Positions 1-64,000 of a stretch of DNA of 64,000 bases are shown here, one piece after another; positions within the stretch are counted from its first letter, which is position 1, and each line of letters starts with the position of its first letter. The translations under genes and the position numbers were made by a program. Where the stretch lies: positions 140,455 through 204,454 of the IMG/VR virus record IMGVR_UViG_3300044646_001937. The stretch is one strand, 5' to 3'. The notes beneath the pieces are model-generated. The model saw nothing but the letters and a program-made list of their open reading frames with translations, searched no databases and had not been told where the DNA came from.

Positions 1-1
1 A

Positions 2-697
2 CAGATATCTGAGACAGACAACTTTTCAGATATTTTGAGAGAGAAGACAAATCTAGGAGATGTCTTTTTCACAGTAGATGATTTTAAATTGAAACAGTCT
101 GCTGGAGGCTTCTACTACTATCGCATACAGCTAACAACTGGTGACGGTAAGAAATATAGCTCACAGCCGATAATGTTTGGTTATAGTATTCAAGAGCAGA
201 GAAAGTATGCGATGGCCGCAGACGGTATTCGTAAAGAAATCCTATTGTGTAGATATGCAGGCACACAGGCTTGGCTATTACGCAGAAAGACATACAGCGC
301 AGCTACCACAGTAACATCCAAGAACATAGACCCTGTGTCAGGAGTACCCATAACAGATACACAGCATGAAGATTATGGTGTAGGTATAGATGGAGGATAT
401 TTTGATCCTGTGCCCTGCATGTACCATATAGAATCTAGCAGCCAAGATAAACAGCTATCCCCTGACGGTATAGGTGTAAAAGAAACATACGCCTTTAACG
501 TCAGAGCTCCGGGCTATCCTTTGTTTGAGATAAGAGATGTGTTGTGTGATATTAACGGAGGGCTTAGATATAGCATACAAGCCAGAAACTCTAAAAACTT
601 CCCAGGAACGAGTATCACATTGTTTCAAAAAGCCACACTCATGCAGATCCCAAGTACAGACACAATCTACTCAATTCCAATACCTGTAACCGTATAG
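2..697 (+). CDS. 5'-truncated virion protein, probably neck/head-tail joining protein
   Basis: Frame is open from position 2, so the true start is left of the window. It lies two genes upstream of the sheath, the usual neck position. Function is inferred from position only. Confidence 0.45.
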   Translation, partial: QISETDNFSDILREKTNLGDVFFTVDDFKLKQSAGGFYYYRIQLTTGDGKKYSSQPIMFGYSIQEQRKYAMAADGIRKEILLCRYAGTQAWLLRRKTYSAATTVTSKNIDPVSGVPITDTQHEDYGVGIDGGYFDPVPCMYHIESSSQDKQLSPDGIGVKETYAFNVRAPGYPLFEIRDVLCDINGGLRYSIQARNSKNFPGTSITLFQKATLMQIPSTDTIYSIPIPVTV

Positions 698-698
698 T

Positions 699-1397
699 AT
701 GAATACAGATAACACACAAGATTGTACAAATGATATAGGTTACGTAACAGCATACGACAGGGAAGTTTACGCTAAAGATGAACGCGTAATGGTACTGACC
801 CCATGGACAGTGCAAAACATTTGCTACGAAGTAATTAAAAACTATATGATTGAAAACCCTCCCCAAGATGAAGGGTATAAATTTGCTCAAAAATATAGTC
901 CTGATGATCTAGAGTCAGGAATATCTCTAGAGATAGCATATCATTATAAAGATGCTGTAGTTCAAAAACGCCCTGGCATATACGTATCCAGAGGCGAAAC
1001 CAATTTTGTATTTCCAACAATAAATCAGCTCATAGGTATAAACACAGCAGAATCAGAAAAGCAAAGATTTGCGATGCTTCAGATGCCTATAAATATTGCT
1101 GTAGTAGCTACAAACGTAGGTTTTGCAGAACAGTTGGCAGAGTATGTATTTAAAATTTTCCTAAGATATCAGGAGGTTATTAAACAGGACTTTTGCATTC
1201 GTCAATTTAAGCTGGCATCGCTAGGCGCTCCTCAGTTATACTTGGAAAGTAAAGATCATATCTTTGTAAACGTTACGCTTTTAGCTACATTTGATATGGG
1301 CGCATTGATTAAAGGAGATGATCTCAAGATTAAAACAATGTCTTATGCGATTTTTACAAGCTGTGTAGATCAACCACTATCAACTAATCTTTTGTAG
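699..1397 (+). CDS. Probable tail terminator / tail completion protein
   Basis: 232 aa directly before the sheath. The alpha/beta pattern (YxDxxxQKRPGIYVSRG, beta-rich C-terminal half) resembles phage tail-completion proteins; synteny. Confidence 0.45.
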   Translation: MNTDNTQDCTNDIGYVTAYDREVYAKDERVMVLTPWTVQNICYEVIKNYMIENPPQDEGYKFAQKYSPDDLESGISLEIAYHYKDAVVQKRPGIYVSRGETNFVFPTINQLIGINTAESEKQRFAMLQMPINIAVVATNVGFAEQLAEYVFKIFLRYQEVIKQDFCIRQFKLASLGAPQLYLESKDHIFVNVTLLATFDMGALIKGDDLKIKTMSYAIFTSCVDQPLSTNLL

Positions 1398-1489
1398 TAA
1401 ATTGTTTCAAAAATTATTGCATTACCCCTCAGTTTCAACTAAACTTAAACTAGTATAAATAAACATATACCGGAGAAATAACTAAACAT

Positions 1490-4315
1490 ATGTACATCAC
1501 ACCTAGAGTATTAATTCAGCAAGAATTCCTGCAGCTACCTGTCTACAGTGAATTTCCATTACCTGCTTTCATCATCGGTCCTAACTATTCGCTGCTACGC
1601 TACAGCGAACCCAATGAAAAGAACCACACCGCAGCAACTACTAAAGACGGCGTGTTACTGGCTACCGAAAACAATTATATTGCTGATGCAGATACTAGCT
1701 ATGATTTTCCTAATGTTCCTGCAGGCGGAAACATAGACCCTACATACACGAAAGTGTATGCTGAGTCTGTTGAAGCGCAATATTTCCCACTACTGTCTTT
1801 AGGTAGTGATTCGGGAGACGCCAATGTTGAGTTAGTACCCAGCGTTTCTGGCGGATACTACAGGAACAAGGTCAGGTTCACTAATCTTGTTATGAAGACC
1901 GCAAATAACTACGTCCGTAGCGAATTACTCTCAAATAGAGACGTTGCGGTGGGTGATGTTATCGAAATTTCCGATCTTGATAATCCTGGAGACACAGCAT
2001 CTGTCGTACGTGCAAAGATCAAAGCTATTGAACCTGAAACGTACATTATTAATGAAGATCTTGCCTCTTATGTCGAAGACATTTACAACAACGAATCTAA
2101 TACAGCTAACCAGAGCCAAGACTATGGGCTTTCTGGATCTGCCACTGGCGTTACAGTAGACGTGAACGAAGACTTTGCATATATCGGATATGCAGGGAGA
2201 AAGATTGTTACAGATACCTACACAGTCACAGTAACTGTAGGCGGAAGTCTTACTGCAGCAAGGTTCTCGATTTCTTCAGATAATGGGGCATTTAAAACAA
2301 AGACCAATGTAGCATTATCTGCAGGCGTTCTCACGCTAGACGACGCTTCAGGCAATAATGTTAAACTTGAGTTTTCACTCGCAGAAGGAGTGACATTCAC
2401 AGCCGCCACAGTGTGGACTTTGAACGTTGAAGCTGCAGTTACACAAGTCACTCCTACCGTTACAGGCACATACTCCGGAGAAGCAGACATAGTCTACACC
2501 CTCACGGTGGAGCGTGGTGGCGCATTCTATGATGGAACTAACTCTACAACCTGCGCTAGGATTTTGGTTAAATCTTCTATCGTAGACACCGCCTCGTTAA
2601 CTTTACCCAGGAAGGCTACACCTGTATTCCAATTGGGAGGCCTAGGCTTGTCGGCAGTGTTTTCTGCAGGTAGTGTTGGTGTCGGTACGGATTATGAAGG
2701 TCTTGTGGCAGGCGATGTGTACTATGTATCAGTTGTTGCAGCTAAGCACGGCGCAGTCACTATTGTGGAATTTGCTGAAACGTTACCTGATTCTTTATTT
2801 GACGCAGCAAATAAAACAGCCTCATTATTCTTGACTCAAAACTCAATACAATTGAATGAAGTTAAGAACACACTAACAGACACCAGAAACTGGACACAGG
2901 ACGAAGCTTACGTGACAGTAAACTCAGGCGCAACCACATCAGTCAGCTCTATTATCGTTGCAGGATCTCCTGCAGAATTACCTATCAAGAAAGCAAAATT
3001 GTTCATTGAATATAGAGCCTTGTTGCAAAACAATATTGTGGCAATTGACTCTGTGCGTAGTCAAGCAGATGTCCTTGCCAAACTTGGCACAATTCACCCT
3101 GACAACCCTCTTGCTCAGGGTGTAAATGACGCTGTCTTAAACGCAGCCAATCAGCTAGTGTACTTCATTGGTGTAGCTACAGATGATCTGGCTGGCTACC
3201 TAAACGCAATCAAAATCTCTGAAAAGAGCGACAAGGTTTACGGGTTTGTGCCACTTACCTTCGATCGCACAATTCAGGACGCTGTGGTTGCACACGTCAA
3301 CGCATACAGCACTAGAGAAGTTGGACGCTGGAGAGTTGCATGGCTTTCCGTACAGGACAATAAAGAGCGCATGATCTATGATAGCGCCGAATACACCGCC
3401 ACAGTTACCAACGACTTGCTCGGCAGAACAAGATTACTGACAATCGAAAATGCCAAGTTTATTGAGGATGGGGTACGCGCAAACGACTCAATCCGCATTA
3501 ATTTTAGCGCTACATCGGACGGCAAGTTAACCTATGATGAGTATATTGTTGACAGTGTACAGACCAATACTACACTGTTGTTGACCCATTCATTACCATA
3601 TGCAATTACACCGAGCGGTGGAGCAAAAGTTCAGGTTGTAAGAAACTACACCAAGAGTGAGCGTGCCTACAACCTAGCTAAGATAGGTGGAGACTATAAC
3701 AATAGACGCGTTCGTTGCGTATTCCCTGATACCTTTAAGTATAAGGGCGTTACGAAGCAAGGCTATTTCGCCGCTGCAGGCTTGGCAGGTCTCAGGTCTG
3801 GTGTTGTTCCTCACCAGGGCTTAACCAACTCCGAATATCTCGGAGCAGACGACCTTAGCAAGGTTGTTATTGATTTCTCTCAGGATGAGCTGAATGTTAT
3901 GGCTGAGCAGGGTATCTGGATCATTACACAGGAAGTTATTGGCTCAACTCCATATGTGAGGCATCAATTGACCACTGATGAGCGCAGCTTGAACACGTCG
4001 GAAGACTCTATCACTACGAACGTAGATAGTATTAGCTACGCTCTCAAGAAAGTCTTGTCACCGTTTATCGGTAGGTTCAATATTAATCCTGATAACGTGG
4101 CTGTTATTAGAGCTGCCGTCGTGGCAGAACTTACATTTAGGTCATCCAACACATACACTGCCCGCGCAGGAAACCAGTTGGTGTCATTCACTCCAGCAAC
4201 CGACATCATCAAGCTTGAAGCAAATCCAACATTCAAGGACATGATTGATATTGAAGTGCGCTTGAATGTGCCTTACCCAATCAACTACATTAACCTGAAA
4301 TTGATTGTTGGCTAA
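1490..4315 (+). CDS. Contractile tail sheath protein
   Basis: 941 aa with a typical sheath C-terminus (AAAGLAGLRSGVVPHQGLTN...FSQDELNVMAEQGIWIITQ...VRHQLTTD...DSISY...IDIEVRLNVPYPINYINLKLIV). The beta-rich middle is consistent with inserted outer domains. Confidence 0.88.
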   Translation: MYITPRVLIQQEFLQLPVYSEFPLPAFIIGPNYSLLRYSEPNEKNHTAATTKDGVLLATENNYIADADTSYDFPNVPAGGNIDPTYTKVYAESVEAQYFPLLSLGSDSGDANVELVPSVSGGYYRNKVRFTNLVMKTANNYVRSELLSNRDVAVGDVIEISDLDNPGDTASVVRAKIKAIEPETYIINEDLASYVEDIYNNESNTANQSQDYGLSGSATGVTVDVNEDFAYIGYAGRKIVTDTYTVTVTVGGSLTAARFSISSDNGAFKTKTNVALSAGVLTLDDASGNNVKLEFSLAEGVTFTAATVWTLNVEAAVTQVTPTVTGTYSGEADIVYTLTVERGGAFYDGTNSTTCARILVKSSIVDTASLTLPRKATPVFQLGGLGLSAVFSAGSVGVGTDYEGLVAGDVYYVSVVAAKHGAVTIVEFAETLPDSLFDAANKTASLFLTQNSIQLNEVKNTLTDTRNWTQDEAYVTVNSGATTSVSSIIVAGSPAELPIKKAKLFIEYRALLQNNIVAIDSVRSQADVLAKLGTIHPDNPLAQGVNDAVLNAANQLVYFIGVATDDLAGYLNAIKISEKSDKVYGFVPLTFDRTIQDAVVAHVNAYSTREVGRWRVAWLSVQDNKERMIYDSAEYTATVTNDLLGRTRLLTIENAKFIEDGVRANDSIRINFSATSDGKLTYDEYIVDSVQTNTTLLLTHSLPYAITPSGGAKVQVVRNYTKSERAYNLAKIGGDYNNRRVRCVFPDTFKYKGVTKQGYFAAAGLAGLRSGVVPHQGLTNSEYLGADDLSKVVIDFSQDELNVMAEQGIWIITQEVIGSTPYVRHQLTTDERSLNTSEDSITTNVDSISYALKKVLSPFIGRFNINPDNVAVIRAAVVAELTFRSSNTYTARAGNQLVSFTPATDIIKLEANPTFKDMIDIEVRLNVPYPINYINLKLIVG

Positions 4316-4321
4316 CCTATC

Positions 4322-4561
4322 ATGACTTCGTTTGAAGTAGGATTCATTAAATACGCTGAAGAATGTGGGTTATCCAATGAAAGGATAGCCCACATTCTTA
4401 AAAGAGCCGCAGATTATCCTGAAGTATCCAGCTTATTCAAACAACTTCCAGAAGCAGAAGAAGAATCTCCAGAGCATCTCGACGATATGAATAATCTTAT
4501 GCAGCAGGATTTAATCGACAGACAAATGCTTGAAGACGCACAAAAACTGAAAATGCAATGA
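4322..4561 (+). CDS. Hypothetical protein (79 aa, acidic C-terminal half)
   Basis: ATG 6 nt after the sheath stop; ATGA overlap with the next ORF. Confidence 0.65.
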   Translation: MTSFEVGFIKYAEECGLSNERIAHILKRAADYPEVSSLFKQLPEAEEESPEHLDDMNNLMQQDLIDRQMLEDAQKLKMQ

Positions 4562-4761
4562 AAGTTGTAGTAACAGGAGATTTTAGAGAACCTACATTAT
4601 TAAATACAGATAAAGCTACAGGTGTACTAATATATTCTGATGACGGTAGACCTAACGTAATATTCAGGATGATTGGTAACGGTAAAGGATGGATCAGATA
4701 CACTAAAGGAGAAGATGCAAATTTTGATGAAATTGCACAATCTCTAGGCCTCATAAAATAA
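4558..4761 (+). CDS. Hypothetical protein (67 aa)
   Basis: ATGA-coupled to the upstream ORF; globular-looking composition. Confidence 0.6.
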   Translation: MKVVVTGDFREPTLLNTDKATGVLIYSDDGRPNVIFRMIGNGKGWIRYTKGEDANFDEIAQSLGLIK

Positions 4762-4773
4762 GACAATCAACGC

Positions 4774-4802
4774 TTGCGATAACTCTACAAATTAGCTATA
4801 AT
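4774..4802 (+). promoter_or_regulatory. Sigma-70-type promoter for the tail tube gene
   Basis: TTGCGA (4774-4779), 17-nt spacer, TATAAT (4797-4802), in the intergenic gap 29 nt before the ATG at 4832. Confidence 0.65.
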
Positions 4803-4831
4803 AATAACAGAAACAATTAACTTAAAAATAT

Positions 4832-5254
4832 ATGGCAGACTTATTTCAATTTGAAACACCAGCAGCAAGAGCTCCATTAACAGCCGACAAGGCCACCATC
4901 CAGTGGGGTGGAGTTATTGCAGGCGCGATTCAGGTAAGCATCACCTATGCACAGCAGATTAACCGTCGCCGCACAATTGGCAACAAGTCCGCAGCAATCT
5001 GGGGATCCCAGCCCAGCGGACAGGTTAACATCCAAAGACTTCTAACCTCCGACGCTGGAGCACTCACCAGCGCCCCAGGCTGGAGCGGCTGTAACCCAGG
5101 CACAGTAACCCTGTCACTTGGCGGATGCGCTGGCGGAGGCCCAACCTACACAGCTACCAGTGCAGTTGTTTCTCAATTCTCAGTGTCCGCTGAAGCAGAA
5201 AGCCTCACAGTCATGGACAATGTGGTGATCGAGTTCATGCAGTTGTCTGCTTAA
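4832..5254 (+). CDS. Tail tube protein
   Basis: 140 aa, beta-rich, after the sheath, with its own promoter and a 3' hairpin. Strong C-ending codon bias suggests a highly expressed gene. Size fits Hcp/tube-fold proteins. Confidence 0.7.
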   Translation: MADLFQFETPAARAPLTADKATIQWGGVIAGAIQVSITYAQQINRRRTIGNKSAAIWGSQPSGQVNIQRLLTSDAGALTSAPGWSGCNPGTVTLSLGGCAGGGPTYTATSAVVSQFSVSAEAESLTVMDNVVIEFMQLSA

Positions 5255-5275
5255 TTATATTAAACTGCTTGCTTA

Positions 5276-5314
5276 TTTGAGCCTCTGTCTTATATATTAA
5301 GGCAGAGGCTCAAA
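5276..5314 (+). terminator. Stem-loop after the tube gene (terminator or mRNA-stabilising hairpin)
   Basis: TTTGAGCCTCTGTCTTA-tatat-TAAGGCAGAGGCTCAAA: 17-bp stem with one G-U pair. The U-tract is weak. Confidence 0.65.
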
Positions 5315-5348
5315 CTATTTATGCTGTGAGCTATAAAATAAAACACAC

Positions 5349-7844
5349 ATGAGTATCAGGCAAAACCCATTACCTTCAGATCATCCAAATTTTAATACTC
5401 CGTCTAAAGTATTTGTAGGTGAAATCATTACATCATGCTCAGGCTCGCACGCCATCACAGTAGCAAGATCTAAGCACGGCGGAGCAAAATCAGCCGACGG
5501 CGGATACATGATGCAGGGAACATTGGCCACGTCAGTAATGGCTTCTATATTTGGATTTAGAGAGTCAGCACCTCCACAACCAGGAACACAGGTTGTATGC
5601 TTAGAAGAGTCTGCAAGTCATTGCTATATTTTAGGTATGCTACCCAAGCAAAACCCCAACCTGGACAATATGCCCAATAGGGCCGCTCTTGGGGCAGGTA
5701 ACGCCCTAGAAGACAGCGCCAATAGGAAGGGACATGAAAAATATACACCAAGGATATATGACAACAGAAGACCTACAGACGCGGTAGATGGTGAGCATGT
5801 TGTCAGTAATGAGTTTGGGGTTTTGCTTGGGCTGTATCAGCAGTTAGCTAATCTGAAAGCATCAGAGCTAGCGCAAGTGCAGTGCTTCCTTTTGGATGAT
5901 CTTGTGCGTGTGATCAGTCATAATTTTCAACACTATACAGCTCTTGGCGAATATAATATATATCATGACGGTAAAGCATTAATGGCCGAATTTGGAGCCA
6001 CACACAAGACCTCAGAAGCATATGGAAAACCCGCTGTAAACTCAGACTCCTCTTCTGCAACATTCACGAAAACAGGAACGCATACTGCAGATGATGAAAA
6101 TGACTTTTATAAAATCTCAGGAGATGAGCGAATAAAAGCAATTGAGCGCTTTAAATGGTTTCTTGGTACTGTGGGAGATTTTTTGCATGTATTCATGGTT
6201 AGACCTGATCCGCAAGAATCAAGAGTTTTAGATCCGACTAAAAAACCAAACAAACCAGACACAGGGTTATGTGATTTGCATATAGGTACTGACGGAGGAC
6301 TGCATTTACGTAGTGTAAAAGAAGTATTTATTGAAAAAACTAATTGGATTAGGGTACCGCTGAGAGTGGCTGCTCCGGATGATGAAGCTGGAGACGACGC
6401 AGCTAAAATAAAGTATAAAGAGAAAGAGCTTTTTAAGTTTGATAATGAAATTATTGCAACACATAACCCTATTAGGTACGCGTTACAGATAAGGGACTAT
6501 GTAGCTTATGTAAACGAGAAGCTTAATTATGAGAATTTTAAAAAACATGAAAAAGATTTTTATGTAAACGATGAATTAAGCAAAGAAGAAGCACTTAATA
6601 GGATAGGTAAAGTAGATCAAGAAACTTCTCTTAAGCTGAGCGATTATAAACTTAGAACTGCTGGAATATATCTAATGCCAAATGGAGGCATAACAATTAG
6701 AGATGCATGGAATTCAGCAATAATTATGGAGGGTGGTAACGTTTATATACAGCCAGCAAAAGATCTTATAACTCAACCTTTAAGAAGTATGGTTGTAAAG
6801 GCAGGCAAAAACATAAACATGTCTTGCCGCAAACATATAGATCTCTCCTCAAGCGATGAAGGAATGAGAATCAAGACACACAAGTCTCAATATCTATATA
6901 GTCATGAAGGAGGCGTTATTCTTGAAGCAAATGCTGAAAAAGACGTAGCCTATGCGCCTATACCCTCAAAAGGCGCCTTACAGCAAGTTGGAGGAATCGT
7001 ACTTAAATCTAGTTTGGGTATATACAACTATGCTGAAAAAAACATAGTGAACTTTGCTAAAGGAAAAATGCTGCTCCAGTCCTTAGACAATATGGATATC
7101 ACTGCAGGTTTTGAGGATGATAAAGCCAACAAAACCGCTAATAAGCCCATCAAACCCAAAAAAAATAACTCTAAGGAATCTTTAGCTACAGACAAAAAAG
7201 ATGAATCTTCAACTACAAACAAAAAAGCCGCAACTCGAAAAAAACAAGCAAGCATCACAGTATATAGCCAGAACAATATGACAGTTCTGGCGGACAAGTC
7301 TATGCTCCTACACTCAAAGGAATTAGCCACCATGGTATCAGACAAGCAAATGATATTGGCCGGCGCAGCCGCAACACTGCTTGGAGAGAAAGGCGATTCA
7401 ATTTCTACTGAAGGCGTTATAGAAACTGAAAAGATGGTAAAAGATATATTTAAAAAACCAAGAGAGATTAAAAAAGAATTACTCAAACAAACAGTATTTG
7501 AAAAAGCCACTAATTTTGAAGCACTAGAGTTTAAGTTTCTTAACTCTAAAGAATACGGTAGTGACATAGACAAAGAAAAAGACCCGTTTCCTATTACATT
7601 AGCGCAGCAGGATAATTTGTTGACAAACTTATATAAACTAGAAGAATGGAAAGAGGAAAAGATTAACGAGTCATATCCGTATCCTGGTAAAGATTTGTTT
7701 GAAAAGTTTTATTATATTACTCAAAAACCTAACAATTTACAGAAGCATCCCATTGATAAAGATTCACATAGTAAAGCAGACCCGCAGAATATTCCCGCAA
7801 CTATAACCCTGACATCACTAAGCAAATACAAAGTATTAAAATAA
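5349..7844 (+). CDS. Baseplate hub/central spike protein (gp5/VgrG-like)
   Basis: 831 aa. The N-terminal OB-fold-like part (PQPGTQVVC...YILG) is followed by repetitive short beta-strand segments (GGITIRDAWNSAIIMEGGNVYIQPAKDL...) typical of gp5/VgrG beta-helices. Confidence 0.65.
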   Translation: MSIRQNPLPSDHPNFNTPSKVFVGEIITSCSGSHAITVARSKHGGAKSADGGYMMQGTLATSVMASIFGFRESAPPQPGTQVVCLEESASHCYILGMLPKQNPNLDNMPNRAALGAGNALEDSANRKGHEKYTPRIYDNRRPTDAVDGEHVVSNEFGVLLGLYQQLANLKASELAQVQCFLLDDLVRVISHNFQHYTALGEYNIYHDGKALMAEFGATHKTSEAYGKPAVNSDSSSATFTKTGTHTADDENDFYKISGDERIKAIERFKWFLGTVGDFLHVFMVRPDPQESRVLDPTKKPNKPDTGLCDLHIGTDGGLHLRSVKEVFIEKTNWIRVPLRVAAPDDEAGDDAAKIKYKEKELFKFDNEIIATHNPIRYALQIRDYVAYVNEKLNYENFKKHEKDFYVNDELSKEEALNRIGKVDQETSLKLSDYKLRTAGIYLMPNGGITIRDAWNSAIIMEGGNVYIQPAKDLITQPLRSMVVKAGKNINMSCRKHIDLSSSDEGMRIKTHKSQYLYSHEGGVILEANAEKDVAYAPIPSKGALQQVGGIVLKSSLGIYNYAEKNIVNFAKGKMLLQSLDNMDITAGFEDDKANKTANKPIKPKKNNSKESLATDKKDESSTTNKKAATRKKQASITVYSQNNMTVLADKSMLLHSKELATMVSDKQMILAGAAATLLGEKGDSISTEGVIETEKMVKDIFKKPREIKKELLKQTVFEKATNFEALEFKFLNSKEYGSDIDKEKDPFPITLAQQDNLLTNLYKLEEWKEEKINESYPYPGKDLFEKFYYITQKPNNLQKHPIDKDSHSKADPQNIPATITLTSLSKYKVLK

Positions 7845-7849
7845 ATTAT

Positions 7850-8365
7850 ATGGAACCTCCACAACCCTTCAACACGTCAATTGAAATGAATAACGAAAAG
7901 CCTAAAAATTTGGAAATTACAGATAAAGAAAAAGAGCGGTTTTTCAAAAGTATTCTAGCCGATAAGCCCCACGAAGAAACTGTAACTTTGTTTGACAATA
8001 AATTAAGTGTAACCTTCAGATCGCTTACCGTCCAAGAAAACACTGACGTCGTTAATCAAATTATTAGAGATAAGGAAAACGGCATCGCTGTAGACAACGA
8101 TACATATTACATAACCATATCAGTATATCGTTTGGCACTATCCATGGTATCTGTAGACGGCAACACCTTTAGTTCAATAGTTAAGGAAGGGTTTTCGCCA
8201 TCGTTTGAAAAAGATACGTATGTACTAGCTAGGTCTAGACCAATTCTTGCCTGGGGTACTCCAAAACTATCGGTGTTTCTTGATGCGTTTCAAACATTTG
8301 AAAACAAAGCAATCAAGCTAGCCAGCGAGGTTCAAAACGCAAATTTTTGGAAAGCCAGCACGTAA
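7850..8365 (+). CDS. Tail assembly chaperone (gpG-like; short product)
   Basis: 171 aa upstream of the tape measure; VTFRSLTVQENTDV motif like myovirus chaperones; slippery site at its 3' end. Confidence 0.75.
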   Translation: MEPPQPFNTSIEMNNEKPKNLEITDKEKERFFKSILADKPHEETVTLFDNKLSVTFRSLTVQENTDVVNQIIRDKENGIAVDNDTYYITISVYRLALSMVSVDGNTFSSIVKEGFSPSFEKDTYVLARSRPILAWGTPKLSVFLDAFQTFENKAIKLASEVQNANFWKAST

Positions 8366-8400
8366 AATTGCTAACTTCAGGCTATTTACGTGGCTGGCTT
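8341..8400 (+). other. Programmed -1 ribosomal frameshift signal (slippery heptamer + stem-loop)
   Basis: A AAT TTT (8341-8347) in the 0 frame matches X XXY YYZ. A 15-bp stem (8352-8366 with 8385-8400, one bulged G) follows, and the -1 frame continues into ORF 8347-8697. Confidence 0.85.
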
Positions 8401-8697
8401 AATTTTGACTACATGCTTCCTTCGTCAAGACTGAGGGAAGAAATCATCCTAGCGCATCTACAGGATGAGTATATCTATGAACTGTTGAAGAGTAGGCTTT
8501 TCATAGAGACAGTATTGAGGGCTACCTTGGACCAGCGTACATCCTCAACGCTTGATCCTATATTTGAAGTATCTAGGCAGTTGATTGGATTAAAATTGCC
8601 TTCAGCTCTTCCAAAAGATACAATAAAAGAAGAAAAGTTATCAAAAAATGACCTTAAAGAATGGAAAGAGTTTCTAGATAAAGTAAACAAGAAGTAG
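8347..8697 (+). CDS. C-terminal extension of the tail assembly chaperone (gpT-like; makes a ~282-aa G-T fusion)
   Basis: -1 frame relative to 7850-8365, only a TTG start with no RBS, and it ends 3 nt before the tape measure ATG. Confidence 0.75.
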   Translation: MESQHVKLLTSGYLRGWLNFDYMLPSSRLREEIILAHLQDEYIYELLKSRLFIETVLRATLDQRTSSTLDPIFEVSRQLIGLKLPSALPKDTIKEEKLSKNDLKEWKEFLDKVNKK

Positions 8698-8700
8698 TAT

Positions 8701-11700
8701 ATGGCTGACCCAGGCAATTTTGACCCTTATGAGATGTACTCAAATTTTTCCCATATGGGGAGAAATTTTGGCAATCCATTGCTTAATTCTCTAGCCATGA
8801 TGGCGTTTGGGCATAATTATATGCCAGACACAGAGGAGAGTGGTCAGGACATGCATGAGGCTTTATTGCAGAGAGAAAGATCTGCAAATTTCATGCAGCT
8901 GCAGAGATCATCCTTTGCAAACAATGCACTTTTCCAGAAAATGGGTATATCTGGAAATATGGCAACAAGTGTCATGGCTGGTGTTATGTCATCACCAGAT
9001 AGCGCAGCATCTAAAATGATGTCAGGCGTTTTGGGCGGAAATCCCATGGCCGCATCTGCAAAAATATACTCAGGACTCACAGGCGCAAACGTGATGGGGG
9101 CCTTTGGCAGGACAGGGAACATCACAGCTGAAGAAACCGAAAGCGTGATGCAGTCTCTAGCCAAAAACTTCTACACCTCTCAAAACTATGAAGGACCTGA
9201 AGGCGTAAAAGAAGACATTAAAAAGAAAAGCAGACAATATATTACTGATCTAGCTGAACGAAAAGGAGGCTCTGGGCTTATTGAGTTAAAGGAAAAGGCT
9301 GGTATAGATTTAACTGACGGGAAAGGAGGTCTGGCCAAAGATTATAAAGAAAAAATTGCGAAGTTCGATATCACTGAAGGAGATGATGAGCGGGCTGTAA
9401 GACACTCTGCAAGTGATTTAAGAACTAAAAGCAACACACTTTCAGATAAAATAAGCAAGGCAACTAAAGAGGGTGATGAGAAGCTAAAAAAGAAACTTGA
9501 AGAATCTATAGAAAAAGATCTCAAGGATAACTTTAAAATGGCTAAGGATGAAATTGATAAGCAGTACAAAAAGAATGGAAAGCTGGATTTATCAAAACTA
9601 GAAAAAGATGCAAAAGATTCTTTTTCGCAAACATCCCCGCTTGAAGGTATGCGTAAAGAGGCGGAAGCGGCCAAAACAGCTGGATCTAGAATTACTGGAT
9701 TTGATTTTGCGAAATCTAGAGGGTTTAAACTAGAAGACATTACCTCAGGTTTTACAAAAGCCGCAGAACTCAGAATGCTTGGAGATAGTAGAAGCATGAC
9801 TCCGACCCAGGCAATGGACAAGTTTTCCAAAAACGCAGGAGGGGCAATGGATGCAGCTAGAGGTATATTTGGAAACAGGTCAGGCGGAGAATTAATGGAA
9901 AAGATTTCGCAATTTGCAGGATCAAATGTGGATTTAAGCACAAAAGGAGGCAGCGCCGAGATTGAGGGACTATTACGAAAAACAAATGCTACAGCTAGGG
10001 TAGCCGGAGTCAGTATAAAAACAATGTTGGCTATCATTGATTCTGCAAAACAATTGGCCGCAAATAATCCAGCACTGCAACATATGAGCAGCTCAGCAGC
10101 TGTAGAAACGTCACTACAGGCAGTCAAGGGTGCTGCTCAGATGGGTAAGATGATGACTGGTACGGAATTCAGGCAGGCAGGAGGAACACAGGGGCTATCC
10201 TCACAAGCAATCCAAGAGTCGCAAGCTTTTTCACAGTCTGAGTTAGGACAGAGTACATACGCCTTATTAGCGGCATCAAAAGGTACAGATGCTGAAGACT
10301 TCGTTAAGGACCTGGTTAAGAATGGTAAACTCACTGCCCAATATTTAAATAATGGAGGTATTGCTGAGATCGCCAAGAAAATGGGTAAATCGGAAATGGA
10401 AGTTATAAATCTTTCGCAGAACAGGCTGCTGTCAGAGTCGGGCATGAAAGATGACGACAATACTAAAATTGTTTCTGAAGGCGCAGGAAAGACAGGCGTA
10501 GAATCTATGTTTGACTATCTGGCTAAATATGGAAAAGGATACTCCAAAGAAGATTTAGAAAAAAAATATAAAGAAGAGTATTTGGCTAAAGGTAAATCTG
10601 TGAGTGATTTTAAAAGAGAAGTGTTGATGCCTAAGCTTGGAAGAACTAAACAAGGTATGGAGCTGGCGCGTACATACGATTTCAGTATCACCAAACACAT
10701 GCTCGAGTCTGCTATGACTCCTGAGGAAAAAGCAGCAATGGACAAAGAAATCAAGCAGGAGACAGCTAAATCTGCGGAAGTAGCCAAACAGAATGCAGGT
10801 AGAAATGCTCCAATGCTTACGCAAATTATGCAGGGTATAGCTGCTGGAGATAAAAAATTTGATAAGTATGATATAGATGCAGCCAGGGAAGAAATGTCGA
10901 AAATTTTTGCAACAGGAGGCAAAAAGCGAGACGATGTGACTGCCGCAGCAATGCTTAAAGCTGAAGACGCTGGCGAGGTATTAGTGAAGGAGATTTCAAG
11001 CGACCAAAGAATGCCTATGAAGAGATCCGCCCAGCTACTGAGTATAGTGATGGCAGGCAAAAAGCGTGAACTTGAAAGTCAGGGAGACACCGAAGAGGCC
11101 GCAAAGCTGGACACTAATATTACAGAACAAGATATTTCAGAGCTTAGAAAACAAGGATCTGCAGGTAAGTATAATAACAACAACCAAGCCATGAGTGCTC
11201 TTGAGCGCCTTGAAGCTAAACCTGACAACGAATTAACTCAACCTGAGCGTGAAGAAAAAACAAAACTGCAGAGATTGCGTAAAACAGGGATATTGCAAAA
11301 CGCCGAAGCTTATGAACATCTAAAAAAGGGCGACACCTCTGCAGCCATTAGGTCTGTTGGTCAAGCGGCTGTAGAAGATAATCAAAAAGCAAAAGCCAAA
11401 GACGATCTTGTTCCTAAAAATCAATCACCTCAATTACAGGCTTCTATGAAAGAAGCTGCAGAGGCTGGTAAAAAAATAATAGATCAGACCACCAAAAAGG
11501 GAGGCATTCTAAGTTTTGAGGAAGAAAAAATAGCTGAAGATGTTAATAAAGTAACTGAAGCGAACAGAAAGTCACTGATTGAGGCTGGTAGAGTAGATGA
11601 AGCCAGAGGACTTGGTAAAGTAACCAACCAGGAGCTGGAAGACCTAACTAAACGCGGCAAAGATGTTCTGGGCGGCATGACTGCTGTGGAGGCGGAAAAT

Positions 11701-12312
11701 GAGTTAGAAAAACTAGAGCACGACGACGCAAAAGGTAAGTTGGACGAAGCATCTAAAGAAAAATTAAAATTGCTGAGAACAACCAGAAAGATGGGAGGTT
11801 TCTCAAGTCAAAAGGCCTTTGAGGGAATGACTTCAGGCAAACGTGAGCAGGTGGCGATGGGTAGCCTAGAGGCATCAAAAGCTATTCAAAACAAAGTTGC
11901 TTTTGATAGTCAAAAAGCAAACATAGACGAAAAGCTATCAAAAGATTTAGATAAGTACGAACAAAGCAAAGGCATCAGCGCCGAAGGAAAGGCAGCAATA
12001 GCTGAAGCTCGACAGGCCTATACTGTAAATGGCAAGATTGACTTTGACAAGATGCGCAAAGATCAGGCTTCTGGAGAAGGGATTTTTAAAGGAAATCAAA
12101 AGAAATTTGAAGCTCTTGGAGGGTTGCTCCAAGGATCATCAAAACAAATTGAAGAAGCCAAAGCGCAAACCATCGCTAAAAACGAGCAGACTGGAGCTGA
12201 CCCCATGAAACAGGCTCTGGACGCTTTAAAAGAAATGATAGGTTTGCTAAAAAGCGGCGGAGGTATAGGTGACAAATTAAGCGATTTAGCAAAAGCAATA
12301 GCACACATATAA
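8701..12312 (+). CDS. Tape measure protein
   Basis: 1203 aa, alpha-helical, rich in A/K/E/G/M, directly after the chaperone pair. Confidence 0.8.
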   Translation: MADPGNFDPYEMYSNFSHMGRNFGNPLLNSLAMMAFGHNYMPDTEESGQDMHEALLQRERSANFMQLQRSSFANNALFQKMGISGNMATSVMAGVMSSPDSAASKMMSGVLGGNPMAASAKIYSGLTGANVMGAFGRTGNITAEETESVMQSLAKNFYTSQNYEGPEGVKEDIKKKSRQYITDLAERKGGSGLIELKEKAGIDLTDGKGGLAKDYKEKIAKFDITEGDDERAVRHSASDLRTKSNTLSDKISKATKEGDEKLKKKLEESIEKDLKDNFKMAKDEIDKQYKKNGKLDLSKLEKDAKDSFSQTSPLEGMRKEAEAAKTAGSRITGFDFAKSRGFKLEDITSGFTKAAELRMLGDSRSMTPTQAMDKFSKNAGGAMDAARGIFGNRSGGELMEKISQFAGSNVDLSTKGGSAEIEGLLRKTNATARVAGVSIKTMLAIIDSAKQLAANNPALQHMSSSAAVETSLQAVKGAAQMGKMMTGTEFRQAGGTQGLSSQAIQESQAFSQSELGQSTYALLAASKGTDAEDFVKDLVKNGKLTAQYLNNGGIAEIAKKMGKSEMEVINLSQNRLLSESGMKDDDNTKIVSEGAGKTGVESMFDYLAKYGKGYSKEDLEKKYKEEYLAKGKSVSDFKREVLMPKLGRTKQGMELARTYDFSITKHMLESAMTPEEKAAMDKEIKQETAKSAEVAKQNAGRNAPMLTQIMQGIAAGDKKFDKYDIDAAREEMSKIFATGGKKRDDVTAAAMLKAEDAGEVLVKEISSDQRMPMKRSAQLLSIVMAGKKRELESQGDTEEAAKLDTNITEQDISELRKQGSAGKYNNNNQAMSALERLEAKPDNELTQPEREEKTKLQRLRKTGILQNAEAYEHLKKGDTSAAIRSVGQAAVEDNQKAKAKDDLVPKNQSPQLQASMKEAAEAGKKIIDQTTKKGGILSFEEEKIAEDVNKVTEANRKSLIEAGRVDEARGLGKVTNQELEDLTKRGKDVLGGMTAVEAENELEKLEHDDAKGKLDEASKEKLKLLRTTRKMGGFSSQKAFEGMTSGKREQVAMGSLEASKAIQNKVAFDSQKANIDEKLSKDLDKYEQSKGISAEGKAAIAEARQAYTVNGKIDFDKMRKDQASGEGIFKGNQKKFEALGGLLQGSSKQIEEAKAQTIAKNEQTGADPMKQALDALKEMIGLLKSGGGIGDKLSDLAKAIAHI

Positions 12313-12319
12313 TAAGCAT

Positions 12320-12757
12320 ATGCCAGCATCACTAGTAACTTTAGGAGGAGGAGATCTATTTAAAAGCGGAGGAGGAGCCGACTCGCTTGTAAACATACCA
12401 ATGGTTAATAGCGTCATAGGACCTGGCGGACTAGCTGTGTATGACAGCGTTAGCGCGCAAGTGGCAGAAACTCTTCAGTTTTTTATTACGTTTGACGACG
12501 TAATTAAGTTCATCCATTTTGGAAAAGGTCTTGGTAATGTCACAGCTCAAGGTACTTTATTTTGTGATTGCAGCGGAGATCTACCAGGAGCCGGCCAAAT
12601 AGCCGGAGCCATCAAAGGGCTTAGAGGCTCAAAGCAACAGTTATCAGTAGGAAAACTGCAATGTACTGGAGTAATGACAAGCGCATCAATTACTGTAACA
12701 GGTGGAGATGACACCATGGGAATATTTAACTTTCAATTTGCTATAGTGAACTATTAA
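12320..12757 (+). CDS. Tube-fold baseplate protein (tube initiator-like)
   Basis: 145 aa, beta-rich, directly after the tape measure; size and pattern resemble the tube protein. Inference. Confidence 0.45.
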   Translation: MPASLVTLGGGDLFKSGGGADSLVNIPMVNSVIGPGGLAVYDSVSAQVAETLQFFITFDDVIKFIHFGKGLGNVTAQGTLFCDCSGDLPGAGQIAGAIKGLRGSKQQLSVGKLQCTGVMTSASITVTGGDDTMGIFNFQFAIVNY

Positions 12758-12759
12758 TT

Positions 12760-13722
12760 ATGTTTAATCATTTCGCAACACTGCTTAGCAACATTGATTT
12801 ACTGCAACTAGAACCTACAGCAAATAGGTTTTTACTAGCCGCAGGAAAAGACAAGCTACTAGATGTAACTAATAACAGTGTTCTTAAACTGACAGATACT
12901 TATACAACTTTAAAAATAGATAGAATATATTCAGATCTATTAAACAGAAATTATCACAGGATCGAACTGCCTACACAGCTAGAGGGGGTTTATAATCTTC
13001 TTTTTCCTGAAGGCAGTTCTGCATATCATAAGCAGTTTCTATTGTACTGCTATTTACGTGTAATTTCAGGAACAGATAAAGCGGAGCATGTTAAAAACTA
13101 TGACAATAGGATAACTTATAGTCTAAACGAAGTGTCGGAGTATTTTAAATTTAATAAACTCACAAGAACACTTTATAGTGATAGAGGTTTTGAGTTGCTT
13201 GTCTCAGGCAGCCTAAAGCCGCAGAATACTTTAACAAATTCATCCTCAGTGTTTATCATAAGCCAAGAGAAAGATACCTCTAACGTTTATGTCTATAACG
13301 CCACACAAAGAGAATATTACAAAGCAGGAAAAGCCTCCACAAACAATCCGCAGGGCATGTCAACCGCTTTAGAGTTCAGCTCACTAGGTCAAACTACATC
13401 TAAACCTATAGGTCTAGGAGATACAGGACTAACCATAACTCTCACAGGAGATTTTAATAACCTTACTACAGGATTCACAAAGTCCAGTAATAAGCGCTGG
13501 TCATTCATCGCAGAAGCTCCTTTTGTATTCAGTCTTTCTGAAAAAATGAATGACTTGAACTTAAAATATCGTTATATTGAGAGTATGTTTGAATACAATA
13601 GAAATGCCTGTAATTTAACGTATGAGAATATGTGGAACCAGCACTTCAATGATGCATATAAACTTACAGGATTACTTTTAGCCTATGTTGAAAGGGTGCA
13701 TTTGTTATGGCAGGAGATGTAA
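12760..13722 (+). CDS. Hypothetical baseplate-region protein
   Basis: 320-aa ORF tightly coupled within the tail operon. Confidence 0.7.
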   Translation: MFNHFATLLSNIDLLQLEPTANRFLLAAGKDKLLDVTNNSVLKLTDTYTTLKIDRIYSDLLNRNYHRIELPTQLEGVYNLLFPEGSSAYHKQFLLYCYLRVISGTDKAEHVKNYDNRITYSLNEVSEYFKFNKLTRTLYSDRGFELLVSGSLKPQNTLTNSSSVFIISQEKDTSNVYVYNATQREYYKAGKASTNNPQGMSTALEFSSLGQTTSKPIGLGDTGLTITLTGDFNNLTTGFTKSSNKRWSFIAEAPFVFSLSEKMNDLNLKYRYIESMFEYNRNACNLTYENMWNQHFNDAYKLTGLLLAYVERVHLLWQEM

Positions 13723-15290
13723 AAATAAGTACAAGTATAGGTACAGCGATAGGAGCAACAATTGTGTATCCTATGGGAGGAATACCCTACGCCGCTGTCG
13801 ACATTATACCGTCAGGAGGGATTAAAATATCTCAAGGAGGACTACCTGATATAGATTCTCAAAAACGCCAGGAGGCATCTGTGTCAGTGTCAGTGAAGTC
13901 AAATGGAGGCAGGGGAGGTAGTTTAAATTTTAAAGGAGTGATCGACGGCATGAGTGTAAACAATATGGTCGGGCAGAGCTCGTACCAAGCAATTATTAAA
14001 AACGCCGGCGTATGTCTACTTGAAGCCACAACACTAATGCCTGGTCTCATTCCCTCAGGTATTAATGTTTACAAAATGCCCAACTTTGGGGCCACTCATA
14101 ACTCACAAGGAGGAGACGACGACAATTTGGAACATTTTGTAGATATGCAGGATGTAGATCTGAAAAAATCTCCAATAGAGGTTTACACAGAAATTCTTAA
14201 AAAAATATTACAAATGCAAGTCGATGGCTCGTGGGAGAAAAAAGTAGGGCTTGAAGAGATGGTTTCAGGAGGACAGCCTTTTGAAAAAATATTCAATGGT
14301 TCAGCCTACAAAAAAACAGCAACGAACGCATTAAAGTATATATCTACCGTAGATTTAAGCGCAGTTACCTCAGGCGCAGCATCCAAGGTAGGCATGAGCG
14401 ATGACGCACTGGTGACTAGTTTGATGAGAATTTTTAAACTAGGCCCCCAGGTAGTGCTTGAGAATTATCTAAACTTCTTAAGATTGTTAGGGTGTACAGT
14501 AATATTCAGTAACAGTAAAATGTATGTTGTACCGGAAAACTCTACACTTAAACAAGGAGGAAAAGGAATAAACAGCGCTACTCCTAATGACTATAATGCT
14601 TATTCATATAACGATAATGGTTATAGAGATATAGGTAGCTGTATAGTACTGACAGATGGAAGTATGGGAGGATTCAACTTAGCTAGCAAGGGGTTTGATT
14701 CAGGCACAATAGGCTGCTTTGAAGACGCGAAAGTATCTAAAGCCGGAGGAACCCTCATAGTTTCAGCAAACCCATTCATGGCCGCATCAGCAAACGCGCC
14801 GGCAGCATCAGACAGTAAAAAAATAGCTCAAAAGATGGACAATCCAGGAGATCCGTTACTAAAATCTCCAGCTACCGCAGCCGAGCAGGGTAAGGCTCAA
14901 TCAGGCGCAGCCGCACTAGCCAGCGGAATGAAAAATAGATTTAAGAAAGTCGGATCAGTGCTAGACAATTATGCACAGTCTGTACTATATCAGGCCAGAT
15001 ATGGAGACAGAACAGGCTCTGTGACTATGGAGTTTAATCCGAATTGGGTACCAGGAACAGGCGGCTCTATATTTATTAAGCAAACAAATACGTATATACA
15101 TTTTAATGTAACCACTGTAACGCACATGATTAGTACTGCAGCGCCAACCACCGGAACAGCCATAACAACAGTGAGCTTCAACTGTGGAAGAGTAGGTCAA
15201 AGTCCTGCAGGACTGGATAGCTATAAATATTTTGGATACGACAGCGGTAAGGAAAAAGGTATTCAAGGGTCATATATAGGAGATTCTTAA
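13707..15290 (+). CDS. Probable baseplate hub protein (gp27/gpD-like)
   Basis: 527 aa. The C-terminal YQARYGDRTGSVTMEFNPNWVPG...FNVTTVTHMI...TTVSF pattern is typical of hub proteins; synteny. Confidence 0.55.
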   Translation: MAGDVKISTSIGTAIGATIVYPMGGIPYAAVDIIPSGGIKISQGGLPDIDSQKRQEASVSVSVKSNGGRGGSLNFKGVIDGMSVNNMVGQSSYQAIIKNAGVCLLEATTLMPGLIPSGINVYKMPNFGATHNSQGGDDDNLEHFVDMQDVDLKKSPIEVYTEILKKILQMQVDGSWEKKVGLEEMVSGGQPFEKIFNGSAYKKTATNALKYISTVDLSAVTSGAASKVGMSDDALVTSLMRIFKLGPQVVLENYLNFLRLLGCTVIFSNSKMYVVPENSTLKQGGKGINSATPNDYNAYSYNDNGYRDIGSCIVLTDGSMGGFNLASKGFDSGTIGCFEDAKVSKAGGTLIVSANPFMAASANAPAASDSKKIAQKMDNPGDPLLKSPATAAEQGKAQSGAAALASGMKNRFKKVGSVLDNYAQSVLYQARYGDRTGSVTMEFNPNWVPGTGGSIFIKQTNTYIHFNVTTVTHMISTAAPTTGTAITTVSFNCGRVGQSPAGLDSYKYFGYDSGKEKGIQGSYIGDS

Positions 15291-15292
15291 TT

Positions 15293-15925
15293 ATGAATGA
15301 CGTAGAACAGATGATTAAGGACAACAAGAAGTTGATTGAACTGGAAGTGAGTAGATATGCTACTAACCTACCGAAGATAACTGTACAGCTAGAAGCCTAT
15401 AAGCTAGCCAGAGAGGCAGCCAAAACATATAGCCCCGCCTCTGGATTTAAATTTAGCACGCATCTAGTGAACAGTCTTAAAAAACTATCAAGACTTTCCA
15501 CGCAATATGGTAACGTAGTGAGAATTCCTGAGAATACTCAGTTTGGTATAAATAAACTGCAGAAACTTGAAAAGGATCTGGAGCACACTCTAGGTAGAGC
15601 ACCAACCACAGATGAGCTAAGCCATCACTCAGGAATGTCCATGAACGCTATAGTTAATACGCTAGGCAGCAAAAAGATAAGCTCAGGTATATCCTCTCTT
15701 TTTGAAAGCCCTACACTGTTTGACAGTAACAATGACGAATGGGTGCATTTCGTATATCACGATCTGAGCGACAAAGATAAATTAATTTTTGAACATAAGA
15801 CAGGATTTGGTGGAAAGCCTGTGATGGACAATTCGTCACTGGCCAAGAAATTAAATTTGTCTACCAGTACTTTAAGTAATAGAATTAAGATGATAAATAA
15901 TACATTAGCGAAAGGATGGAAATAA
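15293..15925 (+). CDS. Sigma-70 family RNA polymerase sigma factor
   Basis: Region 2 (AAKTYSPASGFKFSTHL...VVRIP), region 3 (LGRAPTTDELS) and region 4 HTH (LSDKDKLIF...SLAKKLNLSTSTLSNR) are all present in 210 aa. Confidence 0.82.
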   Translation: MNDVEQMIKDNKKLIELEVSRYATNLPKITVQLEAYKLAREAAKTYSPASGFKFSTHLVNSLKKLSRLSTQYGNVVRIPENTQFGINKLQKLEKDLEHTLGRAPTTDELSHHSGMSMNAIVNTLGSKKISSGISSLFESPTLFDSNNDEWVHFVYHDLSDKDKLIFEHKTGFGGKPVMDNSSLAKKLNLSTSTLSNRIKMINNTLAKGWK

Positions 15926-16342
15926 ATGGCAGTTTTCTCAAAACTTAAAAGACTTGTAGAGAAGTTCGATACTTGGATGCAAAAAATCCCCACAGCCCGT
16001 TTGGGTAATGATGTGGAGGGCAGAGCTTGGTTTGCTAAGAGTATAGAATATACAAACCCTTTTAAGCTTCAAAACCTGCGAAATATTACAGACAGGGAAG
16101 ATCTAAATAGTGATTATTCTGCTAAATATGACGTAAAAGACCCTAAAGGCAGAAAAGGCATAAGTGGTATTAAAGTTGAAATCTCTGCGCTGTACAGTTT
16201 TCAAAAATGTTTTGTGCAGAGGTATAAAGGTAGAATGCACTACTACAGGGATGACCTCTCACAAAAGGGAGCTAGAAATATGGGTACAGTAAACCAGTCT
16301 CTAGGTATACTTGAAGAGTTTAAAAATAACCTTAAAAATTAA
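15926..16342 (+). CDS. Hypothetical protein
   Basis: 138 aa; ATG immediately follows the sigma stop. Confidence 0.65.
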   Translation: MAVFSKLKRLVEKFDTWMQKIPTARLGNDVEGRAWFAKSIEYTNPFKLQNLRNITDREDLNSDYSAKYDVKDPKGRKGISGIKVEISALYSFQKCFVQRYKGRMHYYRDDLSQKGARNMGTVNQSLGILEEFKNNLKN

Positions 16343-16344
16343 CC

Positions 16345-16824
16345 ATGCCGATCAGCTCTATCACCTCAAATTACATAGACAGAAAAAAAGACATTAGTAT
16401 ATTTCAATATCCTAATGCTCTAGCTATTGGAGAGCAGACAGTGGCACCTAAGTTTGGTAAAATTTCCAGATACTGTACTGGAGTACAAAAGCTGATCCAA
16501 AATTATGCTGTGATGCTTCTCACCAATATAGGTTCTCAACCAAATTACCCCACCTTTGGCACAAATTTAATGGGCAAACTTAATGCAGGAATTTCACCTG
16601 TAGACAAACTTGCAGCATCTCAGCTTTTTGAATTAGCTAGTTATGAGACAGTATCAGCGTTAAAAAGCTACCAGCATTATCGCACAGACATTCCAGACGA
16701 TGAGCTCATTGTTGACGCCACATTGACTGATATAGCTCTCCAGGGAGGCTTTGCAGCTTTCGAAGTAACAATAACAACCCAAGCCGGTGATGCGGTTGAG
16801 TTCGTAGTCCCATTACCTAAATAA
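16345..16824 (+). CDS. Baseplate wedge protein, gp25/gpW-like
   Basis: GVQKLIQ...LLTNIGSQPNYPTFGTNL motif; 159 aa directly before the baseplate J-like gene. Confidence 0.72.
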   Translation: MPISSITSNYIDRKKDISIFQYPNALAIGEQTVAPKFGKISRYCTGVQKLIQNYAVMLLTNIGSQPNYPTFGTNLMGKLNAGISPVDKLAASQLFELASYETVSALKSYQHYRTDIPDDELIVDATLTDIALQGGFAAFEVTITTQAGDAVEFVVPLPK

Positions 16825-16829
16825 ATATT

Positions 16830-18452
16830 ATGGCCGAAAACATAGAAGCAACAGTAGAGCGCCTCACAGCCTTCATAGAGCAGAACTACGCCGACGTAGA
16901 AGCAGGACCAGGGTCAGTCATCAGCGAGCTACTAATAAAGTTGGCTGCTACATTACACAATGAGCAGTACAATCTTATTACACAACTAGAACAGGGAAAT
17001 ACATTTTTAAAAGTAGCCGAATCGACTGAAGACACATATTCCCCGATAATTGACCAGCTGGCGTCAAACTATAACACAGCCAGAAACGCAGGTATTAAGG
17101 TCAAAGGCAGAATCAAGGTAACTATTGACGATGATAATGAATACAATTTTACAGCACGTCAGATCCAGTTTATTCAACCCAGCTTAAACCTTAGATATTT
17201 CCTGACAACAGATGCTCGTGTAAGATTATCTCCATCTCCAACACTAGCTGAAACGCAGTTGTATCGCGATAACGGTCTTTACTATTTTATATTAGATGTA
17301 GAGGCAGAGTATGCAGGCGAGCAGTATCAGGCGTCTTCAGGAACTTTGTTTACTGTCGGAGAAAACAATTTTATCGATGGTTTTGTAAAAGCAGAAGCTT
17401 ATGGTAATTTCTCATCAGGTTTGTCACCAGAAACAGATAAAGAGTTGGTAGCTAAAATAAAATATAATTTAGGTAACACCAGGTTTGATTCGCCTGCAGG
17501 TATAGCAAACAGGTTCAGCAGGGAATTTCCAGGCTTTCAATATCTCTCTGTATGTGGCGCAAACGATATAGAGATGACTAGGTCTAAACAAAACGCGCTA
17601 GGCATATCAACATTCGGTAAGGCTGACGTGTATGTAAGGTCAAGCATTGGGCCGCAAGTAATGCACCTTAAGAAGCAGGCCACAAAAACTGCAGAAAACA
17701 CATGGACTATTGATATGTTGAATCATGAAGTTCCAGGCTTTTACAATATTGTTAGTATTATTCCTGATGTGGTAGACATGTCACTGGGTGGAACATTGCT
17801 ACAGAAAACGCCTATAGCCTACAGTTACGCATACTATCCTGAAAAAAGAAATAACGAGTTGTATAGTGTCATAGATGCAAGGTTTACAAAATATCAAACA
17901 GCAACCGTCACACTTGATTATGCCGACCCTGGTAATGCAGAAATAGGAAGCAATGCTTATTTCTTACTGCAGGTTAACTATCAACCTAATATTGCGGAAA
18001 TGCAAGACCTGCTATTGTCTGACACTGAAAGATTAGCTTGCGCAGACTATCTTGTAAAAGCAGTGATTCCATGTATGGTTTCACTGAATATTCAGCTACT
18101 TAAGAAAAGACCAACAGACACGTTTGAGTCACTGAATATTCAGCAGCTTAAAAAAGATATTTTCTTATATATTAACACAATTCCATTTGGAGAAGAATTG
18201 CATGCATCTAGAATAGTAGATATATGTCATAATTACGACATCAGACGAGTAGATCTACCGATAAGCATGAAGGGTGTCATCCTATGTCCAGACGGAACCA
18301 GCCTACCTATTTCAGGCAATGACGCGCTAACCATCCCAAATAATCTGGCTAAGGGGGTAACTCCAAAAACAACAGCTTATTTCATAGACTATTACAGAAC
18401 AGAAAACGGGCAGATCAACCCTATTGATAACATAGGCTTAAATATTGTTTAA
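16830..18452 (+). CDS. Baseplate J-like wedge protein (gp6-like)
   Basis: N-terminal GPGSVISELLIK, ARNAGIKVKGRIKV and SGLSPETDKELVAKI...GKADVYV motifs match baseplate J family patterns. Confidence 0.8.
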   Translation: MAENIEATVERLTAFIEQNYADVEAGPGSVISELLIKLAATLHNEQYNLITQLEQGNTFLKVAESTEDTYSPIIDQLASNYNTARNAGIKVKGRIKVTIDDDNEYNFTARQIQFIQPSLNLRYFLTTDARVRLSPSPTLAETQLYRDNGLYYFILDVEAEYAGEQYQASSGTLFTVGENNFIDGFVKAEAYGNFSSGLSPETDKELVAKIKYNLGNTRFDSPAGIANRFSREFPGFQYLSVCGANDIEMTRSKQNALGISTFGKADVYVRSSIGPQVMHLKKQATKTAENTWTIDMLNHEVPGFYNIVSIIPDVVDMSLGGTLLQKTPIAYSYAYYPEKRNNELYSVIDARFTKYQTATVTLDYADPGNAEIGSNAYFLLQVNYQPNIAEMQDLLLSDTERLACADYLVKAVIPCMVSLNIQLLKKRPTDTFESLNIQQLKKDIFLYINTIPFGEELHASRIVDICHNYDIRRVDLPISMKGVILCPDGTSLPISGNDALTIPNNLAKGVTPKTTAYFIDYYRTENGQINPIDNIGLNIV

Positions 18453-18453
18453 A

Positions 18454-20268
18454 ATGGATATTAAATTTTTATCTGAAGCGTATCCATCCAATGACCTCAC
18501 TGACGGACAATATTTATACAGGTCTTTAGGTTCTTTTTGGACACACATATTTCAGGATAAAAAGGCACTGCAAGGCTACACACTAGGCCAAGCGGAAGAA
18601 TTAACGCAGTCATATTTAAAGCTGGCTGAAATAATTAATACATACAGCGTCAAAAATATTCCATTGTACGCCAAAGAAAAATGGAAACCGCTGCTCATTA
18701 AAAAATCAGCAGCCAACAAAGCTTCTTTTAAGTTTGAAAATACTGGAGCAGTGTTTGGGGTACAACCGCAAGATGACCCATACTACGCTAATAGACTGTT
18801 TAGGTTCGGTTTTCCGAAAGAAACAGGAGATTCTGTTTACGGTTATGAGGTAGGTAACAATATTAAAGACTTTGGACTGCTGGCTAACAGAGTAATAGCG
18901 CCGTCTTTAGTTTTATTACCTGGAGTCGACTTTACGTTAAGTAATGGTGTATTGTACTTTAACAAAGATATATTTAATTCAGATTATCTACCTAAATCAA
19001 AAATACTTGGAGAGTTTGGCAGCGTGGTACAATTCAAAGACGCATCAGGCGAGCTAGTTGATGATGAATTAATTATCCTATGGATGCACGATGCTAGTAT
19101 AGATGTAGACTATCTATACAAAAACTTTGGGATACTTTTTGACTTTAGATTGAGTACATCTCAAAACTACAAAGATATACTTAAATCTTTTATGCAGCTT
19201 GCGGTAGACGGACCTTCAATCGAAGCAATCACACTAGCACTCTCCGCGTTCTGCGGGCTACCAACAGTTATAGAGCCTACTGAAACAGTTGAGGATATTT
19301 TTACAAACTCCAACCATACCCACAGGATTGTAGTCACAGACAAGCAGGTATACAGATTGCCCATAGATCAAGAACTAGCGAGAAATGTACAAGTAGGTAA
19401 AAAGATATACTTAGGACAATGCATTGGAGCTGGGCTTGAAGTCATAGATGCAGTCATAACACCTGACTGGTGGATAAATAGTATCAAAACAAAGAAGTTA
19501 GGTTTACCGGCCCACTTGTTTGCAGCTAATGTAAAACATCAACTGTTTTTTGAATCTGACGTTACCTTGATTACAAAAACAAATGGCGATATATATTTTC
19601 CTGTAACTGGAAACCCCAGGGACGTGCAGGCTTTTCAGGCATATATTAACGAACCAGCAAACAAAACAATTATTTCCGAAAAGCTGGGGTTGCTCGATGA
19701 CAACTCCACAGGATTATACAGCTCTCCTTTGGATTTTGTATTTTCAAATTTTTTAAAAAACAATACGCTTTTAATTAAGCTGTCGTTTCATTCCGACAAA
19801 CAACTAAAATTGTTTTTTGATCTGCTGCCTACTATCAAGGATTATTTACCTGCGCATGTGTGCCTGCTTACATATGTCACCTTAACATTACAGAGCGAAA
19901 TATTAGGAGGGCTTAATAATGCTCTAAGTATTTCTGATTACCCTAATGAATATTTCAGTATGGATGGTTCGGATCCTTTCACAGGCAGTCGTCCAGGCAG
20001 CGTGGAAGAATCTGTATACTATAAAGATTATGCAAATAGGTTATTCTGTATATCTGTAGGACCATATAGGGACGGAAAGCCTTTACATGATGAAGATAAC
20101 CTGGATACTATTATGATTGATAATGGTACCACAAAGAACACCAGCTTTTCAGGCATAAAATCAGGACTTTTAAGAACAGAAATACCTGAAATTGTGATAC
20201 CTCCAGGCGATGCGGCTAGAGGGCCATCTACCAGAGAGGTGCAAACTATCTTATTAATCGACTTTTAA
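18454..20268 (+). CDS. Baseplate wedge protein (gp7/gpI-like)
   Basis: Follows the J-like gene; GPSIEAITLALSAFCG and IKDYLPAHV motifs. ATG 18454 is preferred over TTG 18445. Confidence 0.55.
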   Translation: MDIKFLSEAYPSNDLTDGQYLYRSLGSFWTHIFQDKKALQGYTLGQAEELTQSYLKLAEIINTYSVKNIPLYAKEKWKPLLIKKSAANKASFKFENTGAVFGVQPQDDPYYANRLFRFGFPKETGDSVYGYEVGNNIKDFGLLANRVIAPSLVLLPGVDFTLSNGVLYFNKDIFNSDYLPKSKILGEFGSVVQFKDASGELVDDELIILWMHDASIDVDYLYKNFGILFDFRLSTSQNYKDILKSFMQLAVDGPSIEAITLALSAFCGLPTVIEPTETVEDIFTNSNHTHRIVVTDKQVYRLPIDQELARNVQVGKKIYLGQCIGAGLEVIDAVITPDWWINSIKTKKLGLPAHLFAANVKHQLFFESDVTLITKTNGDIYFPVTGNPRDVQAFQAYINEPANKTIISEKLGLLDDNSTGLYSSPLDFVFSNFLKNNTLLIKLSFHSDKQLKLFFDLLPTIKDYLPAHVCLLTYVTLTLQSEILGGLNNALSISDYPNEYFSMDGSDPFTGSRPGSVEESVYYKDYANRLFCISVGPYRDGKPLHDEDNLDTIMIDNGTTKNTSFSGIKSGLLRTEIPEIVIPPGDAARGPSTREVQTILLIDF

Positions 20269-20293
20269 AATAAAACCAATATAATAATAATCT

Positions 20294-20860
20294 ATGCTAA
20301 CAACAGAAACATTAACTGCCAACAAAGCACTTGCAGGGTTTGTTAAGATTTGGAGATCTTGCAAAGCTACAGGCAACGTGGATTTGCTTGTAGATAAACA
20401 GAACATGATATTGAAGGGTGGTGCAAGGCTTGTGGCTCAAGCACTTGGAGGAAAACCAGAGGCCAAGATATGGGGCATGTATATCGGGTACAATAATCTT
20501 GAATCGTTTAATCCCCCAGCAATTACAGTTGATTACGCAAATCCTTTTGCAGAGTTTAACGAAGTTAACGGTTTTGGTTATCTCAGAGAGCCACTAACAT
20601 TCACGCCATCGTACATGTCCTCTGAAGGCTACACAGACAACACAGTGTTGTTTTCCACAATGATCACATCCGCCACTAACGCCGGCGGCGCAGAGTTTAA
20701 TACGGATAGTAGAATTTACGAAGTTGCACTTGTGGCTGCAGGAGATCCTGATGACAGTACGGAAGATACAGTATTTTCTAGAACTAATTTTACTCCCGTA
20801 AAATATGATTCAAGCTACAACTTCACAATAACATGGGGAGTTAGAATTTTATTACCCTAA
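20294..20860 (+). CDS. Baseplate/tail-fibre attachment-type structural protein
   Basis: 188 aa; NMILKGGARLVAQAL...IYEVAL...VFSRTNF...TITW resembles tail-collar/fibre-attachment domains. Inference. Confidence 0.45.
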   Translation: MLTTETLTANKALAGFVKIWRSCKATGNVDLLVDKQNMILKGGARLVAQALGGKPEAKIWGMYIGYNNLESFNPPAITVDYANPFAEFNEVNGFGYLREPLTFTPSYMSSEGYTDNTVLFSTMITSATNAGGAEFNTDSRIYEVALVAAGDPDDSTEDTVFSRTNFTPVKYDSSYNFTITWGVRILLP

Positions 20861-20863
20861 TAT

Positions 20864-22897
20864 ATGAGCGTAACTCCCTGGCTACCTACAGTTAGAAGAA
20901 TTAAAGACGGAGAGACGGTAGAGCAAACAACCGTAAATCTACCTATAGACCAACTTACTCAAAGAGATCAGCATCTTTATGAGAAGTTTGAAGAAATGGC
21001 GGGCAAGTCTGTACTGATCACTTTTGGACAGCCTATACATCCTAATGAAACATTGCAGGTAGGCGAGCTAAGTCTGGTATATTACAAAAGCGACGCATCT
21101 GGGGCTGGTGTAGCAAAAGGAACCACAGGGTTCTCATCAGCCTTTTCTTCGATGTTCACTCCAAACAATTCAAACTATACGTTTGGGTTGGTGAAGACTG
21201 TCTACCCATCAAACAATACAGTAGATCTTTACACTGAAGGCTTCTGCGATCTTCCGGTGGATTTAGATCATGCAATTTACGGACTAATTCAAAAAGATTC
21301 CGCAGGTGTCGTTGAAGAGTTTAGTGTAGGTCCATACTACTTGTCCACAAAAACTCCAGGCAAAATAACTAAAGACCCCTCTGGTATACCTGTGTACGTT
21401 GGCTACGCTGTCAGTAAAAGACACTTTTTACTGCATACCAATGTTGATGAATTTTCACAATTTTTTATAAATTATAGATATCATTTACTAGATAGAGTGG
21501 CTGGAGTACCAGCACTCTCAAATGCCACTTGGACTATAGCGTCCTCTGATATCACAAAACTAGGTTGGATATCAGCTGCAGCGGCAGTAAGTTCAGGAGT
21601 AGTTGCACCAGAAGGAGCAGTATTCTATTACAATATACCAGCTCCTTCAGTTATTGTCACAGACACGTACATCACTGACACAGAAAAAGAGGAAGCCTCA
21701 CAACTAACTAAATATCTTCCTCCCATACCTGCCAATTTCATACAGCTCTACGTCAACGGCACCCTAGCCAGATACAATGACATTTATGATACTGCTGGAG
21801 ATTTTTCAGTAAATGAGTATGGTTTATGGTGGCATAAAAATACCGCTGGTTTGCAACCCTGGTCCGCAGCCTACCCACAAACAGCCCCCACAGGTAGCCC
21901 ATCGAACTGGAGTACATTAAAAGCTACCACTATAAGCAGCTCTAGAAAAAATATCTTTATAAGCTTTTCTAAATTTAACCCCGCCCTCAGAACACAGCTT
22001 GTAAGTTCGCTAAGACCTTTTAATACCCTAGGTACAGATTACTCATCTAATTTTATAAAATTTTACAGCGTTGATGATTTAGGGGCAGAGTCGCGTACAG
22101 GAGATTTAATTGTATCTATAGATCCTAAAACGAACTATGTAGGATATAAAACATCGTTTACATCTTCTGACATAAATACGCTTACCGATAATTTTTCATA
22201 TCCTGCAGTAAGATCTTCATCGTTTTCAGCCAATAGGGCAGTTGCGGCCATAAAATACGTCAAAGAGGAAGGGTTGTTTAAAGCGGCCCTGACTCCAGTT
22301 GTATCGAAGTTAGTGGGCAGCGGGGGAATTAATGTCACTGAAGAAGAAAATACTGGCGTATGGACTGTAGATTACCTATCTCAAGGACAGACAGGACAGG
22401 TAGATTCCATAGAACCAATCAACGCCAGACTGGAGTTCATGGACCTTACATCTTACATCAAGTTACCAGTTCCTGGCGCCACACCGTTTGGCTTGATAGG
22501 TAAAATTGTACTACCCAAAGGCACTTCAAACGATAAAGACCTGAGAATTATTTTTCATCTGTTTGGAGATACAACATCCCTTGATACCTCGGTTGCTTTT
22601 ACTTTTGAATACTCTAGTGTGACCGCAAGCAATAGCGCAGCTAGCTCAGACTACACTACCGTAAATGCATTGAAGTATACAGCCCCTGAAAATCCGGCAG
22701 TGTTCGATTTAGCTGAAGGCCAGTATGTAGCGTACACATCCATAAGATTATCGAATGATAATTTTGTGATACCTAAAGCACACATCAGAGAAGACTCTGT
22801 AATTAATTTTAAAATACTCAGATTTACTACAGACACCGAAACCAGCTATTCCGGTAATGTAGGCATCTTGGGTATTTATTGGGAAACTTTAACATAG
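20864..22897 (+). CDS. Probable tail fibre / baseplate-attached protein
   Basis: 677 aa. The N-terminus IKDGETV...NLPIDQLTQRDQHLYE resembles the baseplate-anchoring helix of myovirus fibres. Confidence 0.5.
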   Translation: MSVTPWLPTVRRIKDGETVEQTTVNLPIDQLTQRDQHLYEKFEEMAGKSVLITFGQPIHPNETLQVGELSLVYYKSDASGAGVAKGTTGFSSAFSSMFTPNNSNYTFGLVKTVYPSNNTVDLYTEGFCDLPVDLDHAIYGLIQKDSAGVVEEFSVGPYYLSTKTPGKITKDPSGIPVYVGYAVSKRHFLLHTNVDEFSQFFINYRYHLLDRVAGVPALSNATWTIASSDITKLGWISAAAAVSSGVVAPEGAVFYYNIPAPSVIVTDTYITDTEKEEASQLTKYLPPIPANFIQLYVNGTLARYNDIYDTAGDFSVNEYGLWWHKNTAGLQPWSAAYPQTAPTGSPSNWSTLKATTISSSRKNIFISFSKFNPALRTQLVSSLRPFNTLGTDYSSNFIKFYSVDDLGAESRTGDLIVSIDPKTNYVGYKTSFTSSDINTLTDNFSYPAVRSSSFSANRAVAAIKYVKEEGLFKAALTPVVSKLVGSGGINVTEEENTGVWTVDYLSQGQTGQVDSIEPINARLEFMDLTSYIKLPVPGATPFGLIGKIVLPKGTSNDKDLRIIFHLFGDTTSLDTSVAFTFEYSSVTASNSAASSDYTTVNALKYTAPENPAVFDLAEGQYVAYTSIRLSNDNFVIPKAHIREDSVINFKILRFTTDTETSYSGNVGILGIYWETLT

Positions 22898-22906
22898 TAT
22901 TAGATT

Positions 22907-23785
22907 ATGCCATGGGTAGATAGTTTAGACTGGTTATCATTAAACGCGTTAAGAAAATACCCAATAAGGGAAGGTCTTAGCGCGTCTAGTGATGACGGTC
23001 TATTTTCTATACCAGACACATTGATTGTAGATTTTTCACTTTGTGCATCGTCAGATGTGGCAAAAAGATTCTATATATCCAACATATTCAATAAACTTAC
23101 AGCCATAGTAATCACCATATCAGATGATGAAGATGTTGTTGTAGGTACGTTTGAAGCAACCGCACAAGAAGAAGATCTTACATATTATTTAAACGCTACA
23201 GCCGCCTATGCTAGAGCCAACGGAAAACTCACTATAGGCTCTTTTAAAGATTTGCAATATCAGCCATCAGGTAGCTTCACCTTTTCCATAACGGCTACAG
23301 AATTTGAACCAAGAACAATTATTCCAGGACTAAAAGGCATTGATCGTATCAGTTTTACAGATAACATAAACGGCGAACAATCACTAACAGGTAGTGTGCT
23401 GCTTACATCCAGAAATAACTTAATTTTTTCATACGCCGACAATAGAGTGTATATGGATGCTGGTGGAGATATAGGGTTAAATAAGCCATGTGCCACAGGA
23501 AATTGTGTTAAGAGTATAAACGGTGTAAAACCTGATCCTTTAACAGGAGATGTCGGACTTATAGGTATAGACTGCTTGAGTATATTTAGCGATAAAGCAC
23601 ATACTTTAAAGATAGAAGACCTTTGCTGTGTGCCCTGTGCGGGCTGTAATGATCTGGAAGAATTGACTGCCAGGACGATTGAATTAGAGAATAAACTTTT
23701 AGATTTAAGAGATCTCTACAATCAAGCAAACGCCCAATTACAGACTTATTTAAATACTATAAACTCCAATTGCGCATGTCCTTAG
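22907..23785 (+). CDS. Structural protein, paralogue family member 1 (Cys-rich, coiled-coil C-terminus)
   Basis: N-terminal LDWLSLNALRKYP and later SINGVKPDPLTG motifs shared with four other ORFs; ends CCVPCAGC, heptad-like helix, CACP. Confidence 0.7.
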   Translation: MPWVDSLDWLSLNALRKYPIREGLSASSDDGLFSIPDTLIVDFSLCASSDVAKRFYISNIFNKLTAIVITISDDEDVVVGTFEATAQEEDLTYYLNATAAYARANGKLTIGSFKDLQYQPSGSFTFSITATEFEPRTIIPGLKGIDRISFTDNINGEQSLTGSVLLTSRNNLIFSYADNRVYMDAGGDIGLNKPCATGNCVKSINGVKPDPLTGDVGLIGIDCLSIFSDKAHTLKIEDLCCVPCAGCNDLEELTARTIELENKLLDLRDLYNQANAQLQTYLNTINSNCACP

Positions 23786-23809
23786 TTGCTGTTAAAATAA
23801 CAAAATATT

Positions 23810-26800
23810 ATGGCAGCGCTGGAGTACCTAACGCAGAATAGTCTAACATCACATCCTTTTAAAAATTCTTATGGGCTTGAAGAGGGGACAGGTGCTGTCG
23901 ACGGTTGGTTTTACGACATTCTATTTGTTTCGTATGACGACTCTATTCGTAGAGTATACCTCCAAAAAATAGAAAAAAAGGAAAACGGCAGTTTAGAGAT
24001 AGGGATCAATAACGCTGAAACGCTAGCTAGGCTGCCTGAGGGTCTAATAACTATAGCCGCTGAAGATGTTGTAGATCATTATGCCAATAAAATAAAAAGT
24101 TTTGTAGGCGTAGCCAAATCAAAGTTTGCTATTAAGTTTGTGATTGGTCCAACTTTGGCGGCTAAAGAAGCTTTTTCAGAAAATTACCTACCTGCAGTAA
24201 CCGAACTTTCAAGCGATGTAACAGTATTAAACACTGTCAGGGTGAATTCTATTACATTTGAGGCTTATGACGGACCAATTTTAAACACTGTAAAGCTATA
24301 TACTGGAGAAGAAATAGCCCTAGTCGAGCCCAGATATAATTCAACATTTACACTAACAGACACAAGCTCCGGCGAGTTGAGTGTCTCCGCAGGTAGCGGC
24401 GCTGGACTGTATGACAATTGTCCAACCCCAGGAAGTATAACCGATGTTCATACTTTAAATGAAATACCACCAAACTCAGAAGGAACTTTATTTCTACATG
24501 CCACAGAGTGTCATTCATTAAATTTATTAACAACTAATGACGAACTTATATATGGTGATCAATTAGACACCTACAGATCATTTACTTCACCTGGTAATAC
24601 AGAACCGTTCAATGCAGTTAATCCAGAACACACTATAACTTTAGAGAATTTTTGCAGCGTTAAGTGTCCCCATGAAAACGTAAAAGCTTTAGCGTATTAT
24701 ATTAATCGTATAACTGACGGAGCTTCTGGACTAGCTGACATAGCGGTTAGAAATACAGAAACTAGAGGTATAGGTAGTGCTGAAGGAACAGAATTTCATG
24801 TAGATAATGCAGATTTCTGTGATGCTGCTGCGAACATATTCTTAAAATGCCCTGTAGATAGTGAAGCATTCATTCCATGCAATCAGGGTTTTATTAAATA
24901 TTTGCACGAAGGACGCACATTGCAGGTGTCCTACGATAACGCCACAATTACAAATTACACAATTGTTTCTGTGATTAATGAGAATACTGTATTACTAGAC
25001 GGCGCTCCGTCTGGAATAATGGGCAAAATCCCATTTAGGGTAATTGATAGTGGTGTTATAAGTAATATCAATTGCGCTAGCAGTCTTTATAACAAACAAA
25101 ATGACGATAAATTAAAACCATACTTTAAAGTAAGATACAGTACCAGTGAAGCATTCAATTCGGATTTTGAGTATGTCACATACGCAGCAATATCTGTAGG
25201 TGTATTTAATCCAGGTCCAGAACCTGTGCGACTCAATATAGCCTTTAATCCAAATGGACTAGGACAACAAGGCAGTTTTAAAATAAGAAAAACAGATTCA
25301 ATCTACGTTTCCAGCGAAAGTGTAGTTGACTTAGATTGTAAAGAGCACGCATTTGTAGAAGCAGTCTACTATATCAAGTGCGGAGAACCTGCCAGCAATT
25401 TTAGTATATTGGTAACAAACATTACAGCCAACCCAGATGAGATATTAGGAGATGGAGCATATTACCTACCTCCGTTAGTTGGTGTGAGTTGTCCAGGAGA
25501 CATAGCCGGAGCAATAAACACCGTGCAAATTGTAAAGCAAGACACGGACACATTTAGCCAAATCATTGGCGTTGATCCGTTAGTTCAAGATGTTAAAATT
25601 TATGGAACACTTCCTGATTGGTTGACTATAACATTTCAGCCAGCACAATCAGGACAGCCCAGCTCTTCACTAGTGCTTACAGGTACAAAAATATCTACAA
25701 ATAATTATAATACGGAATATAATTTGTATGCAAGATACACAGGCATTGCAATACCTGTGGTATCGCAGCTAGTTATTCAGTATGTGGCTCCGCCCATATT
25801 TATATATCCTACAGAGAAGTATTTTACTCAGGAAAAACCTCTAGTTATTGACCCGCTCATAATTTATACCGAAGAAAATCCACTAACGCAGCTTACTGTG
25901 AAAAACATGGATAAGCCGCTTAGCTGGAACGGTGACAATTTTAGTTCTTATGGAGTTGACGTAATTGCTGAACGCGAGCTACCTCAGGGACTAACGCTAG
26001 ACACGGTTACAGGAAAAATAACAGGAAGGTTGTTAGAGGGGGTAACGGACGAAGGATACTGGAAAATAGCTTTAACAGCTACAAATCCTGCAGGTATAGT
26101 TTCTCAAAATCTTTATCTGGGGGTATCCAAAAGAGCCATCCCTGTAATTTCTTTTTTACAGCAGTTACCTACAGTCATAGATAACTACACCCAATATACG
26201 ATTGAGGAGCCTTTGTGTTCGTTTAAAGCCACAAATGATCCTATCCTTCTATATCAGACGACAGATAAATTACCGTCAGGACTTAGACTGGACACCACCA
26301 AAGGCGTTATATATGGCAAGATTACTGAAACAGCAGCAGGAACCAAAACAATCAATGTTTACGCTAGGAATTTTTATGGAAAATCCATACTTCCGCTAGA
26401 AGTAACGATCTCATATACCATATATAAACAACCAGAAATTCAAGCGCCTACACAGTTTGCAAGATTTAATGGTGAGGACGGCTCCACACTAGAAGAGCCA
26501 CTATGTACAATAGTTGCAACACAAGCCTATGGAGGGCTTAATAATTTTGATCCGCTACTTACAGACGCCACACGCAATCATTACACAGCCACAAATCTAC
26601 CTCCTGGTTTTTCAGTAGATCTTTATACCGGTAAAGTCTATGGAATCCTAGATACTTCTGAAGGTTTTTCAAGAGCCTATGCGGTAACATTAAAAGCCTC
26701 TAATCTAGTTAATACCGCAACTGTACAAATTTACATTACATTTCCAAATGTAAAATTGCCTGTAATTACAAATTTGGCGAGTGGTAGTTTGTTTAAAGTT

Positions 26801-29800
26801 ACTAGGAACCTAGAGTATTCCGTAGAAGCTGGCCCACTGGCGTCAATATATGCGATCTATTTAGACCCTATAATTATCGCCACAGGTTTACCTGCAGGAT
26901 TAACCTGCCTACCTACCGGAGAAGTAGTAGGTATGGTAGACTCTTTGCTACCCGCCGGAGATTATACCGTTTCATTTAGGGCACAAAATAGATATGGAGT
27001 ATCCACCCCAGCTATTGTATGTATCGTACGAGTGGGGATTGAGCTACTTAGCCCACTACCTAACTCAATGTTAAACTTATCTGTGAATGCACAGATTACA
27101 CCAATACAAATTACAACAAGCCAGGGTGTGCCAGTAACACTTACAGTCAGGAATTTACCGGCAGGGCTAACATTTAATAATTCACAAATATACGGCACAC
27201 CGGTTACAGTCGGCAGATCTAAAATATACATAACCGCGTCGGCTGGAGTCTTCGGTATAATAAAAGCCGTCATAAACGTATCCGTGTCAATTCCCACATA
27301 TAGTCTTTCAGGTGCAGTTGTGGGTGTCGACTTAGCAGCGGCAACAAATGTTTTTTTAACCATAACCAGTGTAGAAACTGGCGCTATATACACAATAAAA
27401 ACTACAAGCACGGGCACATACCAACTTAATGGGCTGTATGCAGGGATATACAACGTATCCGCCCGTAAGGATCGATTTGAAATAGAGCCAATCACAAGAA
27501 CAATTACAATTGTAAATACGGATGTTGCATTGCAGAGTTTTTTAATTACAGGACCATACAGACTTATAGTCGGTACAGTAACCAACGCAATTAATAAAAG
27601 CGGTGTAGAGAACGTGGCGATAATTACATTTAATAGGACTGTGTACACAGATACAGCAGGCAGGTTTTTTATAAATTTATTACAGAACGAAGAAATCACA
27701 ATTACTGCGGATGCTGTTTCTTATGTGTTTAATCCAAAAACAATAGATATACCGATTAGTAATGAAGACTCAGGAGGTTATTCGTTTAAAGCCACTCCCT
27801 CGCACAATATTTCAGGAACTATAGTTTCTAAAAACATTGAAGTTCCTGCAAATATTGGAGTTCTGATAGACAATCAGAACACTGGAGAAAAATATTACGA
27901 TATAGCACCTGCAGGCAGCATTTCAGTGCAGGCACTTGACGGAAAATACAAAATATATCCTAACCCTGAAGCATCAGATTATTATAATAGTATATGGCAA
28001 TTTAAGCCAAAGTATATACCTGTAGAGGTGAATGGTCTGTCGATTCAACTAGCGAAATCGTTTAACATATTTTCAGGTAAAACAATATCAGGAAGAGTTA
28101 TTGCTCCGATATATGAAACAGAAATTGGTCTACCTATTCCTGTTGCTGGTGTGGCGATTACTGCCGCAAATATTACTCTAGATCAGACAAGGTTTATTTG
28201 GCTGAAGTTGGATGCAAACAATCCACCGACTATAAAGCTAGATCTAAAAACAATTAGAGCTGCCGCAGCATCCACTGAAAACATTCCTGTGACGGTTGAT
28301 TTTACAACAGGATTTTTTAATCTAAGAGGTACAACAGCAGGACAGCTTTCAATGGATGGATACACTGCGTCAGTAGAAGAAATAATTCTTCTGAAAGATC
28401 AATTTTATCCTGAGTTAAACGGAATATATACAATTGTAAACCCAGGCTCTGCAACAGAGACGTTCCATCTCGTCAGAAGTACTGAAGCAAACTACAATGA
28501 ATCTTTAAAAGTTGGTGCAGCAATATATGTAATTGGAGGCATCACAAACAGCGCTGCTACATATTATTTAACTACTGAAGATCAAGTTACAGCAATTTCA
28601 GATATAGATGGAAATTTCACACTGACAAACGTCTACCCAGACACTTACAACCTATACGCTCATAAAGAAGGTGTTGGTATATTAAGTATTCCTCAAGTCA
28701 ACGTATCCACGAATAATGCAACCAATCTAGTAATCGTGCCTAATACATATCAAATCACTGGCACGATACAGTATAGAGCGAATTATTTAAGCACGACGAA
28801 GACTCCGCTGACAGATGTTCGCATCAGTCTTTATAGAGCAAAAGATTTATTCTTACTTAAAAAAAGCGAGAAATCAAAAGCAGACGGCTCATGGATATTT
28901 AGATCTGTACCTGACGGAGACTATATATTGAAAGCTGAATTTAGAGGAATGACACCTACAGTAGTTGAACAAAAAATTACTGTAGATGATGGCGATGTTA
29001 ATCTGGTTGCCATGGAAGTGTATATAGCTGTTTTTACAGCACCATCCGCACCTATAGTAAATAACATACAGGGTGGTTATAGGTCACTAAAGGTGACAGT
29101 GAGCGAAAACCCAGAAGACATAGGTACAGAAATCCGCTATTACGAATATTCGCTAGACTCAGGCACAACATGGGCAACTGCAGTGAAAACTTCAGACAGC
29201 GAGATATTGATCCCCGATCTCCCTCCAGCAGAAAAAACTATCTTTAAATTAAGAGCCAGAAACTTATGGTCGTATGGACCTGAGGTTGAGCTGCAGGGTG
29301 TTGCATTTGACCGCCCTGGCGCACCTACAATTACAAGTATAGCGCGCAAAAATAAAGAGCTGTTGGTAAATTTTTCACCACCACTATTTTCAGGCGGGCT
29401 ATACATAGACAACTATGCATATTCCACAGACGGAGGTATCACTTTTTTACCTATTACTCCAGCAAACATAACTGGCTCATTTAGTATACTTAAAAGATCA
29501 AATAATGGGTTGGATTTGGTGAATGGTGAAAAATATCAAATAGTCCTTCACGCGCTAGCTGGAGAAGCTGCAGGTTTAGACTCAGAGCCGGAAATAACAT
29601 TCCCTGTAGGTACTCCTGGACCGTCGAGACTTCTGAGTGTTGTCGGCGGAAGATTGAATGAGCTAGATATAAGCTTTGAACCTCCAGAAATAACCAATGG
29701 TGCACCTGTGGCAGATTATGCATATTCTTTAAATGGAGGTCCATTTACACCATTAGGTACAGTTAACAGTCCCGCAACAATAACAAATTTACTCAACGGT

Positions 29801-30523
29801 ACAATCTATAGCGTGAGAGTCGCCGCAATCAATTCTGAAGGCGTCGGTGATGCCTCTAATTCAATTCAGGCAAGAGTTGGTGTAACTGCTGACGCTCCAA
29901 CTATATTTAAGGCAGAGCACGCAGGAGGAGGCAAACTAAGAATTTACATACAGCCTGGCGCTAATGGATTTTCACCAATAACAGGCTACGTTTATTACAT
30001 TGATTCCCCTGAAGGGGGCACAGAAAACAGCAACACAGCCACACCATTAGGCGGCCTTACACCTGACAACACTGCAATAGTGTATAGTAAACTTGATGGG
30101 CAGGGCGGAACAATTGGGACTATGTTTGAAGAGTCAAGATTGTACACAATCAGCATAGCTGCCGTTAATGAGTTTGGAACTAGTACAGCTTCTGAAAAAA
30201 TATCTTTTTTTGTAGTATATACAGCACCTCGCGCGCTAATAGTTAATTCGTATATAGAAGAGCATGATAGAGTCATATTCAACTTATCTTTTGAAAACAA
30301 TGACACAGGAGGCGCTGGAGGATATGTTACAATAACCAGTATAATTAGAGACTCTGATGGAAATATAATTACGGATACGTATGGAAATCCCTTGGATAAT
30401 CTTCAAACATACTATAATGTTTTCACTCGTTCAGAGTATACCTATACTGTAGCTGGGTTGACTGCAGGGGTTACGTATGATATCACAATTTTAACATCAA
30501 ATGCTGCAGGCACAGGAGCTTAG
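23810..30523 (+). CDS. Giant Ig/FN3-repeat virion protein (2237 aa)
   Basis: Paralogue domain at the N-terminus, then ~6 putative-Ig repeats (LPxGLxxDxxTGxIxG, ~25.5-27.3 kb). About 5 carboxypeptidase-regulatory-like sandwiches (xISGxV...TDxxGxF) and ~5 FN3 repeats (PxAP...YxYSxDxG...VxAxN) follow. Confidence 0.8.
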   Translation: MAALEYLTQNSLTSHPFKNSYGLEEGTGAVDGWFYDILFVSYDDSIRRVYLQKIEKKENGSLEIGINNAETLARLPEGLITIAAEDVVDHYANKIKSFVGVAKSKFAIKFVIGPTLAAKEAFSENYLPAVTELSSDVTVLNTVRVNSITFEAYDGPILNTVKLYTGEEIALVEPRYNSTFTLTDTSSGELSVSAGSGAGLYDNCPTPGSITDVHTLNEIPPNSEGTLFLHATECHSLNLLTTNDELIYGDQLDTYRSFTSPGNTEPFNAVNPEHTITLENFCSVKCPHENVKALAYYINRITDGASGLADIAVRNTETRGIGSAEGTEFHVDNADFCDAAANIFLKCPVDSEAFIPCNQGFIKYLHEGRTLQVSYDNATITNYTIVSVINENTVLLDGAPSGIMGKIPFRVIDSGVISNINCASSLYNKQNDDKLKPYFKVRYSTSEAFNSDFEYVTYAAISVGVFNPGPEPVRLNIAFNPNGLGQQGSFKIRKTDSIYVSSESVVDLDCKEHAFVEAVYYIKCGEPASNFSILVTNITANPDEILGDGAYYLPPLVGVSCPGDIAGAINTVQIVKQDTDTFSQIIGVDPLVQDVKIYGTLPDWLTITFQPAQSGQPSSSLVLTGTKISTNNYNTEYNLYARYTGIAIPVVSQLVIQYVAPPIFIYPTEKYFTQEKPLVIDPLIIYTEENPLTQLTVKNMDKPLSWNGDNFSSYGVDVIAERELPQGLTLDTVTGKITGRLLEGVTDEGYWKIALTATNPAGIVSQNLYLGVSKRAIPVISFLQQLPTVIDNYTQYTIEEPLCSFKATNDPILLYQTTDKLPSGLRLDTTKGVIYGKITETAAGTKTINVYARNFYGKSILPLEVTISYTIYKQPEIQAPTQFARFNGEDGSTLEEPLCTIVATQAYGGLNNFDPLLTDATRNHYTATNLPPGFSVDLYTGKVYGILDTSEGFSRAYAVTLKASNLVNTATVQIYITFPNVKLPVITNLASGSLFKVTRNLEYSVEAGPLASIYAIYLDPIIIATGLPAGLTCLPTGEVVGMVDSLLPAGDYTVSFRAQNRYGVSTPAIVCIVRVGIELLSPLPNSMLNLSVNAQITPIQITTSQGVPVTLTVRNLPAGLTFNNSQIYGTPVTVGRSKIYITASAGVFGIIKAVINVSVSIPTYSLSGAVVGVDLAAATNVFLTITSVETGAIYTIKTTSTGTYQLNGLYAGIYNVSARKDRFEIEPITRTITIVNTDVALQSFLITGPYRLIVGTVTNAINKSGVENVAIITFNRTVYTDTAGRFFINLLQNEEITITADAVSYVFNPKTIDIPISNEDSGGYSFKATPSHNISGTIVSKNIEVPANIGVLIDNQNTGEKYYDIAPAGSISVQALDGKYKIYPNPEASDYYNSIWQFKPKYIPVEVNGLSIQLAKSFNIFSGKTISGRVIAPIYETEIGLPIPVAGVAITAANITLDQTRFIWLKLDANNPPTIKLDLKTIRAAAASTENIPVTVDFTTGFFNLRGTTAGQLSMDGYTASVEEIILLKDQFYPELNGIYTIVNPGSATETFHLVRSTEANYNESLKVGAAIYVIGGITNSAATYYLTTEDQVTAISDIDGNFTLTNVYPDTYNLYAHKEGVGILSIPQVNVSTNNATNLVIVPNTYQITGTIQYRANYLSTTKTPLTDVRISLYRAKDLFLLKKSEKSKADGSWIFRSVPDGDYILKAEFRGMTPTVVEQKITVDDGDVNLVAMEVYIAVFTAPSAPIVNNIQGGYRSLKVTVSENPEDIGTEIRYYEYSLDSGTTWATAVKTSDSEILIPDLPPAEKTIFKLRARNLWSYGPEVELQGVAFDRPGAPTITSIARKNKELLVNFSPPLFSGGLYIDNYAYSTDGGITFLPITPANITGSFSILKRSNNGLDLVNGEKYQIVLHALAGEAAGLDSEPEITFPVGTPGPSRLLSVVGGRLNELDISFEPPEITNGAPVADYAYSLNGGPFTPLGTVNSPATITNLLNGTIYSVRVAAINSEGVGDASNSIQARVGVTADAPTIFKAEHAGGGKLRIYIQPGANGFSPITGYVYYIDSPEGGTENSNTATPLGGLTPDNTAIVYSKLDGQGGTIGTMFEESRLYTISIAAVNEFGTSTASEKISFFVVYTAPRALIVNSYIEEHDRVIFNLSFENNDTGGAGGYVTITSIIRDSDGNIITDTYGNPLDNLQTYYNVFTRSEYTYTVAGLTAGVTYDITILTSNAAGTGA

Positions 30524-30547
30524 TAGTAAATTAATATTTAAAGCCGT

Positions 30548-33500
30548 ATGATAATCAAAGTTACTCCAAAATTTACAGCTCCCAAGGGATTGTTTGTAAC
30601 GCATCAATACGGTAACAGCCAATACCCATTAAACATATATAATTACCCAGACAGTGGCAGCGCTGGGCTATTAATTTATGTAAAAGTTGCAACCACGGGC
30701 GGACAACCAGTAACAGGATATACGCTTGAAGCATCAGCCTTAGGGATACCTACTATAAATAGAGACATCACTTGGATCACCCCTGAAGAGGCGGAGCAGT
30801 CATCTATCGGTGAGTATCTTTTAAAAATTACAAATCTCACACCCGAAAAACAATACACATTAAAAATAGCCTTAAAAAATAGTGTAGGTGCAAGTGAAAT
30901 TGTAACAATACCTGGAAGTTCATTAACAATTCCGAAAGTTCGCCCTACCATACCCAGTGCGGAATTTTATAATTACCAACCTACTGACGCTCGCGTACAA
31001 TTAAAGGTAACAATAAGCCCTCAAGAATCCTTTGAAAACCTTATAGTTTTTGGATATTTAAGATACGATGGAGAGCCTCCGTCTGATGAAACTCTTTTAA
31101 ATGACCTGCGTAACACTCGCACAGACATGGCAGGAGCCGGCGAAATTTACACAAGATTCCCACTTGAGTCAGTGCAAAGTTACTCATACAATCAAATATC
31201 TGGAATATGTGATCAAAATTTTGGTTCGCCTTATGATCTATATAATCTTTGTATGAGATGCTTATGGGGAGCTCCCTACAATTTCTCAGGCTTTGTGCGA
31301 AGGACTGTTCCCCTATACCCGCTAATAACCACTCCTGGGGATAAATATTTCTGGATACCTAGCGGGGAAAATACCTATGAGGGAGGTATAACAAAAAACA
31401 CCACTACGATTGTTTATCCGTTACTGCTACGCAGCGAAGGCGCGTATTATTATGGAGAAAATCTTACCTCCACCCCGCAAGCCTATGCAGAATCGGCTGG
31501 GCTTTCTAATGTATTTAATATATTCTCATATTTTACAGGAATTCCTGACCGCATAGATAGTGTACTTGAGCATGGCTGGGAGTATACTTCTAATGGCTGG
31601 CGATATGTACTGTCCTTTTACCCTCCGGCAGATGGCGGATTAAGCATAACAGAATATGGTTATTATTTTGACCGAACTGCCTACGACAATAATGCATATG
31701 CTCCTCCGTATATTCCAAACATAGATTCGGACGATCTGACGTATGTTAATACTTTTGAGCAACGCTATGACTCTGATTGGATGTCATACATAGCCCTGAT
31801 TATAGATCCCCCTAGATTCTATCCATCAGGCTCTCAAGACTTAATTTCTTATCGTATAAGGGTAACAATAGCTGCAAAAAATGCTAACGGAGCAGCACCT
31901 GTAGCTCCCGCGACAGAGATAGTCAGAAATACTGGAGGGTATTTCTATAATTATTACCTTGGTAATTTTAATATATTAGCCATAGGTATTGTTGACCACT
32001 CTGTCACTCTAGAAACAATAGGTGGTCAGCAATATCAAAACATTCAAATCCTTGAGTATCCTTATTTGAAAGTTTACTACGAAATCGATAGAAACAATCC
32101 GGATTACGTAGCCAGAATGAATCATATACTAGCCGACCCTAACTATGGCGGCTTGTTTAGCCCACGCTATAAAACATCAGCTTTTAATGGTTGGTTGATG
32201 TTTGATAGCGTGGATGAAGATTCTTTTGGTTTTTTTGCGACTAGTAATTTTTTATACGAGCTTGCGCCTCAAACTACGTATGATTACACCATGAAACTTG
32301 ATACGCAGGATTATGTGTACTCTCCTGAAACAAATTTCACATTTACCACAGGAGCTATTGTCCAAGTTGTAAGCCTTGTAGCCAAATCACACTACAGCGG
32401 AAATGTTGTGTTAGCATATACCGGCGAAACTTACGCATTACTGTCCAGGCAAATTAATTGGTATTATAAAGAGTTTGGAAGTGAAATTATTAACATAGGC
32501 GGAGCAATATACAAAACATTTGATAAAGTATTTATGGTCAATTCTCCTGCTCTTATAGCAGGAAAATCCTATTACTTTTATATTAAAGTGACTAATATTT
32601 TTGGACAGTCGGAATATTCCCCTGCGTCTAACCTAGTCTCAATCACACTACTAACAACACCAGCACTAGCCCCAAGGGTGACAGTAATTCCTTCAGACTC
32701 GATGATTACAGTTTATGTGGACAAATTGTCTAATGCTTTAGCTGGAGGTTTGCCTGTGACAAACTACCAGATGATGTTTTCACCCACCGACGACCCAGAT
32801 TACCAGTTTACGAGCTTTAACCCACCGAGATCACAATCATCATTATATCCAGCATTTTATTACCCTCCAGGGTCATTTGGAAACCCTTTAGCGGTAATTG
32901 ATGGACTGGCCAATGGTCGTGAATATATGATATCGGTGAGCGCAATTAACGATAAAGGAGTAGGTCAACAATCACCTATTGTGAAAGCTACTCCACTAGG
33001 TGTACCTAATTTTCCTAGAGTATTAGCTACCGTAGGAGACAGAAGTGTTACGGTCGCTTTTATCCCCCCTTTGGATACCGGAGGGTCACCCATACTAAAA
33101 TACCAGTATTCTACAGATGCTGGGCAAACCTGGTTAGACGCTTTTGTAGCAGGAACCACGAATTACGATTTAACTAGTCCTATAGTTATAACCAAACATA
33201 GCGTAAATAACCAATCTCTCAACAACGGACAGTTATACCAAGTTAGATTGCGCGCAGTTAACGCACAAGGACCAGGAGATGCCTCCATAACAATACAAGC
33301 CACTCCTGTGGGCCCACCTTCGCCGCCCGTTATAGATGAAATCGTTTCATCTGATAAACAATTAGTTGTCAAGTTTACCCCTCCTATAGCTCAAAATGCT
33401 GACACACCTGTACTGGGTTATAAATACTCTCTAGATGACGACTATGAGAATTTTAATAAAGACACATATATCACAGTTGTGCCAACAAACAACCAGTTCA

Positions 33501-35869
33501 CAATATCTGGAGCAACTATCCCAGTTGGACTAGCTCCAAATATAAATTTACGCAACAACAGTACATATACTATAAGATTAAAAGCATACAACGTTTTAGG
33601 TGATGGAGAGCCGTATGTTGCAACAGGAACTCCTATGCCATTACCTCCAGCATTAGAAATAACCCGTATAGTTCCTAGAAGTAAAAAACTAGACGTGTAT
33701 TTTGTTCGTAATTATGTGATTGGAGGACCTGAAGTAGGTAATATTGATAGAATATGGTATACTTTGAACGGAGGAGAAAAGCTTACAGAAACAACTTTAG
33801 ATTTGGTAAGCCCGTTAACCATTACCGGCGGAGATCCAAGCTCGACTGGACTGCTTACAAATAATGTTCCATACACTATAAGACTTTATGGTAAGAACAC
33901 TGCAGGTTTTGGAGCAGCATATAATGCAGTAACAGGAATACCTACAGCCACATTACCAACAGCTCCCACCATCACAAGCCTGGTAAGCAACAATCAATCA
34001 GGGCAGCTTGTAGTGTCATTTAATCCCCCCACAGACATTGGAGGGACAAGCATTATCGACTACGAGTACATAGCCTACACCAGCGGGCAAGAGACATCCG
34101 CCATTGCAGTCTCATCTAATAAAACCAGTAGTCCTATAGTTATAAACAAGCTAACTAACGGTGAAGTGTACTTTGTCAAAGTGCGTGCTGTTAACGCTGT
34201 TGGTGCCGGTCCGTTTTCTAATTATTTATATAGAAGACCGCTCACTTCTCCTTTGTTTGAGATAACCAGAATAGACCCTGTGGCTACTGATCTGGTATCG
34301 CCACAGCTTCAAGTAACATATGATGTACTAGAAGATGGAGGTTATGGGTTATATAGTAACCCTGAAGGACCCTTCACTATACAGTACAAAGTAAGCAAAT
34401 TTGCAAATTTTAGCGGAGCCGCGTGGCAGTCGTATAGAACAACTGGAAACTTATTCAAGTATGTTACAAATCCATTTTATATAGATGTGCCATTGGAGTA
34501 CGACACTGAGTATTACGTTAAAATAAAAGCAGATCTAGACGTCAATCAGACAGAAAATGCAGGTAATTTTATAGAATCAGAGCCTTTTGCTGTCACACCC
34601 CAAAAAACAATACCACCGTCAGCGCCAATAATCACGCAAATGCTTGCCCCAGAGAGAGGCACTGTACATATTTATTTTACACCAGGGCCAGCCAACGGAA
34701 CAACCGGCACGCTGATTGGCTATAAATGGGTAGATATGAAAGCAGGCGGTACTACACATTTATTTTCCACAGCCTCAACGTCCCCCCTAGTAATATCCGG
34801 ATTAGCTGATGCATATTACGTTAATTTAAAACTAGTTGCGTACAATGAATACGGAGATAGCGCACCCTCCAACGAGGGTGCGGTGGTTACACCTGGCCTA
34901 CCTTTTGCACCTACAATATTAAACTCAAAATTTACACAAGAAACAGGGGTACTTTTGGTAAATTTTATACCACCATACTATGTTATTCCAGAAAACCATA
35001 GACCTGTAATAAACTACGCGTACACTGTTACTCAAGAAGGCCTTCCATATCCAAATGCAACCGTACTAGCCACACCCACAACAACATCACCTCTGTCGAT
35101 TAGTGTTAGCGGAATTGTTGGAGACGGTAGTAGATATCTAGTCAGATTGGCCGCAATAAACGAAATAGGTGTTGGCGCATTTTCTGCTGTTAACATATTT
35201 ACGCCACCACTGGGGCCTGAACCACCTGAAATACTGGGATTTGTACCAGGACTTAACTCAATAACTGTTAACTACAAAGCACCAGAAAAAAGCGGTTCAG
35301 GTAATCTGATAGGGTATACGTGTAAATACTCAAATAACGCTGAACCATTTACGTTCAGCTCTACTGGCGAGGCTACTGGAAGTTTTACAATACCAAATTT
35401 AACTGTTAATACGTATTATGTACTTATATTGAGGGCAGTGAATGCCTTAAATGTTGCAGGATTACCGTCAAAAGCAGCTACAGCACATACAGCAATTGCA
35501 CCAAGCATACAGCAGGTAGGATACGACACACAGACATCCGACATATTCTTAATACCTACAGGGTCCACCGGAGCCACCGGAGCATCTACACCCGTTGACG
35601 GCAGTTTCTTGTTTATCTCATCTCGTCTATATAGATACGGCTCGTACGCCTATTCCGACCAGCTTAAATACGTAAATGGTAAAGCATACAGGCCGTACAC
35701 AGGATGGTATGACACTACCAGCGATCAGATAATACAAGGTGCTCCCGGCAAATATTATACTGACGGTGTAGCAGATACAAATTCTCAAGATTTATTAAAC
35801 GCTAAACCGCTTACAGGTGCAGGGTGGGTCGATTCTTCAACATTGGTCATTGGAGCTACAGGAGGCTAG
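30548..35869 (+). CDS. Giant FN3-repeat virion protein (1773 aa)
   Basis: At least 9 tandem FN3 domains from ~32.67 kb (PxxP-I...V.FxPP...GGxPI..YxYS...Y.VRLRAVN..G.G), plus divergent N-terminal ones. Confidence 0.8.
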   Translation: MIIKVTPKFTAPKGLFVTHQYGNSQYPLNIYNYPDSGSAGLLIYVKVATTGGQPVTGYTLEASALGIPTINRDITWITPEEAEQSSIGEYLLKITNLTPEKQYTLKIALKNSVGASEIVTIPGSSLTIPKVRPTIPSAEFYNYQPTDARVQLKVTISPQESFENLIVFGYLRYDGEPPSDETLLNDLRNTRTDMAGAGEIYTRFPLESVQSYSYNQISGICDQNFGSPYDLYNLCMRCLWGAPYNFSGFVRRTVPLYPLITTPGDKYFWIPSGENTYEGGITKNTTTIVYPLLLRSEGAYYYGENLTSTPQAYAESAGLSNVFNIFSYFTGIPDRIDSVLEHGWEYTSNGWRYVLSFYPPADGGLSITEYGYYFDRTAYDNNAYAPPYIPNIDSDDLTYVNTFEQRYDSDWMSYIALIIDPPRFYPSGSQDLISYRIRVTIAAKNANGAAPVAPATEIVRNTGGYFYNYYLGNFNILAIGIVDHSVTLETIGGQQYQNIQILEYPYLKVYYEIDRNNPDYVARMNHILADPNYGGLFSPRYKTSAFNGWLMFDSVDEDSFGFFATSNFLYELAPQTTYDYTMKLDTQDYVYSPETNFTFTTGAIVQVVSLVAKSHYSGNVVLAYTGETYALLSRQINWYYKEFGSEIINIGGAIYKTFDKVFMVNSPALIAGKSYYFYIKVTNIFGQSEYSPASNLVSITLLTTPALAPRVTVIPSDSMITVYVDKLSNALAGGLPVTNYQMMFSPTDDPDYQFTSFNPPRSQSSLYPAFYYPPGSFGNPLAVIDGLANGREYMISVSAINDKGVGQQSPIVKATPLGVPNFPRVLATVGDRSVTVAFIPPLDTGGSPILKYQYSTDAGQTWLDAFVAGTTNYDLTSPIVITKHSVNNQSLNNGQLYQVRLRAVNAQGPGDASITIQATPVGPPSPPVIDEIVSSDKQLVVKFTPPIAQNADTPVLGYKYSLDDDYENFNKDTYITVVPTNNQFTISGATIPVGLAPNINLRNNSTYTIRLKAYNVLGDGEPYVATGTPMPLPPALEITRIVPRSKKLDVYFVRNYVIGGPEVGNIDRIWYTLNGGEKLTETTLDLVSPLTITGGDPSSTGLLTNNVPYTIRLYGKNTAGFGAAYNAVTGIPTATLPTAPTITSLVSNNQSGQLVVSFNPPTDIGGTSIIDYEYIAYTSGQETSAIAVSSNKTSSPIVINKLTNGEVYFVKVRAVNAVGAGPFSNYLYRRPLTSPLFEITRIDPVATDLVSPQLQVTYDVLEDGGYGLYSNPEGPFTIQYKVSKFANFSGAAWQSYRTTGNLFKYVTNPFYIDVPLEYDTEYYVKIKADLDVNQTENAGNFIESEPFAVTPQKTIPPSAPIITQMLAPERGTVHIYFTPGPANGTTGTLIGYKWVDMKAGGTTHLFSTASTSPLVISGLADAYYVNLKLVAYNEYGDSAPSNEGAVVTPGLPFAPTILNSKFTQETGVLLVNFIPPYYVIPENHRPVINYAYTVTQEGLPYPNATVLATPTTTSPLSISVSGIVGDGSRYLVRLAAINEIGVGAFSAVNIFTPPLGPEPPEILGFVPGLNSITVNYKAPEKSGSGNLIGYTCKYSNNAEPFTFSSTGEATGSFTIPNLTVNTYYVLILRAVNALNVAGLPSKAATAHTAIAPSIQQVGYDTQTSDIFLIPTGSTGATGASTPVDGSFLFISSRLYRYGSYAYSDQLKYVNGKAYRPYTGWYDTTSDQIIQGAPGKYYTDGVADTNSQDLLNAKPLTGAGWVDSSTLVIGATGG

Positions 35870-35937
35870 TGTTACTTATCTGGTTAAATGATTGCAAGAA
35901 GAGGAGCTATGGCTTATTATCTGTATGATATAGCTGT

Positions 35938-38900
35938 ATGGAAAAAACATCATTAATTGAATATAAGCTTAAATCTTATCTTGGCGGGGTATTAGCAAAA
36001 TTAAAGTATGTGAATTCGCCTTTAACTCCCTTAACTAAGGTAGAATATTCTTTTGATGGTGTTACATGGACCGAACTAAGCTCTCAAGCTTTTTCTAATA
36101 CTATTATAGCTCAAGATCCGGTTACTCCATATATTTATACTATTGAAAGAATTTTTGTACCTCTGGCTGAATATAGAGACTATTTAATCTCATTCAGATT
36201 GACAAATACTGTAGCTACTGGAGCACAATCTATTCCTGGAATAGGGCGTAGAGGAGGACCACCTGAAGCTCTTGTGGTAAAACCCACGTTGACACGCTTA
36301 CCATACATGAATCGGTACACCAACGTAGCTTTCAGCGTTTTTTCAACTCTGTCGAGCACCGTGGTAGGAAAAATGATTGTGACATTTGAATATGACCCAA
36401 TGCTTGATGGTGGTAGCGGATCAACGCCCATAACGGATGTACTCATCTCTCTAGATAGTCGGCAAACATGGCTGCAACCGGACACACTTGAAGTGTTCAA
36501 AACAACCAAACAAAGCAACGTTGTTGAAACCTATGTTGCTGGTGATACAAATAGGACGTTTTCAGGTATTGGTACTTTTGTAAGAGTTTCTTACACTTTA
36601 CCTCAAGGTGGAGATTTTACGTATCTGCAAGACTCTCCAATATATTACAAAACTATTAATTTCGCAGGAGAATCTCCGGCAATTAAAATAGTGACAAAAT
36701 TACCTCTAGTAATTGTAACATCCCCAAACAACCCGGACTATCCTATACTAAATAAAATTGAATCTTCCGATTGGTATTTTGGCAGCAACCAAGAAGTCCG
36801 CAGAGACCTGCAGGTGTATTTGGAATTACCAGAATCTACAGGTTTTGGAGAGCCGTACCAATTGCAATCCACGCAATTACTAGATTTAGCTGAGCTTACC
36901 CCTGTAAGCGTTACACCGCCAGAAGGGCAGCAGGCTTTAAAAAACATAGACCTTACAGTGACTACAGTGGGCGACACATTCAGAAGGGGTGAGCGCTTAA
37001 AAATATACAGTCAGGCAAACCCATCTAAAATATGGTTTATAGCTCAAGTAACAAGTAATTCCAGAGTAAATCCTGTTTTATCTTTAGATATTTTAGAAAA
37101 ATACGCTGTGACACCTTATAGCATAAGTGTAAATAGCTTCGCTAATGGGGCCGATGAATTCCATAAAAATACCCCTTTGTGGAATATACATAATCACCCT
37201 ATAAACTACCCGCTTTTAGATTTGTATGTTGGTGATCAGTTAAGAGATGACGATGTTTTTGTTAGTGGTAGAACTTTATCTTTTTTTAGAAAAGATATAA
37301 GTTTTAACGATATATACTTCTATGCAACAATCATAAGCAAAGATATAAATATTGGAAAATTAACCATTAAAATAACATCTAAAAGCGATTGCTTGCAGAA
37401 CAATTGTCACAACAATCAATCTTTCTTAACTTCATGGGAAATAACACCGATTATGACTTCTGCGGATACTTTCCCAACAGAAGCAAATGACTGGGTAATT
37501 GAGCCGTTATACCCTGTATTAGAGGCAAGATACAACTTAGCTGAAGCAAGCAATCCGAATTCTATAATTGAAAAAGGTACAGCAGGATTAACCATAATTA
37601 AAGACGACAACAACATTCCAACTTTGGGATATTTTACAATACGAGGCATTTCTGATATTGAAACGTATGCATTAAATATGACCTATGGTCCTGCGGGCGC
37701 TGAATTTTTGTCGCGATTATCCCCAACGTCAACAATTCAATGCAGCCTCTTAAGTATAGCTCAGAAAGTTACTTTTTTACCGATACGTACATACACTGAA
37801 GCCGTATACACTAACGAGTTTGTATCTTGGTGGTACTTATCAAAGCTTACACCGCTAGTGTCACAAACTGAAATAAAATTTAAATTACCTTTAGCTCCAA
37901 ACGACAATTCCACTATAGCTGTAGCGTATAGAAAAATAGTTCGAACTGAAATTGAAAATATCGAAGGAATAACTACCCCAAGTAGCTTGTATGAAGGGCG
38001 TGTAGTAGGTGAGTTGAATTTTGTTGCTTTACAGTCCACACCAACAACTGACGCACTTAGAGAGATTACATTTCCTATAGATGAGGCTACACATTTAAAC
38101 AATGAAGGCCGCCGCGTTGAGATAAGTTACGAGATAAGCTTTTTAAAAATTATTAGAAATTTAACCTCAAATAACGAGGAGCTTCTAACTGAACTAAATA
38201 AATTAAAAGATAAAATTCCAGGAGATATTGTAAAAACTACAATTAGTATTCCTGGAGCGCAGCCAATAGATTTTGTGCTAGGAAGAGAACTGCTGAACCC
38301 CACCGCAATAGGATTAACATTAGTCTACAATGATCAGCTTCCAGGCTACGAATATCTGGATTTTAAAGACACTCAAGCGCAAGATATTACATTAAAGCAG
38401 ACAGATTTTTACCGCAGTACGATCGAATACTCCACCAACCAAGGCGGGAGCTGGAGACATGTACTAAAACCTGGAATTCCTGCATATGATGAAAAATTTT
38501 CTCAAGTAAATACCACGTATTATCAAAACATCGGGGCTGACATTATTACTTTTACAGAAGAAAATTACAATGTATACCCAGCCGGGACTCTTCTATCTGG
38601 AGAAACAATTCAGGACTATACCTATGTCGTAGAAGCGCTGGATGCGTTTAGTGTTAGGATAAGCAAACCGCAAAAAGCATCAGCATTTAGTCCAGCAGTT
38701 AAAAGTTCCGTGCTCGCAAAGTATACAGGCACATCTACTACATACACTAGATTTCAAAAAGGTACTGCAATCATGTATGTAGATAAGTATCTAGACTACA
38801 CGACAGACCTGCCAGTCAAGATAGCAAACACCACATTGACCGGCGCGGCCAATATAATAGCGCAAAGACCATACATGCTCGGAAATGTAAAAAATTACAA

Positions 38901-41900
38901 TCAATCTACAGGCAGGCTTGAAATTGTTATTACAAGTATCACAACTTCACCAGTTTCTGGTGCACTTGATAATTTGAGTAGTTGGGAAATAACGCACGCG
39001 TTAAGGAAAAAAACATATATAGATAAATTTATTAGTATCCTATACGGTTACACTAATAATTATTTTAGCTCAGCGAGCAACACAAAAAGACCCACAATTT
39101 ATGTTGGCAATCTTGCCGAAGCTCAGGCATACAGTATATGGTTACGTACCAGTAATACACTTTATGGTAAAGGTCCCATAATTAAGCTAAGCGGAACCAC
39201 AACAGCCTTACCCAGTAGCCCGCCCACAGTTGATGTAAAGCTGACAATAGCAGGATTTGATATAGATATTAGTCCAGGATTTGCGGAAAAAGCATGGATA
39301 CAAGCGCCACAGGCAGCTATTCAAGGTTATGAATATGCAATAATAAGCGGAAACGTATGGTATGACGTTGATGTAACTCCAACATGGAACACATTAAACA
39401 ATGGTGTAATTACGGGGTTGACTCAAAATGCCGAATACATGCTCAGTTTTAGATCTGTTTCGGCTAATGGAGCGGGTCCAGCTACAGTGCCTAAAGTGTA
39501 TAAAACAGCCTCTTTGCCTCTTAAAATAACCAGTCTGACAGGATTCATGCCTTTGATCGGTATTACCGAAATAGTTCTTCCTTCAGAAATAGTTTTATCG
39601 GCAATCCCCTACACTATTGAATATGAATTGGAGCAAGGGTATTACGATAAATTAGGTAGATATATAGATGACCCTACTTTAGCTGGTAAAACCGGCATTT
39701 TAGCAGATAACTCGCTATTGAATCTGTACACAGATTTAACTGCAACAGCAATATTCAATGAAACGCAAATTAACAGTATCCGCACGTATTTTGTAAAACT
39801 TAGATGTGTTAATGAGGTGGGACAAGGACCTTGGTCCGATACATTCATATTATCAGTACTTTCACCAGAAATTAGACCTGTTAAAGTAAAGTGGTCTCCG
39901 GGTCCTTCATGCATACTTATTGATGAGATAGGTTTGATGGATACTGAGCTAAAGTTGAACTTAACTAGAGGTACAAGACCCGCAGAAATAAAGACACTTA
40001 ATTCTGCGGTAAGATGGCAATACGCAAAAGTAGTAACCGTCGCCCCCAGAATACTTACAGACAACCGCATATATTACACAGGTAACGAGCAAAAATATAC
40101 TGATGCAGGGCAAGAAGAGCCCGTCATTCATTTAAAAAATGCCCTAGCGGCAGTTGAGTGGCAGAATATCGTATCAAACACAATACCCATGGAAGACGAG
40201 CAAAGCGTTATACTACTCTTCAGAGCAGCTAACGCAGCCGGAGGTATCGAGATGACTGATGTGTTAGGCTATGACGGCGCTTATAGTAGATTTACTTACA
40301 ATCCCATAGAACCGTACGGATTTGCGTCAAAGTATTTTCAAGACGGTCCAGAGTTTGATACCTACCATAGAACTAAAAGCATTTATCAGTACGACACTGA
40401 TCGCCCCAACCGTTGCTATGGAGCTTTATTTAAAAAAACCAGCTTCTCAGCAAACTGCCCATTACCACGACTTGCCTATAACAAGTATGGTAGATATATC
40501 AAATATCAAGAAGAGTTATTTTCACCTTTCTTTAACCTTGAAGAAAGGACAATTAAGACGCAACCATTTTTGGATTTTGAATTATCTTACGTTAAAAACT
40601 ATGAGCAACTCGGAGGAATTAACGATACAGTATACACCTCTCCCATGCTTACCTGTACAGAATTACCTTGCGAGCTAGGTGTAAGCTCATCTGTGCAGGT
40701 TAGTGCAGCAACTGAAGACATTTTGGCCCCCAATGATTTTGTTATTATCACCGACTCATTAACTGGAGGGGTTGCTCACCGTTACGCATTAGCTTACGTT
40801 AAAAGCGTTGATGAAATTGACGAATCCAACAAAACTAAAAGCGGATATAAAATTTTCTGGCTCAATGAAGAGACGACTGCAGCAGCATTAGGTAGTGGGT
40901 TTATGTCACCATGGCCTGAAGGCTTACCCACATCAGTGTATAACGTTGTGGATAGCTCTTCATTCCGCCTACACACATTAAGTGAACTTCAGCCAAAATT
41001 TGCAAAAGATCCATGGACCATAACTTCAGGGTATCTCCCTGTATCTAACACACCAGGGATAATTGCCGCATTTAAAACTACATCTAATTTATTTTCAGGA
41101 GCATTACCTTTTCGTGATGCTGACGGTAAAGACTTTTGGAGCGTAACATTAAACATGAGTATGACCAATTATTTTGAAAATACTTATGTAGGTATAAAAG
41201 TTTACAAATATAATAATAACCCAAACCAATATGCAACAAACACTTTAACTTTACTTGGAGAATCTAGGTTTTTCAGATCAGAAGAACCTGATATTAATGT
41301 TTTCGCGCAATACAACGCAGTGTTTTTTATACCTGAAGAAGGTATTATTTTTGACATATATGACGAGATCTATCTTGAAATATTTGCATGCATTAAGCCA
41401 AACACACTTACACATCCCCCCGGTACATTAAGCACGCAACATACAGTTACAATTAAATTTGATAGCAGTTCTTATTTAAGTACAACGATACCTAAAGATT
41501 TTAAATACAGAGATCAAATGGTAACGTTCGACGTTTTAAGGATTGGTCGACTAATACCGTCTAATAGAGCATTTTATACACCTTCAGCAGGTGCCCGCTC
41601 ATACATAAATAAGTACGCTGCGAGTGTAGGTTTTCTTATACAAGGAAACGTTAACTGGGCGTCTCTTCGACAAAGTCTTGAGCAGATGCTGCCTGTATAT
41701 AGACCATATGATTTATTTCCAGCACAGTCACCCATAGCAATCGAGCAAGGCCTTGTCGGCGATTCTTGGTCTCAAGGAAATTCCTATGAGCTAGTGACTC
41801 TTGTACCTAGTAGGTATTACACTGACCCTTTAACTCCATCGATAGTTAATGGTTCAGTTTTTAAGGTAAATGGAAATACTCCGGCAGAGTACTCGTTATT

Positions 41901-44900
41901 CTCTGACGGGAAATTAACTAGTGTCCCTGCATTAAAAATAATTACACCAATATCTACAGCTATAAGTGACAAGTATAGTGTATCGGAATGGTTGCACGGC
42001 TATCTAGAAAACAACACATTCAAAGGAGCATCTACGCGTACTGAAAAAGTTTATCGCGCTACGTACGTAGACCAATTTAATAATGTTACGGAAGAAGGCT
42101 ATGATGGTATCCCTACATATAAATACGCTAAAGACGATGTAGTTATACATTATATTGATGTTTACGATACGCAAAATCAGCATTCAAGAGAATCAGTACT
42201 TTATAAGTCTAAAGTAGACAACAACGACAATCCTATATATGACACAGACTATTGGGAGCCTATAACATTACCAGGAGTCAGTAAAGTGGACGGTCAACAT
42301 CCTATACTGCCTGTCCCAGTGATTACCTACTCAATACAACCACCTGACCCACCTATAGTCGTAGACATTATTGAAGAGCATAACCGCATAGGTTTTGTAA
42401 TTAAGCCCCCATATTTTAAAAAATATAAAAATAATTCAACCCAAATAGATGACTTTTTGAGTGCGAATTATTATGACGGAGGAATGGCAAAAGACAGTCC
42501 ACTGGTATTTAGAGCCAATAAATCAATAGGTCTCACAAATCACAAATCACCAGAAGCTCAAGGAATAAGCCTTGAATCAATGCTGCCCACCCTGCGCTTT
42601 AAGTACCCCGCAGCAGGTATAAGCACTGTACAATTTAATAGAAATAATTCAAGTACTTTATTTGCATTTGATAAATACATTGTAGCTGGAGATAACTTAT
42701 ATATAAATGCACCTGGCCAACTTCCAGCTTTATCTAAAGGCTATACTATAAAAAGTATTAGTACGTTGCAGAACGGTTTGTGTGTAATTGAATATTATGA
42801 TGATTTTGCCACGGCGGATAAAAGCTCTTTTGAATTTAACTTTATATTTGGTGGAGGTCATAGCGTATATGTGACTCACAATCCTATAAATGACCACGTA
42901 TTGGTGCCAGACACTACAAAATCAAGATATGAGACAAACACATATTGGTTAAATAACTGTCTTGAAGACGAAGAGTACCTCATAACTATAAGACTAGATA
43001 ATGGCTGGAAACCTAAATTGCAAAAAATAGAAAACACCTACACTAAGGTATATAGAGTTAGAACAAAGAAAATAACGCCACCAGCGCCAGCAATTGATAG
43101 TATTCAATATGACGGTAGTGTATTTAAATTAAATTTTACTTACGGCAGCAGTCCTGTACCCTTGTATTACAATTGGCAAGAGTTGTCCGCTAACGATTAT
43201 ACAGAACTGTCGACCACTGTAAGACAATTACCATTCTACTACGGTATTTCGTTTGCAACCGTAAACGAAACAGTTCTCGCAGGAGGGGAGGCAACCATCA
43301 CAAGGACTAGGTACCGCACAGGATCCTTGGCCCCCATATACAAAGATTATGCAACAAATTACTGGCAGCAGTTGCTGGATATGCGTCAGGACATTACATT
43401 TTCTGCATATAGATGGCCTACAGACGCAGAATTACAGGATATTGAAAGTCAATATAGTCCTGCCGTCTGGCCTACAGGTAAAGAAAGTTATTTGAATGAT
43501 CGAGCTGATAAATGGTTTAGTAGATACAAAATACCTATAGATGCCTACGCGAATAAATCTACGCCAGGCAGCGTGACTGATGTAAAATACTACACCCCAA
43601 ATGCGTCATATCCTTATGATGAACAAGGGGTAATGGCGTTATCTACACAAACAGACATTTACTCAAGCAATCCTATGCTCTTGTCTCCTGTAGGTATTAA
43701 AAACGATCCTAGAGGGCGAGCGTATTTAACAGCATACCGAAGATACTGGGATGATGAGAATTATAAAATTCCCTCTGACGCAATTAGCTCGCTATCTAGT
43801 AATACTGATACATTTGGAGAAAGACCCACACATATACCCATATATTCTCCAACAGGTAAGACATTGCGTGACGATAATAAAGTTTGCGGTTTATTGTACA
43901 CTTCTGACGAGTATTTTAACAAACATCCCTATTATCAAGATTATGCCGATTCAATATACCTCTCAATATATAGGGCACCGTTTAGACGAAAAGCTGCCAA
44001 CAATGCCGTAAATAACATACATGCAGATATAGATTCATCTGGGTATAGCTACAGTCATATTAACTTTCCTGTACGCGCAACACTCGGAAGCTCAAAATAT
44101 ACTAACAATCAACAGATTACTTTAAACTCAAATGGTTTTTATAGTGTACCCTCGATTTCCTCGATCCCCAACTCAGATACTACATACTACAGCTCTTCCT
44201 ATGTAGACACATATTTTGGTATACCTGCTGCGATTAATTATTTTTTAACTACAAACATTGAAGATTACATTCCGTTATATAGAGAAACAGCCGTGGTTAG
44301 ATCAAATTTAAGTGAGGACCTACTGGAGTCTCAACGTGTACTAGCTGTAGTTAAATATGATAACTCTCCTTACACAGAAATTATATCCACAGCTTTTCCT
44401 GGGCTAGCCTTCAATAGACGTAAAGATTACGAAGCTTCAGAAATAGATGTACCCATCACAGATAATTTAAATTTATTTTCAGAAATAGCTGCAAACTACT
44501 ACACGGATTGGTTTGCAAATGACCTCTATGTACCACCCAAGAAAAAATATTCAAACTTTGAAACCTTTTCTGCTATAGAGCAAGAGGAGTTTCACGCTGT
44601 GTCAGATTTTGCGGTACTTAAATCTTATAATAGAAATATTCCCACATATGCAGTTTATGTCTGCCAGTCCCAGAATATTTGCTGTGTGATGTCTTCAGGC
44701 AATTTAAACGGTATAAGTAAGAACGAAAACGACAATCCGTCAGATACCTTTTCGTCGCTGCTGCCTTTTGAGCATAGACCTTATATCAGTAATCAGACAC
44801 CCTTTGTTGAGTGGGGATTTAGGCGTAACTACTTTCAAACTCTTGACTATGGCTATAGTAAAAGCTTTCTTGACTACGACAGGTACGTTTGGCCCGTTCT

Positions 44901-46788
44901 ATCTGAAGGAAATATCAAAGATCCCAATAGGACAGGAGCTGCTCCAACATACCCAGCGTCACACATGTCACCCATCGAATTGTCAGGGGCATACGACGCA
45001 TCATGGTCCGCCAGAAACACCATACAGCTAAACAAGAATATTTCAGGAGATATGGTTGGGGAAAACATTAAAAATTTAAAAATGTCTCAACCTACCCATG
45101 TAGCAATTGACGGGCAAGGTAACATATATATTTCTGATACTGGAAATAAAAAGATTAAATTACTCACCAGATCAGAAACAATTAAAGACCCCAACCTGCA
45201 CGAGAGTGATATTAAAAATTTAATTAATTATACTTCGGCAAGAACGATAAGTACTTTAGATGAGTTTCCTGGACAGCTTGAAGTTAGTGACGACGGAAAC
45301 ACCATCACCTTCCTAGCTGGCGGAAAACTATACCGCAGAATCAAGGGTGTAAATTATTTAATTACAGGTGAAAATTTAAATACCACCAATAAAACACCTG
45401 CAAAAAATTATCAATGGCCTGTGTACAGTGCCGCATGGGGTAGGTCTCTACCGGAAGACTACGGTAAAGAATTTATATCTAGCTTTATTCAGACAACTAA
45501 TGGAAGTACAATATTCTTCAGTAACGGTAGAGGCAAGGTTGTAAAAATTAATTGCATGACTAATTTAGACAAAATTGCTTATGTAGAATACTCTTTTGAC
45601 AACATAACATTTACGAAATATTCCGAAACCACAGGCATCCCAGTACCTAATGTGCAGTTAGGTACAGCTATACCTATGTATTTTAGGACTGTGTCTACGG
45701 ATAATGTACGAAGCACTACAGTACAATTAACTACAGATCCGTATTTAAAGGCAAACGAAAGTGTAGCCGTATCCTCAGTGACAGCGGCCCTGCAATTTAA
45801 AGCAACCGATTATTTTACGCATAAAGACGGGACTACACAACGCAGGGCAAGATATCTAGTTACACCACCATCAATAGTTACATCACTTTCCGAAGGGGAA
45901 AATTTTCCTAAAAATATAATAACGCTCGTGCAATCAACTAGAGTTACATCTGTAAATAATAGCGCATTTGTTATCGCCGAAGCTAAACAAAGATTAAACT
46001 ATGTACAAAAAATAATGCGGCTAAAATCTACTACAGCAGCAGATCTAGTTAAACTTAAAAAAGAAGAAGAGTTGGCTCTTAAATTAATTGCAAGCCCTTC
46101 ACTGGATGTAAGAACCTCCGATGCATGGAGATTCAGAAATGTTTCTTCTGCCCCTATATCTGGAATTTCTAAATATGATTTCCTCGAAATGGATGTAACG
46201 ATTAAATTTACGGCAAGCAGGAATACCGGTATCACCTCAATAAACCCAACGCCAATACCCTACACCGATTACATCGTAATCATCAAAAATATTACAAAGA
46301 ATAGGGTTTTTGAAATAACAGGCGACGCAACTAAATATAAATATATTAAATCAAAAGAAATAGATCCTGCGTCCGGGGTTATAACATACGTTGTCAGATT
46401 CTACAACGACACCTACGTTACCGAGAGTAATCCAAGATTTAAACATTGGAGAACACGCCCGATATTCACAGATTCAGAGCCTCCAGCGTACGAGTACCAT
46501 AGAGTGCCTAGACAATTAAAAAAATTCGGCAATTACACCAGTCCAATAAATCTAGGCCAATCTTACATTAGACCGGCAGACGCAGCGCTTGATAGAGGTT
46601 GGTATTCTAATGAGTATGTGGAGTTTTCAGGTCCTGATTTTTCTAAAGGAGACACTTTAGAAATATATATTGTTCCGGACAAAACAAAATACTCTAAGCG
46701 AGCAAGTTACACACCATATACTATAACTATGAGTGACGCAACTAACCTGCAGCTTACTGGAGCTAAAGGACAATCAGTGGTTTACTAG
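35938..46788 (+). CDS. Giant (3616 aa) beta-rich virion protein with scattered FN3-like and NHL-like elements
   Basis: Uninterrupted 10.85-kb ORF, Y/T/S/P/N-rich. FN3-like signatures (FRSVSANGAG, LRCVNEVGQG, PPDPP, PPAPAI) and an NHL-like PTHVAIDGQGNIYISDTGN. Confidence 0.8.
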   Translation: MEKTSLIEYKLKSYLGGVLAKLKYVNSPLTPLTKVEYSFDGVTWTELSSQAFSNTIIAQDPVTPYIYTIERIFVPLAEYRDYLISFRLTNTVATGAQSIPGIGRRGGPPEALVVKPTLTRLPYMNRYTNVAFSVFSTLSSTVVGKMIVTFEYDPMLDGGSGSTPITDVLISLDSRQTWLQPDTLEVFKTTKQSNVVETYVAGDTNRTFSGIGTFVRVSYTLPQGGDFTYLQDSPIYYKTINFAGESPAIKIVTKLPLVIVTSPNNPDYPILNKIESSDWYFGSNQEVRRDLQVYLELPESTGFGEPYQLQSTQLLDLAELTPVSVTPPEGQQALKNIDLTVTTVGDTFRRGERLKIYSQANPSKIWFIAQVTSNSRVNPVLSLDILEKYAVTPYSISVNSFANGADEFHKNTPLWNIHNHPINYPLLDLYVGDQLRDDDVFVSGRTLSFFRKDISFNDIYFYATIISKDINIGKLTIKITSKSDCLQNNCHNNQSFLTSWEITPIMTSADTFPTEANDWVIEPLYPVLEARYNLAEASNPNSIIEKGTAGLTIIKDDNNIPTLGYFTIRGISDIETYALNMTYGPAGAEFLSRLSPTSTIQCSLLSIAQKVTFLPIRTYTEAVYTNEFVSWWYLSKLTPLVSQTEIKFKLPLAPNDNSTIAVAYRKIVRTEIENIEGITTPSSLYEGRVVGELNFVALQSTPTTDALREITFPIDEATHLNNEGRRVEISYEISFLKIIRNLTSNNEELLTELNKLKDKIPGDIVKTTISIPGAQPIDFVLGRELLNPTAIGLTLVYNDQLPGYEYLDFKDTQAQDITLKQTDFYRSTIEYSTNQGGSWRHVLKPGIPAYDEKFSQVNTTYYQNIGADIITFTEENYNVYPAGTLLSGETIQDYTYVVEALDAFSVRISKPQKASAFSPAVKSSVLAKYTGTSTTYTRFQKGTAIMYVDKYLDYTTDLPVKIANTTLTGAANIIAQRPYMLGNVKNYNQSTGRLEIVITSITTSPVSGALDNLSSWEITHALRKKTYIDKFISILYGYTNNYFSSASNTKRPTIYVGNLAEAQAYSIWLRTSNTLYGKGPIIKLSGTTTALPSSPPTVDVKLTIAGFDIDISPGFAEKAWIQAPQAAIQGYEYAIISGNVWYDVDVTPTWNTLNNGVITGLTQNAEYMLSFRSVSANGAGPATVPKVYKTASLPLKITSLTGFMPLIGITEIVLPSEIVLSAIPYTIEYELEQGYYDKLGRYIDDPTLAGKTGILADNSLLNLYTDLTATAIFNETQINSIRTYFVKLRCVNEVGQGPWSDTFILSVLSPEIRPVKVKWSPGPSCILIDEIGLMDTELKLNLTRGTRPAEIKTLNSAVRWQYAKVVTVAPRILTDNRIYYTGNEQKYTDAGQEEPVIHLKNALAAVEWQNIVSNTIPMEDEQSVILLFRAANAAGGIEMTDVLGYDGAYSRFTYNPIEPYGFASKYFQDGPEFDTYHRTKSIYQYDTDRPNRCYGALFKKTSFSANCPLPRLAYNKYGRYIKYQEELFSPFFNLEERTIKTQPFLDFELSYVKNYEQLGGINDTVYTSPMLTCTELPCELGVSSSVQVSAATEDILAPNDFVIITDSLTGGVAHRYALAYVKSVDEIDESNKTKSGYKIFWLNEETTAAALGSGFMSPWPEGLPTSVYNVVDSSSFRLHTLSELQPKFAKDPWTITSGYLPVSNTPGIIAAFKTTSNLFSGALPFRDADGKDFWSVTLNMSMTNYFENTYVGIKVYKYNNNPNQYATNTLTLLGESRFFRSEEPDINVFAQYNAVFFIPEEGIIFDIYDEIYLEIFACIKPNTLTHPPGTLSTQHTVTIKFDSSSYLSTTIPKDFKYRDQMVTFDVLRIGRLIPSNRAFYTPSAGARSYINKYAASVGFLIQGNVNWASLRQSLEQMLPVYRPYDLFPAQSPIAIEQGLVGDSWSQGNSYELVTLVPSRYYTDPLTPSIVNGSVFKVNGNTPAEYSLFSDGKLTSVPALKIITPISTAISDKYSVSEWLHGYLENNTFKGASTRTEKVYRATYVDQFNNVTEEGYDGIPTYKYAKDDVVIHYIDVYDTQNQHSRESVLYKSKVDNNDNPIYDTDYWEPITLPGVSKVDGQHPILPVPVITYSIQPPDPPIVVDIIEEHNRIGFVIKPPYFKKYKNNSTQIDDFLSANYYDGGMAKDSPLVFRANKSIGLTNHKSPEAQGISLESMLPTLRFKYPAAGISTVQFNRNNSSTLFAFDKYIVAGDNLYINAPGQLPALSKGYTIKSISTLQNGLCVIEYYDDFATADKSSFEFNFIFGGGHSVYVTHNPINDHVLVPDTTKSRYETNTYWLNNCLEDEEYLITIRLDNGWKPKLQKIENTYTKVYRVRTKKITPPAPAIDSIQYDGSVFKLNFTYGSSPVPLYYNWQELSANDYTELSTTVRQLPFYYGISFATVNETVLAGGEATITRTRYRTGSLAPIYKDYATNYWQQLLDMRQDITFSAYRWPTDAELQDIESQYSPAVWPTGKESYLNDRADKWFSRYKIPIDAYANKSTPGSVTDVKYYTPNASYPYDEQGVMALSTQTDIYSSNPMLLSPVGIKNDPRGRAYLTAYRRYWDDENYKIPSDAISSLSSNTDTFGERPTHIPIYSPTGKTLRDDNKVCGLLYTSDEYFNKHPYYQDYADSIYLSIYRAPFRRKAANNAVNNIHADIDSSGYSYSHINFPVRATLGSSKYTNNQQITLNSNGFYSVPSISSIPNSDTTYYSSSYVDTYFGIPAAINYFLTTNIEDYIPLYRETAVVRSNLSEDLLESQRVLAVVKYDNSPYTEIISTAFPGLAFNRRKDYEASEIDVPITDNLNLFSEIAANYYTDWFANDLYVPPKKKYSNFETFSAIEQEEFHAVSDFAVLKSYNRNIPTYAVYVCQSQNICCVMSSGNLNGISKNENDNPSDTFSSLLPFEHRPYISNQTPFVEWGFRRNYFQTLDYGYSKSFLDYDRYVWPVLSEGNIKDPNRTGAAPTYPASHMSPIELSGAYDASWSARNTIQLNKNISGDMVGENIKNLKMSQPTHVAIDGQGNIYISDTGNKKIKLLTRSETIKDPNLHESDIKNLINYTSARTISTLDEFPGQLEVSDDGNTITFLAGGKLYRRIKGVNYLITGENLNTTNKTPAKNYQWPVYSAAWGRSLPEDYGKEFISSFIQTTNGSTIFFSNGRGKVVKINCMTNLDKIAYVEYSFDNITFTKYSETTGIPVPNVQLGTAIPMYFRTVSTDNVRSTTVQLTTDPYLKANESVAVSSVTAALQFKATDYFTHKDGTTQRRARYLVTPPSIVTSLSEGENFPKNIITLVQSTRVTSVNNSAFVIAEAKQRLNYVQKIMRLKSTTAADLVKLKKEEELALKLIASPSLDVRTSDAWRFRNVSSAPISGISKYDFLEMDVTIKFTASRNTGITSINPTPIPYTDYIVIIKNITKNRVFEITGDATKYKYIKSKEIDPASGVITYVVRFYNDTYVTESNPRFKHWRTRPIFTDSEPPAYEYHRVPRQLKKFGNYTSPINLGQSYIRPADAALDRGWYSNEYVEFSGPDFSKGDTLEIYIVPDKTKYSKRASYTPYTITMSDATNLQLTGAKGQSVVY

Positions 46789-46838
46789 TATTATTTATTC
46801 ATGTTTTAATTTAGAGTATTGCTGATATAATTTAATCT

Positions 46839-48152
46839 ATGTCGATAGTCGCCTTAACTCACAACAATAAAAACCAGTACAGGAAGTATCCATTCAAACA
46901 AGGAGCTTCACTTAAAACTGTACAAGGGCGCACATTATCGGATGCAGTAATTGTCAACATATCTCTCACAAGCACTTACGGAAGACACAGGGTTTATGTA
47001 AAACAAGTTTTTTACAAAGACAGCACCATGACTGTAACAATAGCTTCAGTCTTTGATGATACTGTGTTAGGGGCATTTTACGGGGACGTTACAGAAGATT
47101 TTACAACATTATCGCTAATACCCTTTGTAAGGTTTGTCAGCGGGAATATCACACTAGGATCATTAAACGCACTAGATTCAATTACTGCGATATTGAATTT
47201 TACAGCAGCCAATAGTGAATTGGAAGAATCTACGATATTTTGCTATAAGGTACCAGGAGTAACCAGTATAAATGACTCAAAGAAAAACCAGGTTAGAGGT
47301 AATGTTAATTTCGGTAATTTGACAAATCTAGATAAAGCAACTTCAACTGGTAGCGTGCTGTTTACTGTGGTAAACACCACAAGTATTCAAAACACTTCAG
47401 ATAGGTCTTCTTATTTTGGAAACTGTGCCACGCCAATAATAAAAACAATTAACGGCGTCTACCCTATGAGCGCTGTAGAAAACACCCCTACAGACAACGA
47501 TGGCAATCTGTATCTTGTAGGAGTGAAGCCTGTAGTTTTTTATGGTACTCCAGGGCAGGACGACACGATGACTCCAGGTAACCTGAAAATTGATGCTGAA
47601 AATATGACAATCAGTACACTGTGTACTGAAAAGTATAAAGCAATCCCACCAGTGAACGTGTCTGGTTTTACAACAGCAGAAAGTAAAAATCTTTATTTCA
47701 ATAAACCGGATTTGTTAAAAAACTCTCAAGCCGCCATATATCCTTACACAATACCTGCAAGAGTATCCTCTAATGTGTTCGATGTTAAATTACCAGAATA
47801 CTACTATTGGCCTCAATATGTAAAACCAGAGTACTATAACGAATGGCAATTATTGGTACCTTCTACACCAACAATCACATCAGTTGTACCAACCAGCTAC
47901 GGTGCTGCAGTATATTTCACTCCTCCTAAAAATCCTAGCGTCTCAGGCATTACATTCTACAGCTATAGCATAGACAATGGCACAGATTGGAGGACGCTTA
48001 CAAATGTAACAAACCCATTCAATATATCTAATCTATTGCAGCCGGAGACAGACTATTATTTAATACTTAAAGCCCATAACTCTCTGCTATCTGCGGGCGG
48101 AGGAGAACCATCAGCACCGTTTAAATTTACGACACTACCATACTCAAATTAG
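46839..48152 (+). CDS. Paralogue family member 3 with C-terminal FN3 domain
   Basis: NNKNQYRKYPF and TINGVYP motifs; C-terminal PSTPTITSV...YSYSIDNGTDW...YYLILKAHN. Confidence 0.75.
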   Translation: MSIVALTHNNKNQYRKYPFKQGASLKTVQGRTLSDAVIVNISLTSTYGRHRVYVKQVFYKDSTMTVTIASVFDDTVLGAFYGDVTEDFTTLSLIPFVRFVSGNITLGSLNALDSITAILNFTAANSELEESTIFCYKVPGVTSINDSKKNQVRGNVNFGNLTNLDKATSTGSVLFTVVNTTSIQNTSDRSSYFGNCATPIIKTINGVYPMSAVENTPTDNDGNLYLVGVKPVVFYGTPGQDDTMTPGNLKIDAENMTISTLCTEKYKAIPPVNVSGFTTAESKNLYFNKPDLLKNSQAAIYPYTIPARVSSNVFDVKLPEYYYWPQYVKPEYYNEWQLLVPSTPTITSVVPTSYGAAVYFTPPKNPSVSGITFYSYSIDNGTDWRTLTNVTNPFNISNLLQPETDYYLILKAHNSLLSAGGGEPSAPFKFTTLPYSN

Positions 48153-48159
48153 ATTATTT

Positions 48160-48873
48160 ATGGCTAAATATAATATATTAAATTGGCAAAATGAAAACAG
48201 TCTATCTAATTTTCCGTTAGTTTCTTATATAGAATTTCGCGACTTTTTGGTAGATGCAAGTTTTGTACAATTCGATAATTTTATACCAATTTTAAATACT
48301 ATTGCTGTGGACGAAACTAACGTCACGCTCACCATAACTTTTGATTATGGCGTGAATAGCGGTATAGTACTATCAAAGCAAACATTTCTTCAAAATCCAA
48401 ACAGTGCATATATACGGTTGTATACCCCCACAAATGACAGATATCTTGGAGTAATTTCATTTGGCCCAGGTACATTAGATTTATTCAAAACTCACATAGG
48501 GCGCATATTAACATTAGATATGCAGTTCTCCCCAGACGCTGTGAGAAGCATCCCGCTGCAGGATGCGGTATATACATTTGACGGAATTTACGGCGATCTG
48601 GTACTTGGTAGAGGCGCTACGGACGACTCGATATTCTACAATATATCAACAGCAAAAAATACTATTGTTTTTAATGCTGTGAAATATCATGAAATAACAC
48701 CCTCTAATCAAAAACAAGGTTTGCGTAAAATTAACCTCGTACCTCCATTGGAGAATAATATCAATCTGTCTTCTAACGAGGTGATTAGGGTGACACCTGA
48801 CAGCTCAAATTCTTTACGAATATCGCTAGTGTCAGGATCACCAAGTAACGCATTTCAGATTTCTAAAGTATAA
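48160..48873 (+). CDS. Paralogue family member 4
   Basis: LNWQNENSLSNFP and KINLVPP motifs; 237 aa. Confidence 0.7.
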   Translation: MAKYNILNWQNENSLSNFPLVSYIEFRDFLVDASFVQFDNFIPILNTIAVDETNVTLTITFDYGVNSGIVLSKQTFLQNPNSAYIRLYTPTNDRYLGVISFGPGTLDLFKTHIGRILTLDMQFSPDAVRSIPLQDAVYTFDGIYGDLVLGRGATDDSIFYNISTAKNTIVFNAVKYHEITPSNQKQGLRKINLVPPLENNINLSSNEVIRVTPDSSNSLRISLVSGSPSNAFQISKV

Positions 48874-48876
48874 TTT

Positions 48877-49776
48877 ATGGAACAGGTAATTGATTGGTTA
48901 AATGAAAATGAAAATAGAGCCTACCCGCTACTTGATAACTACCCTAAAATTGGTCAAGTAGAAGGCTCGGATGTAGACATACCTGAAAACTTATTACTAG
49001 ACCTTCAGCTAATAACATCGCTAAGCCTATCTGCAACCTCAAATGTACTTTTAAAAAATATCAGCTATTCATTAACTGACAACAATTCTACTGTAACCTT
49101 TGGTACAGCCGAAAACACGATCACCGAGTTCATAATAACTGATTTTAACCAACAAACATATCCATTATATGTAAGGAATACAGATGGCTGCCTTGCTGTG
49201 TTTGGTCCAGGACTGTATACATTAAGCTTGGTGGCACCTCCAGACGCTAGTATAGTAACAAATATCCCAATAGAACCCAGCCTATGTACACAGTTTAACG
49301 ACGCTTGGTTAGGAGTAAACAAATTAAGTACATCTCCAGAAAAGGTTACAAATTTAGGCTCTTTAAATGTAACTCTCCCTCTGCAAAAAATATTGGAAAA
49401 TTCGATACACGAGCTTACTGGGGATATAACATTTGCAGAGGGTTATAACTTCTACGTAAGTATTTTTGAAAATCTAATTGACCTGGGTGTTGGTCGAGAT
49501 TATGGTTTAAAAGTGAGCTGCGATACATTTTTCCTAGATGAAGTCTACCTTGATTGTGACGAAATTGTGTCATATATAAACGGTGTGCCTCCTGACGAAA
49601 ATGGTAACTTTAAGCTTGAAGCAGGAACAAATATCTCAATTACTCCAGGTATAAATATATCTGAGACTTTTGTGGATAATTTTCTTGAAGACGCTAACGC
49701 TCATTCCCTATTCGTAGGCATGAACTTCTCAGCGGAAGATATTTGCGCTCCATTAAAATTAAGACCAAGCCGATAG
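48877..49776 (+). CDS. Paralogue family member 5
   Basis: IDWLNENENRAYP and YINGVPPDENGN motifs; 299 aa. Confidence 0.7.
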   Translation: MEQVIDWLNENENRAYPLLDNYPKIGQVEGSDVDIPENLLLDLQLITSLSLSATSNVLLKNISYSLTDNNSTVTFGTAENTITEFIITDFNQQTYPLYVRNTDGCLAVFGPGLYTLSLVAPPDASIVTNIPIEPSLCTQFNDAWLGVNKLSTSPEKVTNLGSLNVTLPLQKILENSIHELTGDITFAEGYNFYVSIFENLIDLGVGRDYGLKVSCDTFFLDEVYLDCDEIVSYINGVPPDENGNFKLEAGTNISITPGINISETFVDNFLEDANAHSLFVGMNFSAEDICAPLKLRPSR

Positions 49777-49780
49777 TAAT

Positions 49781-50107
49781 ATGCAAAACACAAACAATAA
49801 AAGACTAGTGCTAACAAGCGTTAATCAGGTAATTACATTGTTTAAATCGAATCCACAGCTTGCAGAGCAGATGCCCAGGTTTAAGCAGATCACAGAGATG
49901 CCGTTAAGCACAACCCCCAAAAAGTCCTGCAATTGCGGAGCCAAGCAAAATTTCGTCACACCTGACGCAAATAAGCAAACAGCAGAGAATATTCTCTCAT
50001 CAATGGTTACATCAGATTTTTTAAAGATTAAAAGTATTTTAGAGCTCAATCAATTGTGCTATTATAAGAGAGGTGACAAAGGCGCACTTGATCTTATCTG
50101 TGTATGA
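49781..50107 (+). CDS. Hypothetical protein with CxC motif
   Basis: 108 aa, KKSCNCG; coupled to the next ORF. Confidence 0.6.
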   Translation: MQNTNNKRLVLTSVNQVITLFKSNPQLAEQMPRFKQITEMPLSTTPKKSCNCGAKQNFVTPDANKQTAENILSSMVTSDFLKIKSILELNQLCYYKRGDKGALDLICV

Positions 50108-50799
50108 CAAACAACATCCATAATATTCCTCAGTTTTTTACAGTAGACGCAAAAGGTGACGCCCAGGCTGCGTACAGTGAACTTTTTGATGGTTATGAAG
50201 TCACTAAAGAGTCAAGAATCACACCTAGGGTAAATAATAGCCATGAAAAGACTCCAGCTGTCCGAGCAATAGGAGTTCCAGGGATTCCTTTTGAAAGAGG
50301 AGAACCTAACCCAGATGTTTTCTATCAAGGTGAGGATATAGTGTATGATCTGTATCTTTATTTTGACGGCGCACCTGTGTCTGTAGCTGACTATGATATT
50401 ATGGTAATGGTAAAGGCCAGCCCAAGAGCTTTTACGGTAGTATGGGAAGGTAAGCTAGATTCAGGTATATACCCTATTCAAAATGCTCCAGGTTTATTTG
50501 AAGTTTGGATACCCTCAAGCGCAACAGAGCAATTGCGTGCAGGTACATATCACATCGAGGTACAGTTGGTAGAATCTTTAGCTAGAGGCAAAGGTAGACA
50601 TGATAGAAAACATGTATTACTCCAACACGTATTCAATATTGACTATAGTACATTCTCCACAAAACCTGAAACAAGGTCAGCACTGGGCGAAAAACTTACC
50701 AGAGAGGGAGTAGAGGCTACCTGGCCTAACAGCCCTGATACTGTAGGTAAGTTTATAGGTGGAGAAGGGCAGAGCAGTGGCATGCCATCCAAAATGTAA
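50104..50799 (+). CDS. Ig-like (BppU-N-type) structural protein
   Basis: GEDIVYDLYL...GLFEVWIPSSATEQLRAGTYHIEVQL resembles baseplate-upper-protein Ig-like domains. Confidence 0.45.
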   Translation: MTNNIHNIPQFFTVDAKGDAQAAYSELFDGYEVTKESRITPRVNNSHEKTPAVRAIGVPGIPFERGEPNPDVFYQGEDIVYDLYLYFDGAPVSVADYDIMVMVKASPRAFTVVWEGKLDSGIYPIQNAPGLFEVWIPSSATEQLRAGTYHIEVQLVESLARGKGRHDRKHVLLQHVFNIDYSTFSTKPETRSALGEKLTREGVEATWPNSPDTVGKFIGGEGQSSGMPSKM

Positions 50800-50831
50800 A
50801 TAGCCTTTAGTTTATGGTATAATATATTGCA

Positions 50832-51044
50832 ATGGTGCTAATTAGCTATCACCAGCGTAATATAACCATGAATATACATACACTAAGAAACCTCATACCG
50901 TCACTGGATGAGTTATCCATAAAGGATATAGACGCGCTACATGAAGCGTTGGTAGAGTACGTAGCTTCAAAAGAGGCCACGATCAAACGCATCAGGCTTG
51001 TTCAGCATGATGGCAGAAAAGATCTTCACCCTGTTACAAAATGA
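50832..51044 (+). CDS. Small hypothetical protein
   Basis: 70 aa (or 57 aa from ATG 50871); TGgTATAAT just upstream; overlaps the next start. Confidence 0.5.
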   Translation: MVLISYHQRNITMNIHTLRNLIPSLDELSIKDIDALHEALVEYVASKEATIKRIRLVQHDGRKDLHPVTK

Positions 51045-51325
51045 ACTATACCAAAGCTTCCTACATAATAGGACTTATTACTGTCGGTATAGTTTTTTAC
51101 ACCTTGGGTTATACCCATGGGGTAAAGAAAGCCGAGCAGGGCTGGAGACTTAGGCTTATTGCCGCAGACTTTGCGGAATACAATAAGCGCACCGGGGACT
51201 GGGAACTTCGCTCTATGGATGACGTCGTGACAAGCGGCCTCATCCTAGGGAAAGGAAAACTTCCATCACCCCCAGCAGCAGATCCCAAGATAGAACCATC
51301 ACTATTGATCCGCAATCGGAAATAG
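51041..51325 (+). CDS. Small membrane-anchored hypothetical protein
   Basis: 94 aa with an N-terminal hydrophobic helix (YIIGLITVGIVFYTLGY). Confidence 0.6.
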   Translation: MNYTKASYIIGLITVGIVFYTLGYTHGVKKAEQGWRLRLIAADFAEYNKRTGDWELRSMDDVVTSGLILGKGKLPSPPAADPKIEPSLLIRNRK

Positions 51326-51334
51326 TGGTATAAT
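51305..51334 (+). promoter_or_regulatory. Sigma-70-type promoter for tmRNA (extended -10)
   Basis: TTGATC (51305-51310), 18-nt spacer, TGgTATAAT (51326-51334), 24 nt before the mature 5' end. Confidence 0.65.
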
Positions 51335-51358
51335 ATCTTGAGATCATTTTAGTTTTTA

Positions 51359-51757
51359 GGGGGTGAACCGGTTTCGACTGTGTATGAGCCCCTGCAGCAG
51401 CATGTAGAGGAAGCCTGGTTGGCCTCTTAAAAAATCTAGGTAAAATAAACGCAAAGTCTGAATTTGACTTCGCCCCTTCGGTAGCAGAAGCGGATGCATT
51501 CCTCAAGGCCGCCGGCTTTGTGGATGCTGAGCTCCTCGCTGCATAAGGTACAGACTGGATGCTATTAAAAGTCTGTAAATGTTAGTAGCTGGTGCTTGAA
51601 GAAAAGAATTGCCGCTCAAGCAGAACAAATAACAATTCAAGAGAATGCGTACAGTTTGTCTTCCGACGATACGCATTCTTACAAAAGGAAGGCTAAGCAT
51701 GTAGACGCTGTAGGATAAGTATACAGGACAGGGGTTCGACTCCCCTCACCTCCACCA
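51359..51757 (+). ncRNA. ssrA: tmRNA (transfer-messenger RNA), 399 nt
   Basis: 5' GGGGGTGAACCGGTTTCGAC and 3' GGACAGGGGTTCGACTCCCCTCACCTCCACCA with encoded CCA. 7-bp acceptor stem with G3-U70. Pseudoknot 1 is AGAGG/CCTCT + CCTGG/CTAGG, helix 2 is CCTGCAGC/GCTGTAGG. Tag ORF 51451-51546 ends LLAA-TAA. Confidence 0.95.
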
Positions 51758-51784
51758 CTTTGGTGTTGGTCTGTGTTATGGTTG

Positions 51785-51821
51785 CCTCCCTCACTGTGCT
51801 GCGGCATGGTGGGGGAGGTTT
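51785..51821. terminator. GC-rich hairpin between tmRNA and the convergent - strand ORF
   Basis: CCTCCCTCACTGTGC-tgcg-GCATGGTGGGGGAGG: 15 bp with three G-U pairs, followed by TTT. Confidence 0.65.
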
Positions 51822-51840
51822 AACACAATAGATCATTTCT

Positions 51841-53118
51841 TTACCTATCAGCAACTATCTTAATATTGTGACACGTAAGCTGGATCATTGTGATCAGCTG
51901 TCTCACATATTTTTCATTGATGAAGGGAATACCTAGCCCAAGACTCAAAAACATCTTTCTGACTCCTTTGGTAAATAGATGGCATGACATAAAGTATTTG
52001 TCCTCCATCTCAAAAGGAACAGCATGCTCCTCAAAATAGATCATTCCGCACCATATGAATTCGTCTTCACTTTTTTTGCGGATCTCGTTAATATCCAGAG
52101 TAAAGTTGGTAAGCTGTTCTTCTTCATTCTTTTTGATCAAGAAGTAGGCCTTGTCTCGTTTGACATAGGTTTTTCCCTGTACGTTAAACTGCTGCTCCCT
52201 GGATTTCATCCAGGAGGGCAGCAATACTTGACCACTTCTTTTTTCTAGCTCTTGGACTTGATGGTATTTAAGCATGGGTACATGATTACGCAGGTCATCC
52301 GTACCCTGCTTACCTATCATAAGATCTGTGATATCATCACTAAACTTAGAATTAGCTGCCTCGCTCCATATCTTGATAAGCTGCTCTGTACCTACCATGT
52401 CAGATATTTTTACAGGGCTAGTATTCCAATAGTCGTTCTTATAGTTCCATGTATTCCCTTGCTTAACTTTAAGCTCATTCATATCCCTGACAATCTCTAC
52501 TCCAGTTTTACCATACCAGCCGTACTCGCCATTTATAAAGATAGTCTCACGCTGGTTGAGGTCTGTAAGTCTAGCCATCTCTAGCGAGCATATATGCTTT
52601 GGAGACGCAAAGGTGGGAATCACCACAGTTTTCTTATACTTATACTTTTTATCAAGATCAAGTTGCGGGAAATTACTAAGTACTTTCTCGGTTAGATAGC
52701 CAAACTTATTATTAATTAGTTCAGGCATACCTATATCCTCAAGCATATTCTTAAAGTACACAACCTTGTCATGCTGTCTAGCCCTGGCTGTTTGAGCTTC
52801 CTGCACACTCATTACCCAGGCAGACTGATAAAGCATTATTCTAGTTTGATTCTTATATAGGGTTTTTTCCGCATATTCGCTGTATGGTAGCTTGAAGTCA
52901 AAGCAGTCTGAGAAATCTCTGCAAATGATTCCATACAACCTAGACCATTCGGATACGGGGAAAAAATCAAATATGTTACCCACAAAATCACTAACTTTCG
53001 ACTTGGCGTACCAGCCAAACAGAGGTAATCTTACAAATTCATACTCTGAAGTATTAGCCCCAAGCTTAGAAACTACGCTGGGTAGGTTTATTTTAGAATT
53101 GAAACTATTTAACAACAT
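51841..53118 (-). CDS. Hypothetical protein, possibly a degenerate DnaG/primase-like DNA-binding protein
   Basis: Long ORF; ATG 53118 is chosen because the longer start overlaps the divergent gene. The layout resembles a primase (N-terminal INLPSVVSKLG..., VVIPTF...), but there are no Zn-finger Cys and no clear TOPRIM acidic motif. Confidence 0.6.
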   Translation of the reverse strand: MLLNSFNSKINLPSVVSKLGANTSEYEFVRLPLFGWYAKSKVSDFVGNIFDFFPVSEWSRLYGIICRDFSDCFDFKLPYSEYAEKTLYKNQTRIMLYQSAWVMSVQEAQTARARQHDKVVYFKNMLEDIGMPELINNKFGYLTEKVLSNFPQLDLDKKYKYKKTVVIPTFASPKHICSLEMARLTDLNQRETIFINGEYGWYGKTGVEIVRDMNELKVKQGNTWNYKNDYWNTSPVKISDMVGTEQLIKIWSEAANSKFSDDITDLMIGKQGTDDLRNHVPMLKYHQVQELEKRSGQVLLPSWMKSREQQFNVQGKTYVKRDKAYFLIKKNEEEQLTNFTLDINEIRKKSEDEFIWCGMIYFEEHAVPFEMEDKYFMSCHLFTKGVRKMFLSLGLGIPFINEKYVRQLITMIQLTCHNIKIVADR

Positions 53119-53136
53119 TGTATAATGGAATGAATT

Positions 53137-54198
53137 ATGAGTTACAAAATTGCATTTGACCAACAATCAGATTTTTCAGGCAAAGAATTGTTCAATCTCT
53201 CTAGAGGAGTTGATTTGCCTGAGTATGTTAAAACAGCCGAAGTTGAAGATGCATACGAGCTTTCAGCCCTACCTAAAACCGCCTTTGCGGATCCTGACAG
53301 GGGCATATATCCTGTCAATACTGCAGCTAGGGTGTATGTGTCTAACATGTATTTCATGGATAAAAAAGCTTCTATTAAGAAGTTATACGGGGACGACTAC
53401 ACTAGTCAACTGGAAAATAATATTAAGCAAGCCGCAGAAATCTTTGGAATCTCTGAGGATTTGGTAGATTTTGAAAAGTCCAAAAATATCAAGGAAGCTT
53501 CAGACTATAGTGAAAGACATATGGTCGACTTCAATGTTCCTGGAATGACCGAACCAGTTCAACTGTACCCCATCAAGACAGCCAGCGACCTATCAGATTC
53601 CGCTCAGCATTTTGCAAACAATATCAAAAACTTCCCATTTGATGTACGCATCAAGAGCGCTGAAAATTTTGTAGAGGCAGCTAAAGAACTAGCTGTGGAT
53701 GAACTTCCTGATATTGTTATGAAATACGCAGGATTATATTACCCAGAGATCGAGCATATGGCAGAGGAGCTCTGGCGCAGAAGCACAAAGCTAGCCAACG
53801 AAGATCACAAGGCTATCTATAGTGCAATGGCTGACGATATTGAGAACATCACAAACATCTCAGACGTAATGAAGATTGCCGAGACATGCTTCCATGTAGA
53901 GAATATGGAAGGATTGTACGACAAGACAAAGGTGGCTGAACTGCTAGGAGATCCTGTGGATAGGTTCTTTACAGCACCAATTCAGAAAATTGCGCAAGAC
54001 CTGAGCTTTGTGGAAGTGCATGGAGACAAGTACAAGCTAGCCGATCTTACAAAGATCAGCAAGGATAAGTACGAAGAAGCATTTGGAGACTGCGGGATTG
54101 ATCCTGCAGACCCTGTAAAGATTGCAGATATTCTCCCCACCATGCCCAGAAGCGATGTAAAGCTTCTTGAGGAAATCACAGGGTTGAGGCCTATCTAA
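53137..54198 (+). CDS. Acidic, probably head-associated protein with duplicated YP(I/V)xTA motif
   Basis: 353 aa; LPKTAFADPDRGIYPVNTAARV and QLYPIKTASDL. It has its own promoter (TTGAAA 53099-53104 / TATAAT 53121-53126) and terminator. The head role is inference. Confidence 0.65.
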   Translation: MSYKIAFDQQSDFSGKELFNLSRGVDLPEYVKTAEVEDAYELSALPKTAFADPDRGIYPVNTAARVYVSNMYFMDKKASIKKLYGDDYTSQLENNIKQAAEIFGISEDLVDFEKSKNIKEASDYSERHMVDFNVPGMTEPVQLYPIKTASDLSDSAQHFANNIKNFPFDVRIKSAENFVEAAKELAVDELPDIVMKYAGLYYPEIEHMAEELWRRSTKLANEDHKAIYSAMADDIENITNISDVMKIAETCFHVENMEGLYDKTKVAELLGDPVDRFFTAPIQKIAQDLSFVEVHGDKYKLADLTKISKDKYEEAFGDCGIDPADPVKIADILPTMPRSDVKLLEEITGLRPI

Positions 54199-54233
54199 TT
54201 AACAAACTTAAACAAACTAAAATTAAATAACAG

Positions 54234-54265
54234 CCCGCCAAGCTACAACTTGGCGGGTTTCTTTT
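54234..54265 (+). terminator. Rho-independent terminator
   Basis: CCCGCCAAG-ctacaa-CTTGGCGGG followed by TTTCTTTT. Confidence 0.85.
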
Positions 54266-54829
54266 ATGTCAACATATACAGAAGAAGACGTACATGTAGA
54301 GTGGGTGCCTGGAGGCAAACACCATAAGAAAAGGAAAAGCCTACCGTTACTTAATTCTCCGGAAGAGTTTTTTAATAACGCACTAAGAGGAAATAAAGCT
54401 ATAATTGTTAAAGCTTTCAATATAAGGAAAAGTAAATCTAGTATATCTCGATATACTATAAATCTAATTGTAGGCTATAGGCAGGATTTTGAGTTTAAGG
54501 ACCCCAAAATATTCATAAACCATTGGAGGTTGTGGCCATATGCTACTCCTCCGGAAGAGACTATGATTGCTTCTAGGTACCTGCCGGCACCATTCAGCAA
54601 TATTCACGCAATTCTACCTTGCAGTAAATTTAGCCATAACGAATCGCCTGTATCAAAGTACCTTAGAGCACCTAGAGTAAGTTTATTTCCCAGATATGGT
54701 GAGGAGTACATATATAATCTTGACGCTAGTATTAACTCAGATGATCTTGCTTCTTGGATGACTATAGTTAATCTGGCTGTTCAGAAAGTTCACAAACAGT
54801 TTGTGGATGAGAACGGTGAGATTGTATAA
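54266..54829 (+). CDS. Hypothetical protein
   Basis: 187-aa ORF with protein-like composition. Confidence 0.65.
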   Translation: MSTYTEEDVHVEWVPGGKHHKKRKSLPLLNSPEEFFNNALRGNKAIIVKAFNIRKSKSSISRYTINLIVGYRQDFEFKDPKIFINHWRLWPYATPPEETMIASRYLPAPFSNIHAILPCSKFSHNESPVSKYLRAPRVSLFPRYGEEYIYNLDASINSDDLASWMTIVNLAVQKVHKQFVDENGEIV

Positions 54830-54836
54830 TGCCTAT

Positions 54837-55385
54837 ATGAAGAGTAAAAAACAAATATTGAAAGATGAGAAAGCTCCTGTTCTTGTACTTATAGCCCTGA
54901 TCGCTAAAGAATATGGCGAAGAGTGTTACCACTGGGAGCCTCTTGTTTTAAAAGCAGAATTACAGGAAGATTTTGAAGTAGAGTTGTCGGACCTGCAATC
55001 AGATAAAATACAGGCAGGTATTACAATCCTGACTACAGATCAGTACGAAACAAACGTACCTGTTTTTGAAACTCTCAACTATCTGCTAAACAATCAGCCT
55101 GACGATCTGGAAGATTTTAATCCACTAGAACCTGAAGAGCTGATTTGCGGACTGACTGAAGCATATTTGATTAGAGGTGAAAAATTAGACTTTTCTCCTG
55201 AAGTTAGAGTTTATGCTGGCCTGGTCTTCCATGAATATGGTATGCATAAGCCTCCTACATTGTTTCCAGAAGCAATCATGAAAGAGCGTGAAGGAAACGA
55301 TGACTCAAAGAACGAGGCTCTGCAGGAGCTGTTTGATGAAAAAATTAAACTTATTAAGAAATACCTAGACAATGCACAGCTATAA
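54837..55385 (+). CDS. Hypothetical acidic helical protein
   Basis: ATG 54837 lies 6 nt after TATAAT (54825-54830) and avoids overlap with the upstream ORF; ~182 aa. Confidence 0.7.
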   Translation: MKSKKQILKDEKAPVLVLIALIAKEYGEECYHWEPLVLKAELQEDFEVELSDLQSDKIQAGITILTTDQYETNVPVFETLNYLLNNQPDDLEDFNPLEPEELICGLTEAYLIRGEKLDFSPEVRVYAGLVFHEYGMHKPPTLFPEAIMKEREGNDDSKNEALQELFDEKIKLIKKYLDNAQL

Positions 55386-56484
55386 TACACTTCTTGCAAA
55401 TATTTATGAAAAGCCTAACGCTAAAAGGCTAGAGCATCTGTATAACATACTTTTTGAAACCATACCCACTACAGTAACCTTTTCTGATAACTTTGAGATA
55501 GATTCTCTGAAAGCCCTCGAAGAGCACTTTGACATCTTTACAAGTGATATAACGGTGGTAGGGTCTAGGCTTGTAGAAGAAAACGTGTGGGTAGGTAAGA
55601 AGGGTACTTATAGAGATATACTGCTACATTCTTCGTATAGATCCCCTGACGGAGATCATCCTATGCTGGGTGCAGTATACGGCAACAGTGTTAAAAAAGA
55701 AGATATCGACAGTATGCACGTAAGCGTTAGAGCTGCGTGCAAAGACAGAGAAGAGGCCAAACGGTTATGCGATCTTTTGTTGCCGTTTAAACTGCAACTT
55801 AAGAATAAGATCTACATGCTTACAGCTAGTTATGGAGAGCTCAGTTTGTCTCCGCTACCCACAATGGACGTTAATAGCAATTTAGCTCTAAACTATGGTT
55901 CAGAGTTTGAAGCTTTCCATGAAAAGATTATGGATAGCCTTAAAACAAAGACATCTGGACTGTATCTGTTCAGTGGGCCTCCAGGCACAGGCAAGTCATC
56001 CTACATCAAATATCTCACAACATGCGATATTGGACGTAAGATAGTATACATCCCAGGAGGCATGATTGAGCAGCTAGTCTCTCCCGAAATGGTTCCATTG
56101 CTAGTCGAGAACAAGAATATTATTCTAGTTATCGAGGACGCTGAAAAAGCTCTAATTTCTAGAGAGGTATCAGCAAACACAGATATGGTGCAGACTGTAC
56201 TCAACCTTACGTCAGGCTTCCTTGGAGATGCTGCCAATGTATCCATCATTGCCACATTCAATACATCTAAAGATAACATTGATTCGGCACTATTGCGTAA
56301 AGGTAGGTTAAAGCTCAGCTATGAGTTTGATAAGCTTTCGCTAGATGACACTATTAAACTGGCGGAATCTCTTGGATTAAATACCTCCGGAATTACCGAA
56401 GGCATGACTCTTGCAGATATTTATCACATGGAAGAGCAACCAGGATATGAGAAGCCTGAAGAAAAGCGCGTAGGGTTCTTCTAA
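55372..56484 (+). CDS. AAA+ ATPase (single domain, BCS1-like architecture)
   Basis: Walker A GPPGTGKS, Walker B ILVIEDAE, sensor-1 IIATFN, arginine finger ALLRKGRL. Confidence 0.9.
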   Translation: MHSYNTLLANIYEKPNAKRLEHLYNILFETIPTTVTFSDNFEIDSLKALEEHFDIFTSDITVVGSRLVEENVWVGKKGTYRDILLHSSYRSPDGDHPMLGAVYGNSVKKEDIDSMHVSVRAACKDREEAKRLCDLLLPFKLQLKNKIYMLTASYGELSLSPLPTMDVNSNLALNYGSEFEAFHEKIMDSLKTKTSGLYLFSGPPGTGKSSYIKYLTTCDIGRKIVYIPGGMIEQLVSPEMVPLLVENKNIILVIEDAEKALISREVSANTDMVQTVLNLTSGFLGDAANVSIIATFNTSKDNIDSALLRKGRLKLSYEFDKLSLDDTIKLAESLGLNTSGITEGMTLADIYHMEEQPGYEKPEEKRVGFF

Positions 56485-58202
56485 CCCTCTATTGCATCTG
56501 GTCCAGCTGAAGAGCTTGGGCCAATAAGACCTGCGTCACCTACAGCCATATAGGCGGCGCAAACAGCAAACACCAGACTGTGCAGCGCATCGTCTGGTTG
56601 CTTTGGGTGGTGATCATATATCAGCTCCTGTCCAAATAGTCCATCTCTGACCTCAATGAATACATTCAATATATCCTGCATATATTCTGAAACGTCGTTC
56701 CATTGAGGAAAAACTATTTTGCCTGCCTTAAGCTGTCTGATTACAAGAGATATTACATCAGACCTATGCAAGACCCATCTATTTTGACGCCAGTCATAAG
56801 CACCAGCGTCAAAGTACTGGATAACCTTGCTGCGTCTATAGGCAGCCATTTGCGAGCGTTGAGGGCTCGTCAGCTCACAAAGCTTAATACCCCTAAAAGG
56901 GTCAGGACCACTGTCCGCGACACAGAAAGCGTTAACAGCATTAGCTCTCCTGGCAATGTCTTTAATGTGCGCCTCATGGTCGTGTCCCCTGTATATCTTA
57001 GAAAAGAATACTTCGTACACTCCATCGCCACGCATTGCCCCAAGCGTAGCTACAGTTCTAGACTGCGCCATACTCACACCCCAGTCTACACCCATAGTAT
57101 ATAGCTTATACTTGGTTTTATTCTTACTCAAAATACTGAGTTTAGTTTCATCGTTATTTTCAAACTGAGGCCCTAGAGTACATAGCTTTACAAGCTCCTC
57201 TTGCGTAATAGGTTTTGAACCTATATCGTAAGTAAGCCCAAAAGTCTCGTTCATTACAGTTTTAAGTTCATATTTACCACTATGAACTTTCTCATAAATT
57301 TCTTTCCACTCTTTAGGGTCTTCGTTGAAATGCGGAAGAATAGGCTGTGCTAGATGATAGCCGGTAATCAGATAGTCTGATGGGTTCATGCTTACCCATT
57401 CACCTATCCTGCAATCTATTCTTTTAGAGCACTTGGAGCAGCTAAGCCCATGAGGCTGCACCATCTTAAGAGGGTCGTTACCTTCTGTAAGCGAATTCCA
57501 ATGGTTGCAAGCCTCACACTTCATCATCCACTCCAGCTGATTGGAAGTCTTCCATATTCTATGTATGGTATTAGTACTATCCAGCGGAGTGCCTGCAAAA
57601 ATTTCTCGCTTATAAGGACTCATTGCCATTGTTTCCTGAATAATCGGGATTTGATCATACTGGATATCCTGAACCTCGTCGTACACCACACAGTCTACGG
57701 CAGGTCCACGAGTTCTGGTTGCATCATCCTTAACATACCTAAACAAAACACTACTATGCGTATCGTCTAATATCTTTTCAAAAACATCATTTTTAAACCA
57801 TCCTTTGACTAATAATTCTTTGATTTTAGGACTCTCAAATCTTGGGGGCAGATAGTTACTAGAGAAATATTTGGTAGTCAGCTCCTGAGGACCAACATAC
57901 ATCATTTTAAAATAATTCCACCGGATTAGGTTAAGACATATAAAATTAGATAATAAGGTAGACTTTAGCGTTTTACGACTACACTTTAAGATTAGTTTTT
58001 GAGGCATATTGTCATAGATATGCTTCAGCATCGGGAAATCCTCCAGCTTCTGGAGTCTTCCCTCATTGTCGTAGAGGTAATTCTCTACAAAGTGAGAGGG
58101 AGGTAGTACCGAAAAAATTAACTGGCGGGCAAGAAATGTGGACTTCGCATTGTTTTTGCGAAGTAATTTCTCAATAGTGTCTTTAACTAAATGGGTCGTC
58201 AT
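56481..58202 (-). CDS. terL: Terminase large subunit (GpA-like, with Zn-binding insert)
   Basis: ATPase motifs KCSRKTLKST, RGPAVDCVVYDEVQD and AGTP; CEAC...CSKC Zn ribbon; nuclease MGVDWG, ADSG and PDDALHS. ATG 58202 is preferred over TTG 58223. Confidence 0.88.
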   Translation of the reverse strand: MTTHLVKDTIEKLLRKNNAKSTFLARQLIFSVLPPSHFVENYLYDNEGRLQKLEDFPMLKHIYDNMPQKLILKCSRKTLKSTLLSNFICLNLIRWNYFKMMYVGPQELTTKYFSSNYLPPRFESPKIKELLVKGWFKNDVFEKILDDTHSSVLFRYVKDDATRTRGPAVDCVVYDEVQDIQYDQIPIIQETMAMSPYKREIFAGTPLDSTNTIHRIWKTSNQLEWMMKCEACNHWNSLTEGNDPLKMVQPHGLSCSKCSKRIDCRIGEWVSMNPSDYLITGYHLAQPILPHFNEDPKEWKEIYEKVHSGKYELKTVMNETFGLTYDIGSKPITQEELVKLCTLGPQFENNDETKLSILSKNKTKYKLYTMGVDWGVSMAQSRTVATLGAMRGDGVYEVFFSKIYRGHDHEAHIKDIARRANAVNAFCVADSGPDPFRGIKLCELTSPQRSQMAAYRRSKVIQYFDAGAYDWRQNRWVLHRSDVISLVIRQLKAGKIVFPQWNDVSEYMQDILNVFIEVRDGLFGQELIYDHHPKQPDDALHSLVFAVCAAYMAVGDAGLIGPSSSAGPDAIEG

Positions 58203-58383
58203 AACCAAAAAACCAAACAGCAACAGAATAAAAAAAGAATAGAAAATACATCCGTTGATCTATATAACTTTTTTGATACCTCCTTTGCCACTATGATAAG
58301 TATCTTCAGTGGCAAGCCTCCTGGCAATAAAAAACATTATAGGGTCTACAAAAAATAATAACTATGCTATAATAGTTGTTATT

Positions 58384-58542
58384 ATGAGTAGAACTATCAG
58401 GAAATATCAAATAAAAGATAGGCGTAATCGTTATAAAACTAACGAGAAACTAGACCTTAAGGGTAGATATTATACGGATGTAGCCAAATCCCATGATAGA
58501 AAAATCAAAAAGAAGGGGCTACAAGAAGAAGACGAAGATTGA
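58384..58542 (+). CDS. Small, highly basic protein with acidic tail (52 aa)
   Basis: MSRTIRKYQIKDRRNRYK...EEDED; TGcTATAAT (58365-58373) 10 nt before the ATG. Confidence 0.5.
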   Translation: MSRTIRKYQIKDRRNRYKTNEKLDLKGRYYTDVAKSHDRKIKKKGLQEEDED

Positions 58543-58993
58543 TGTTGCGTCTGAACCTGTAGCCCGTAAACGGGGAAGGCCCAAAGGGGCCAAGAACAAA
58601 CCTAAGCAGCCTATAGCTCATACTGAGCCTGTAGCTGTTGAGGTTCGTAAGAGAGGCAGACCAAAGGGAGCCAAGAATAAGCCTAAGGCTATTGCTCCTG
58701 CTATGGTGATAAAGGTTAAAGCTAAACCTGCACCTGAGGAGATTAGGGTAAATAAGAAAGTTGAGCAGGTGGATGAGCATCCACTTTTTGCTGCAGTCAA
58801 ATGGCTGGAGAAGCATATGCATCCTTCCCAGTCGGCATATTACGCCAAACGAGCCGCTAGAGCGGGCGCAACGTTGCATAACGCAATGCTTGCCGACATC
58901 CTTGGATTCTTCAACGTCCAGGAAACAAACATACTTAAACAAGTAAAAAAGAATAACTTCATAGCAACATTCGCAGACAATGAACTTCATTAA
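58493..58993 (+). CDS. AT-hook DNA-binding protein
   Basis: Two identical RKRGRPKGAKNKPK motifs (58565-58606, 58646-58687) and a helical C-terminal domain. Confidence 0.72.
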   Translation: MIEKSKRRGYKKKTKIDVASEPVARKRGRPKGAKNKPKQPIAHTEPVAVEVRKRGRPKGAKNKPKAIAPAMVIKVKAKPAPEEIRVNKKVEQVDEHPLFAAVKWLEKHMHPSQSAYYAKRAARAGATLHNAMLADILGFFNVQETNILKQVKKNNFIATFADNELH

Positions 58994-60581
58994 CAAACTA
59001 GCAAAATATAGGGAAGCATCGTATCCGGCGGTATTCGTACTTACTCACGAGGAGTCCAGACTTTGTGGTGAGATTATGCATATACCTCCAGCAGATGAGA
59101 AAAGCCCTGAAGTTACAGTGCATGAGTGGGATGCTCAAAAGGGTCTTGTATATAAAAAGGGACCTAATAAAATAAAACACCCCGGCGATACTGTGGAAAG
59201 CACTACAGCGCTGGAATATATACAGAGTTTTAACGCAGCAGATAATATTTTTATACTGAAAGATTTTACTCCATTTCTGGATAGGCCATTAAACGTCCGT
59301 CTTTTAAGAAACAGCTGGAATATCCTTAAAGCTAATCGAAATATGATCGTTTTCAGTGGTCATAAATTTGCTGTGCCTGGAGAGCTTCAAAAAGAGATAC
59401 AGCTACTAGATTATACACTGCCTGATAACAAGGCTATCTCAGAGCGTCTCACATATATCTTGGATTCTGTGAATAAAGCCCGAAATGAATTGGATAAGCC
59501 GCCGCTTGATGTAGATAAAGATATCTTTGAGTCTGCTGTGGAGGCAGCCAAAGGTATGACCTATATGGAGGTCGAGAACGCCTATTCTATGGGCTGGCAG
59601 TCAGTCAAAAAGATTAACGATAAATTCGTAGATGTTGTGTTTCATGAAAAGATTGCGCAGCTTAAGAAAAATGGGCTGCTTACATACATGGAACCTAACA
59701 TCGACTTCAGTAACGTTGGCGGTTTGCATGGATTAAAAACGTGGCTAAATACACGCAAGGACGCTTATTCCGAGGAAGCTCGCCAATACAAGCTACCTCT
59801 TCCAAAGGGTATGCTTCTGGCCAGTGTTCCAGGTACTGGCAAGTCATTGATATGTAAAGCAGTTGCAAAAGAGTTTAAGTGTCCTCTGTTTGCACTAGAC
59901 CTGTCCAAGGTGTTTGACTCGCTTGTAGGTAACAGCGAGAAAAACATGGGTGAGGTAATCAAGACGATTAACGCTGTAGGTAAATGTGTAATCCTGATCG
60001 ACGAGATCGAGAAAAGCTTTAGTAACAGCGCAGTCAGCGGTTCTGGAGATAGTGGTGTCAGTAGCCGCATCTTTGGCACTTTCCTTACATGGCTAAACGA
60101 CCGTGATAACCCAGCGTTCATTGTGGCCACAACAAATAATCACACACTGCTTCCGGCTGCACTTATTCGTAAGGGCCGTTTCGATCAACTGTTCTGGCTA
60201 GATTTGCCTACAGCAGACGAGAGGAAGGAGATCTTTAATGTGGTTATTGCAAAGTATGGGCGAGATCCTAAGAACTTTGCTATCAAAACACTGGTTGCTG
60301 GCGCTGATAATTTCACAGGTGCTGAGATAGAGGAGGTATTCAAAGATGCATTATATAAAGCGTATCACGCTAAAGAAGAAGTGGCAGATACTCATGTTTT
60401 AGAGGTACTATCGGAATTTATTCCTTTCGCAGTATCCCACGAGCATGACCTGAAGACTATGCGAAAGCAGGCTCAGGGTAAACTTGTAATGGTTACAACT
60501 AAAGGTGATCCTGTAGCTGACGTACAGAAAAACATGCGCAAGTTAAGCATTGCAATTGGCGGCGAAGAAACTGAAGACTAA
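58980..60581 (+). CDS. Ycf46-like AAA+ ATPase
   Basis: 533 aa. The degenerate N-terminal AAA-like domain (YPAVFVLTHEESR...FILKDF) precedes DVGG-like NVGGLHGLKTWL, Walker A SVPGTGKS, Walker B LIDEIEK and RKGRFD. Confidence 0.85.
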   Translation: MNFINKLAKYREASYPAVFVLTHEESRLCGEIMHIPPADEKSPEVTVHEWDAQKGLVYKKGPNKIKHPGDTVESTTALEYIQSFNAADNIFILKDFTPFLDRPLNVRLLRNSWNILKANRNMIVFSGHKFAVPGELQKEIQLLDYTLPDNKAISERLTYILDSVNKARNELDKPPLDVDKDIFESAVEAAKGMTYMEVENAYSMGWQSVKKINDKFVDVVFHEKIAQLKKNGLLTYMEPNIDFSNVGGLHGLKTWLNTRKDAYSEEARQYKLPLPKGMLLASVPGTGKSLICKAVAKEFKCPLFALDLSKVFDSLVGNSEKNMGEVIKTINAVGKCVILIDEIEKSFSNSAVSGSGDSGVSSRIFGTFLTWLNDRDNPAFIVATTNNHTLLPAALIRKGRFDQLFWLDLPTADERKEIFNVVIAKYGRDPKNFAIKTLVAGADNFTGAEIEEVFKDALYKAYHAKEEVADTHVLEVLSEFIPFAVSHEHDLKTMRKQAQGKLVMVTTKGDPVADVQKNMRKLSIAIGGEETED

Positions 60582-60599
60582 CAACTAACTACTAAACAT

Positions 60600-61604
60600 A
60601 TGACAAGCGAATACAAAATTACTGAAACACTGCAGAAGTACTATGACAAGGTTTTCCAAGACGGAAAGCTAGTAAACATCCACATTGGCATGTGGGGCAT
60701 GAGTCATAACCTTGAAGAGCAAGATATTAAAATAGATTCAAAACTGCCTGAGCTTGTTAAGCTGGGCAAAAAGATGCTGATCAAGCTTCCTGTATACAAC
60801 AAGTTCAAAAACTTCGAGCAAAAGATCCGCAAGTACTTATATGTAAATTCCTTTGACTTCCCATTGGTGAGTCAAGCGCACTTTGTCCCAAAGGCAAAGT
60901 ATATCGAAGTGTATACCAAACTGAATGAACTGCGTACGGAATACATGAAGATGGTAGACGAGTTCATTGAAAAGTATGAGGATTACAAGAAAGAGGCTAT
61001 TGAGTTTTACCAGGAAAACCAAGCAACCGTAAGCATATCTGACCTAGAAAAACTCTATCCGTCAGAGGCAGCATTGCGTAAAAAGTTCTACTTTGAAATT
61101 GTATCGTTTGAGATTGCTCTTCCTGCAGAGTTTACAGAGTTGAACTTACAGAATGAGATCAACCGAGAGCTCCTTGACAATGATGCCAAGAAGCAAGCAT
61201 TGCAAAATTACAAGCAGCAGTATGATAAGCAGATTACCACGCACATGGCTAAGATTGGTGACTTTGTAAGTGATGTCACTAATACCTTGCGTAGTAAGAT
61301 TGTAGAGCATTGCTCTGTAGCTTTAACCAAGATTCAGGAGAAAAAAGTTGTGTCAGAATCAAACATCAGAACGCTGCTGAAGCATATCCAGGAGTTCAGG
61401 GATATGAATTTTGTCGACGATAAGACAATCGAGGCAGAGCTCAACAAGGTTGAAGGTCTCTTGACTGGTGGTAAAGACTTGGCGACAGACAAGGACGCTA
61501 TCAGTCTTTTGCAGCAGCATTTGACAGGTGTAGTTAAAGAAGCAGAAAACCTCACAGACGTAGCAAACGTGTCTGGCGAATACTTCAGAAAATTAAGCGT
61601 ATAA
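60600..61604 (+). CDS. DUF3150-like helical protein
   Basis: 334 aa; LGKKML...HFVPKAKYIEVYTKLNELRTEY...FIEKY pattern, and position after a Ycf46-like ATPase. Confidence 0.55.
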   Translation: MTSEYKITETLQKYYDKVFQDGKLVNIHIGMWGMSHNLEEQDIKIDSKLPELVKLGKKMLIKLPVYNKFKNFEQKIRKYLYVNSFDFPLVSQAHFVPKAKYIEVYTKLNELRTEYMKMVDEFIEKYEDYKKEAIEFYQENQATVSISDLEKLYPSEAALRKKFYFEIVSFEIALPAEFTELNLQNEINRELLDNDAKKQALQNYKQQYDKQITTHMAKIGDFVSDVTNTLRSKIVEHCSVALTKIQEKKVVSESNIRTLLKHIQEFRDMNFVDDKTIEAELNKVEGLLTGGKDLATDKDAISLLQQHLTGVVKEAENLTDVANVSGEYFRKLSV

Positions 61605-61605
61605 T

Positions 61606-61905
61606 ATGCCCTGGGATAACGACGACAATAATCTAACCGACCCTCCAAACTACGACATGTTGACTATCAGATTTAGGGGAGACAACCATGACGTAGTCTT
61701 ACCCTATTGCGAGGTAGCAAACGGCGACATCACTGAGATTGAGGATAACTTGATCAAGGTGGCAGTAAACGATAAGAAGAAAAATGTGCTGAAGCTGCCA
61801 TTTGCAGATTTCGTAAAGCTGATAGAGGAGACATTTGATATTAAAGATATCGTAAAACTAATGGTTCAAAAAGCAGGCAGTTACGACAACGTCACAGTAT
61901 TATGA
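61606..61905 (+). CDS. Hypothetical acidic protein (99 aa)
   Basis: 1-nt gap upstream; ATGA overlap downstream. Confidence 0.65.
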   Translation: MPWDNDDNNLTDPPNYDMLTIRFRGDNHDVVLPYCEVANGDITEIEDNLIKVAVNDKKKNVLKLPFADFVKLIEETFDIKDIVKLMVQKAGSYDNVTVL

Positions 61906-62291
61906 GTCACAGTGTAAACATCAAAACACAGTTCAAGAACATCACCACTCTGCTAGAGCAGTTTAAAAACAAGGGGTGGACGTTAAAAAACGATACCAAA
62001 TGCAACACATATCCCTCAGATCCTCGTAGAGATGAGATTCATAAATATGTAGCCAAAAACCCACATCCTAATGGTTATGATGTGGGTATTGGTATAGACG
62101 CAGATGGAAGCGCATATTTTGTGTGTGACTTCTTTGACAGGTCTATAGAAAGGCAGCTAGGAGAAAACCTGAAAGATATAAAACAAGGATATAGCCTGAC
62201 TGAGCTGAAAAAAGCCTTTCGCAGAGAAGACATGCGTTGTAAGGTTAGCGAACTAGCTACAGGTGAACTTGTAGTTGTTGCAGAAGCATAA
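61902..62291 (+). CDS. DUF1257 (Ycf35-like) protein
   Basis: MSHSVNIKTQFKNITTLLEQFKNKGW...DVGIG...YFVCDFF...KQGYS closely follows the DUF1257 pattern. Confidence 0.75.
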   Translation: MSHSVNIKTQFKNITTLLEQFKNKGWTLKNDTKCNTYPSDPRRDEIHKYVAKNPHPNGYDVGIGIDADGSAYFVCDFFDRSIERQLGENLKDIKQGYSLTELKKAFRREDMRCKVSELATGELVVVAEA

Positions 62292-62293
62292 TT

Positions 62294-62584
62294 ATGGAAA
62301 TTATTACAGACGAATCGTTTGACGCCATCAAAGTAAAACTGGCGCGTTCTTTGCGTGAAGAGTTGCTTAAAGATGCGCTAACCCCTAATGGTGAAAAACA
62401 TGTAGATGTTGATGTCAGAATACCTCATGAGCTGTTTATGAGAGATCCTGACAAGCCAGGTACTGTACAGGCAGCTGCCACATACACTGTAAAAATGCCT
62501 GATGAGAAAAAGCATACAGTGTATCTACAGTTCAGATATGACAAGAATGGAAACTTGGTAAAGAACTCGATCACATATGTCTAA
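62294..62584 (+). CDS. Hypothetical protein (96 aa)
   Basis: Tightly coupled ORF within the operon. Confidence 0.65.
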   Translation: MEIITDESFDAIKVKLARSLREELLKDALTPNGEKHVDVDVRIPHELFMRDPDKPGTVQAAATYTVKMPDEKKHTVYLQFRYDKNGNLVKNSITYV

Positions 62585-62777
62585 AAAAATGGTATTCAAG
62601 ATCAACAAAGACGGAAACGTGGTTGTTGATACTGTGCAAGGTTACGGTAGCGCTTGTATGGAGGCTACCAAGTTTATTGAAAGAGCGCTAGGTAAGGCCG
62701 ATGAGTCTACCAGAAAGACTACGGAAGAATATGAAAAGCCTGCCAAGCTAGATAATACGGAAAACATACAGCACTGA
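62577..62777 (+). CDS. DUF2997 family protein
   Basis: KINKDGNVVVDTVQGYGSACMEATKFIERALG matches the DUF2997 pattern (I..DG.V...V.G..G..C...T..IE..LG). Confidence 0.78.
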   Translation: MSKKMVFKINKDGNVVVDTVQGYGSACMEATKFIERALGKADESTRKTTEEYEKPAKLDNTENIQH

Positions 62778-63031
62778 TGACAGTGATCTATATAGACAAG
62801 AATGGAGACATCCAAGGACTGGCGGATGACTTCATTGACAGGCTTGATCTAGGAACAAAACAAGTAGCCAGGGTATCTGACATTGAATGGAATCACAGCA
62901 CCAATCTGTGGGAAGCTAAAGATTCTGTGACAGGCGAAATTATCGCCAGCAACAGTGTCAGGGGTAACGTAATCAATGCTGAGCGAGCTCATCTCAATAA
63001 GAAGATAGAGCATACATTTGCTCAGCGATAG
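62777..63031 (+). CDS. Small conserved-looking partner protein (84 aa)
   Basis: TGATG-coupled; IYIDKNGDIQGL...LGTKQVARVSDIEW...R...I.AE pattern, recalled from DUF2997/DUF1257 neighbourhoods. Confidence 0.65.
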   Translation: MTVIYIDKNGDIQGLADDFIDRLDLGTKQVARVSDIEWNHSTNLWEAKDSVTGEIIASNSVRGNVINAERAHLNKKIEHTFAQR

Positions 63032-63036
63032 ACAAT

Positions 63037-63069
63037 TATCACATGAGGGTCCGACCCCCTCATGTGGTA
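63037..63069. terminator. Stem-loop closing the AAA operon
   Basis: TATCACATGAGGG-tccgacc-CCCTCATGTGGTA: 13 bp with one G-U pair; weak U-tract. Confidence 0.6.
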
Positions 63070-63085
63070 TCTATATTATAATTTT

Positions 63086-63445
63086 ATGATGGAAATAATG
63101 CATTGTCAGAACATAGCACATAGAAACGCAGGAAAAATAGCTATCATCGAGCTAAGCAATCGTAATGGTACATTTATTGTACAAACACACAGCGTAAGAA
63201 AGAATCCTATGAAACATCAGAGGAAAAAGCTGTCTAGTAAAATACGCTTGAAGACTGATCATAAAGAGACCGCCATGAGTATGTTTAATGCTATTCTAGG
63301 CGAAAAACAAAAGGCAGGGTTTAAATTCCTGGCTAATGGCGAGAATATAAATATCCCTCATTTTGAGGAGCTGTTTAAACCTAAAGCTAATAAACCTAAA
63401 AAACAAAATATCGAACAACCAACCTATAGGAAACTATCTGTATGA
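63086..63445 (+). CDS. WGR-domain-like protein
   Basis: Beta-strands followed by the helix TAMSMFNAILGEKQKAGFK, like WGR C-terminal helices (EK..KGY). TATAAT at 63077-63082; the start is 63086 or 63089. Confidence 0.5.
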   Translation: MMEIMHCQNIAHRNAGKIAIIELSNRNGTFIVQTHSVRKNPMKHQRKKLSSKIRLKTDHKETAMSMFNAILGEKQKAGFKFLANGENINIPHFEELFKPKANKPKKQNIEQPTYRKLSV

Positions 63446-64000
63446 AATTTATAGCATTCAGCGATCAGCATCTAGAGAGTAAACTCTATAACATCCCTGA
63501 ACTCGAGCAGGACAACCGAGAATTGTTTAAAATGGTTATAGATAAAGCTATAGAGCTTAACGTGGATTACCTCATCAGCGTTGGTGATCTGTTTGACCAC
63601 AACAGGCCTAGCAGCGAAACAATACGCTTCGTAAGCGAAGAATTATCCAGACTCAGCGCAGATGTAACGCCTCTGGCAATAGCTGGAGATCACAGCAAGC
63701 CTATCAACGGAGCAACCTGGGAGAGCGTATGCGGATTCCACAGTGTTAATAATTTTGATAGCTTTGTGGGAGTAGACTATAGTGATAATCCTGCCGACGT
63801 AATAGCGCTAATCAATCATGAGCTGAACAAGCGAGCTAAAGACACTGTTAGGTGGATATTTATGCATCAGCAGGTTCCTGAGCTATGGCCGTTCTGTGAA
63901 GACAAGAAAAAGATCAGTATCAAAGATCTGGATCTGTCTAACCAGTGTGGAAGTATTGAGGGAATATTGCTGGGCGACATCCATATCCGCAGAGAGATGC
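63442..64000 (+). CDS. Calcineurin-like metallophosphoesterase, SbcD/Mre11/T4 gp47-type nuclease (3'-truncated)
   Basis: Not in the ORF track because it has no stop in the window. MKFIAFSDQH, VGDLFD, AGDH, FMHQ and LGDIH are the five phosphoesterase motifs; ATGA overlap with the upstream gene. Confidence 0.88.
   Translation, partial: MKFIAFSDQHLESKLYNIPELEQDNRELFKMVIDKAIELNVDYLISVGDLFDHNRPSSETIRFVSEELSRLSADVTPLAIAGDHSKPINGATWESVCGFHSVNNFDSFVGVDYSDNPADVIALINHELNKRAKDTVRWIFMHQQVPELWPFCEDKKKISIKDLDLSNQCGSIEGILLGDIHIRREM

What the first reader, a model, noticed from the sequence alone, without database searches (positions are those of the whole stretch)
7850..8697. Programmed -1 frameshift with a strong stimulatory hairpin in the tail assembly chaperone
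Seen: in-frame heptamer A AAT TTT (8341-8347) is followed 4 nt later by a 15-bp stem (AAGCCAGCACGTAAA / TTTACGTgGCTGGCTT) that contains the 0-frame TAA. The -1 frame stays open for 116 codons up to the tape measure. Established: G/GT chaperone frameshifts upstream of tape measure genes occur in lambda, P2 and many tailed phages. Inference: 171-aa and ~282-aa products, with a retrovirus-like heptamer-plus-hairpin layout. Gene callers would split this into two genes.
Basis: partly seen in the sequence, partly recalled or inferred. Interest (0 to 1): 0.75.

Follow-up and report, generated by a model that had tools for sequence, protein, structure and literature searches.

The report
Frameshift in phage tail chaperone gene
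A 204-kb freshwater phage makes its tail assembly chaperone as a short and a long protein by a programmed -1 ribosomal frameshift; this is an ordinary kind of phage signal, but here it is unusually complete and well conserved.

Summary
The in-frame heptamer A_AAU_UUU lies at 8341-8347. A bulged hairpin follows 4-5 nt later and contains the 0-frame TAA. The -1 frame stays open for 116 codons and ends 3 nt before the next gene.

The context fits a contractile-tail module: sheath, tube, gp5/VgrG-like spike, this gene pair, a 1203-aa tape-measure-like protein, then the baseplate. The 171-aa product models confidently. Its best solved-structure matches are the HK97 tail assembly chaperone and YqbN.

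Across 35 distinct related loci:
- The U_UUU core never changes.
- The -1 frame is always open for 110-161 codons and is closed 0-13 codons upstream of the site.
- The T peptide is conserved from the first codon after the site.
- A 12-bp bulged stem is paired in 90.5% of cells, against 24-40% in slid controls.

Synonymous sites are saturated across the gene but frozen at the heptamer, at one Gly codon in the 3' arm, and at a GAG codon. That GAG forms a Shine-Dalgarno-like GAGGU 9-10 nt upstream of the heptamer. The layout is therefore three-part like E. coli dnaX, not specifically retrovirus-like.

Verdict: a real G/GT-type -1 frameshift and a new member of a known kind. The protein family has no Pfam or PHROG model. 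Efficiency and the actual product are untested. Interest is moderate to low.

The parts
7850..8365 (+). G ORF (0 frame), 171 aa, the short tail assembly chaperone product; it ends at TAA 8363-8365.
   Evidence: ORF list. 94 homologues, nearly all 171 aa. AlphaFold2 model: pLDDT 88.7, pTM 0.81. Best PDB matches are the HK97 tail assembly chaperone 2ob9 (Z 6.9) and YqbN 3klu (Z 6.8). The BFVD top hit is annotated as a tail assembly chaperone.
8327..8331 (+). Shine-Dalgarno-like GAGGU, 9-10 nt upstream of the heptamer; the candidate 5' stimulator.
   Evidence: GAGG is present in 22 of 23 close loci. The Glu codon is GAG in 22 of 22 and never GAA, whereas other conserved Glu codons split about evenly. 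The 9-14 nt spacing rule for -1 frameshifting is from PMC5009743.
8341..8347 (+). Slippery heptamer A_AAU_UUU in the 0 frame.
   Evidence: Sequence. Identical in 21 of 23 close loci. The variants A_AGU_UUU, G_GAU_UUU, G_GGU_UUU and AGAUUUU all keep U_UUU. The first A is kept although the codon that carries it encodes several different residues (GCA, CCA, GTA, AGA, CAA, AAA, CTA). AAT is used 21 of 21 times and TTT 23 of 23.
8353..8364 (+). 5' arm of the conserved 12-bp stem; it contains the first two bases of the 0-frame stop TAA 8363-8365.
8387..8399 (+). 3' arm of the conserved stem, with G8392 bulged; it is coded only in the -1 frame (L-R-G-W-L).
   Evidence: 90.5% of 420 cells are paired in 35 distinct sequences, against 24-40% for slid partners. 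Gly codon 8392-8394 is GGC in 22 of 23; the single GGT is compensated in the 5' arm (L032).
8347..8697 (+). T ORF (-1 frame), 116 codons, read after the shift to give a 282-aa G-T fusion; stop TAG 8695-8697.
   Evidence: The -1 frame is open for 110-161 codons in all 35 distinct loci and ends at the start of the next gene. The peptide is conserved from its first residue, KFLESQRVK.LTEGYLRGWL.
8701..12312 (+). Downstream 1203-aa gene, the probable tape measure protein.
   Evidence: Low-complexity K/E/A/G-rich sequence. 43 of 100 nearest Atlas clusters carry tape-measure Pfam families, at scores of 0.85-0.86, which is a lead only. The position matches phage G gp183 'tapemeasure'.

Best explanation
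Genes 7850-8365 and 8347-8697 are one recoded gene for the tail assembly chaperone of a contractile-tailed 204-kb phage.

Most ribosomes read the 0 frame and stop at TAA 8363-8365, making the 171-aa G protein. A fraction slip back one base while tRNA-Asn and tRNA-Phe occupy A_AAU_UUU (8341-8347). These ribosomes continue in the -1 frame to 8694 and make a 282-aa G-T fusion with the junction ...QNANF-LESQHVK.

Slippage is promoted from downstream by a 12-bp bulged hairpin that starts 5 nt after the heptamer. It is probably also promoted from upstream by pairing of GAGGU (8327-8331) with the 16S rRNA tail. This is the same three-part layout as E. coli dnaX.

By analogy with lambda gpG/gpGT and P2 E/E+E', G would coat the tape measure protein and the T part would recruit tube subunits.

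Shown here: the sequence elements, their conservation, the chaperone-like fold, and the gene order. Inferred: that the fusion is made, its proportion, the stimulatory role of the hairpin and the SD-like element, and the binding partners.
For: **Anatomy.**

**Context.**
- The sheath gene 1490-4315 matches phage G gp178, annotated as tail sheath.
- The tube gene is 4832-5254 and the gp5/VgrG-like spike is 5349-7844.
- The tape-measure-like gene is 8701-12312, and baseplate gp25- and gp6-like genes lie at 16345-18452.
- Phage G has the same order and an annotated joined chaperone, gp181/gp182.

**Fold.** The G model (pLDDT 88.7) best matches 2ob9 (HK97 tail assembly chaperone, Z 6.9) and 3klu (YqbN, Z 6.8) among 48,161 chains; the next hit scores 4.6. 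BFVD and AFDB hits are named tail assembly chaperone or XkdN-like.

**Conservation in 35 distinct loci.**
- The heptamer, or at least U_UUU, is always in frame.
- The -1 frame is open for 110-161 codons to the start of the next gene.
- The -1 frame is closed 0-13 codons upstream; in four loci (L028, L030, L045, L051) the stop lies immediately before the heptamer, which limits the shift window to 22 nt.
- No ATG is conserved in the -1 ORF, and five loci have none at all.
- The T peptide is conserved from its first codon.

**RNA-level constraint.**
- The median normalised synonymous entropy across the gene is 0.84.
- It is 0 at the SD codon and the heptamer codons.
- It is 0.13 at the Gly codon in the 3' arm.
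- It is 0.86 in the hairpin loop.

**Stem.**
- It is paired in 90.5% of cells against 24-40% for slid controls, and four pairs show changes on both sides.
- The hairpin is the most stable 50-nt window of the whole gene in 19 of 23 loci.
- Distant loci L039, L053 and L054 have different arm sequences, and different T residues, yet still form a hairpin at the same distance.

**Literature.**
- A_AA.U_UU.U belongs to the H_HH.U_UU.Y class, which is efficient in E. coli.
- U_UU.Y is the second-best tetramer class (PMC4066793).
- An SD-like sequence acts on -1 frameshifting at 9-14 nt, and the dnaX stem has 11 bp (PMC5009743).
Against: - No protein or reporter data exist. The host is unknown, so tRNA pools and anti-SD use are assumed.
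- True compensatory changes are few, because both arms are coding. Shuffle controls are only modestly exceeded for the covariation score (5 of 500).
- The 5' arm is dual-coded, so its conservation alone says nothing about RNA structure.
- The SD-like element is absent from 8 of the 35 loci.
- TTG 8347 is conserved and could in principle act as a start codon.
- The T-part model has no fold match, and the T-tube complex prediction gave no answer.
- The tape-measure assignment rests on position, composition and weak Atlas leads.
Confidence: 0.88

Rival explanations
1. The frameshift is real but occurs on the heptamer alone, as in lambda G/GT. The hairpin and GAGG are by-products of overlapping protein-coding constraints (FWKAS in frame 0, ESQRV and LRGWL in frame -1) and do not stimulate slippage.
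For: Both arms are coding, and the 5' arm is dual-coded. Only 4 of 12 pairs show changes on both sides. GAGG encodes a conserved Glu-Val and is missing in 8 of 35 loci.
Against: The third base of the Gly codon in the 3' arm is a free synonymous site, yet it is C in 22 of 23 loci, and the one exception is compensated in the 5' arm. By contrast, the nearby Gly codon 8380-8382 uses all four bases. Loci L053, L054 and L039 changed the encoded residues and the arm sequences but kept a hairpin at the same distance. GAG is used 22 of 22 times, against roughly even use at other Glu codons. The hairpin is the most stable window of the gene in 19 of 23 loci.
Confidence: 0.08
2. These are two separate genes. 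T is translated on its own from TTG 8347 or from an internal start, with no frameshift.
For: TTG 8347-8349 is invariant. Gene callers report a separate downstream gene in some relatives.
Against: No purine-rich SD lies 5-12 nt before TTG 8347; GAGG ends 16 nt upstream. The TTG sits 3 nt from a -22.7 kcal/mol hairpin. TTG is fixed anyway by the Phe-Trp codons. The first ATG in the -1 frame varies from codon 24 to 108 and is absent in five loci. The conserved T peptide begins at the shift site. The first A of the heptamer is kept through amino-acid changes, which a start codon would not require.
Confidence: 0.03
3. The frame change arises from transcriptional slippage on the A3T5 run, or from a sequencing or assembly indel or a pseudogene, rather than from ribosomal slippage.
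For: The site contains a run of five T.
Against: Productive bacterial transcriptional slippage needs runs of about nine A or T (PMC5009743); here there are only three A and five T. An independent assembly has no indel across 7867-8697. The same two-frame arrangement recurs in 35 distinct loci from many samples.
Confidence: 0.01

Closest known systems
Lambda gpG/gpGT and the conserved G/GT tail chaperone frameshift of long-tailed phages (Levin 1993; Xu 2004; reviewed in PMC5009743)
   Same: Two overlapping ORFs lie immediately upstream of the tape measure gene. The shift is -1 on an X_XXY_YYZ heptamer near the end of the first ORF. The result is a short product and a fusion product.
   Different: The heptamer is different; lambda uses G_GGA_AAG (from my own knowledge). 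As far as I recall, lambda needs no downstream structure, whereas here a conserved hairpin and an SD-like element flank the site. There is no detectable sequence similarity.
Bacillus phage G gp181/gp182 (annotated joined tail assembly chaperone)
   Same: It is a very large contractile-tailed phage with the same gene order: sheath, structural genes, chaperone pair, tape measure. The G model matches the gp181 and gp182 models (E 4e-3 and 6e-3). The sheath proteins are weakly related.
   Different: Phage G shifts on A_AAA_AAC directly before TAG, and no GC-rich hairpin is evident in the next 130 nt.
E. coli dnaX gamma/tau -1 frameshift cassette
   Same: It has the same three parts: an SD-like sequence about 10 nt upstream, a heptamer, then a stem-loop of about 11-12 bp with an imperfection about 5-6 nt downstream (PMC5009743).
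   Different: dnaX uses A_AAA_AAG, and the shifted ribosome stops after one codon to give the shorter product. Here the shift gives the longer product. The protein is unrelated.
HK97 tail assembly chaperone (PDB 2ob9) and B. subtilis YqbN (PDB 3klu)
   Same: These are the best structural matches of the G model: Z 6.9 and 6.8, with 93 and 85 residues aligned.
   Different: Sequence identity is 6-9%, and Z is below the level at which the tool's authors regard a fold match as safe. G is about 60 residues longer.

Membership tests
G/GT-type tail assembly chaperone with programmed -1 frameshift | Two overlapping ORFs lie between the tail tube genes and the tape measure gene. | tested here: met
   Gene order is sheath, tube, spike, G, T, then a 1203-aa tape-measure-like gene. 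A gp5-like spike gene sits between tube and G, which is not the classical order.
G/GT-type tail assembly chaperone with programmed -1 frameshift | The second ORF is in the -1 frame, overlaps the end of the first, and has no start signal of its own. | tested here: met
   The frame was checked by reading the sequence. No ATG is conserved, and no SD lies at initiation distance from TTG 8347.
G/GT-type tail assembly chaperone with programmed -1 frameshift | An in-frame slippery heptamer lies in the overlap and is conserved in relatives. | tested here: met
   A_AAU_UUU is present in 21 of 23 close loci, and U_UUU in all 35.
G/GT-type tail assembly chaperone with programmed -1 frameshift | The first ORF has the tail assembly chaperone fold. 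| tested here: met
   The top two of 48,161 PDB chains are tail assembly chaperones (Z 6.9 and 6.8). BFVD and AFDB hits carry chaperone names. Foldseek against the PDB found nothing, so the support is moderate.
G/GT-type tail assembly chaperone with programmed -1 frameshift | A fusion protein is made at a set ratio; G binds the tape measure protein and T binds the tube protein. | not testable with these tools
   The complex prediction of T with the tube protein gave no answer. No expression data exist for this uncultured phage.
Curated tail assembly chaperone sequence families (Pfam, PHROGs) | A significant match to a family profile. | tested here: not met
   G, T and 56 diverse family members have no chaperone family hit.
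dnaX-type three-part -1 frameshift signal | An SD-like sequence lies 9-14 nt 5' of the shift site. | tested here: met
   GAGGU is at 8327-8331, 9-10 nt before 8341. It is conserved in 22 of 23 close loci with a frozen synonymous site. It is absent in 8 of 35 loci overall.
dnaX-type three-part -1 frameshift signal | A stable stem-loop lies about 5-7 nt 3' of the heptamer. | tested here: met
   A 12-bp bulged stem starts 5 nt downstream. Its energy is -16 to -28 kcal/mol across loci, and it is paired in 90.5% of cells.
dnaX-type three-part -1 frameshift signal | Each element measurably raises frameshifting. | not testable with these tools
   This requires reporter assays.

The most novel reading that the evidence does not exclude
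Because it combines an efficient heptamer with both a 5' SD-like element and a 3' hairpin, and in some relatives a stop codon directly after the heptamer, this cassette may drive frameshifting at tens of percent, as in dnaX, rather than the few percent seen in lambda. G-T would then be a major product. Together with the conserved promoter inside the T ORF, this would point to a different stoichiometric logic for tail assembly in this large, unannotated chaperone family of big freshwater myoviruses.
Probability: 0.25. Interest if true: 0.5.

Novelty: new member of a known kind. Interest (0 to 1): 0.35.

Why it matters
- **Annotation.** This corrects the annotation of a whole, previously unnamed chaperone family. 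It has at least 707 clusters at 50% identity and no Pfam or PHROG model. Gene callers split the gene or miss its second half.
- **A clean natural example.** The case shows a bacterial-type three-part frameshift signal whose parts stand out as islands of frozen synonymous sites. That makes it useful for training frameshift predictors and for comparative study of how heptamer, spacer, stem and stop codon co-vary.
- **No new mechanism.** It does not reveal a new mechanism.

Tried and rejected
- **Profile searches.** PHROGs and Pfam scans of G, T and six neighbours found nothing useful. A scan of 56 family members found no chaperone family.
- **PDB sequence search.** Searches with sheath, tube, spike and tape measure found nothing.
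- **Foldseek against the PDB.** The G model had no hit. Only the slower VIA-align wide search found the chaperone structures.
- **T part.** The model is helical (pLDDT 80) and has no significant fold match.
- **Complex prediction.** T with the tube protein gave no answer, so it is not evidence either way.
- **Rfam.** No family matched in 7600-9000.
- **tblastn of G against 50,697 phage records.** No match.
- **Laying reads.** Runs X1 and X2 laid no contigs despite holding all sampled words. The tool warns this can be a filter artefact.
- **Long-range pairing.** In the window, 8592-8601 is complementary to 8712-8721 over 10 bp. I considered this as a device coupling tape-measure translation to frameshifted ribosomes. 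I rejected it because most relatives lack the pairing.
- **A repeated regulatory motif.** The second island of frozen synonymous sites is not a repeated motif in the window. It is better explained as a promoter.
- **My own error.** My first promoter pattern search used a wrong spacer length. I corrected it.

Full report
**1. Observation**

The window is the last 64 kb of a 204,454-bp virus record with direct terminal repeats. I checked each claim by reading 7700-8900.

- ORF 7850-8365 (171 aa) ends with the codons GCA AAT TTT TGG AAA GCC AGC ACG TAA. A_AAT_TTT at 8341-8347 is therefore an in-frame X_XXY_YYZ heptamer.
- The -1 frame is open from 8347 to the TAG at 8695-8697, which is 116 codons. 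The next gene starts at 8701.
- The arms 8352-8366 and 8385-8400 pair, with G8392 bulged, and the 0-frame TAA lies in the 5' arm.
- Folding 8335-8420 gives -24.1 kcal/mol, z = -3.16.
- The predicted products are 171 aa and 282 aa, with the junction ...QNANF|LESQHVK.
- A contig from an unrelated study (run X3) covers 7867-8697 with two substitutions and no gap. The two-frame arrangement is therefore not an assembly error.

**2. What the gene is**

Profile searches were blank for G, T and their neighbours. Identity therefore rests on fold and position.

*Gene order*
- The 941-aa protein at 1490-4315 matches the tail sheath of Bacillus phage G (gp178) and structural proteins of roughly 180-kb Vibrio and Salmonella phages.
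- The nearest Atlas clusters of the 140-aa protein at 4832-5254 are tail tube families.
- The nearest Atlas clusters of the 831-aa protein at 5349-7844 are gp5, VgrG and baseplate-V spike families.
- The 1203-aa protein at 8701-12312 is a low-complexity K/E/A/G-rich protein. Tape-measure families are among its nearest clusters, which is a lead only.
- gp25-like and gp6-like baseplate genes follow at 16345-18452.
- Phage G has the same order, with an annotated joined chaperone (gp181/gp182) before its tape measure gene.

*Fold*
- An AlphaFold2 model of G built on 56 family members is confident (pLDDT 88.7, pTM 0.81).
- Among 48,161 representative PDB chains, its two best matches are the HK97 tail assembly chaperone (2ob9, Z 6.9) and YqbN (3klu, Z 6.8). 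The next hit scores 4.6.
- The best BFVD hit is annotated as a tail assembly chaperone (E 9e-6). Phage G gp181 and gp182 are also hit.
- AFDB clusters named tail assembly chaperone and XkdN-like appear as well.

I conclude that G is a tail assembly chaperone. It belongs to a family that curated libraries do not cover. The family is nevertheless large: 94 close homologues and 707 clusters at 50% identity with E of 0.001 or better.

**3. Is the frameshift signal conserved?**

I collected 35 distinct homologous loci from viral and metagenome contigs. One of the search patterns lay in the N-terminal half of G, so that set was not selected for the site.

- **Heptamer.** It is A_AAU_UUU in most loci. 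The exceptions are A_AGU_UUU, G_GAU_UUU, G_GGU_UUU (itself canonical) and AGAUUUU. All of them keep U_UUU.
- **First A.** The first A of the heptamer is the third base of a codon that encodes several different residues (GCA, CCA, GTA, AGA, CAA, AAA, CTA). It is A in 22 of 23 close loci.
- **Reading frames.** In every locus the -1 frame is open for 110-161 codons and stops at the start of the next gene. It is closed 0-13 codons upstream of the heptamer. In four loci (L028, L030, L045, L051) the -1 stop directly precedes the heptamer, which confines any shift to a 22-nt window.
- **T peptide.** It is conserved from its very first residues, KFLESQRVK.LTEGYLRGWL.
- **Alternative starts.** The first in-frame ATG wanders between codons 24 and 108 and is missing in five loci.
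- **C-terminal motif.** Across the wider family, the motif [N/D]-F-W, or a stop straight after the F, marks the same site.

**4. Is the RNA structure real, or a by-product of coding?**

Codon-level analysis of 23 close loci shows that synonymous sites are saturated across G and T, with a median normalised entropy of 0.84. A few islands stand out.

| Site | Result |
|---|---|
| Glu codon 8327-8329 | GAG in 22 of 22 |
| Heptamer codons | AAT 21 of 21; TTT 23 of 23 |
| Dual-coded overlap | frozen, as expected |
| Gly codon 8392-8394 (3' arm, read in one frame only) | GGC in 22 of 23 |
| Hairpin loop codons | entropy 0.86 |

The single GGT, in L032, is matched by G to A in the 5' arm. The neighbouring Gly codon 8380-8382 uses all four bases.

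Further points on the stem:
- The 12-bp stem (8353-8364 with 8387-8391 and 8393-8399) is paired in 90.5% of 420 cells in 35 sequences, against 24-40% when the partners are slid. Four pairs show changes on both sides. No shuffle out of 500 reaches the observed pairing, and 5 of 500 reach the covariation score.
- The hairpin is the most stable 50-nt window of the entire gene in 19 of 23 loci.
- In distant loci the arms differ in sequence. In L053 and L054 the T residues they encode also differ, yet a hairpin still begins 5-6 nt after the heptamer.
- In L038, L053 and L054 the 0-frame stop directly follows the heptamer.

**5. Mechanism**

- A_AA.U_UU.U belongs to the H_HH.U_UU.Y class, one of the efficient classes in E. 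coli. U_UU.Y is the second-best tetramer class (PMC4066793). This explains why relatives tolerate changes at the P-site codon.
- GAGGU ends 9-10 nt before the heptamer. That is within the 9-14 nt at which an internal SD-like sequence stimulates -1 shifting (PMC5009743).
- The stem is similar in size to the 11-bp dnaX stem.
- The layout therefore matches dnaX and IS elements.
- Functions of the products are inferred from lambda: G coats the tape measure protein and T recruits the tube protein (PMC5009743). I could not test this. The T model has no fold match, and the complex prediction gave no answer.

**6. Rivals**

- **Independent initiation at TTG 8347** is unlikely. There is no SD at initiation distance, the codon abuts the hairpin, and the first base of the heptamer is conserved for no reason related to coding.
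- **Transcriptional slippage** is unlikely on three A plus five T; productive cases use about nine.
- **The hairpin as a coding by-product** is argued against by the frozen single-frame synonymous site and by the sequence-divergent hairpins. Only mutagenesis can settle this.

**7. Novelty and score**

G/GT frameshifting is a textbook phenomenon, and thousands of joined chaperone genes are already annotated (PMC10885494). This is a new member.

What it adds:
- an unannotated chaperone family of large freshwater myoviruses;
- an unusually complete and well-conserved three-part signal;
- natural variation in heptamer, bulge position and stop placement.

Interest is 0.35.

**8. In passing**

A second island of frozen synonymous sites lies in T at 8590-8601. 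It turned out to be the -35 element of a sigma-70-like promoter, TTGCCT-17 nt-TACAAT (8596-8624). This promoter is kept, with a variable spacer, in 21 of 23 close loci and 10 of 13 distant loci. It lies 77 nt upstream of the tape measure start.

Noticed in passing
window 8590-8624 (+): A sigma-70-like promoter is embedded in the T ORF: an A/T-rich TTAAAA, a -35 TTGCCT (8596-8601), an exact 17-nt spacer of variable sequence, and a -10 TACAAT (8619-8624). Codon choice is frozen at both hexamers. The element is kept in 21 of 23 close loci and 10 of 13 distant loci. It lies 77 nt upstream of the tape measure ATG at 8701 and probably gives the tape measure and downstream tail genes their own transcript.
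   Followed up: yes
window 8592-8601 and 8712-8721: There is a 10-bp perfect complementarity between the promoter island in T and codons 4-7 of the tape measure gene (duplex -26.2 kcal/mol). Similar pairing occurs in L003 and more weakly in L001 and L019, but not in most relatives, so it is probably chance.
   Followed up: yes
L038:1995-2004; L053 and L054 at their heptamers: In some relatives the Trp codon after the heptamer is replaced by a stop (UUU_UAG or UUU_UAA). G then ends exactly at the shift site, a 'shifty stop' arrangement. About 17 of the 149 representative proteins also end in ...[N/D/S]F.
   Followed up: partly
window 8320-8326: AGCCAGC, the lower half of the hairpin's 5' arm, also occurs 27 nt upstream of that arm, overlapping the SD-like element. 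It could pair with the 3' arm as an alternative structure. It is present only in the window, and with one change in L013, so it is probably chance.
   Followed up: partly
window 51359-51757 (+): ARAGORN calls a tmRNA gene with a 31-residue tag peptide ending in ...LLAA. This is unusual cargo for a phage.
   Followed up: no
window 15293-15925 (+): A 210-aa protein carries sigma-70 region 3 and matches the PHROG RNA polymerase sigma factor family. It sits in the middle of the tail and baseplate module.
   Followed up: no
window 23810-46788 (+): Three consecutive giant ORFs of 2237, 1773 and 3616 aa lie downstream of the baseplate genes. They were not analysed.
   Followed up: no
window 5349-7844 (+): A gp5/VgrG-like spike gene (831 aa) sits between the tube gene and the chaperone gene, here and in relatives (769-888 aa in L038, L040, L041). 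This is an unusual position for the central spike.
   Followed up: partly

What the first reader, a model, noticed from the sequence alone, without database searches (positions are those of the whole stretch)
22907..49776. Five paralogues of one uncharacterised ~200-250-aa domain bracket the giant fibre genes
Seen in ORFs 22907, 23810, 46839, 48160 and 48877. N-terminal motif: LDWLSLNALRKYP / LEYLTQNSLTSHP / THNNKNQYRKYP / LNWQNENSLSNFP / IDWLNENENRAYP. Second motif: LIVDFSL / FYDILFV / VIVNISL / FLVDASF / LLLDLQL. Third motif: SINGVKPD / TLNEIPPN / TINGVYP / KINLVPP / YINGVPPD. Two members are fused to Ig/FN3 arrays. Inference: a hetero-oligomeric adaptor or branching hub that mounts several fibres on the baseplate, analogous in role to branched tailspike complexes.
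Basis: partly seen in the sequence, partly recalled or inferred. Interest (0 to 1): 0.68.

Follow-up and report, generated by a model that had tools for sequence, protein, structure and literature searches.

The report
Five paralogous fibre-anchor modules, jumbo phage
An uncultured 204-kb phage, and every relative examined, encodes exactly five ancient copies of a previously undescribed N-terminal protein module that most likely fastens five different fibre or strut proteins to the tail baseplate, much as other large phages do with unrelated modules.

Summary
ORFs 22907, 23810, 46839, 48160 and 48877 share a homologous N-terminal module of about 230-250 aa. Family profiles match at 95-99.5% hhalign probability for six of ten pairs, while decoys score 3% or less. 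The three motifs sit in the same alignment columns. The family HMMs find only these five among the 528 ORFs of the 204-kb genome, and the giants P6 and P7 lack the module. All eight related genomes examined have exactly five copies in the same order, and the families are separated by long stem branches, so the duplications are old.

The module has no match in Pfam, PHROGs, NCBIfam or the PDB (best Z 4.7). It nevertheless defines a large metagenomic superfamily of 3,668 clusters at 50% identity, and it lies at the N-terminus of proteins of 234-4,643 aa.

Both AlphaFold models show a confident C2-like beta-sandwich followed by a region that folds poorly as a monomer. A P1 homotrimer is supported in silico (score 0.54, best control 0.00), with the INGV-P motif at the core of the interface.

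Best reading: a baseplate-proximal anchor and trimerisation module for five fixed peripheral baseplate proteins. phiKZ gp131/133/134/135 is a functional precedent but not a detectable homologue.

The parts
22907..23785 (+). P1, 292 aa. Shared anchor module (about residues 1-245), then a cysteine-rich segment and a five-heptad coiled coil (247-288). Length is constant across the clade (275-328 aa, one outlier of 931).
   Evidence: nine invariant Cys; fold; lengths; homotrimer 0.54 against 0.00.
23810..30523 (+). P2, 2237 aa. Anchor module (23810-24559) fused to a giant array of He_PIG Ig, CarboxypepD_reg and fn3 domains. This is the hypervariable member (235-4,643 aa among listed representatives, median 2,473). 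It ends in TAG TAG TAA.
30548..35869 (+). P6, 1773-aa FN3-rich giant without the anchor module. It is a lineage-specific insertion at the P2|P3 junction.
   Evidence: no module; absent in most relatives.
35938..46788 (+). P7, 3616-aa giant without the anchor module and with no Pfam or PHROGs match. It is part of the same lineage-specific insertion.
46839..48152 (+). P3, 437 aa. Anchor module plus linker plus a single C-terminal FN3-like domain (about residues 331-437). Moderately variable (234-481 aa, one outlier of 2,325).
48160..48873 (+). P4, 237 aa. The minimal and most divergent member, with about 45 residues after the INLVPP motif. Constant length (232-262 aa in loci and representatives).
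   Evidence: (4-5 95.6%, 1-4 80.1%).
48877..49776 (+). P5, 299 aa. Anchor module with an insertion in its second half and a short C-terminal tail. Constant length (269-385 aa).
   Evidence: (sandwich pLDDT 90-97).
16830..20268 (+). Context: a gp6-like baseplate wedge protein (16830-18452) and the following 607-aa protein (18445-20268). These are candidate docking partners for the anchors.
   Evidence: phrog_6, E 2.3e-5. The role of the 607-aa protein is inferred from gene order only.
20294..22897 (+). Context: conserved 188-aa and 677-aa proteins immediately upstream of P1 in all related loci. Function unknown; candidate peripheral baseplate components.
49781..50799 (+). Context: two small genes (108 and 231 aa) that follow P5 in nearly all related loci. 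They are not members of the family.

Best explanation
The five genes encode five ancient, non-interchangeable paralogues of a previously undescribed N-terminal anchor and oligomerisation module for peripheral baseplate proteins of a clade of uncultured ~150-200-kb myovirus-like phages. The module has three parts. First comes a short peptide (about residues 5-19, consensus L-W-N-N-LR-YP) that is the best conserved segment across families yet is disordered in monomer models; it is inferred to be the docking peptide that plugs into the baseplate periphery. Second comes a C2-like eight-stranded beta-sandwich (about residues 20-140). Third comes a beta-rich region (about 140-245) ending in the INGV-P--GN motif, which folds poorly as a monomer and forms the inter-chain core of a predicted trimer. 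Each paralogue is proposed to form its own homo-oligomer, probably a trimer, and to occupy its own fixed site on each of the six wedges. P2, and to a lesser extent P3, continue into variable Ig, CarboxypepD_reg and FN3 host-binding fibres. P1 (cysteine-stapled coiled-coil stub), P4 and P5 are constant-length structural members. The anchor-less giants P6 and P7 are lineage-specific additions that must mount secondarily. Shown: homology, copy number, gene order, N-terminal position, predicted folds and the in-silico trimer. Inferred: virion location, the docking role of the peptide, stoichiometry and host binding.
For: Homology. Only five copies among the genome's 528 ORFs. Exactly five in each of eight related genomes, with P1 identity as low as 36% (the sixth hit in G005 is one ORF split in two). 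Fixed order P1-P2-[insertions]-P3-P4-P5 in 35 loci, including a minimal 299/582/279/232/352-aa version. In the tree, families F3, F4 and F5 have 100% support and F2 has 91%, on stems of 0.7-2.4 substitutions per site. In nearly all of the 150 listed superfamily hits the module starts within the first ten residues, on proteins of 234-4,643 aa. Length variability is confined to P2 and P3. The cluster lies directly downstream of a gp6-like wedge gene in a module that also has a VgrG/DUF2345-like spike. Residues 1-15 (P1) and 1-13 (P5) have pLDDT below 50, although this segment holds the invariant N13 and P19. P1 homotrimer: score 0.54 against a best control of 0.00; 20 of 30 solved homo-pairs and 1 of 23 single chains reached that mark; the runs agree in at least 79% of contacts; partner pLDDT is at least 72. 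The tightest contacts are at residues 201-235 and at heptad positions 246-285, and residues 1-41 are not listed in the interface. Precedents for paralogous N-terminal anchors on baseplate trimers: Pfam family PF07880, named T4_gp9_10_N, and phiKZ gp131/133/134/135 (PMC13250141, section 12).
Against: There is no direct evidence that any of the five proteins is in the virion, because no cultured relative exists: tblastn of P1 and P5 against 50,697 phage records found nothing. The docking partner is unknown and untested. The complex predictor cannot distinguish a natural homotrimer from a heterotrimer of paralogues, its calibration used two copies rather than three, and the tool states that unnamed residues are uncertain rather than non-contacting. 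Strong cross-family conservation of both the N-terminal peptide and the trimer-core motif would equally allow mixed assemblies. FN3 and Ig arrays are often monomeric beads on a string, which fits a trimeric shaft poorly for P2. The models have no significant structural neighbour, so the fold gives no functional support.
Confidence: 0.55

Rival explanations
1. Hetero-oligomeric hub. The paralogues co-assemble through their shared module into mixed trimers or hexamers. One possibility is a P3/P4/P5 heterotrimer next to P1 and P2 homotrimers. This would form one branched base per wedge from which only P2 and P3 extend as fibres, and onto which P6 and P7 dock.
For: The strictly conserved set of five in eight of eight genomes, with a fixed order and an always-contiguous P3-P4-P5 trio, is what a stoichiometric hetero-complex predicts. 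Independent receptor-binding proteins would be expected to vary in number. The trimer-core motif and the N-terminal peptide are the segments best conserved between families, so the interfaces could be compatible. P4 and P5 have no distal module of their own. phiKZ provides a direct precedent: a candidate hetero-hexameric fibre base of gp131x3, gp133, gp134 and gp135 built from paralogous N-termini (PMC13250141, section 12).
Against: P1 ends in a canonical five-heptad coiled coil that none of the other four has, so P1 needs copies of itself or an unknown helix, and a P1 homotrimer is confidently predicted. No heteromeric combination was tested. P4 and P5 are present in relatives that lack P6 and P7, so they are not dedicated adaptors for those giants.
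Confidence: 0.3
2. Purely structural baseplate periphery. The module is a building block of the outer baseplate lattice (struts or a ring, like T4 gp8/gp10/gp11 or the phiKZ star-lobe proteins) and not a fibre anchor. On this view the distal arrays of P2 and P3 are decorations with no role in mounting other fibres.
For: Three of the five members (P1, P4, P5) have constant length and no recognisable binding domain. The cluster sits within the wedge gene block. Jumbo-phage baseplates are known to contain large peripheral lattices (PMC13250141, section 11).
Against: The module is N-terminal in front of extensions of up to 4,643 aa that vary widely between close relatives, which is the hallmark of host-range proteins. 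The distinction from the main explanation is one of degree.
Confidence: 0.1
3. Chance or convergent resemblance. The motifs are low-information, and the five proteins merely share a generic beta-sandwich.
For: Several single-sequence pairs are not significant on their own (for example P3-P4 and P2-P4), and the 3-4 profile pair is at noise level.
Against: Six of ten profile pairs score at least 95%, with 116-254 aligned columns starting at the N-terminus, while all 40 decoys score 3% or less. Each family HMM retrieves the other members, and no other ORF significantly, from the 528 genome ORFs. The motifs are in register.
Confidence: 0.02

Closest known systems
phiKZ gp131 / gp133 / gp134 / gp135 (gp131-like N-terminal domains of the tail-fibre base)
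   Same: Both are contiguous paralogous genes in a jumbo-phage tail module that share an N-terminal region of about 200-300 aa while their C-termini differ (gp131-gp133 1e-21, gp134-gp135 6e-32). In phiKZ the N-termini form the fibre attachment complex on the outer baseplate (PMC13250141, section 12). The window's phage also encodes a phiKZ-type RNA polymerase beta-like subunit.
   Different: There is no detectable sequence relationship: hhalign is 0.5% or less for all five families and for A5, and the A5 HMM finds nothing in the phiKZ genome at E<=1. phiKZ follows its N-domain with NPH helix repeats and a six-helix bundle, whereas this family ends in an INGV-P beta motif. phiKZ is described with four members in the complex, this clade with a fixed five. 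The phiKZ complex is modelled as a hetero-hexamer, whereas here only a homotrimer was tested.
T4 gp9 and gp10 (Pfam PF07880, T4_gp9_10_N) and the gp10-type branching hubs of CBA120-like and Klebsiella jumbo phages
   Same: Different baseplate proteins share one N-terminal attachment domain, and their genes follow gp6/gp7 in the genome (from the Pfam family name and my own knowledge of T4). A weak ESM Atlas row pointed to a PF07880 cluster (TM 0.23).
   Different: PF07880 does not match any of the five proteins (E<=1). Its only hit in the genome is a 10.7-bit match in an unrelated ORF. The A5 HMM finds nothing in T4 or CBA120. No T4 baseplate chain reached Z 5 in the structure searches.
Chimallivirus DUF7941 (PF25613) paralogues, such as Goslar gp22/gp23 and phiKZ gp126/gp127
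   Same: This is a paralogous family on the peripheral baseplate. Some members are fused to variable binding domains, and they are predicted to oligomerise through a flexible segment binding a globular N-domain (bioRxiv 10.64898/2026.04.21.720040).
   Different: PF25613 recognises phiKZ gp126 and gp127 but none of the five proteins and nothing in the whole genome. DUF7941 is proposed to form head-to-tail filaments, not trimeric anchors.

Membership tests
The new superfamily defined here (alignment A5) | N-terminal L-W-N-N-LR-YP peptide with invariant Asn and Pro | tested here: met
   N13 and P19 are invariant in 75 sequences of the five families. The motif occupies the same columns in all five window proteins.
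The new superfamily defined here (alignment A5) | C2-like beta-sandwich at about residues 20-140 with the same strand order | tested here: met
   Modelled for P1 (pLDDT 86-94) and P5 (90-97) with matching element order. Inferred for P2-P4 from profile alignment only.
The new superfamily defined here (alignment A5) | INGV-P--GN motif closing the module | tested here: met
   I204, N205 and P209 are at least 90% conserved and are in register in all five proteins. The motif lies at the core of the predicted P1 trimer interface.
T4 gp9/gp10 N-terminal domain (PF07880) | Match to the Pfam model above the gathering score | tested here: not met
   No hit at E<=1 in any of the five proteins. The genome-wide best is 10.7 bits, in another ORF. 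The reverse search of T4 with A5 is empty.
phiKZ gp131-like N-terminal domain | Sequence or profile similarity to gp131/133/134/135 N-termini | tested here: not met
   hhalign probability is 0.5% or less, hmmsearch E is 0.05 or higher against a five-sequence database, and the A5 search of the phiKZ genome is empty.
phiKZ gp131-like N-terminal domain | Same three-dimensional fold as the gp131-like N-domain | not testable with these tools
   The phiKZ N-domains were only fitted as AlphaFold3 models (PMC13250141), and proteins known only from that record cannot be folded here. No phiKZ chain appeared among the listed fold-search rows.
phiKZ gp131-like N-terminal domain | Paralogues co-assemble into a hetero-oligomeric fibre base | not tested
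DUF7941 (PF25613) | Match to the Pfam model | tested here: not met
   Positive control: phiKZ gp126 and gp127 match. The five proteins do not, and neither does the genome.
Trimeric phage fibre / peripheral baseplate proteins (functional class) | Homo-trimerisation | tested here: inconclusive
   In silico only, and for P1 only: score 0.54, best control 0.00, 20 of 30 solved homo-pairs against 1 of 23 single chains reaching the mark, at least 79% contact agreement, partner pLDDT at least 72. The copy number of three was assumed, not compared with two or four.
Trimeric phage fibre / peripheral baseplate proteins (functional class) | Presence in the virion, attached to the baseplate | not testable with these tools
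   Only gene context supports it: the cluster lies downstream of a gp6-like wedge gene. No cultured relative was found.

The most novel reading that the evidence does not exclude
The five paralogues co-assemble into one pseudo-symmetric hetero-oligomeric fibre base per wedge, for example a P3/P4/P5 heterotrimer beside P1 and P2 trimers. This would be an independent invention, on a new fold, of the hetero-oligomeric fibre hub just described for phiKZ. The conserved N-terminal peptide of one subunit would plug into the sandwich of the next or into a repeated baseplate socket, and the anchor-less giants P6 and P7 would dock onto the stub members.
Probability: 0.27. Interest if true: 0.72.

Novelty: new variant of a known kind. 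Interest (0 to 1): 0.5.

Why it matters
The module defines a large family that no database names: 3,668 clusters at 50% identity and about 1,700 at E<=1e-10. It marks the host-recognition apparatus of a widespread clade of uncultured jumbo phages. Recognising it lets annotators find the start of the fibre and receptor-binding genes in these genomes, including proteins of up to 4,643 aa. It separates the constant structural members (P1, P4, P5) from the hypervariable host-range member (P2). It also pinpoints the P2|P3 junction as the place where extra giant fibre genes are inserted. Together with T4 gp9/gp10 and phiKZ gp131-135, it is a third, sequence-unrelated case of large myoviruses building a multi-fibre baseplate by duplicating one anchor module, which suggests a general route to complex adsorption machines. 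The fixed count of five gives a concrete prediction for cryo-EM or co-expression experiments.

Tried and rejected
- **Library scans of the five proteins:** Pfam, PHROGs and NCBIfam gave nothing meaningful.
- **Deposited phages:** megablast of 6 kb of the window, and tblastn of P1 and P5, against 50,697 phage records found no match. The gp6-like protein finds only a 21%-coverage hit in Vibrio phages.
- **PDB by sequence profile:** nothing below E 0.85.
- **Structure searches with the P1 and P5 models:** Foldseek against the PDB had no hit at E<=1e-3. VIA-align best Z values were 4.7 and 3.9, to generic C2 domains. BFVD's best hit was an uncharacterised 1189-aa protein of the N4-like Pseudomonas phage Zuri (E 5e-3, TMq 0.32). 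The ESM Atlas gave TM 0.34 or less.
- **Zuri lead:** followed up with the A5 profile against its genome; no match at E<=10. Dropped.
- **T4 gp9/gp10 lead:** rejected by sequence.
- **phiKZ homology:** rejected by hhalign. An apparent shared [YL]P[FL] N-terminal motif and an INGH segment in gp132 were examined and judged incidental.
- **DUF7941:** rejected.
- **P2 and P6 as one gene read through a stop** (they share a reading frame): rejected, because P2 ends in TAG TAG TAA.
- **Word-indexed protein search with A5:** returned only P1-type proteins named 'hypothetical protein'.
- **Careful maximum-likelihood tree:** did not finish in time, so only the quick tree is cited.
Full report
**Source and gene layout.** The window is the last 64 kb (140455-204454) of a complete 204,454-bp IMG/VR virus record with direct terminal repeats. 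Identical P1 protein is found on contigs from at least three independent samples. The region holds a continuous plus-strand block of structural genes. These include a VgrG/DUF2345-like protein (5349-7844), a gp6-like baseplate wedge protein (16830-18452, phrog_6), a 607-aa protein, and conserved 188-aa and 677-aa proteins. The genes of the finding follow:

| Gene | Coordinates | Length (aa) |
|---|---|---|
| P1 | 22907-23785 | 292 |
| P2 | 23810-30523 | 2237 |
| P6 | 30548-35869 | 1773 |
| P7 | 35938-46788 | 3616 |
| P3 | 46839-48152 | 437 |
| P4 | 48160-48873 | 237 |
| P5 | 48877-49776 | 299 |

**Is the paralogy real?** Single-sequence comparisons give one clearly significant pair, P1-P3 (1e-11, 52.8 bits). 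Several other pairs are weak but collinear alignments starting at the N-terminus: P1-P5 7e-5, P4-P5 5e-3 and P1-P2 0.02. I collected orthologues from 35 related IMG/VR loci and from a protein search (114 clusters of P1-type proteins, all 'hypothetical'). I then built one alignment per family and compared the profiles.

| Family pair | hhalign probability (%) |
|---|---|
| 1-3 | 99.5 |
| 1-5 | 98.8 |
| 1-2 | 98.5 |
| 2-5 | 97.1 |
| 2-3 | 96.3 |
| 4-5 | 95.6 |
| 3-5 | 87.5 |
| 1-4 | 80.1 |
| 2-4 | 53 |
| 3-4 | 4.6 |

The stronger pairs align over 116-254 columns from the N-terminus. Twenty reversed-profile decoys and twenty comparisons with four neighbouring gene families never exceeded 3%. Each family HMM, run against all 528 ORFs of the genome, retrieved the other paralogues and no other ORF below E 0.4. 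P6 and P7 do not contain the module.

In a 75-sequence cross-family alignment, N13 and P19 are invariant, and G111, I204, N205 and P209 are at least 90% conserved. P4 is the most divergent member.

**Conservation of the set.** The gene order P1-P2-[optional anchor-less giants]-P3-P4-P5, followed by two small genes, is kept in all the loci. A distant pair of contigs (L036/L037, with P1 36% identical to the window's) carries a minimal contiguous version of 299, 582, 279, 232 and 352 aa. Profile searches of eight large or complete genomes of the clade give exactly five copies in each; the sixth hit in G005 is one ORF matched in two pieces. In six of the eight, P2 abuts P3, so P6 and P7 are lineage-specific insertions at that junction.

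A quick maximum-likelihood tree recovers families 3, 4 and 5 with 100% SH-aLRT support and family 2 with 91%. Family 1 is left unresolved only by one open fork. The family stems are 0.7-2.4 substitutions per site (the careful search did not finish). The five-fold duplication therefore predates the divergence of the clade.

**Distribution.** The cross-family profile finds 3,668 representatives at 50% identity with E<=1e-3, of which 1,722 have E<=1e-10, among 1.84 billion proteins. In nearly all of the 150 listed hits the module begins within the first ten residues of proteins of 234-4,643 aa. I classified those 150, plus two, by family:

| Family | Length range (aa) | Outlier (aa) |
|---|---|---|
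| P1 | 275-328 | 931 |
| P2 | 235-4,643 (median 2,473) | none |
| P3 | 234-481 | 2,325 |
| P4 | 242-255 | none |
| P5 | 269-385 | none |

Variability is therefore concentrated in P2 and, to a lesser degree, in P3. P2's extension is a true array of He_PIG Ig, CarboxypepD_reg and fn3 domains. P3 has a single FN3-like domain that Pfam misses but that matches the FN3 repeats of P2 and P6 (full-sequence E 1.5e-7 and 3.2e-6 in a three-protein database).

**Fold.** AlphaFold2 models were made of P1 (51-sequence alignment, mean pLDDT 72) and P5 (66 sequences from all five families, mean pLDDT 78). Both show a confident beta-sandwich at about residues 20-140 (pLDDT 86-97) with the same order of six strands, a helix and a strand. 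Both have a disordered N-terminal peptide (pLDDT below 50 for residues 1-15 in P1 and 1-13 in P5) and a poorly determined region from about 140 to 250. P1 ends in a 42-residue helix.

No solved or predicted structure matches significantly. Foldseek against the PDB gives no hit at E<=1e-3. An exhaustive alignment against 48,161 PDB representatives gives a best Z of 4.7 (P1) and 3.9 (P5), both to the same generic C2-type sandwiches. BFVD and the ESM Atlas give only weak rows. The shared weak neighbours are consistent with P1 and P5 having one fold, but they say nothing about function.

**Oligomeric state.** P1's C-terminal helix has a clean 3-4 hydrophobic spacing over five heptads (read from the sequence) and is flanked by nine cysteines that are invariant in 51 sequences. 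None of the other four paralogues has such a helix.

A three-copy prediction of P1 passed the tool's test. The score was 0.54 and the best of three controls was 0.00. Twenty of 30 solved homo-pairs and 1 of 23 single chains reach that mark. The runs agree in at least 79% of contacts, and the partner pLDDT is at least 72. The tool notes that its calibration used two copies and its own alignments, so these counts hold only roughly. The lowest-error contacts link residues 201-220 of one chain to 209-235 of the next, which is the INGV-P--GN motif region, followed by the heptad positions 246-285. Residues 1-41 are not listed in the interface, although the tool warns that unnamed residues are merely uncertain.

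My reading is that motif 3 is the oligomerisation core. That would explain why this region folds poorly as a monomer. The highly conserved yet disordered motif 1 would then be left free to bind something else. This prediction cannot distinguish a natural homotrimer from a mixed trimer of paralogues.

**Comparison with known systems.**
- **phiKZ.** The closest functional precedent is phiKZ. Its contiguous paralogues gp131, gp133, gp134 and gp135 share an N-terminal region. In the 2026 virion atlas they are fitted as a candidate hetero-hexameric fibre base (gp131x3 plus gp133, gp134 and gp135) under the outer baseplate (PMC13250141, sections 11-12). Homology is not detectable: hhalign gives 0.5% or less, and the profile finds nothing in the phiKZ genome. 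The phiKZ proteins continue with NPH helix repeats, not an INGV-P motif.
- **T4 and CBA120.** T4 gp9 and gp10 share the PF07880 N-terminal domain. PF07880 does not match the five proteins, and the profile finds nothing in T4 or CBA120.
- **DUF7941.** Chimallivirus DUF7941 paralogues (bioRxiv 10.64898/2026.04.21.720040) are a third analogue. PF25613 recognises phiKZ gp126 and gp127 but nothing in this genome.

The module works like these systems but is a member of none of them.

**Verdict.** The paralogy is real, ancient and fixed at five. The module is a new domain family, in the sense that no library or solved structure covers it. Its position in the genome and at the protein N-terminus, its variable C-terminal cargo and its predicted trimer core make a baseplate-proximal anchor and oligomerisation role the best-supported function (confidence 0.55). 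Whether the five act as separate homo-oligomers or as a mixed hub (0.3) is open. The strictly conserved set and the phiKZ precedent favour the hub. P1's private coiled coil and its predicted homotrimer favour independence. The concept of duplicated anchor modules that build a multi-fibre baseplate is known, so I rate this a new variant of a known kind, with moderate interest (0.5).

**Limits.** No reads tools were used, and no genetic code other than table 11 was needed. No step had to be referred.

Noticed in passing
window 51359-51757 (+): A full-length phage-encoded tmRNA about 560 nt downstream of the last gene of the fibre cluster. Rfam RF00023 gives 148.4 bits, E 2.6e-58, covering model positions 1-374 of 374. 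ARAGORN predicts a 31-residue tag peptide.
   Followed up: partly
window 15293-15925 (+): A 210-aa protein with a sigma-70 region 3 match (PF04539, 30 bits, above the cut-off; phrog_351, E 2e-11) sits in the middle of the baseplate gene block, an unusual place for a transcription factor.
   Followed up: no
window 35938-46788 (+): P7, a 3,616-aa protein, has no Pfam or PHROGs match at all and lacks the anchor module. With P6 it forms a 16-kb lineage-specific insertion at the P2|P3 junction. How such anchor-less giants attach to the virion is unexplained.
   Followed up: partly
window 23480-23785 (P1 residues about 195-291): Nine cysteines are invariant in 51 P1 orthologues (C195, C200, C223, C240, C241, C244, C247, C289, C291). 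They flank the coiled coil, which suggests disulfide or metal stapling of an extracellular stalk.
   Followed up: no
window 30521-30529: P2 terminates in three consecutive stop codons (TAG TAG TAA), and P6 starts 24 nt later in the same frame. The two are separate genes, not a read-through product.
   Followed up: yes
G000:C1:123382-125232 (L049:3382-5229), outside the window: A 616-aa protein matches phage multisubunit RNA polymerase beta-subunit families (phrog_25354 E 2e-36; phrog_3015 E 2e-18). It lies about 8 kb upstream of a head maturation protease (L049:13187-14626). This hints at a phiKZ-like, possibly virion-packaged RNA polymerase and a distant link to that group of jumbo phages.
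   Followed up: no
G000:C1:66764-69211 (L046:6764-9208), outside the window: An 815-aa protein matches tail-fibre PHROGs, some annotated as collagen-like minor tail (phrog_5073, E 3e-50). It is encoded about 95 kb away from the baseplate cluster, so the phage has at least one further fibre-like protein that lacks the anchor module.
   Followed up: no
window 49781-50799 (+): Two small genes (108 and 231 aa) follow P5 in nearly all related loci and have no family match. They may be assembly factors or further baseplate parts.
   Followed up: partly
L054 (ENA ERZ922604, contig from run SRR3137750): The exact P1 protein also occurs on a contig labelled as a crustacean metagenome and in another ENA assembly, so near-identical phages occur in several independent samples.
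   Followed up: no

What the first reader, a model, noticed from the sequence alone, without database searches (positions are those of the whole stretch)
23810..46788. 23 kb devoted to three giant Ig/FN3 proteins (7,626 aa in total)
Seen: consecutive ORFs of 2237, 1773 and 3616 aa built from putative-Ig, carboxypeptidase-regulatory-like and FN3 modules, about 36% of the window. The first ends exactly at an FN3 final strand and the next two begin with FN3-like segments. Established: Ig-like/FN3 domains decorate many tailed phages and bind surface glycans or mucus, usually in one to a few copies. Inference: a titin-like fibre system produced by expansion and fission, possibly from host adhesin genes, for long-range host capture.
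Basis: partly seen in the sequence, partly recalled or inferred. Interest (0 to 1): 0.7.

Follow-up and report, generated by a model that had tools for sequence, protein, structure and literature searches.

The report
Giant baseplate-linked fibre genes, jumbo phage
Three huge neighbouring genes in a 204-kb freshwater jumbo phage fill a hyper-expandable slot beside the baseplate genes; two encode strings of Ig-like adhesion modules, and the largest (3616 aa) is almost entirely an unknown protein.

Summary
Contigs from four public runs reproduce both gene junctions. The genome is a circularly closed ~204-kb jumbo phage from lake water.

G1 and G2 are Ig-like arrays. G1 has a novel core, then 5 He_PIG-like, at least 4 CarboxypepD_reg-like and 5 FN3 modules. 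G2 has 10 FN3 modules. G3 is not such an array by any test run. Only about 7% of it is FN3-like, and it has one NHL-type blade. It has one relative in the databases searched, and both AlphaFold2 models failed (pLDDT 27).

In related phages the same slot, between conserved baseplate-side genes, holds from 786 to 7626 aa. This window has the largest load. G1's first ~240 aa are shared with three small flanking paralogues; G2 and G3 lack that domain.

The best reading is a set of baseplate-anchored adhesion fibres in a fast-evolving host-recognition slot. Expansion is supported. Fission is shown only in the sister phage, where one nonsense codon splits G3. A host-adhesin origin is not supported. 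This is a new variant of a known kind. G3 is the interesting unknown.

The parts
16345..18452 (+). gp25-like (159 aa) and gp6-like (540 aa) baseplate wedge genes that open the conserved module upstream of the slot
   Evidence: Weak PHROG hits to phrog_975 and phrog_6. The same gene order occurs in all relatives and in Vibrio phage D69.
22907..23785 (+). 292-aa gene, the conserved left border of the slot; it carries the shared N-terminal domain
   Evidence: 57-64% identical orthologues lie directly before the giant gene in every related locus where it was looked for. hhalign matches it to the 437-aa family (99.1%), the 299-aa family (97.9%) and G1's N-terminus (94%).
23810..30523 (+). G1, 2237 aa: the clade-wide anchor protein
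   Evidence: ORF. Family of about 10-13 relatives, 33-39% identical and colinear over aa 1-1335.
23816..24538 (+). G1 aa 3-243: N-terminal domain shared with the 292-, 437- and 299-aa paralogues (putative docking module)
   Evidence: hhalign probability 94%, E 1.4e-7, 216 columns. No PDB or Pfam match.
23810..25849 (+). G1 aa 1-680: conserved core of unknown fold with 11 invariant cysteines
   Evidence: Alignment A3. It is nearly the whole protein in the minimal 786-aa version in L017. The Atlas search was uninformative.
25856..27247 (+). G1 aa 683-1146: five He_PIG-like Ig modules
   Evidence: Pfam He_PIG at 55.9 bits against a cut-off of 24. Iterative HMM map.
27305..28729 (+). G1 aa 1166-1640: at least four CarboxypepD_reg (transthyretin-like) modules
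   Evidence: Pfam at 68.1 bits against a cut-off of 32.3. The family profile hits the NOMO2 Ig-array structure at E 4e-25. HMM map.
29036..30520 (+). G1 aa 1743-2237: five FN3 modules, the last ending at the C-terminus
   Evidence: Pfam fn3, titin FN3 in the PDB at E 6e-17, HMM map. ESMFold2 pLDDT is about 80 for aa 1930-2237.
30548..35869 (+). G2, 1773 aa: ten FN3 modules (aa 29-119, 344-455, 704-1227 with five modules, 1355-1643 with three) plus unassigned stretches and a lambda-J-type Ig motif at aa 660-694
   Evidence: Pfam fn3 at 107 bits and Ig_J_second at 39 bits. PHROG minor tail protein families. HMM map. 58% identical and colinear with the sister orthologue.
35938..46788 (+). G3, 3616 aa: lineage-specific giant, about 90% of it without any assignable domain
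   Evidence: No Pfam or PHROG hit. One relative at 49% identity, colinear over aa 1-3217. Residues 1301-3616 have no homologue in five related phage genomes. The AlphaFold2 models failed.
35971..36237 (+). G3 aa 12-100: FN3-like module
   Evidence: hhalign 92.6%. HMM.
39205..39846 (+). G3 aa 1090-1303: two FN3-like modules
   Evidence: hhalign 95.9% and 47%. HMM.
45067..45537 (+). G3 aa 3044-3200: one canonical NHL-type propeller blade (aa 3044-3076) followed by degenerate blade-like segments; the most conserved part of G3
   Evidence: Hits to PknD and Pizza propellers in the PDB, E 4e-5. 10,687 repeat-driven hits that carry Pfam NHL. 80-94% identity to the sister phage. G3's own Pfam NHL score is 16.7 bits, below the cut-off of 20.
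45676..46785 (+). G3 aa 3247-3616: C-terminal domain, a separate 362-aa ORF in the sister phage
   Evidence: 63% identity to L001 19787-20872. In the sister phage a TAA replaces Tyr3218, whose codon is at window 45589-45591.
46839..49776 (+). Conserved right border of the slot: 437-aa (shared N-domain plus a C-terminal FN3), 237-aa and 299-aa (shared N-domain) genes
   Evidence: 40-73% identical orthologues follow the slot in each related locus whose sequence reaches that far. hhalign.

Best explanation
G1, G2 and G3 fill a hypervariable host-recognition slot at the end of the baseplate gene module. The genome is an uncultivated ~204-kb freshwater jumbo phage with myovirus-type baseplate genes.

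G1 is the anchor. Its conserved N-terminal core includes a ~240-aa domain that it shares with three small neighbouring paralogues. That domain most likely docks G1 on the baseplate periphery. From the core, a string of at least 14 Ig-like beta-sandwich modules projects outward as a long flexible stalk.

G2 has ten FN3 modules and G3 has none of the docking domain either. They probably either extend G1 end to end or bind other baseplate partners. G3's NHL-type blade region and its C-terminal domain are the candidate ligand-binding end.

The likely function is weak, multivalent, reversible adhesion to host-surface or particle glycans. That would enlarge the capture radius before irreversible binding.

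Shown: the genes, their domain content, their conserved position, the 786-7626 aa range of the slot, and the shared N-terminal domain.

Inferred: presence in the virion, docking on the baseplate, serial assembly, and glycan binding.
For: Position:
- The trio lies immediately downstream of the gp25-like and gp6-like baseplate genes, on the same strand, with 24-68 nt gaps and no intergenic terminators.

Domain content:
- G1 and G2 carry adhesion-type Ig-like modules above Pfam cut-offs.
- Their nearest PHROGs are minor tail proteins.

Comparative evidence:
- The slot between the conserved 292-aa and 437-aa orthologues holds 786, 1284, 1445, 2418, 3063, ~3480, 4062, 2448+1611, 3068+1689, 7585 and 7626 aa in related phages.
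- Modules are added distally in a nested order: core, then He_PIG-like, then CarboxypepD_reg-like, then FN3.
- G1 aa 3-243 is homologous to the N-terminal domain of the 292-, 437- and 299-aa neighbours. G2 and G3 lack it.
- G1's core is phage-specific.

Assembly:
- ESMFold2 gives weak support for contact between G1's C-terminal end and G2's N-terminal end. The score is 0.34 against a best control of 0.00. That mark was reached by 51 of 78 solved complexes and 2 of 108 mismatched pairs. Partner pLDDT was at least 62, and the runs agreed in at least 95% of contacts.

The genes are real:
- The sequence is reproduced in independent lake-water runs.
Against: - There are no virion proteomics or images.
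- The baseplate assignments rest on weak PHROG hits, with E-values of 2e-4 and 2e-5.
- The phage also has a separate cluster of at least five collagen-like tail-fibre genes at 63-77 kb of the genome. Those could be the true tail fibres.
- G3's fold is unknown because both AlphaFold2 models had pLDDT 27.
- By the tool's own calibration, the complex score belongs to the class that is more often wrong than right unless the guess was likely beforehand.
- The shared N-terminal domain has no known structural relative that would prove a docking role.
- The oligomeric state was not tested.
Confidence: 0.55

Rival explanations
1. G1-G3 are virion decoration fibres on the head, neck or collar rather than on the baseplate. 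In this reading they are Hoc-like or whisker-like Ig-array adhesins, and the collagen-like proteins encoded elsewhere are the real tail fibres.
For: - Ig-like arrays are typical of decoration proteins (established knowledge; review PMC7602432 listed).
- A separate cluster of collagen-like tail-fibre genes exists.
- The Goslar study describes collar filaments as well as tail fibres.
Against: - The gene position between baseplate-module genes is strictly conserved in every relative examined.
- PHROGs gave only tail or generic virion-structural families for G1-G3, nothing head-specific.
Confidence: 0.15
2. Only G1 is a structural baseplate-periphery protein. G2 and G3 are independent, interchangeable receptor-binding proteins that attach separately, for example to the 437-aa FN3-bearing paralogue. 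They do not form one serial fibre.
For: - Related phages do without G2 or G3.
- G2 and G3 lack the shared N-terminal domain.
- The 437-aa family carries an FN3 similar to G2's modules.
- Support for a G1-G2 contact is only weak.
Against: - G2 and G3 have no identified attachment domain of their own.
- G1 ends, and G2 and G3 begin, with the same module type.
- The complex score is above all controls.
Confidence: 0.2
3. G3 is not a virion protein. It is a lineage-specific acquired gene with another role, for example a secreted or infected-cell-surface protein, or it is decaying cargo.
For: - G3 is absent from all other clade members examined.
- It has no structural-protein homology.
- Its C-terminal part is cut off by a nonsense codon in the sister phage.
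Against: - A 3616-codon frame is kept open and colinear at 49% identity between two diverged phages. Local conservation reaches 94%.
- It sits inside the structural operon.
- It carries FN3-like modules related to those of G2.
Confidence: 0.1

Closest known systems
Ig-like/FN3 additions to phage structural proteins (T4 Hoc; FN3 and Ig modules in lambda J; FN3 strings in the T5 pb4 straight fibre)
   Same: - G1 and G2 carry FN3, He_PIG and transthyretin-like Ig modules on tail-associated proteins.
- G2 matches Pfam Ig_J_second and PHROG minor tail protein families.
- The presumed role is weak glycan adhesion (the roles of the known proteins are from my own knowledge).
   Different: - The known cases have one to a few modules. 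Here at least 27 recognisable modules are spread over three proteins totalling 7626 aa.
- There is no homology to the rest of J, pb4 or Hoc.
- G1, G3 and the 8-kb stretch 16001-24000 gave no BLAST match in 50,697 phage records.
T4-type multi-gene long tail fibre (gp34-gp37), and paralogous baseplate-periphery proteins
   Same: - Consecutive genes after the baseplate module might assemble end to end.
- Neighbouring paralogues share a domain.
   Different: - No sequence homology was detected.
- T4 fibres are trimeric beta-structured rods, not Ig-module strings (own knowledge).
- Serial assembly here has only weak computational support.
DUF7941 'fiber cloud' paralogues of chimallivirus Goslar (bioRxiv 10.64898/2026.04.21.720040)
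   Same: - A jumbo phage with its own multisubunit RNA polymerase.
[quoted passage not shown]
   Different: - The shared N-terminal domain here matches no Pfam family.
- The extensions are Ig-module strings within single giant polypeptides, not head-to-tail polymers of small subunits.
Titin, NOMO and bacterial giant adhesins (beads-on-a-string Ig arrays)
   Same: - The best solved-structure matches of G1 and G2 are titin FN3 (E about 1e-17).
- The G1 family profile matches the NOMO2 Ig-like array (E 4e-25).
   Different: - The similarity is generic, at the level of the module family.
- G1's core is phage-specific.
- Module identities are at most 31% within the genome.

Membership tests
Pfam fn3 (PF00041) | Score above the gathering cut-off of 25 bits | tested here: met
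   G1 scores 56.2 bits and G2 scores 107.1 bits. This applies to G1 and G2 only.
Pfam fn3 (PF00041), for G3 | Score above the gathering cut-off, or a strong profile match | tested here: inconclusive
   Pfam finds no family in G3. A locus-built FN3 profile matches three stretches by hhalign at 95.9%, 92.6% and 47%, together about 7% of G3.
Pfam He_PIG (PF05345) and CarboxypepD_reg (PF13620) | Score above the gathering cut-offs of 24 and 32.3 bits | tested here: met
   G1 scores 55.9 and 68.1 bits. These modules are absent from G2 and G3.
NHL-repeat beta-propeller (PF01436) | Several blades above the 20-bit cut-off that form a closed propeller | tested here: inconclusive
   G3 scores 16.7 bits for one blade. 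phmmer matches PknD and Pizza propellers at E 4e-5. Only aa 3044-3076 is clearly a blade. No usable structure model is available.
Phage tail fibre or receptor-binding protein | Encoded in the tail or baseplate module | tested here: met
   The genes lie directly after the gp25-like and gp6-like genes, and this synteny is conserved in every relative examined.
Phage tail fibre or receptor-binding protein | Present in the virion and binds a host receptor | not testable with these tools
   The phage is uncultivated and the host is unknown.
Phage tail fibre or receptor-binding protein | Homotrimeric fibre architecture | not tested
Lambda J-type tip attachment protein | J-specific domains beyond the Ig modules | tested here: not met
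   Only Ig_J_second matches, at G2 aa 660-694 (39 bits). No other J-family domain was found.
Goslar DUF7941 fibre proteins | DUF7941 domain | tested here: not met
   No Pfam family matches G1, the 292-, 437- or 299-aa proteins or their relatives at E up to 1. This assumes the model is present in the library copy used.
Host-derived bacterial adhesin | Close homologues in bacterial chromosomes | tested here: not met
   G1's core has one hit among 185,579 species' genomes: a 4.5-kb contig, 26% identical over 312 aa. The best protein hits are on phage-sized contigs. The origin of G2's FN3 array was not searched separately.

The most novel reading that the evidence does not exclude
G3 would be a new class of giant phage host-recognition protein, about 3,300 residues of previously unseen folds. 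It would be carried at the tip of a G1-G2-G3 chain assembled end to end from Ig-module strings. Such a chain would give this freshwater jumbo phage tethers a few hundred nanometres long. Their length would be set by a genomic slot that can grow or shrink ten-fold between relatives.
Probability: 0.15. Interest if true: 0.7.

Novelty: new variant of a known kind. Interest (0 to 1): 0.45.

Why it matters
Ig-like modules on phage particles are well known. Here a single syntenic slot ranges from a 786-aa core to 7.6 kaa in three genes, which is 11% of a 204-kb genome. That gives a natural series for asking how fibre length and module number tune host capture in dilute lake water.

G3 is one of the largest ORFan-like proteins one could choose for structure discovery. 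The shared N-terminal domain of four neighbouring genes is a candidate new baseplate-docking module.

Tried and rejected
Structure and look-alike searches that gave nothing usable:
- AlphaFold2 on G3 aa 1301-2500 and aa 2417-3616, with alignments of 2-3 sequences, gave mean pLDDT 27. The models are unusable, so no fold searches were run.
- Three ESM Atlas searches (G3 middle, G1 aa 1-600, G3 C-terminus) returned only low-scoring viral hypothetical proteins.

Sequence searches that found no relatives:
- BLAST against 50,697 phage records found nothing for 16001-24000 (blastn), G3 or G1.
- G3 has no relative in IMG/VR.
- The profile of the shared N-terminal domain matched nothing in the PDB or Pfam.

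Ideas tested and rejected:
- Read-through of G1 into G2 (same frame). Four stop codons lie between them.
- L012's single 4062-aa protein as the unsplit form of the 2448+1611 or G1+G2 pairs. It is colinear only to about aa 2434, and the rest is unrelated.
- Recent tandem duplication. FN3 modules are at most 31% identical to each other, G3 has no internal sequence repeats, and there are no DNA repeats.
- The 'moraphage' lineage (PMC12619734) as this clade. Moraphages lack RNA polymerase genes, whereas this phage has them.

Technical failure:
- A window-by-window hhalign scan timed out and was replaced by a whole-protein run.

Not run:
- The third word-based homologue search, for G2, so the origin of G2's FN3 array was not examined separately.
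Full report
**The observation**

The window holds three consecutive + strand ORFs at 23810-30523 (G1, 2237 aa), 30548-35869 (G2, 1773 aa) and 35938-46788 (G3, 3616 aa). Together they take up 35.9% of the window.

G1 and G2 share a reading frame, but TAG TAG TAA and a further TAA separate them. They are therefore distinct genes, not one gene read through.

The region has no DNA tandem repeats. Contigs from four public runs were laid over 30300-36299. Two of them, from different studies, cover the whole 6 kb with no differences, although one may be the source sample. Contigs from the other two cover the G1|G2 junction and the G2|G3 junction with no indels.

**The genome**

The window is the last 64 kb of a single 204,454-bp contig. 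The contig has a 127-bp terminal overlap, so the assembly is circularly closed. It has 40.6% GC, seven tRNA genes and a tmRNA gene.

It encodes split multisubunit RNA-polymerase beta/beta-prime-like proteins of the kind found in phiKZ-like jumbo phages. The nearest isolates are Salmonella phage Arash and Vibrio phages D69, D181 and D148, at about 30% identity in that subunit. No isolated phage gave a match to G1, G3 or the 8 kb just upstream.

Near-identical sequence occurs in lake-water and freshwater metagenomes, and in one crustacean-associated metagenome.

**Domain content**

Pfam places He_PIG, CarboxypepD_reg and fn3 in G1, and fn3 plus Ig_J_second in G2. It finds nothing in G3. PHROGs behave the same way.

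Iterative HMMs built from the locus and its relatives give these maps:

| Protein | Residues | Content |
|---|---|---|
| G1 | 1-680 | core of unknown fold |
| G1 | 683-1146 | five He_PIG-like modules |
| G1 | 1166-1640 | at least four CarboxypepD_reg-like modules |
| G1 | 1743-2237 | five FN3 modules, the last ending at the C-terminus |
| G2 | 29-119, 344-455, 704-1227 (five modules), 1355-1643 (three modules) | ten FN3 modules |
| G3 | 12-100, 1090-1184, 1226-1303 | three FN3-like modules, 7% of the protein |

Profile-profile comparison of the G3/orthologue alignment confirms only those three FN3-like stretches. It finds no He_PIG or CarboxypepD_reg modules. G3 has no internal sequence repeats.

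Against solved structures, G1 and G2 match titin FN3 generically. The G1 family profile matches the NOMO2 Ig-like array.

G3 matches only a propeller blade. An exhaustive search of G3 aa 2417-3616 returned 10,687 hits. Apart from the orthologue, all listed hits come from one NHL-type blade at about aa 3044-3076. G3's own Pfam NHL score is below the cut-off.

Both AlphaFold2 models of G3 failed with mean pLDDT 27. The fold of about 90% of G3 is therefore unknown.

**Relatives and the slot**

G3 has one relative among the proteins searched: a 3232-aa protein, 49% identical. The two are colinear over aa 1-3217. That relative lies in a sister phage with the same trio of 2241, 1750 and 3232 aa, plus a 362-aa ORF. 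That search considers only proteins of 0.55-1.75 times G3's length that share short exact words with it. Only the C-terminal 1200 aa were searched exhaustively.

The 362-aa ORF is the equivalent of G3 aa 3247-3616, at 63% identity. The split is caused by one TAA in place of Tyr3218, within sequence that is otherwise conserved and in frame.

G1 has a wider family. About 10 proteins and 13 IMG/VR loci are 33-39% identical and colinear over aa 1-1335, on contigs up to 198 kb.

In the related loci examined, the same genes precede the slot: a sigma-like gene, gp25-like, gp6-like, a gene of about 600 aa, one of about 188 aa, one of about 680-800 aa and one of about 295 aa. Where the sequence reaches the far side, genes of about 350-440, about 240 and about 305 aa follow it.

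| Locus | Giant gene(s) in the slot (aa) |
|---|---|
| L017 | 786 |
| L014 | 1284 |
| L011 | 1445 |
| L018 | 2418 |
| L008 (same contig as L006) | 3063 |
| L010 / L013 | 3485 / 3479 |
| L012 | 4062 |
| L016 (same as L005) | 2448 + 1611 |
| L015 / L007 | 3068 + 1689 |
| Sister phage (L001, L002) | 2241 + 1750 + 3232 + 362 = 7585 |
| This window | 2237 + 1773 + 3616 = 7626 |

Module content is nested. The core comes first, then He_PIG-like, then CarboxypepD_reg-like, then between 0 and 17 FN3 modules.

G3 aa 1301-3616 has no homologue in five of these genomes, three of which are at least 90% complete.

**Expansion and fission**

Expansion of the slot is well supported by the series above, but it is not recent. 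FN3 modules within this genome are at most 31% identical to each other. Each G2 module that could be scored has a positional orthologue in the sister phage at 41-85% identity.

The near-equal totals of 4062, 4059 and 4010 aa are coincidental. L012's single protein is colinear with L016's first gene only to about aa 2434, and the remainder is unrelated.

The only direct case of fission is the nonsense codon in the sister phage's G3.

**A shared N-terminal domain**

hhalign shows that G1 aa 3-243 is homologous to the N-terminal domain of the 292-aa family (94%, E 1.4e-7). That domain is also shared with the 437-aa family (99.1%) and the 299-aa family (97.9%). G2 and G3 lack it.

The domain has no PDB or Pfam relative. 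Four neighbouring genes therefore share one module and differ in what they carry beyond it. This pattern fits a common docking site. The DUF7941 paralogues of phage Goslar are a conceptual precedent but not a homologue.

**Origin**

G1's core is essentially absent from 185,579 species' genomes. The only hit is one 4.5-kb contig, 26% identical over 312 aa. Its protein relatives sit on phage-sized contigs. A host-adhesin origin is not supported for G1. It was not separately tested for G2's FN3 array.

**Mechanism**

The best reading, with confidence of about 0.55, has three parts:
- G1 is a baseplate-anchored stalk of Ig-like modules.
- G2 and G3 either extend G1 end to end or attach separately.
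- The set acts as long adhesion fibres.

ESMFold2 gave weak support for contact between G1 aa 1930-2237 and G2 aa 1-460. The score was 0.34 against a best control of 0.00. That mark was reached by 51 of 78 solved complexes and 2 of 108 mismatched pairs. Partner pLDDT was at least 62, and the runs agreed in at least 95% of contacts. The tool rates such a pass as weak.

The main caveat is a separate cluster of at least five collagen-like tail-fibre genes at 63-77 kb of the genome. G1-G3 are therefore not the only fibre candidates.

**Verdict**

The ORFs are real, and two of the three are Ig-like arrays. The system is a new variant of a known theme, Ig-module decoration of phage tail proteins, at unusual scale and in a demonstrably elastic slot. 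G3 remains a very large protein of mostly unknown fold, and it is the most interesting target.

Noticed in passing
window 51359-51757 (+): A full-length tmRNA gene is encoded by the phage. ARAGORN predicts a 31-residue tag peptide ending in ...ELLAA, and Rfam RF00023 scores 148 bits. Its origin and role were not examined.
   Followed up: partly
window 15293-15925 (+): A sigma-factor-like gene (phrog_351; Pfam Sigma70_r3 in the orthologues) sits inside the structural module, just upstream of the baseplate genes. It is conserved in the two relatives checked.
   Followed up: no
L001 19697-19699 (sister phage); equivalent to window 45589-45591: A single TAA replaces Tyr3218 of G3 and splits it into 3232 + 362 aa. 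The 29 codons between the stop and the next ATG stay in frame and conserved. The same protein appears in two independent assemblies, JGI and ENA.
   Followed up: yes
genome C1 63369-77279 (L004 3369-17279), outside the window: A run of eight same-strand genes of 416-815 aa. At least five of them hit collagen-like or tail-fibre PHROGs, giving a second set of candidate host-recognition proteins.
   Followed up: partly
genome C1 118825-125232 (L003 825-7229), outside the window: Split multisubunit RNA-polymerase beta/beta-prime-like genes of the phiKZ-type jumbo-phage kind. They are about 30% identical to Salmonella phage Arash and Vibrio phage D69.
   Followed up: partly
window 5349-7844 (+): An 831-aa protein with a weak DUF2345 (VgrG C-terminal) match, possibly the baseplate spike. 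The 1203-aa ORF at 8701-12312 has no hits at all and sits in a stretch of strong GC and AT skew.
   Followed up: no
whole genome: Shine-Dalgarno cores occur upstream of only 9% of called genes, against 11% in an in-gene background. This hints weakly at a Bacteroidota-type host, but the start calls were crude. The one bacterial-assembly hit to G1 was binned with an Aquaspirillum MAG.
   Followed up: partly
L010 20507-22987 and L013 20489-22969: In these relatives the 437-aa right-border gene is itself enlarged to 826 aa. Expansion is therefore not confined to the G1 gene.
   Followed up: no
window 32504-34593 (G2): A crustacean-metagenome strain differs at 8 sites in G2. Five of the changes are nonsynonymous, and three of those lie in FN3 modules. 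The number is too small to infer selection.
   Followed up: partly
window 55372-56484 and 58980-60581 (+): Two AAA-type ATPase genes lie downstream of the structural block (phrog_14322 and phrog_8638). The same arrangement occurs in relatives.
   Followed up: no

What the first reader, a model, noticed from the sequence alone, without database searches (positions are those of the whole stretch)
51359..51757. Intact phage tmRNA with an unusually long 31-codon degradation tag
Seen: the resume codon GCA at 51451 has U at -5 and A at -4, as in E. coli U85/A86. The tag reads (A)AKSEFDFAPSVAEADAFLKAAGFVDAELLAA*. Established: the E. coli tag is 11 aa (AANDENYALAA) and the terminal LAA is the ClpXP degron; phage tmRNAs are known but poorly characterised. 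Inference: the ~20 extra residues, with a possible amphipathic helix SVAEADAFLKAAG, may reroute tagged proteins to another protease or adaptor, or reflect the host tag. No SmpB gene is in the window.
Basis: partly seen in the sequence, partly recalled or inferred. Interest (0 to 1): 0.75.

Follow-up and report, generated by a model that had tools for sequence, protein, structure and literature searches.

The report
Jumbo-phage tmRNA with conserved 31-codon tag
A 204-kb freshwater jumbo phage carries an intact, expressed ribosome-rescue RNA (tmRNA) whose tag is about three times the usual length and is conserved as a peptide across related phages, so the extra residues probably do something, though what is not known.

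Summary
ARAGORN and Rfam RF00023 (148 bits, full length) place a one-piece tmRNA at 51359-51757 (+). The resume codon GCA is at 51451, with U at -5 and A at -4. It encodes 31 sense codons, ends in LLAA, and stops at TAA. The window belongs to a complete 204,454-bp virus record with terminal repeats. That genome has 7 tRNAs and no SmpB, ClpP, Lon, ClpX-type ATPase, ArfB or integrase.

New evidence:
- Seven related phage contigs carry the same tmRNA and tag.
- 19 of 26 variable tag sites are third codon positions, and pN/pS is 0.04-0.6. The whole tag, extension included, is therefore translated and under purifying selection.
- The extension coincides with a conserved 26-bp RNA hairpin.
- Freshwater metatranscriptomes hold contigs that cover the tmRNA, and in three of the four runs laid nothing beside it.
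- The tag core was found on no bacterial contig.

Long tags are not unique to this phage. Mycobacteriophage Bxz1 has 25 codons, and other viral-contig tmRNAs have 18-27.

Verdict: this is a real and extreme variant of a known kind, the phage-encoded tmRNA. The role of the extension and the host remain unknown. Interest is moderate.

The parts
51305..51334 (+). Sigma-70-type promoter: TTGATC, 18-nt spacer, TG-extended TATAAT. It would start transcription about 17 nt before the mature 5' end.
   Evidence: scores it 10 of 12 with a TG extension. The TGGTATAAT box is conserved in the four relatives that carry the tmRNA at this locus (window, L005, L003, L008). It is absent in L018/L019, where the tmRNA heads a tRNA array.
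51359..51757 (+). One-piece tmRNA gene, 399 nt.
   Evidence: ARAGORN. Rfam RF00023 at 148.4 bits, full length. RNAalifold on 7 homologues gives 106 pairs, 16 of them with compensatory changes. Metatranscriptome contigs cover 51385-51755 and 51368-51555.
51359..51385 (+). 5' half of the tRNA-like domain: acceptor strand GGGGGUG (51359-51365), D-loop analogue with UUCGAC, and the 5' strand of helix 2a.
   Evidence: ARAGORN domain map. The acceptor pairs, including G3:U70, are invariant in all 7 sequences.
51408..51441 (+). Pseudoknot 1: hairpin 51408-51428, whose loop (GCCUGG) pairs with CUAGGU at 51436-51441.
   Evidence: Read directly. The loop/downstream pairs are window GCCUGG/CUAGGU, L005 GUCUGG/CCAGGC and L003 CCUGAU/AUCAGG, so the changes are compensatory. 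The T>C variant at 51437 in all four RNA-seq runs turns a G-U pair into G-C.
51446..51450 (+). Resume-codon context UAAAC (positions -5 to -1).
   Evidence: A at -4 is present in all 7 family members. U at -5 is present in 6 of 7; L005 has A.
51451..51546 (+). Tag reading frame: 31 sense codons plus TAA.
   Evidence: Variable sites fall 4/3/19 on codon positions 1/2/3 (binomial P = 4e-5). Pairwise pN/pS is 0.04-0.6 where defined. The only indel in the family is exactly one codon.
51475..51548 (+). A 26-bp imperfect hairpin that covers codons 9-31 and the stop codon. This is the part that makes the tag long, and it looks like an in-frame insertion into an ordinary tag.
   Evidence: 97.8% of cells are paired, against 46% or less when the partners are slid, and 2 pairs show compensatory changes. 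The 83-nt stretch 51470-51552 folds at -34.2 kcal/mol with z = -2.4; the whole tag region gives z = -2.9. GC is 59.5% against 45% for the rest of the tmRNA, and the sequence is not repeated elsewhere in the genome.
51549..51577 (+). Helix 5 hairpin, placed directly after the stop codon.
   Evidence: Rfam alignment. RNAalifold finds 8 pairs, one with a compensatory change.
51580..51680 (+). Pseudoknot domain: the PK2 region (51580-51634) and a long PK4-type hairpin (51641-51680).
   Evidence: Rfam alignment. The hairpin at alignment columns 285-324 has 5 pairs with compensatory changes.
51697..51757 (+). 3' half of the tRNA-like domain: helix 2 return strands, T-arm (51730-51746), acceptor strand CACCUCC (51747-51753) and ACCA (51754-51757).
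   Evidence: The last 26 nt before the CCA are identical in more than 120 bacterial species from many phyla.
51785..51818 (+). A 10-bp GC-rich hairpin followed by UUU. It may be a terminator or a processing signal (low confidence).
   Evidence: Read directly. It is conserved only in the close relative L005 and was not called by the terminator scan, which needs 5 T.

Best explanation
This is a functional, phage-encoded one-piece tmRNA of an uncultured freshwater jumbo phage.

Shown:
- All RNA elements needed for trans-translation are intact and evolve with compensatory changes.
- The gene has its own conserved extended -10 promoter.
- The RNA is present in freshwater metatranscriptomes. In three of the four runs laid, only the tmRNA is covered.
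- The 31-codon frame evolves like a protein-coding sequence.

Inferred:
- After processing, host AlaRS charges the RNA through G3:U70.
- Host SmpB and EF-Tu deliver it to ribosomes stalled on broken mRNAs in the infected cell, and translation resumes at GCA 51451.
- The nascent chain receives a 32-residue tag. Its C-terminal LLAA hands the chain to host ClpXP/ClpAP-type proteases, because the phage encodes none.
- The roughly 20 extra residues look like an in-frame, hairpin-forming insertion into an ordinary tag of the type AESFDYA...LAA.
- Because they are conserved as a peptide, including a predicted helix VAEADAFLKAA, they most likely add a second recognition determinant. This could be an adaptor site, or a long hydrophobic/aromatic stretch that lets Lon- or FtsH-type proteases engage.
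- The hairpin additionally shapes or protects the mRNA-like domain.
For: - Gene and structure.
- PK1 covariation.
- Promoter.
- Expression: one run has a 371-nt contig covering 51385-51755 with a single mismatch and zero depth on both flanks. Partial tmRNA contigs occur in three further runs from other studies. Eight RNA runs hold at least 20% of the tmRNA's sampled words.
- Translation and selection: variable sites fall 4/3/19 by codon position (P = 4e-5). pN/pS is 0.04-0.35 in extension codons 8-26. The third-position excess holds separately in paired sites (8/13 vs 2/35, P = 1e-4) and unpaired sites (11/18 vs 5/27, P = 0.0045).
- Retention in the lineage: the tmRNA is kept in phages whose flanking proteins are only 40-90% identical, and even after it moved to another locus.
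- Dependence on the host: the phage has no SmpB, ClpP, Lon, AAA_2 or RF-1/ArfB, and neither does the related complete 198-kb phage have SmpB.
- Helix prediction.
- Precedent that long tags go with Lon: Mollicutes (PMC9382460).
Against: - No experiment shows charging, tagging or degradation.
- The host is unknown, so its SmpB, proteases and own tag cannot be compared.
- No partner for the extension was found: nothing in PDB, in the Atlas or elsewhere in the phage genome.
- Part of the conservation could come from the RNA hairpin, which has 2 compensatory pairs.
- RNA-seq contigs are unstranded, and DNA carry-over cannot be formally excluded. One of the four runs laid also had contigs in both flanks.
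- The selection test rests on only 7 sequences, 6 of them distinct in the tag, and these are related to each other.
Confidence: 0.7

Rival explanations
1. The tag simply mirrors the host's own ssrA tag. On this view the phage recently captured the host gene, and nothing about the tag is phage-specific.
For: Phage tmRNAs are generally thought to derive from host lineages (PMC9004378). The 3' 26-mer is identical to that of many bacteria. The host is unidentified, so its tag is unseen. The tag and hairpin have higher GC (57-60%) than the phage (40.6%).
Against: A degenerate search for the 9-residue tag core found only the phage family: 6 IMG/VR contigs and 1 of 241 million JGI metagenome records. 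All 78 bacterial tmRNAs sharing the 3' end have ordinary tags. The RNA body is only about 60-79% like the best of them. The gene is old within the phage lineage, where flanking proteins have diverged to 40% identity and the gene has been relocated. ARAGORN's own tag list does not hold it. The genome-contig scan was for the 3' end only and was cut at 120 rows, so absence from all bacteria is not proven.
Confidence: 0.1
2. The extension is kept mainly for the RNA. The long hairpin stabilises the RNA, hides the frame from premature ribosome entry or tunes the resume step, and the peptide is a by-product.
For: The 26-bp hairpin has 97.8% of cells paired and two compensatory pairs. One of those couples a K-to-E change to a synonymous change. 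The fold has z = -2.4 to -2.9.
Against: Third-codon-position excess persists in both paired and unpaired sites, which RNA constraint alone does not predict. Residues in loops and bulges are also invariant. Most other long-tag phage tmRNAs show no unusually stable fold. The two readings are not exclusive.
Confidence: 0.15
3. It acts as a decoy that soaks up host SmpB or competes with host tmRNA to shut down host quality control, rather than as a tagging RNA.
For: There is no phage SmpB. A phage carrying only the tRNA-like domain (DS6A) is known, and such molecules inhibit tmRNA (PMC4131195).
Against: A decoy needs no reading frame. Here the frame, the resume context, PK1 and the stop codon are all conserved, and the frame shows coding-type selection.
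Confidence: 0.05
4. Translation resumes at a later in-frame codon, so the real tag is shorter.
For: Codons 2-7 are the least conserved part. U at -5 is replaced by A in L005.
Against: ARAGORN and the Rfam alignment agree on 51451. A at -4 is invariant. Codons 1 and 3 vary only synonymously, and the sole indel is exactly one codon at position 4. N-terminal tag residues are the variable part in bacteria too (established knowledge).
Confidence: 0.05

Closest known systems
Mycobacteriophage Bxz1 (cluster C) tmRNA
   Same: It is phage-encoded and one-piece, sits among tRNA genes, has no phage SmpB reported, and has a long tag of 25 codons. Both tags hold an acidic, aromatic helical core: AEIEAFF in Bxz1 and AEADAFL here.
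   Different: There is no detectable nucleotide similarity (blastn against 50,697 phage records found nothing). The hosts and habitats differ. The Bxz1 tag ends ALV rather than LAA, is 6 codons shorter, and its tag region shows no unusually stable fold (z = -0.5). The motif likeness may be chance in Ala/Glu-rich peptides.
Escherichia coli SsrA (canonical tmRNA, tag AANDENYALAA)
   Same: It has the same architecture: a tRNA-like domain with G3:U70, PK1, a GCA resume codon with U at -5 and A at -4, and a C-terminal LAA degron.
   Different: The tag has 31 codons rather than 10. The stop codon lies in the closing stem of a large hairpin and not in the loop of helix 5. The N-terminal part has no SspB-type AANDENY site. 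The gene is on a virus without smpB.
Mollicute (Mycoplasma/Mesoplasma) ssrA tags
   Same: These are long tags. The extra length goes with recognition by a protease other than ClpXP, namely Lon (PMC9382460).
   Different: Mollicute tags end in YAFA and belong to cells that lack ClpXP. This tag keeps LAA, and its host's protease set is unknown.
tmRNAs of huge phages and marine myophages (Al-Shayeb 2020; Melnitz and pelagiphages)
   Same: tmRNA is a recurrent accessory translation gene of large phages. About 2.3% of sequenced phages carry one (PMC7162821, PMC9004378).
   Different: Some huge phages also carry SmpB, and this one does not. The marine ones are two-piece with ordinary-length tags and sometimes a glutamine riboswitch. 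This one is one-piece and has a promoter of its own.

Membership tests
tmRNA (Rfam RF00023, one-piece) | Covariance-model score above the gathering threshold over the full model | tested here: met
   148.4 bits against 47, model positions 1-374 of 374. The whole-genome search gives the same result.
tmRNA (Rfam RF00023, one-piece) | tRNA-Ala-like acceptor: 7-bp stem with G3:U70, A discriminator, CCA end, T-arm | tested here: met
   ARAGORN domain map. All acceptor pairs are invariant in 7 homologues.
tmRNA (Rfam RF00023, one-piece) | Pseudoknot 1 just upstream of the resume codon | tested here: met
   Hairpin 51408-51428 plus loop-to-downstream pairing with compensatory changes in L005 and L003, read directly.
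tmRNA (Rfam RF00023, one-piece) | Short open frame that starts at an Ala or Gly resume codon, with A at -4, and ends in a hydrophobic C-terminus and a stop | tested here: met
   GCA at 51451, A at -4 in 7 of 7, tag ends LLAA then TAA. Coding-type selection is shown. The length (31 codons) is atypical.
tmRNA (Rfam RF00023, one-piece) | Expressed as a stable small RNA | tested here: met
   Contigs cover the tmRNA in four metatranscriptomes. In X15 one contig spans 51385-51755 with no depth on either flank, and word share reaches 0.89. Caveats: the contigs are unstranded, DNA carry-over is not formally excluded, and X16 also had contigs in both flanks.
tmRNA (Rfam RF00023, one-piece) | Works with SmpB; is charged by AlaRS; tags proteins | not testable with these tools
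   No SmpB is found in this phage or in the complete 198-kb relative, so the host must supply it. The host is unknown and there is no biochemistry.
ClpXP-type ssrA degron | C-terminal Leu-Ala-Ala with a free carboxylate | tested here: met
   The tag ends ELLAA in all 7 family members. Recognition itself was not tested.
Mollicute-type Lon-directed ssrA tag | Long tag ending in the (N)YAFA motif, in a cell without ClpXP | tested here: not met
   The C-terminus is LLAA. The host's proteases are unknown. Only the length is shared (PMC9382460).
Bxz1-type mycobacteriophage tmRNA lineage | Sequence homology of the RNA | tested here: not met
   blastn with word size 11 against 50,697 phage records found no match. 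Only the design is shared: a long tag, and a position among tRNA genes in the relatives L016/L018/L019.
Prophage att-site fragment of host ssrA | Only the 3' part of ssrA, next to an integrase | tested here: not met
   The gene is full length, there is no tyrosine integrase in the genome, and the genome has terminal repeats.

The most novel reading that the evidence does not exclude
Extended tags may be a phage-specific adaptation rather than a curiosity. On this reading, phage-borne tmRNAs (this family, Bxz1 and several IMG/VR lineages) have repeatedly grown a conserved helical insert in the tag. That insert would give proteins tagged in infected cells a fate different from host-tagged ones. 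It could deliver them to a different protease or adaptor, or mark or sequester them. It could even add a working C-terminal module to particular phage products made from non-stop messages. In this family the insert would do double duty as a structured RNA element.
Probability: 0.2. Interest if true: 0.75.

Novelty: new variant of a known kind. Interest (0 to 1): 0.45.

Why it matters
What phage tmRNAs do is an open question with almost no experimental work. A full-text search found only a handful of papers that discuss them.

This family gives a clean handle on that question. It is an expressed tmRNA whose oversized tag is demonstrably read and selected as a peptide, in a phage that must borrow SmpB and proteases from its host.

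If the extension changes the fate of tagged proteins, it would show that phages reprogram bacterial protein quality control, not merely top it up. It could also supply an orthogonal degradation tag for synthetic biology, as the Mesoplasma tag did.

If the extension has no effect, the case is still a useful example of a sequence under double constraint, from both peptide and RNA hairpin.

Tried and rejected
- **Host identification failed.** The 3'-end 26-mer hit more than 120 bacterial species across Verrucomicrobiota, Fibrobacterota, Clostridia, Actinomycetota, Lentisphaerota and others. Full-length comparison gave no close relative, at about 0.6-0.79 identity in the conserved parts. The terminase is only 30.6% identical to the nearest isolated phage, Salmonella phage Arash. 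The neighbouring genes are orphans in PHROGs and Pfam. An exact-protein look-up of the terminase found nothing.
- **No look-alike for the tag peptide.** The PDB search found none at E up to 10. The protein Atlas gave only weak hits to unnamed peptides. The phage's own six-frame translation held nothing similar.
- **Phage-encoded partner rejected.** The genome has no ClpP, Lon, ClpX/ClpA-type ATPase, ArfB or SmpB. The AAA ATPase 3.6 kb downstream (55372-56484) is not linked to the tmRNA in relatives where the tmRNA sits elsewhere, so I did not pursue it.
- **Repeated mobile element rejected.** The hairpin has no other copy in the genome.
- **Translated hairpin as a general feature of long-tag phage tmRNAs rejected.** Only this family and L194 fold unusually well.
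- **FtsZ C-terminal peptide mimicry (DAFLK against PAFLR) considered and dropped.** The Lys is Glu in half of the family.
- **Calls that failed on format:** The search for related loci with the 31-residue tag (too short), a degenerate 5' pattern with 13 plain bases, and a phylum-wide search centred on a locus.
- **Complex prediction not used.** No justified partner was available.

Full report
**Observation.** Rfam's tmRNA model matches the same coordinates end to end at 148.4 bits, against a threshold of 47. Reading the sequence confirms several points:
- GCA is at 51451, with T at -5 (51446) and A at -4 (51447).
- There are 31 sense codons and a TAA stop at 51544-51546.
- The acceptor stem is GGGGGUG/CACCUCC, with the G3:U70 pair that AlaRS needs, an A discriminator and an encoded CCA.

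**Where it lies.** The window is the last 64 kb of a 204,454-bp IMG/VR virus record. The record has direct terminal repeats and is rated complete. GC content is 40.6%.
- The genome has seven tRNAs in two clusters and this one tmRNA.
- It has a large terminase at 56481-58223 (-).
- It has no tyrosine integrase.
- The terminase is only 30.6% identical to that of the nearest isolated phage, and most neighbouring genes are orphans.
- The DNA is found in lake and other freshwater metagenomes from many studies.

This is a novel freshwater jumbo phage, probably virulent. Its host is unknown.

**A family.** Pattern scans of IMG/VR found six further contigs, and a JGI metagenome scan found one more, all with a homologous tmRNA.
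- L005 and L141 are close relatives, with 90-97% protein identity in the flanks.
- L003 is collinear but diverged, at 40-88% identity.
- L008 carries the same tag as L003.
- In L016, L018 (a complete 198-kb genome) and L019, the tmRNA sits directly before the tRNA-Met/Tyr/Thr/Asn array. In my phage that region corresponds to 25-34 kb of the genome.

The gene has therefore moved within the lineage, yet it has been kept with its long tag of 30 or 31 codons. The seven RNAs align at 90% mean column identity. RNAalifold gives 106 pairs, 16 of them with compensatory changes. Pseudoknot 1 also covaries (window GCCUGG/CUAGGU, L005 GUCUGG/CCAGGC, L003 CCUGAU/AUCAGG).

**Is the long frame really read?** Of 26 variable sites in the tag, 4, 3 and 19 fall on codon positions 1, 2 and 3 (P = 4e-5). 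Where defined, pairwise pN/pS is 0.04-0.6 overall and 0.04-0.35 within extension codons 8-26. The single indel is exactly one codon. A at -4 is invariant. This supports resumption at 51451 and shows that the whole tag, extension included, is under purifying selection as a peptide.

**A second constraint.** Codons 9-31 and the stop codon form a 26-bp imperfect hairpin at 51475-51548.
- 97.8% of cells are paired, against 46% or less when the partners are slid.
- Two pairs show compensatory change. One of them couples the K19E replacement to a synonymous change in codon 23.
- The fold is more stable than shuffled sequence, at z = -2.4 to -2.9.
- The third-position excess holds separately in paired sites (P = 1e-4) and unpaired sites (P = 0.0045), so RNA structure does not explain the peptide conservation.
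- The hairpin is GC-rich (59.5%) and is not a repeat in the genome.

The tag reads like an ordinary one (AESFDYA...LAA) split by an in-frame insertion of about 20 codons. That is my inference.

**Expression.** A promoter with an extended -10 box lies at 51305-51334. It is conserved in the four relatives that share this locus. I laid four freshwater metatranscriptomes from four studies on 1.6 kb around the gene:
- One run has a 371-nt contig at 51385-51755 with a single mismatch and no depth on either flank.
- The other three have partial tmRNA contigs.
- In one of them (X16) contigs also fall in both flanks. X18 has one in the far upstream flank only.

Eight RNA runs hold at least 20% of the tmRNA's sampled words, and the highest share is 0.89. 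The contigs are unstranded and DNA carry-over cannot be fully excluded. Even so, coverage confined to the gene argues for a stable RNA.

**What it depends on.** The phage encodes no SmpB, ClpP, Lon, ClpX/ClpA-type ATPase or ArfB. The complete relative has no SmpB either. Charging, delivery and proteolysis must therefore use host factors. These steps are inferred and not shown.

**Is it the host's tag?** A degenerate search for the nine-residue core found only the phage family, both in IMG/VR and in 241 million JGI metagenome records. The 3' end of the RNA is shared with more than 120 bacterial species from many phyla. All 78 tmRNAs called in those loci have ordinary tags, apart from one oddity described below. 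None is close in the rest of the RNA. ARAGORN does not know the tag. A host copy is not excluded, because the host is unknown, but it is unlikely.

**How unusual is it?** Phage tmRNAs are known. About 2.3% of sequenced phages carry one (PMC9004378). Huge phages also have them (PMC7162821), as do the cluster C mycobacteriophages and phage G (PMC4131195). I confirmed that Bxz1 encodes a 25-codon tag.

In a sample of tmRNAs on IMG/VR contigs, 8 of 39 unique one-piece tags have 18-27 residues, against 2 of 37 in the bacterial sample (Fisher P = 0.05; rank test P = 3e-4). These long-tag RNAs are full-length Rfam matches, and several lie in tRNA arrays.

Long tags therefore recur on phage-borne tmRNAs. 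This one is the longest I saw, and it is the only one I tested for selection. Apart from L194, the others lack an unusually stable tag fold.

**Mechanism.** The best reading is a working rescue RNA that adds a 32-residue tag ending in the ClpXP-type LAA. The conserved extension holds a predicted helix at residues 11-21 and is rich in Phe, Leu and Val. It most plausibly serves as an extra recognition element. Mollicute tags are a precedent, since their length goes with Lon recognition (PMC9382460). I found no partner, so this part remains a hypothesis. The rivals are a host-derived tag, an RNA-only role for the hairpin, an SmpB decoy and a later resume codon. Each is weighed in its own section.

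**Verdict.** It is a new and extreme variant of a known kind. Its main value is as a well-supported test case for what phage tmRNAs and their long tags do.

Noticed in passing
L147:1501-1935 (Bxz1); L283, L260, L293, L194, L298/L314, L301, L330, L231 (IMG/VR): Long tags of 18-27 codons recur on tmRNAs carried by viral contigs, several of them inside tRNA arrays (16 tRNAs in L298). Some share an acidic, aromatic helical core with this tag: Bxz1 has AEIEAFF and this tag has AEADAFL. All are full-length Rfam tmRNA matches.
   Followed up: partly
L070:1135-1537 (-): A 168-kb contig binned as a Thermoplasmatales archaeon carries a full tmRNA (155.8 bits) with a 30-codon tag. Archaea have no tmRNA, so the contig is probably a misbinned phage or bacterial contig. 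Pfam on five neighbouring ORFs gave only a ThiF-family hit.
   Followed up: partly
G000 28.9 kb against window 51359-51757; L016, L018, L019: The tmRNA occupies two different loci within this phage lineage. In L016/L018/L019 it lies directly upstream of the tRNA-Met/Tyr/Thr/Asn array. In this phage, L005, L003 and L008 it lies on its own with its own promoter, about 12 kb from the right genome end.
   Followed up: partly
window 51511-51513 and 51437: RNA-seq contigs from two runs carry AGT in place of GCC. This is the Ala21-to-Ser allele, the same as in L005/L003, and it falls at the least conserved tag residue. All four runs carry T>C at 51437, which turns a G-U pair of pseudoknot 1 into G-C. 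This is natural population variation.
   Followed up: no
window 23810-46788 (+): Three consecutive giant ORFs of 2237, 1773 and 3616 aa lie just upstream of the tmRNA region. I did not characterise them. Eight other large ORFs in the window had no PHROG match.
   Followed up: no
window 55372-56484 (+) and 58980-60581 (+): Two AAA-family ATPase genes flank the oppositely oriented large terminase gene (56481-58223). The first matches Pfam AAA (PF00004) and the second matches phrog_8638 at 1e-115. Their functions are unknown.
   Followed up: no
window 51732-51757: The last 26 nt of the tmRNA before the CCA are identical in more than 120 bacterial species from at least six phyla. Very high RNA-seq depth over 51718-51771 therefore comes from other organisms' tmRNAs and says nothing about this phage.
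   Followed up: yes
G000 28956-29383 and 48702-48985 (genome coordinates): The phage tRNAs read A/U-ending codons (Leu-UAA, Arg-UCU and Thr-UGU anticodons). This hints at a host with higher GC than the phage's 40.6%.
   Followed up: no
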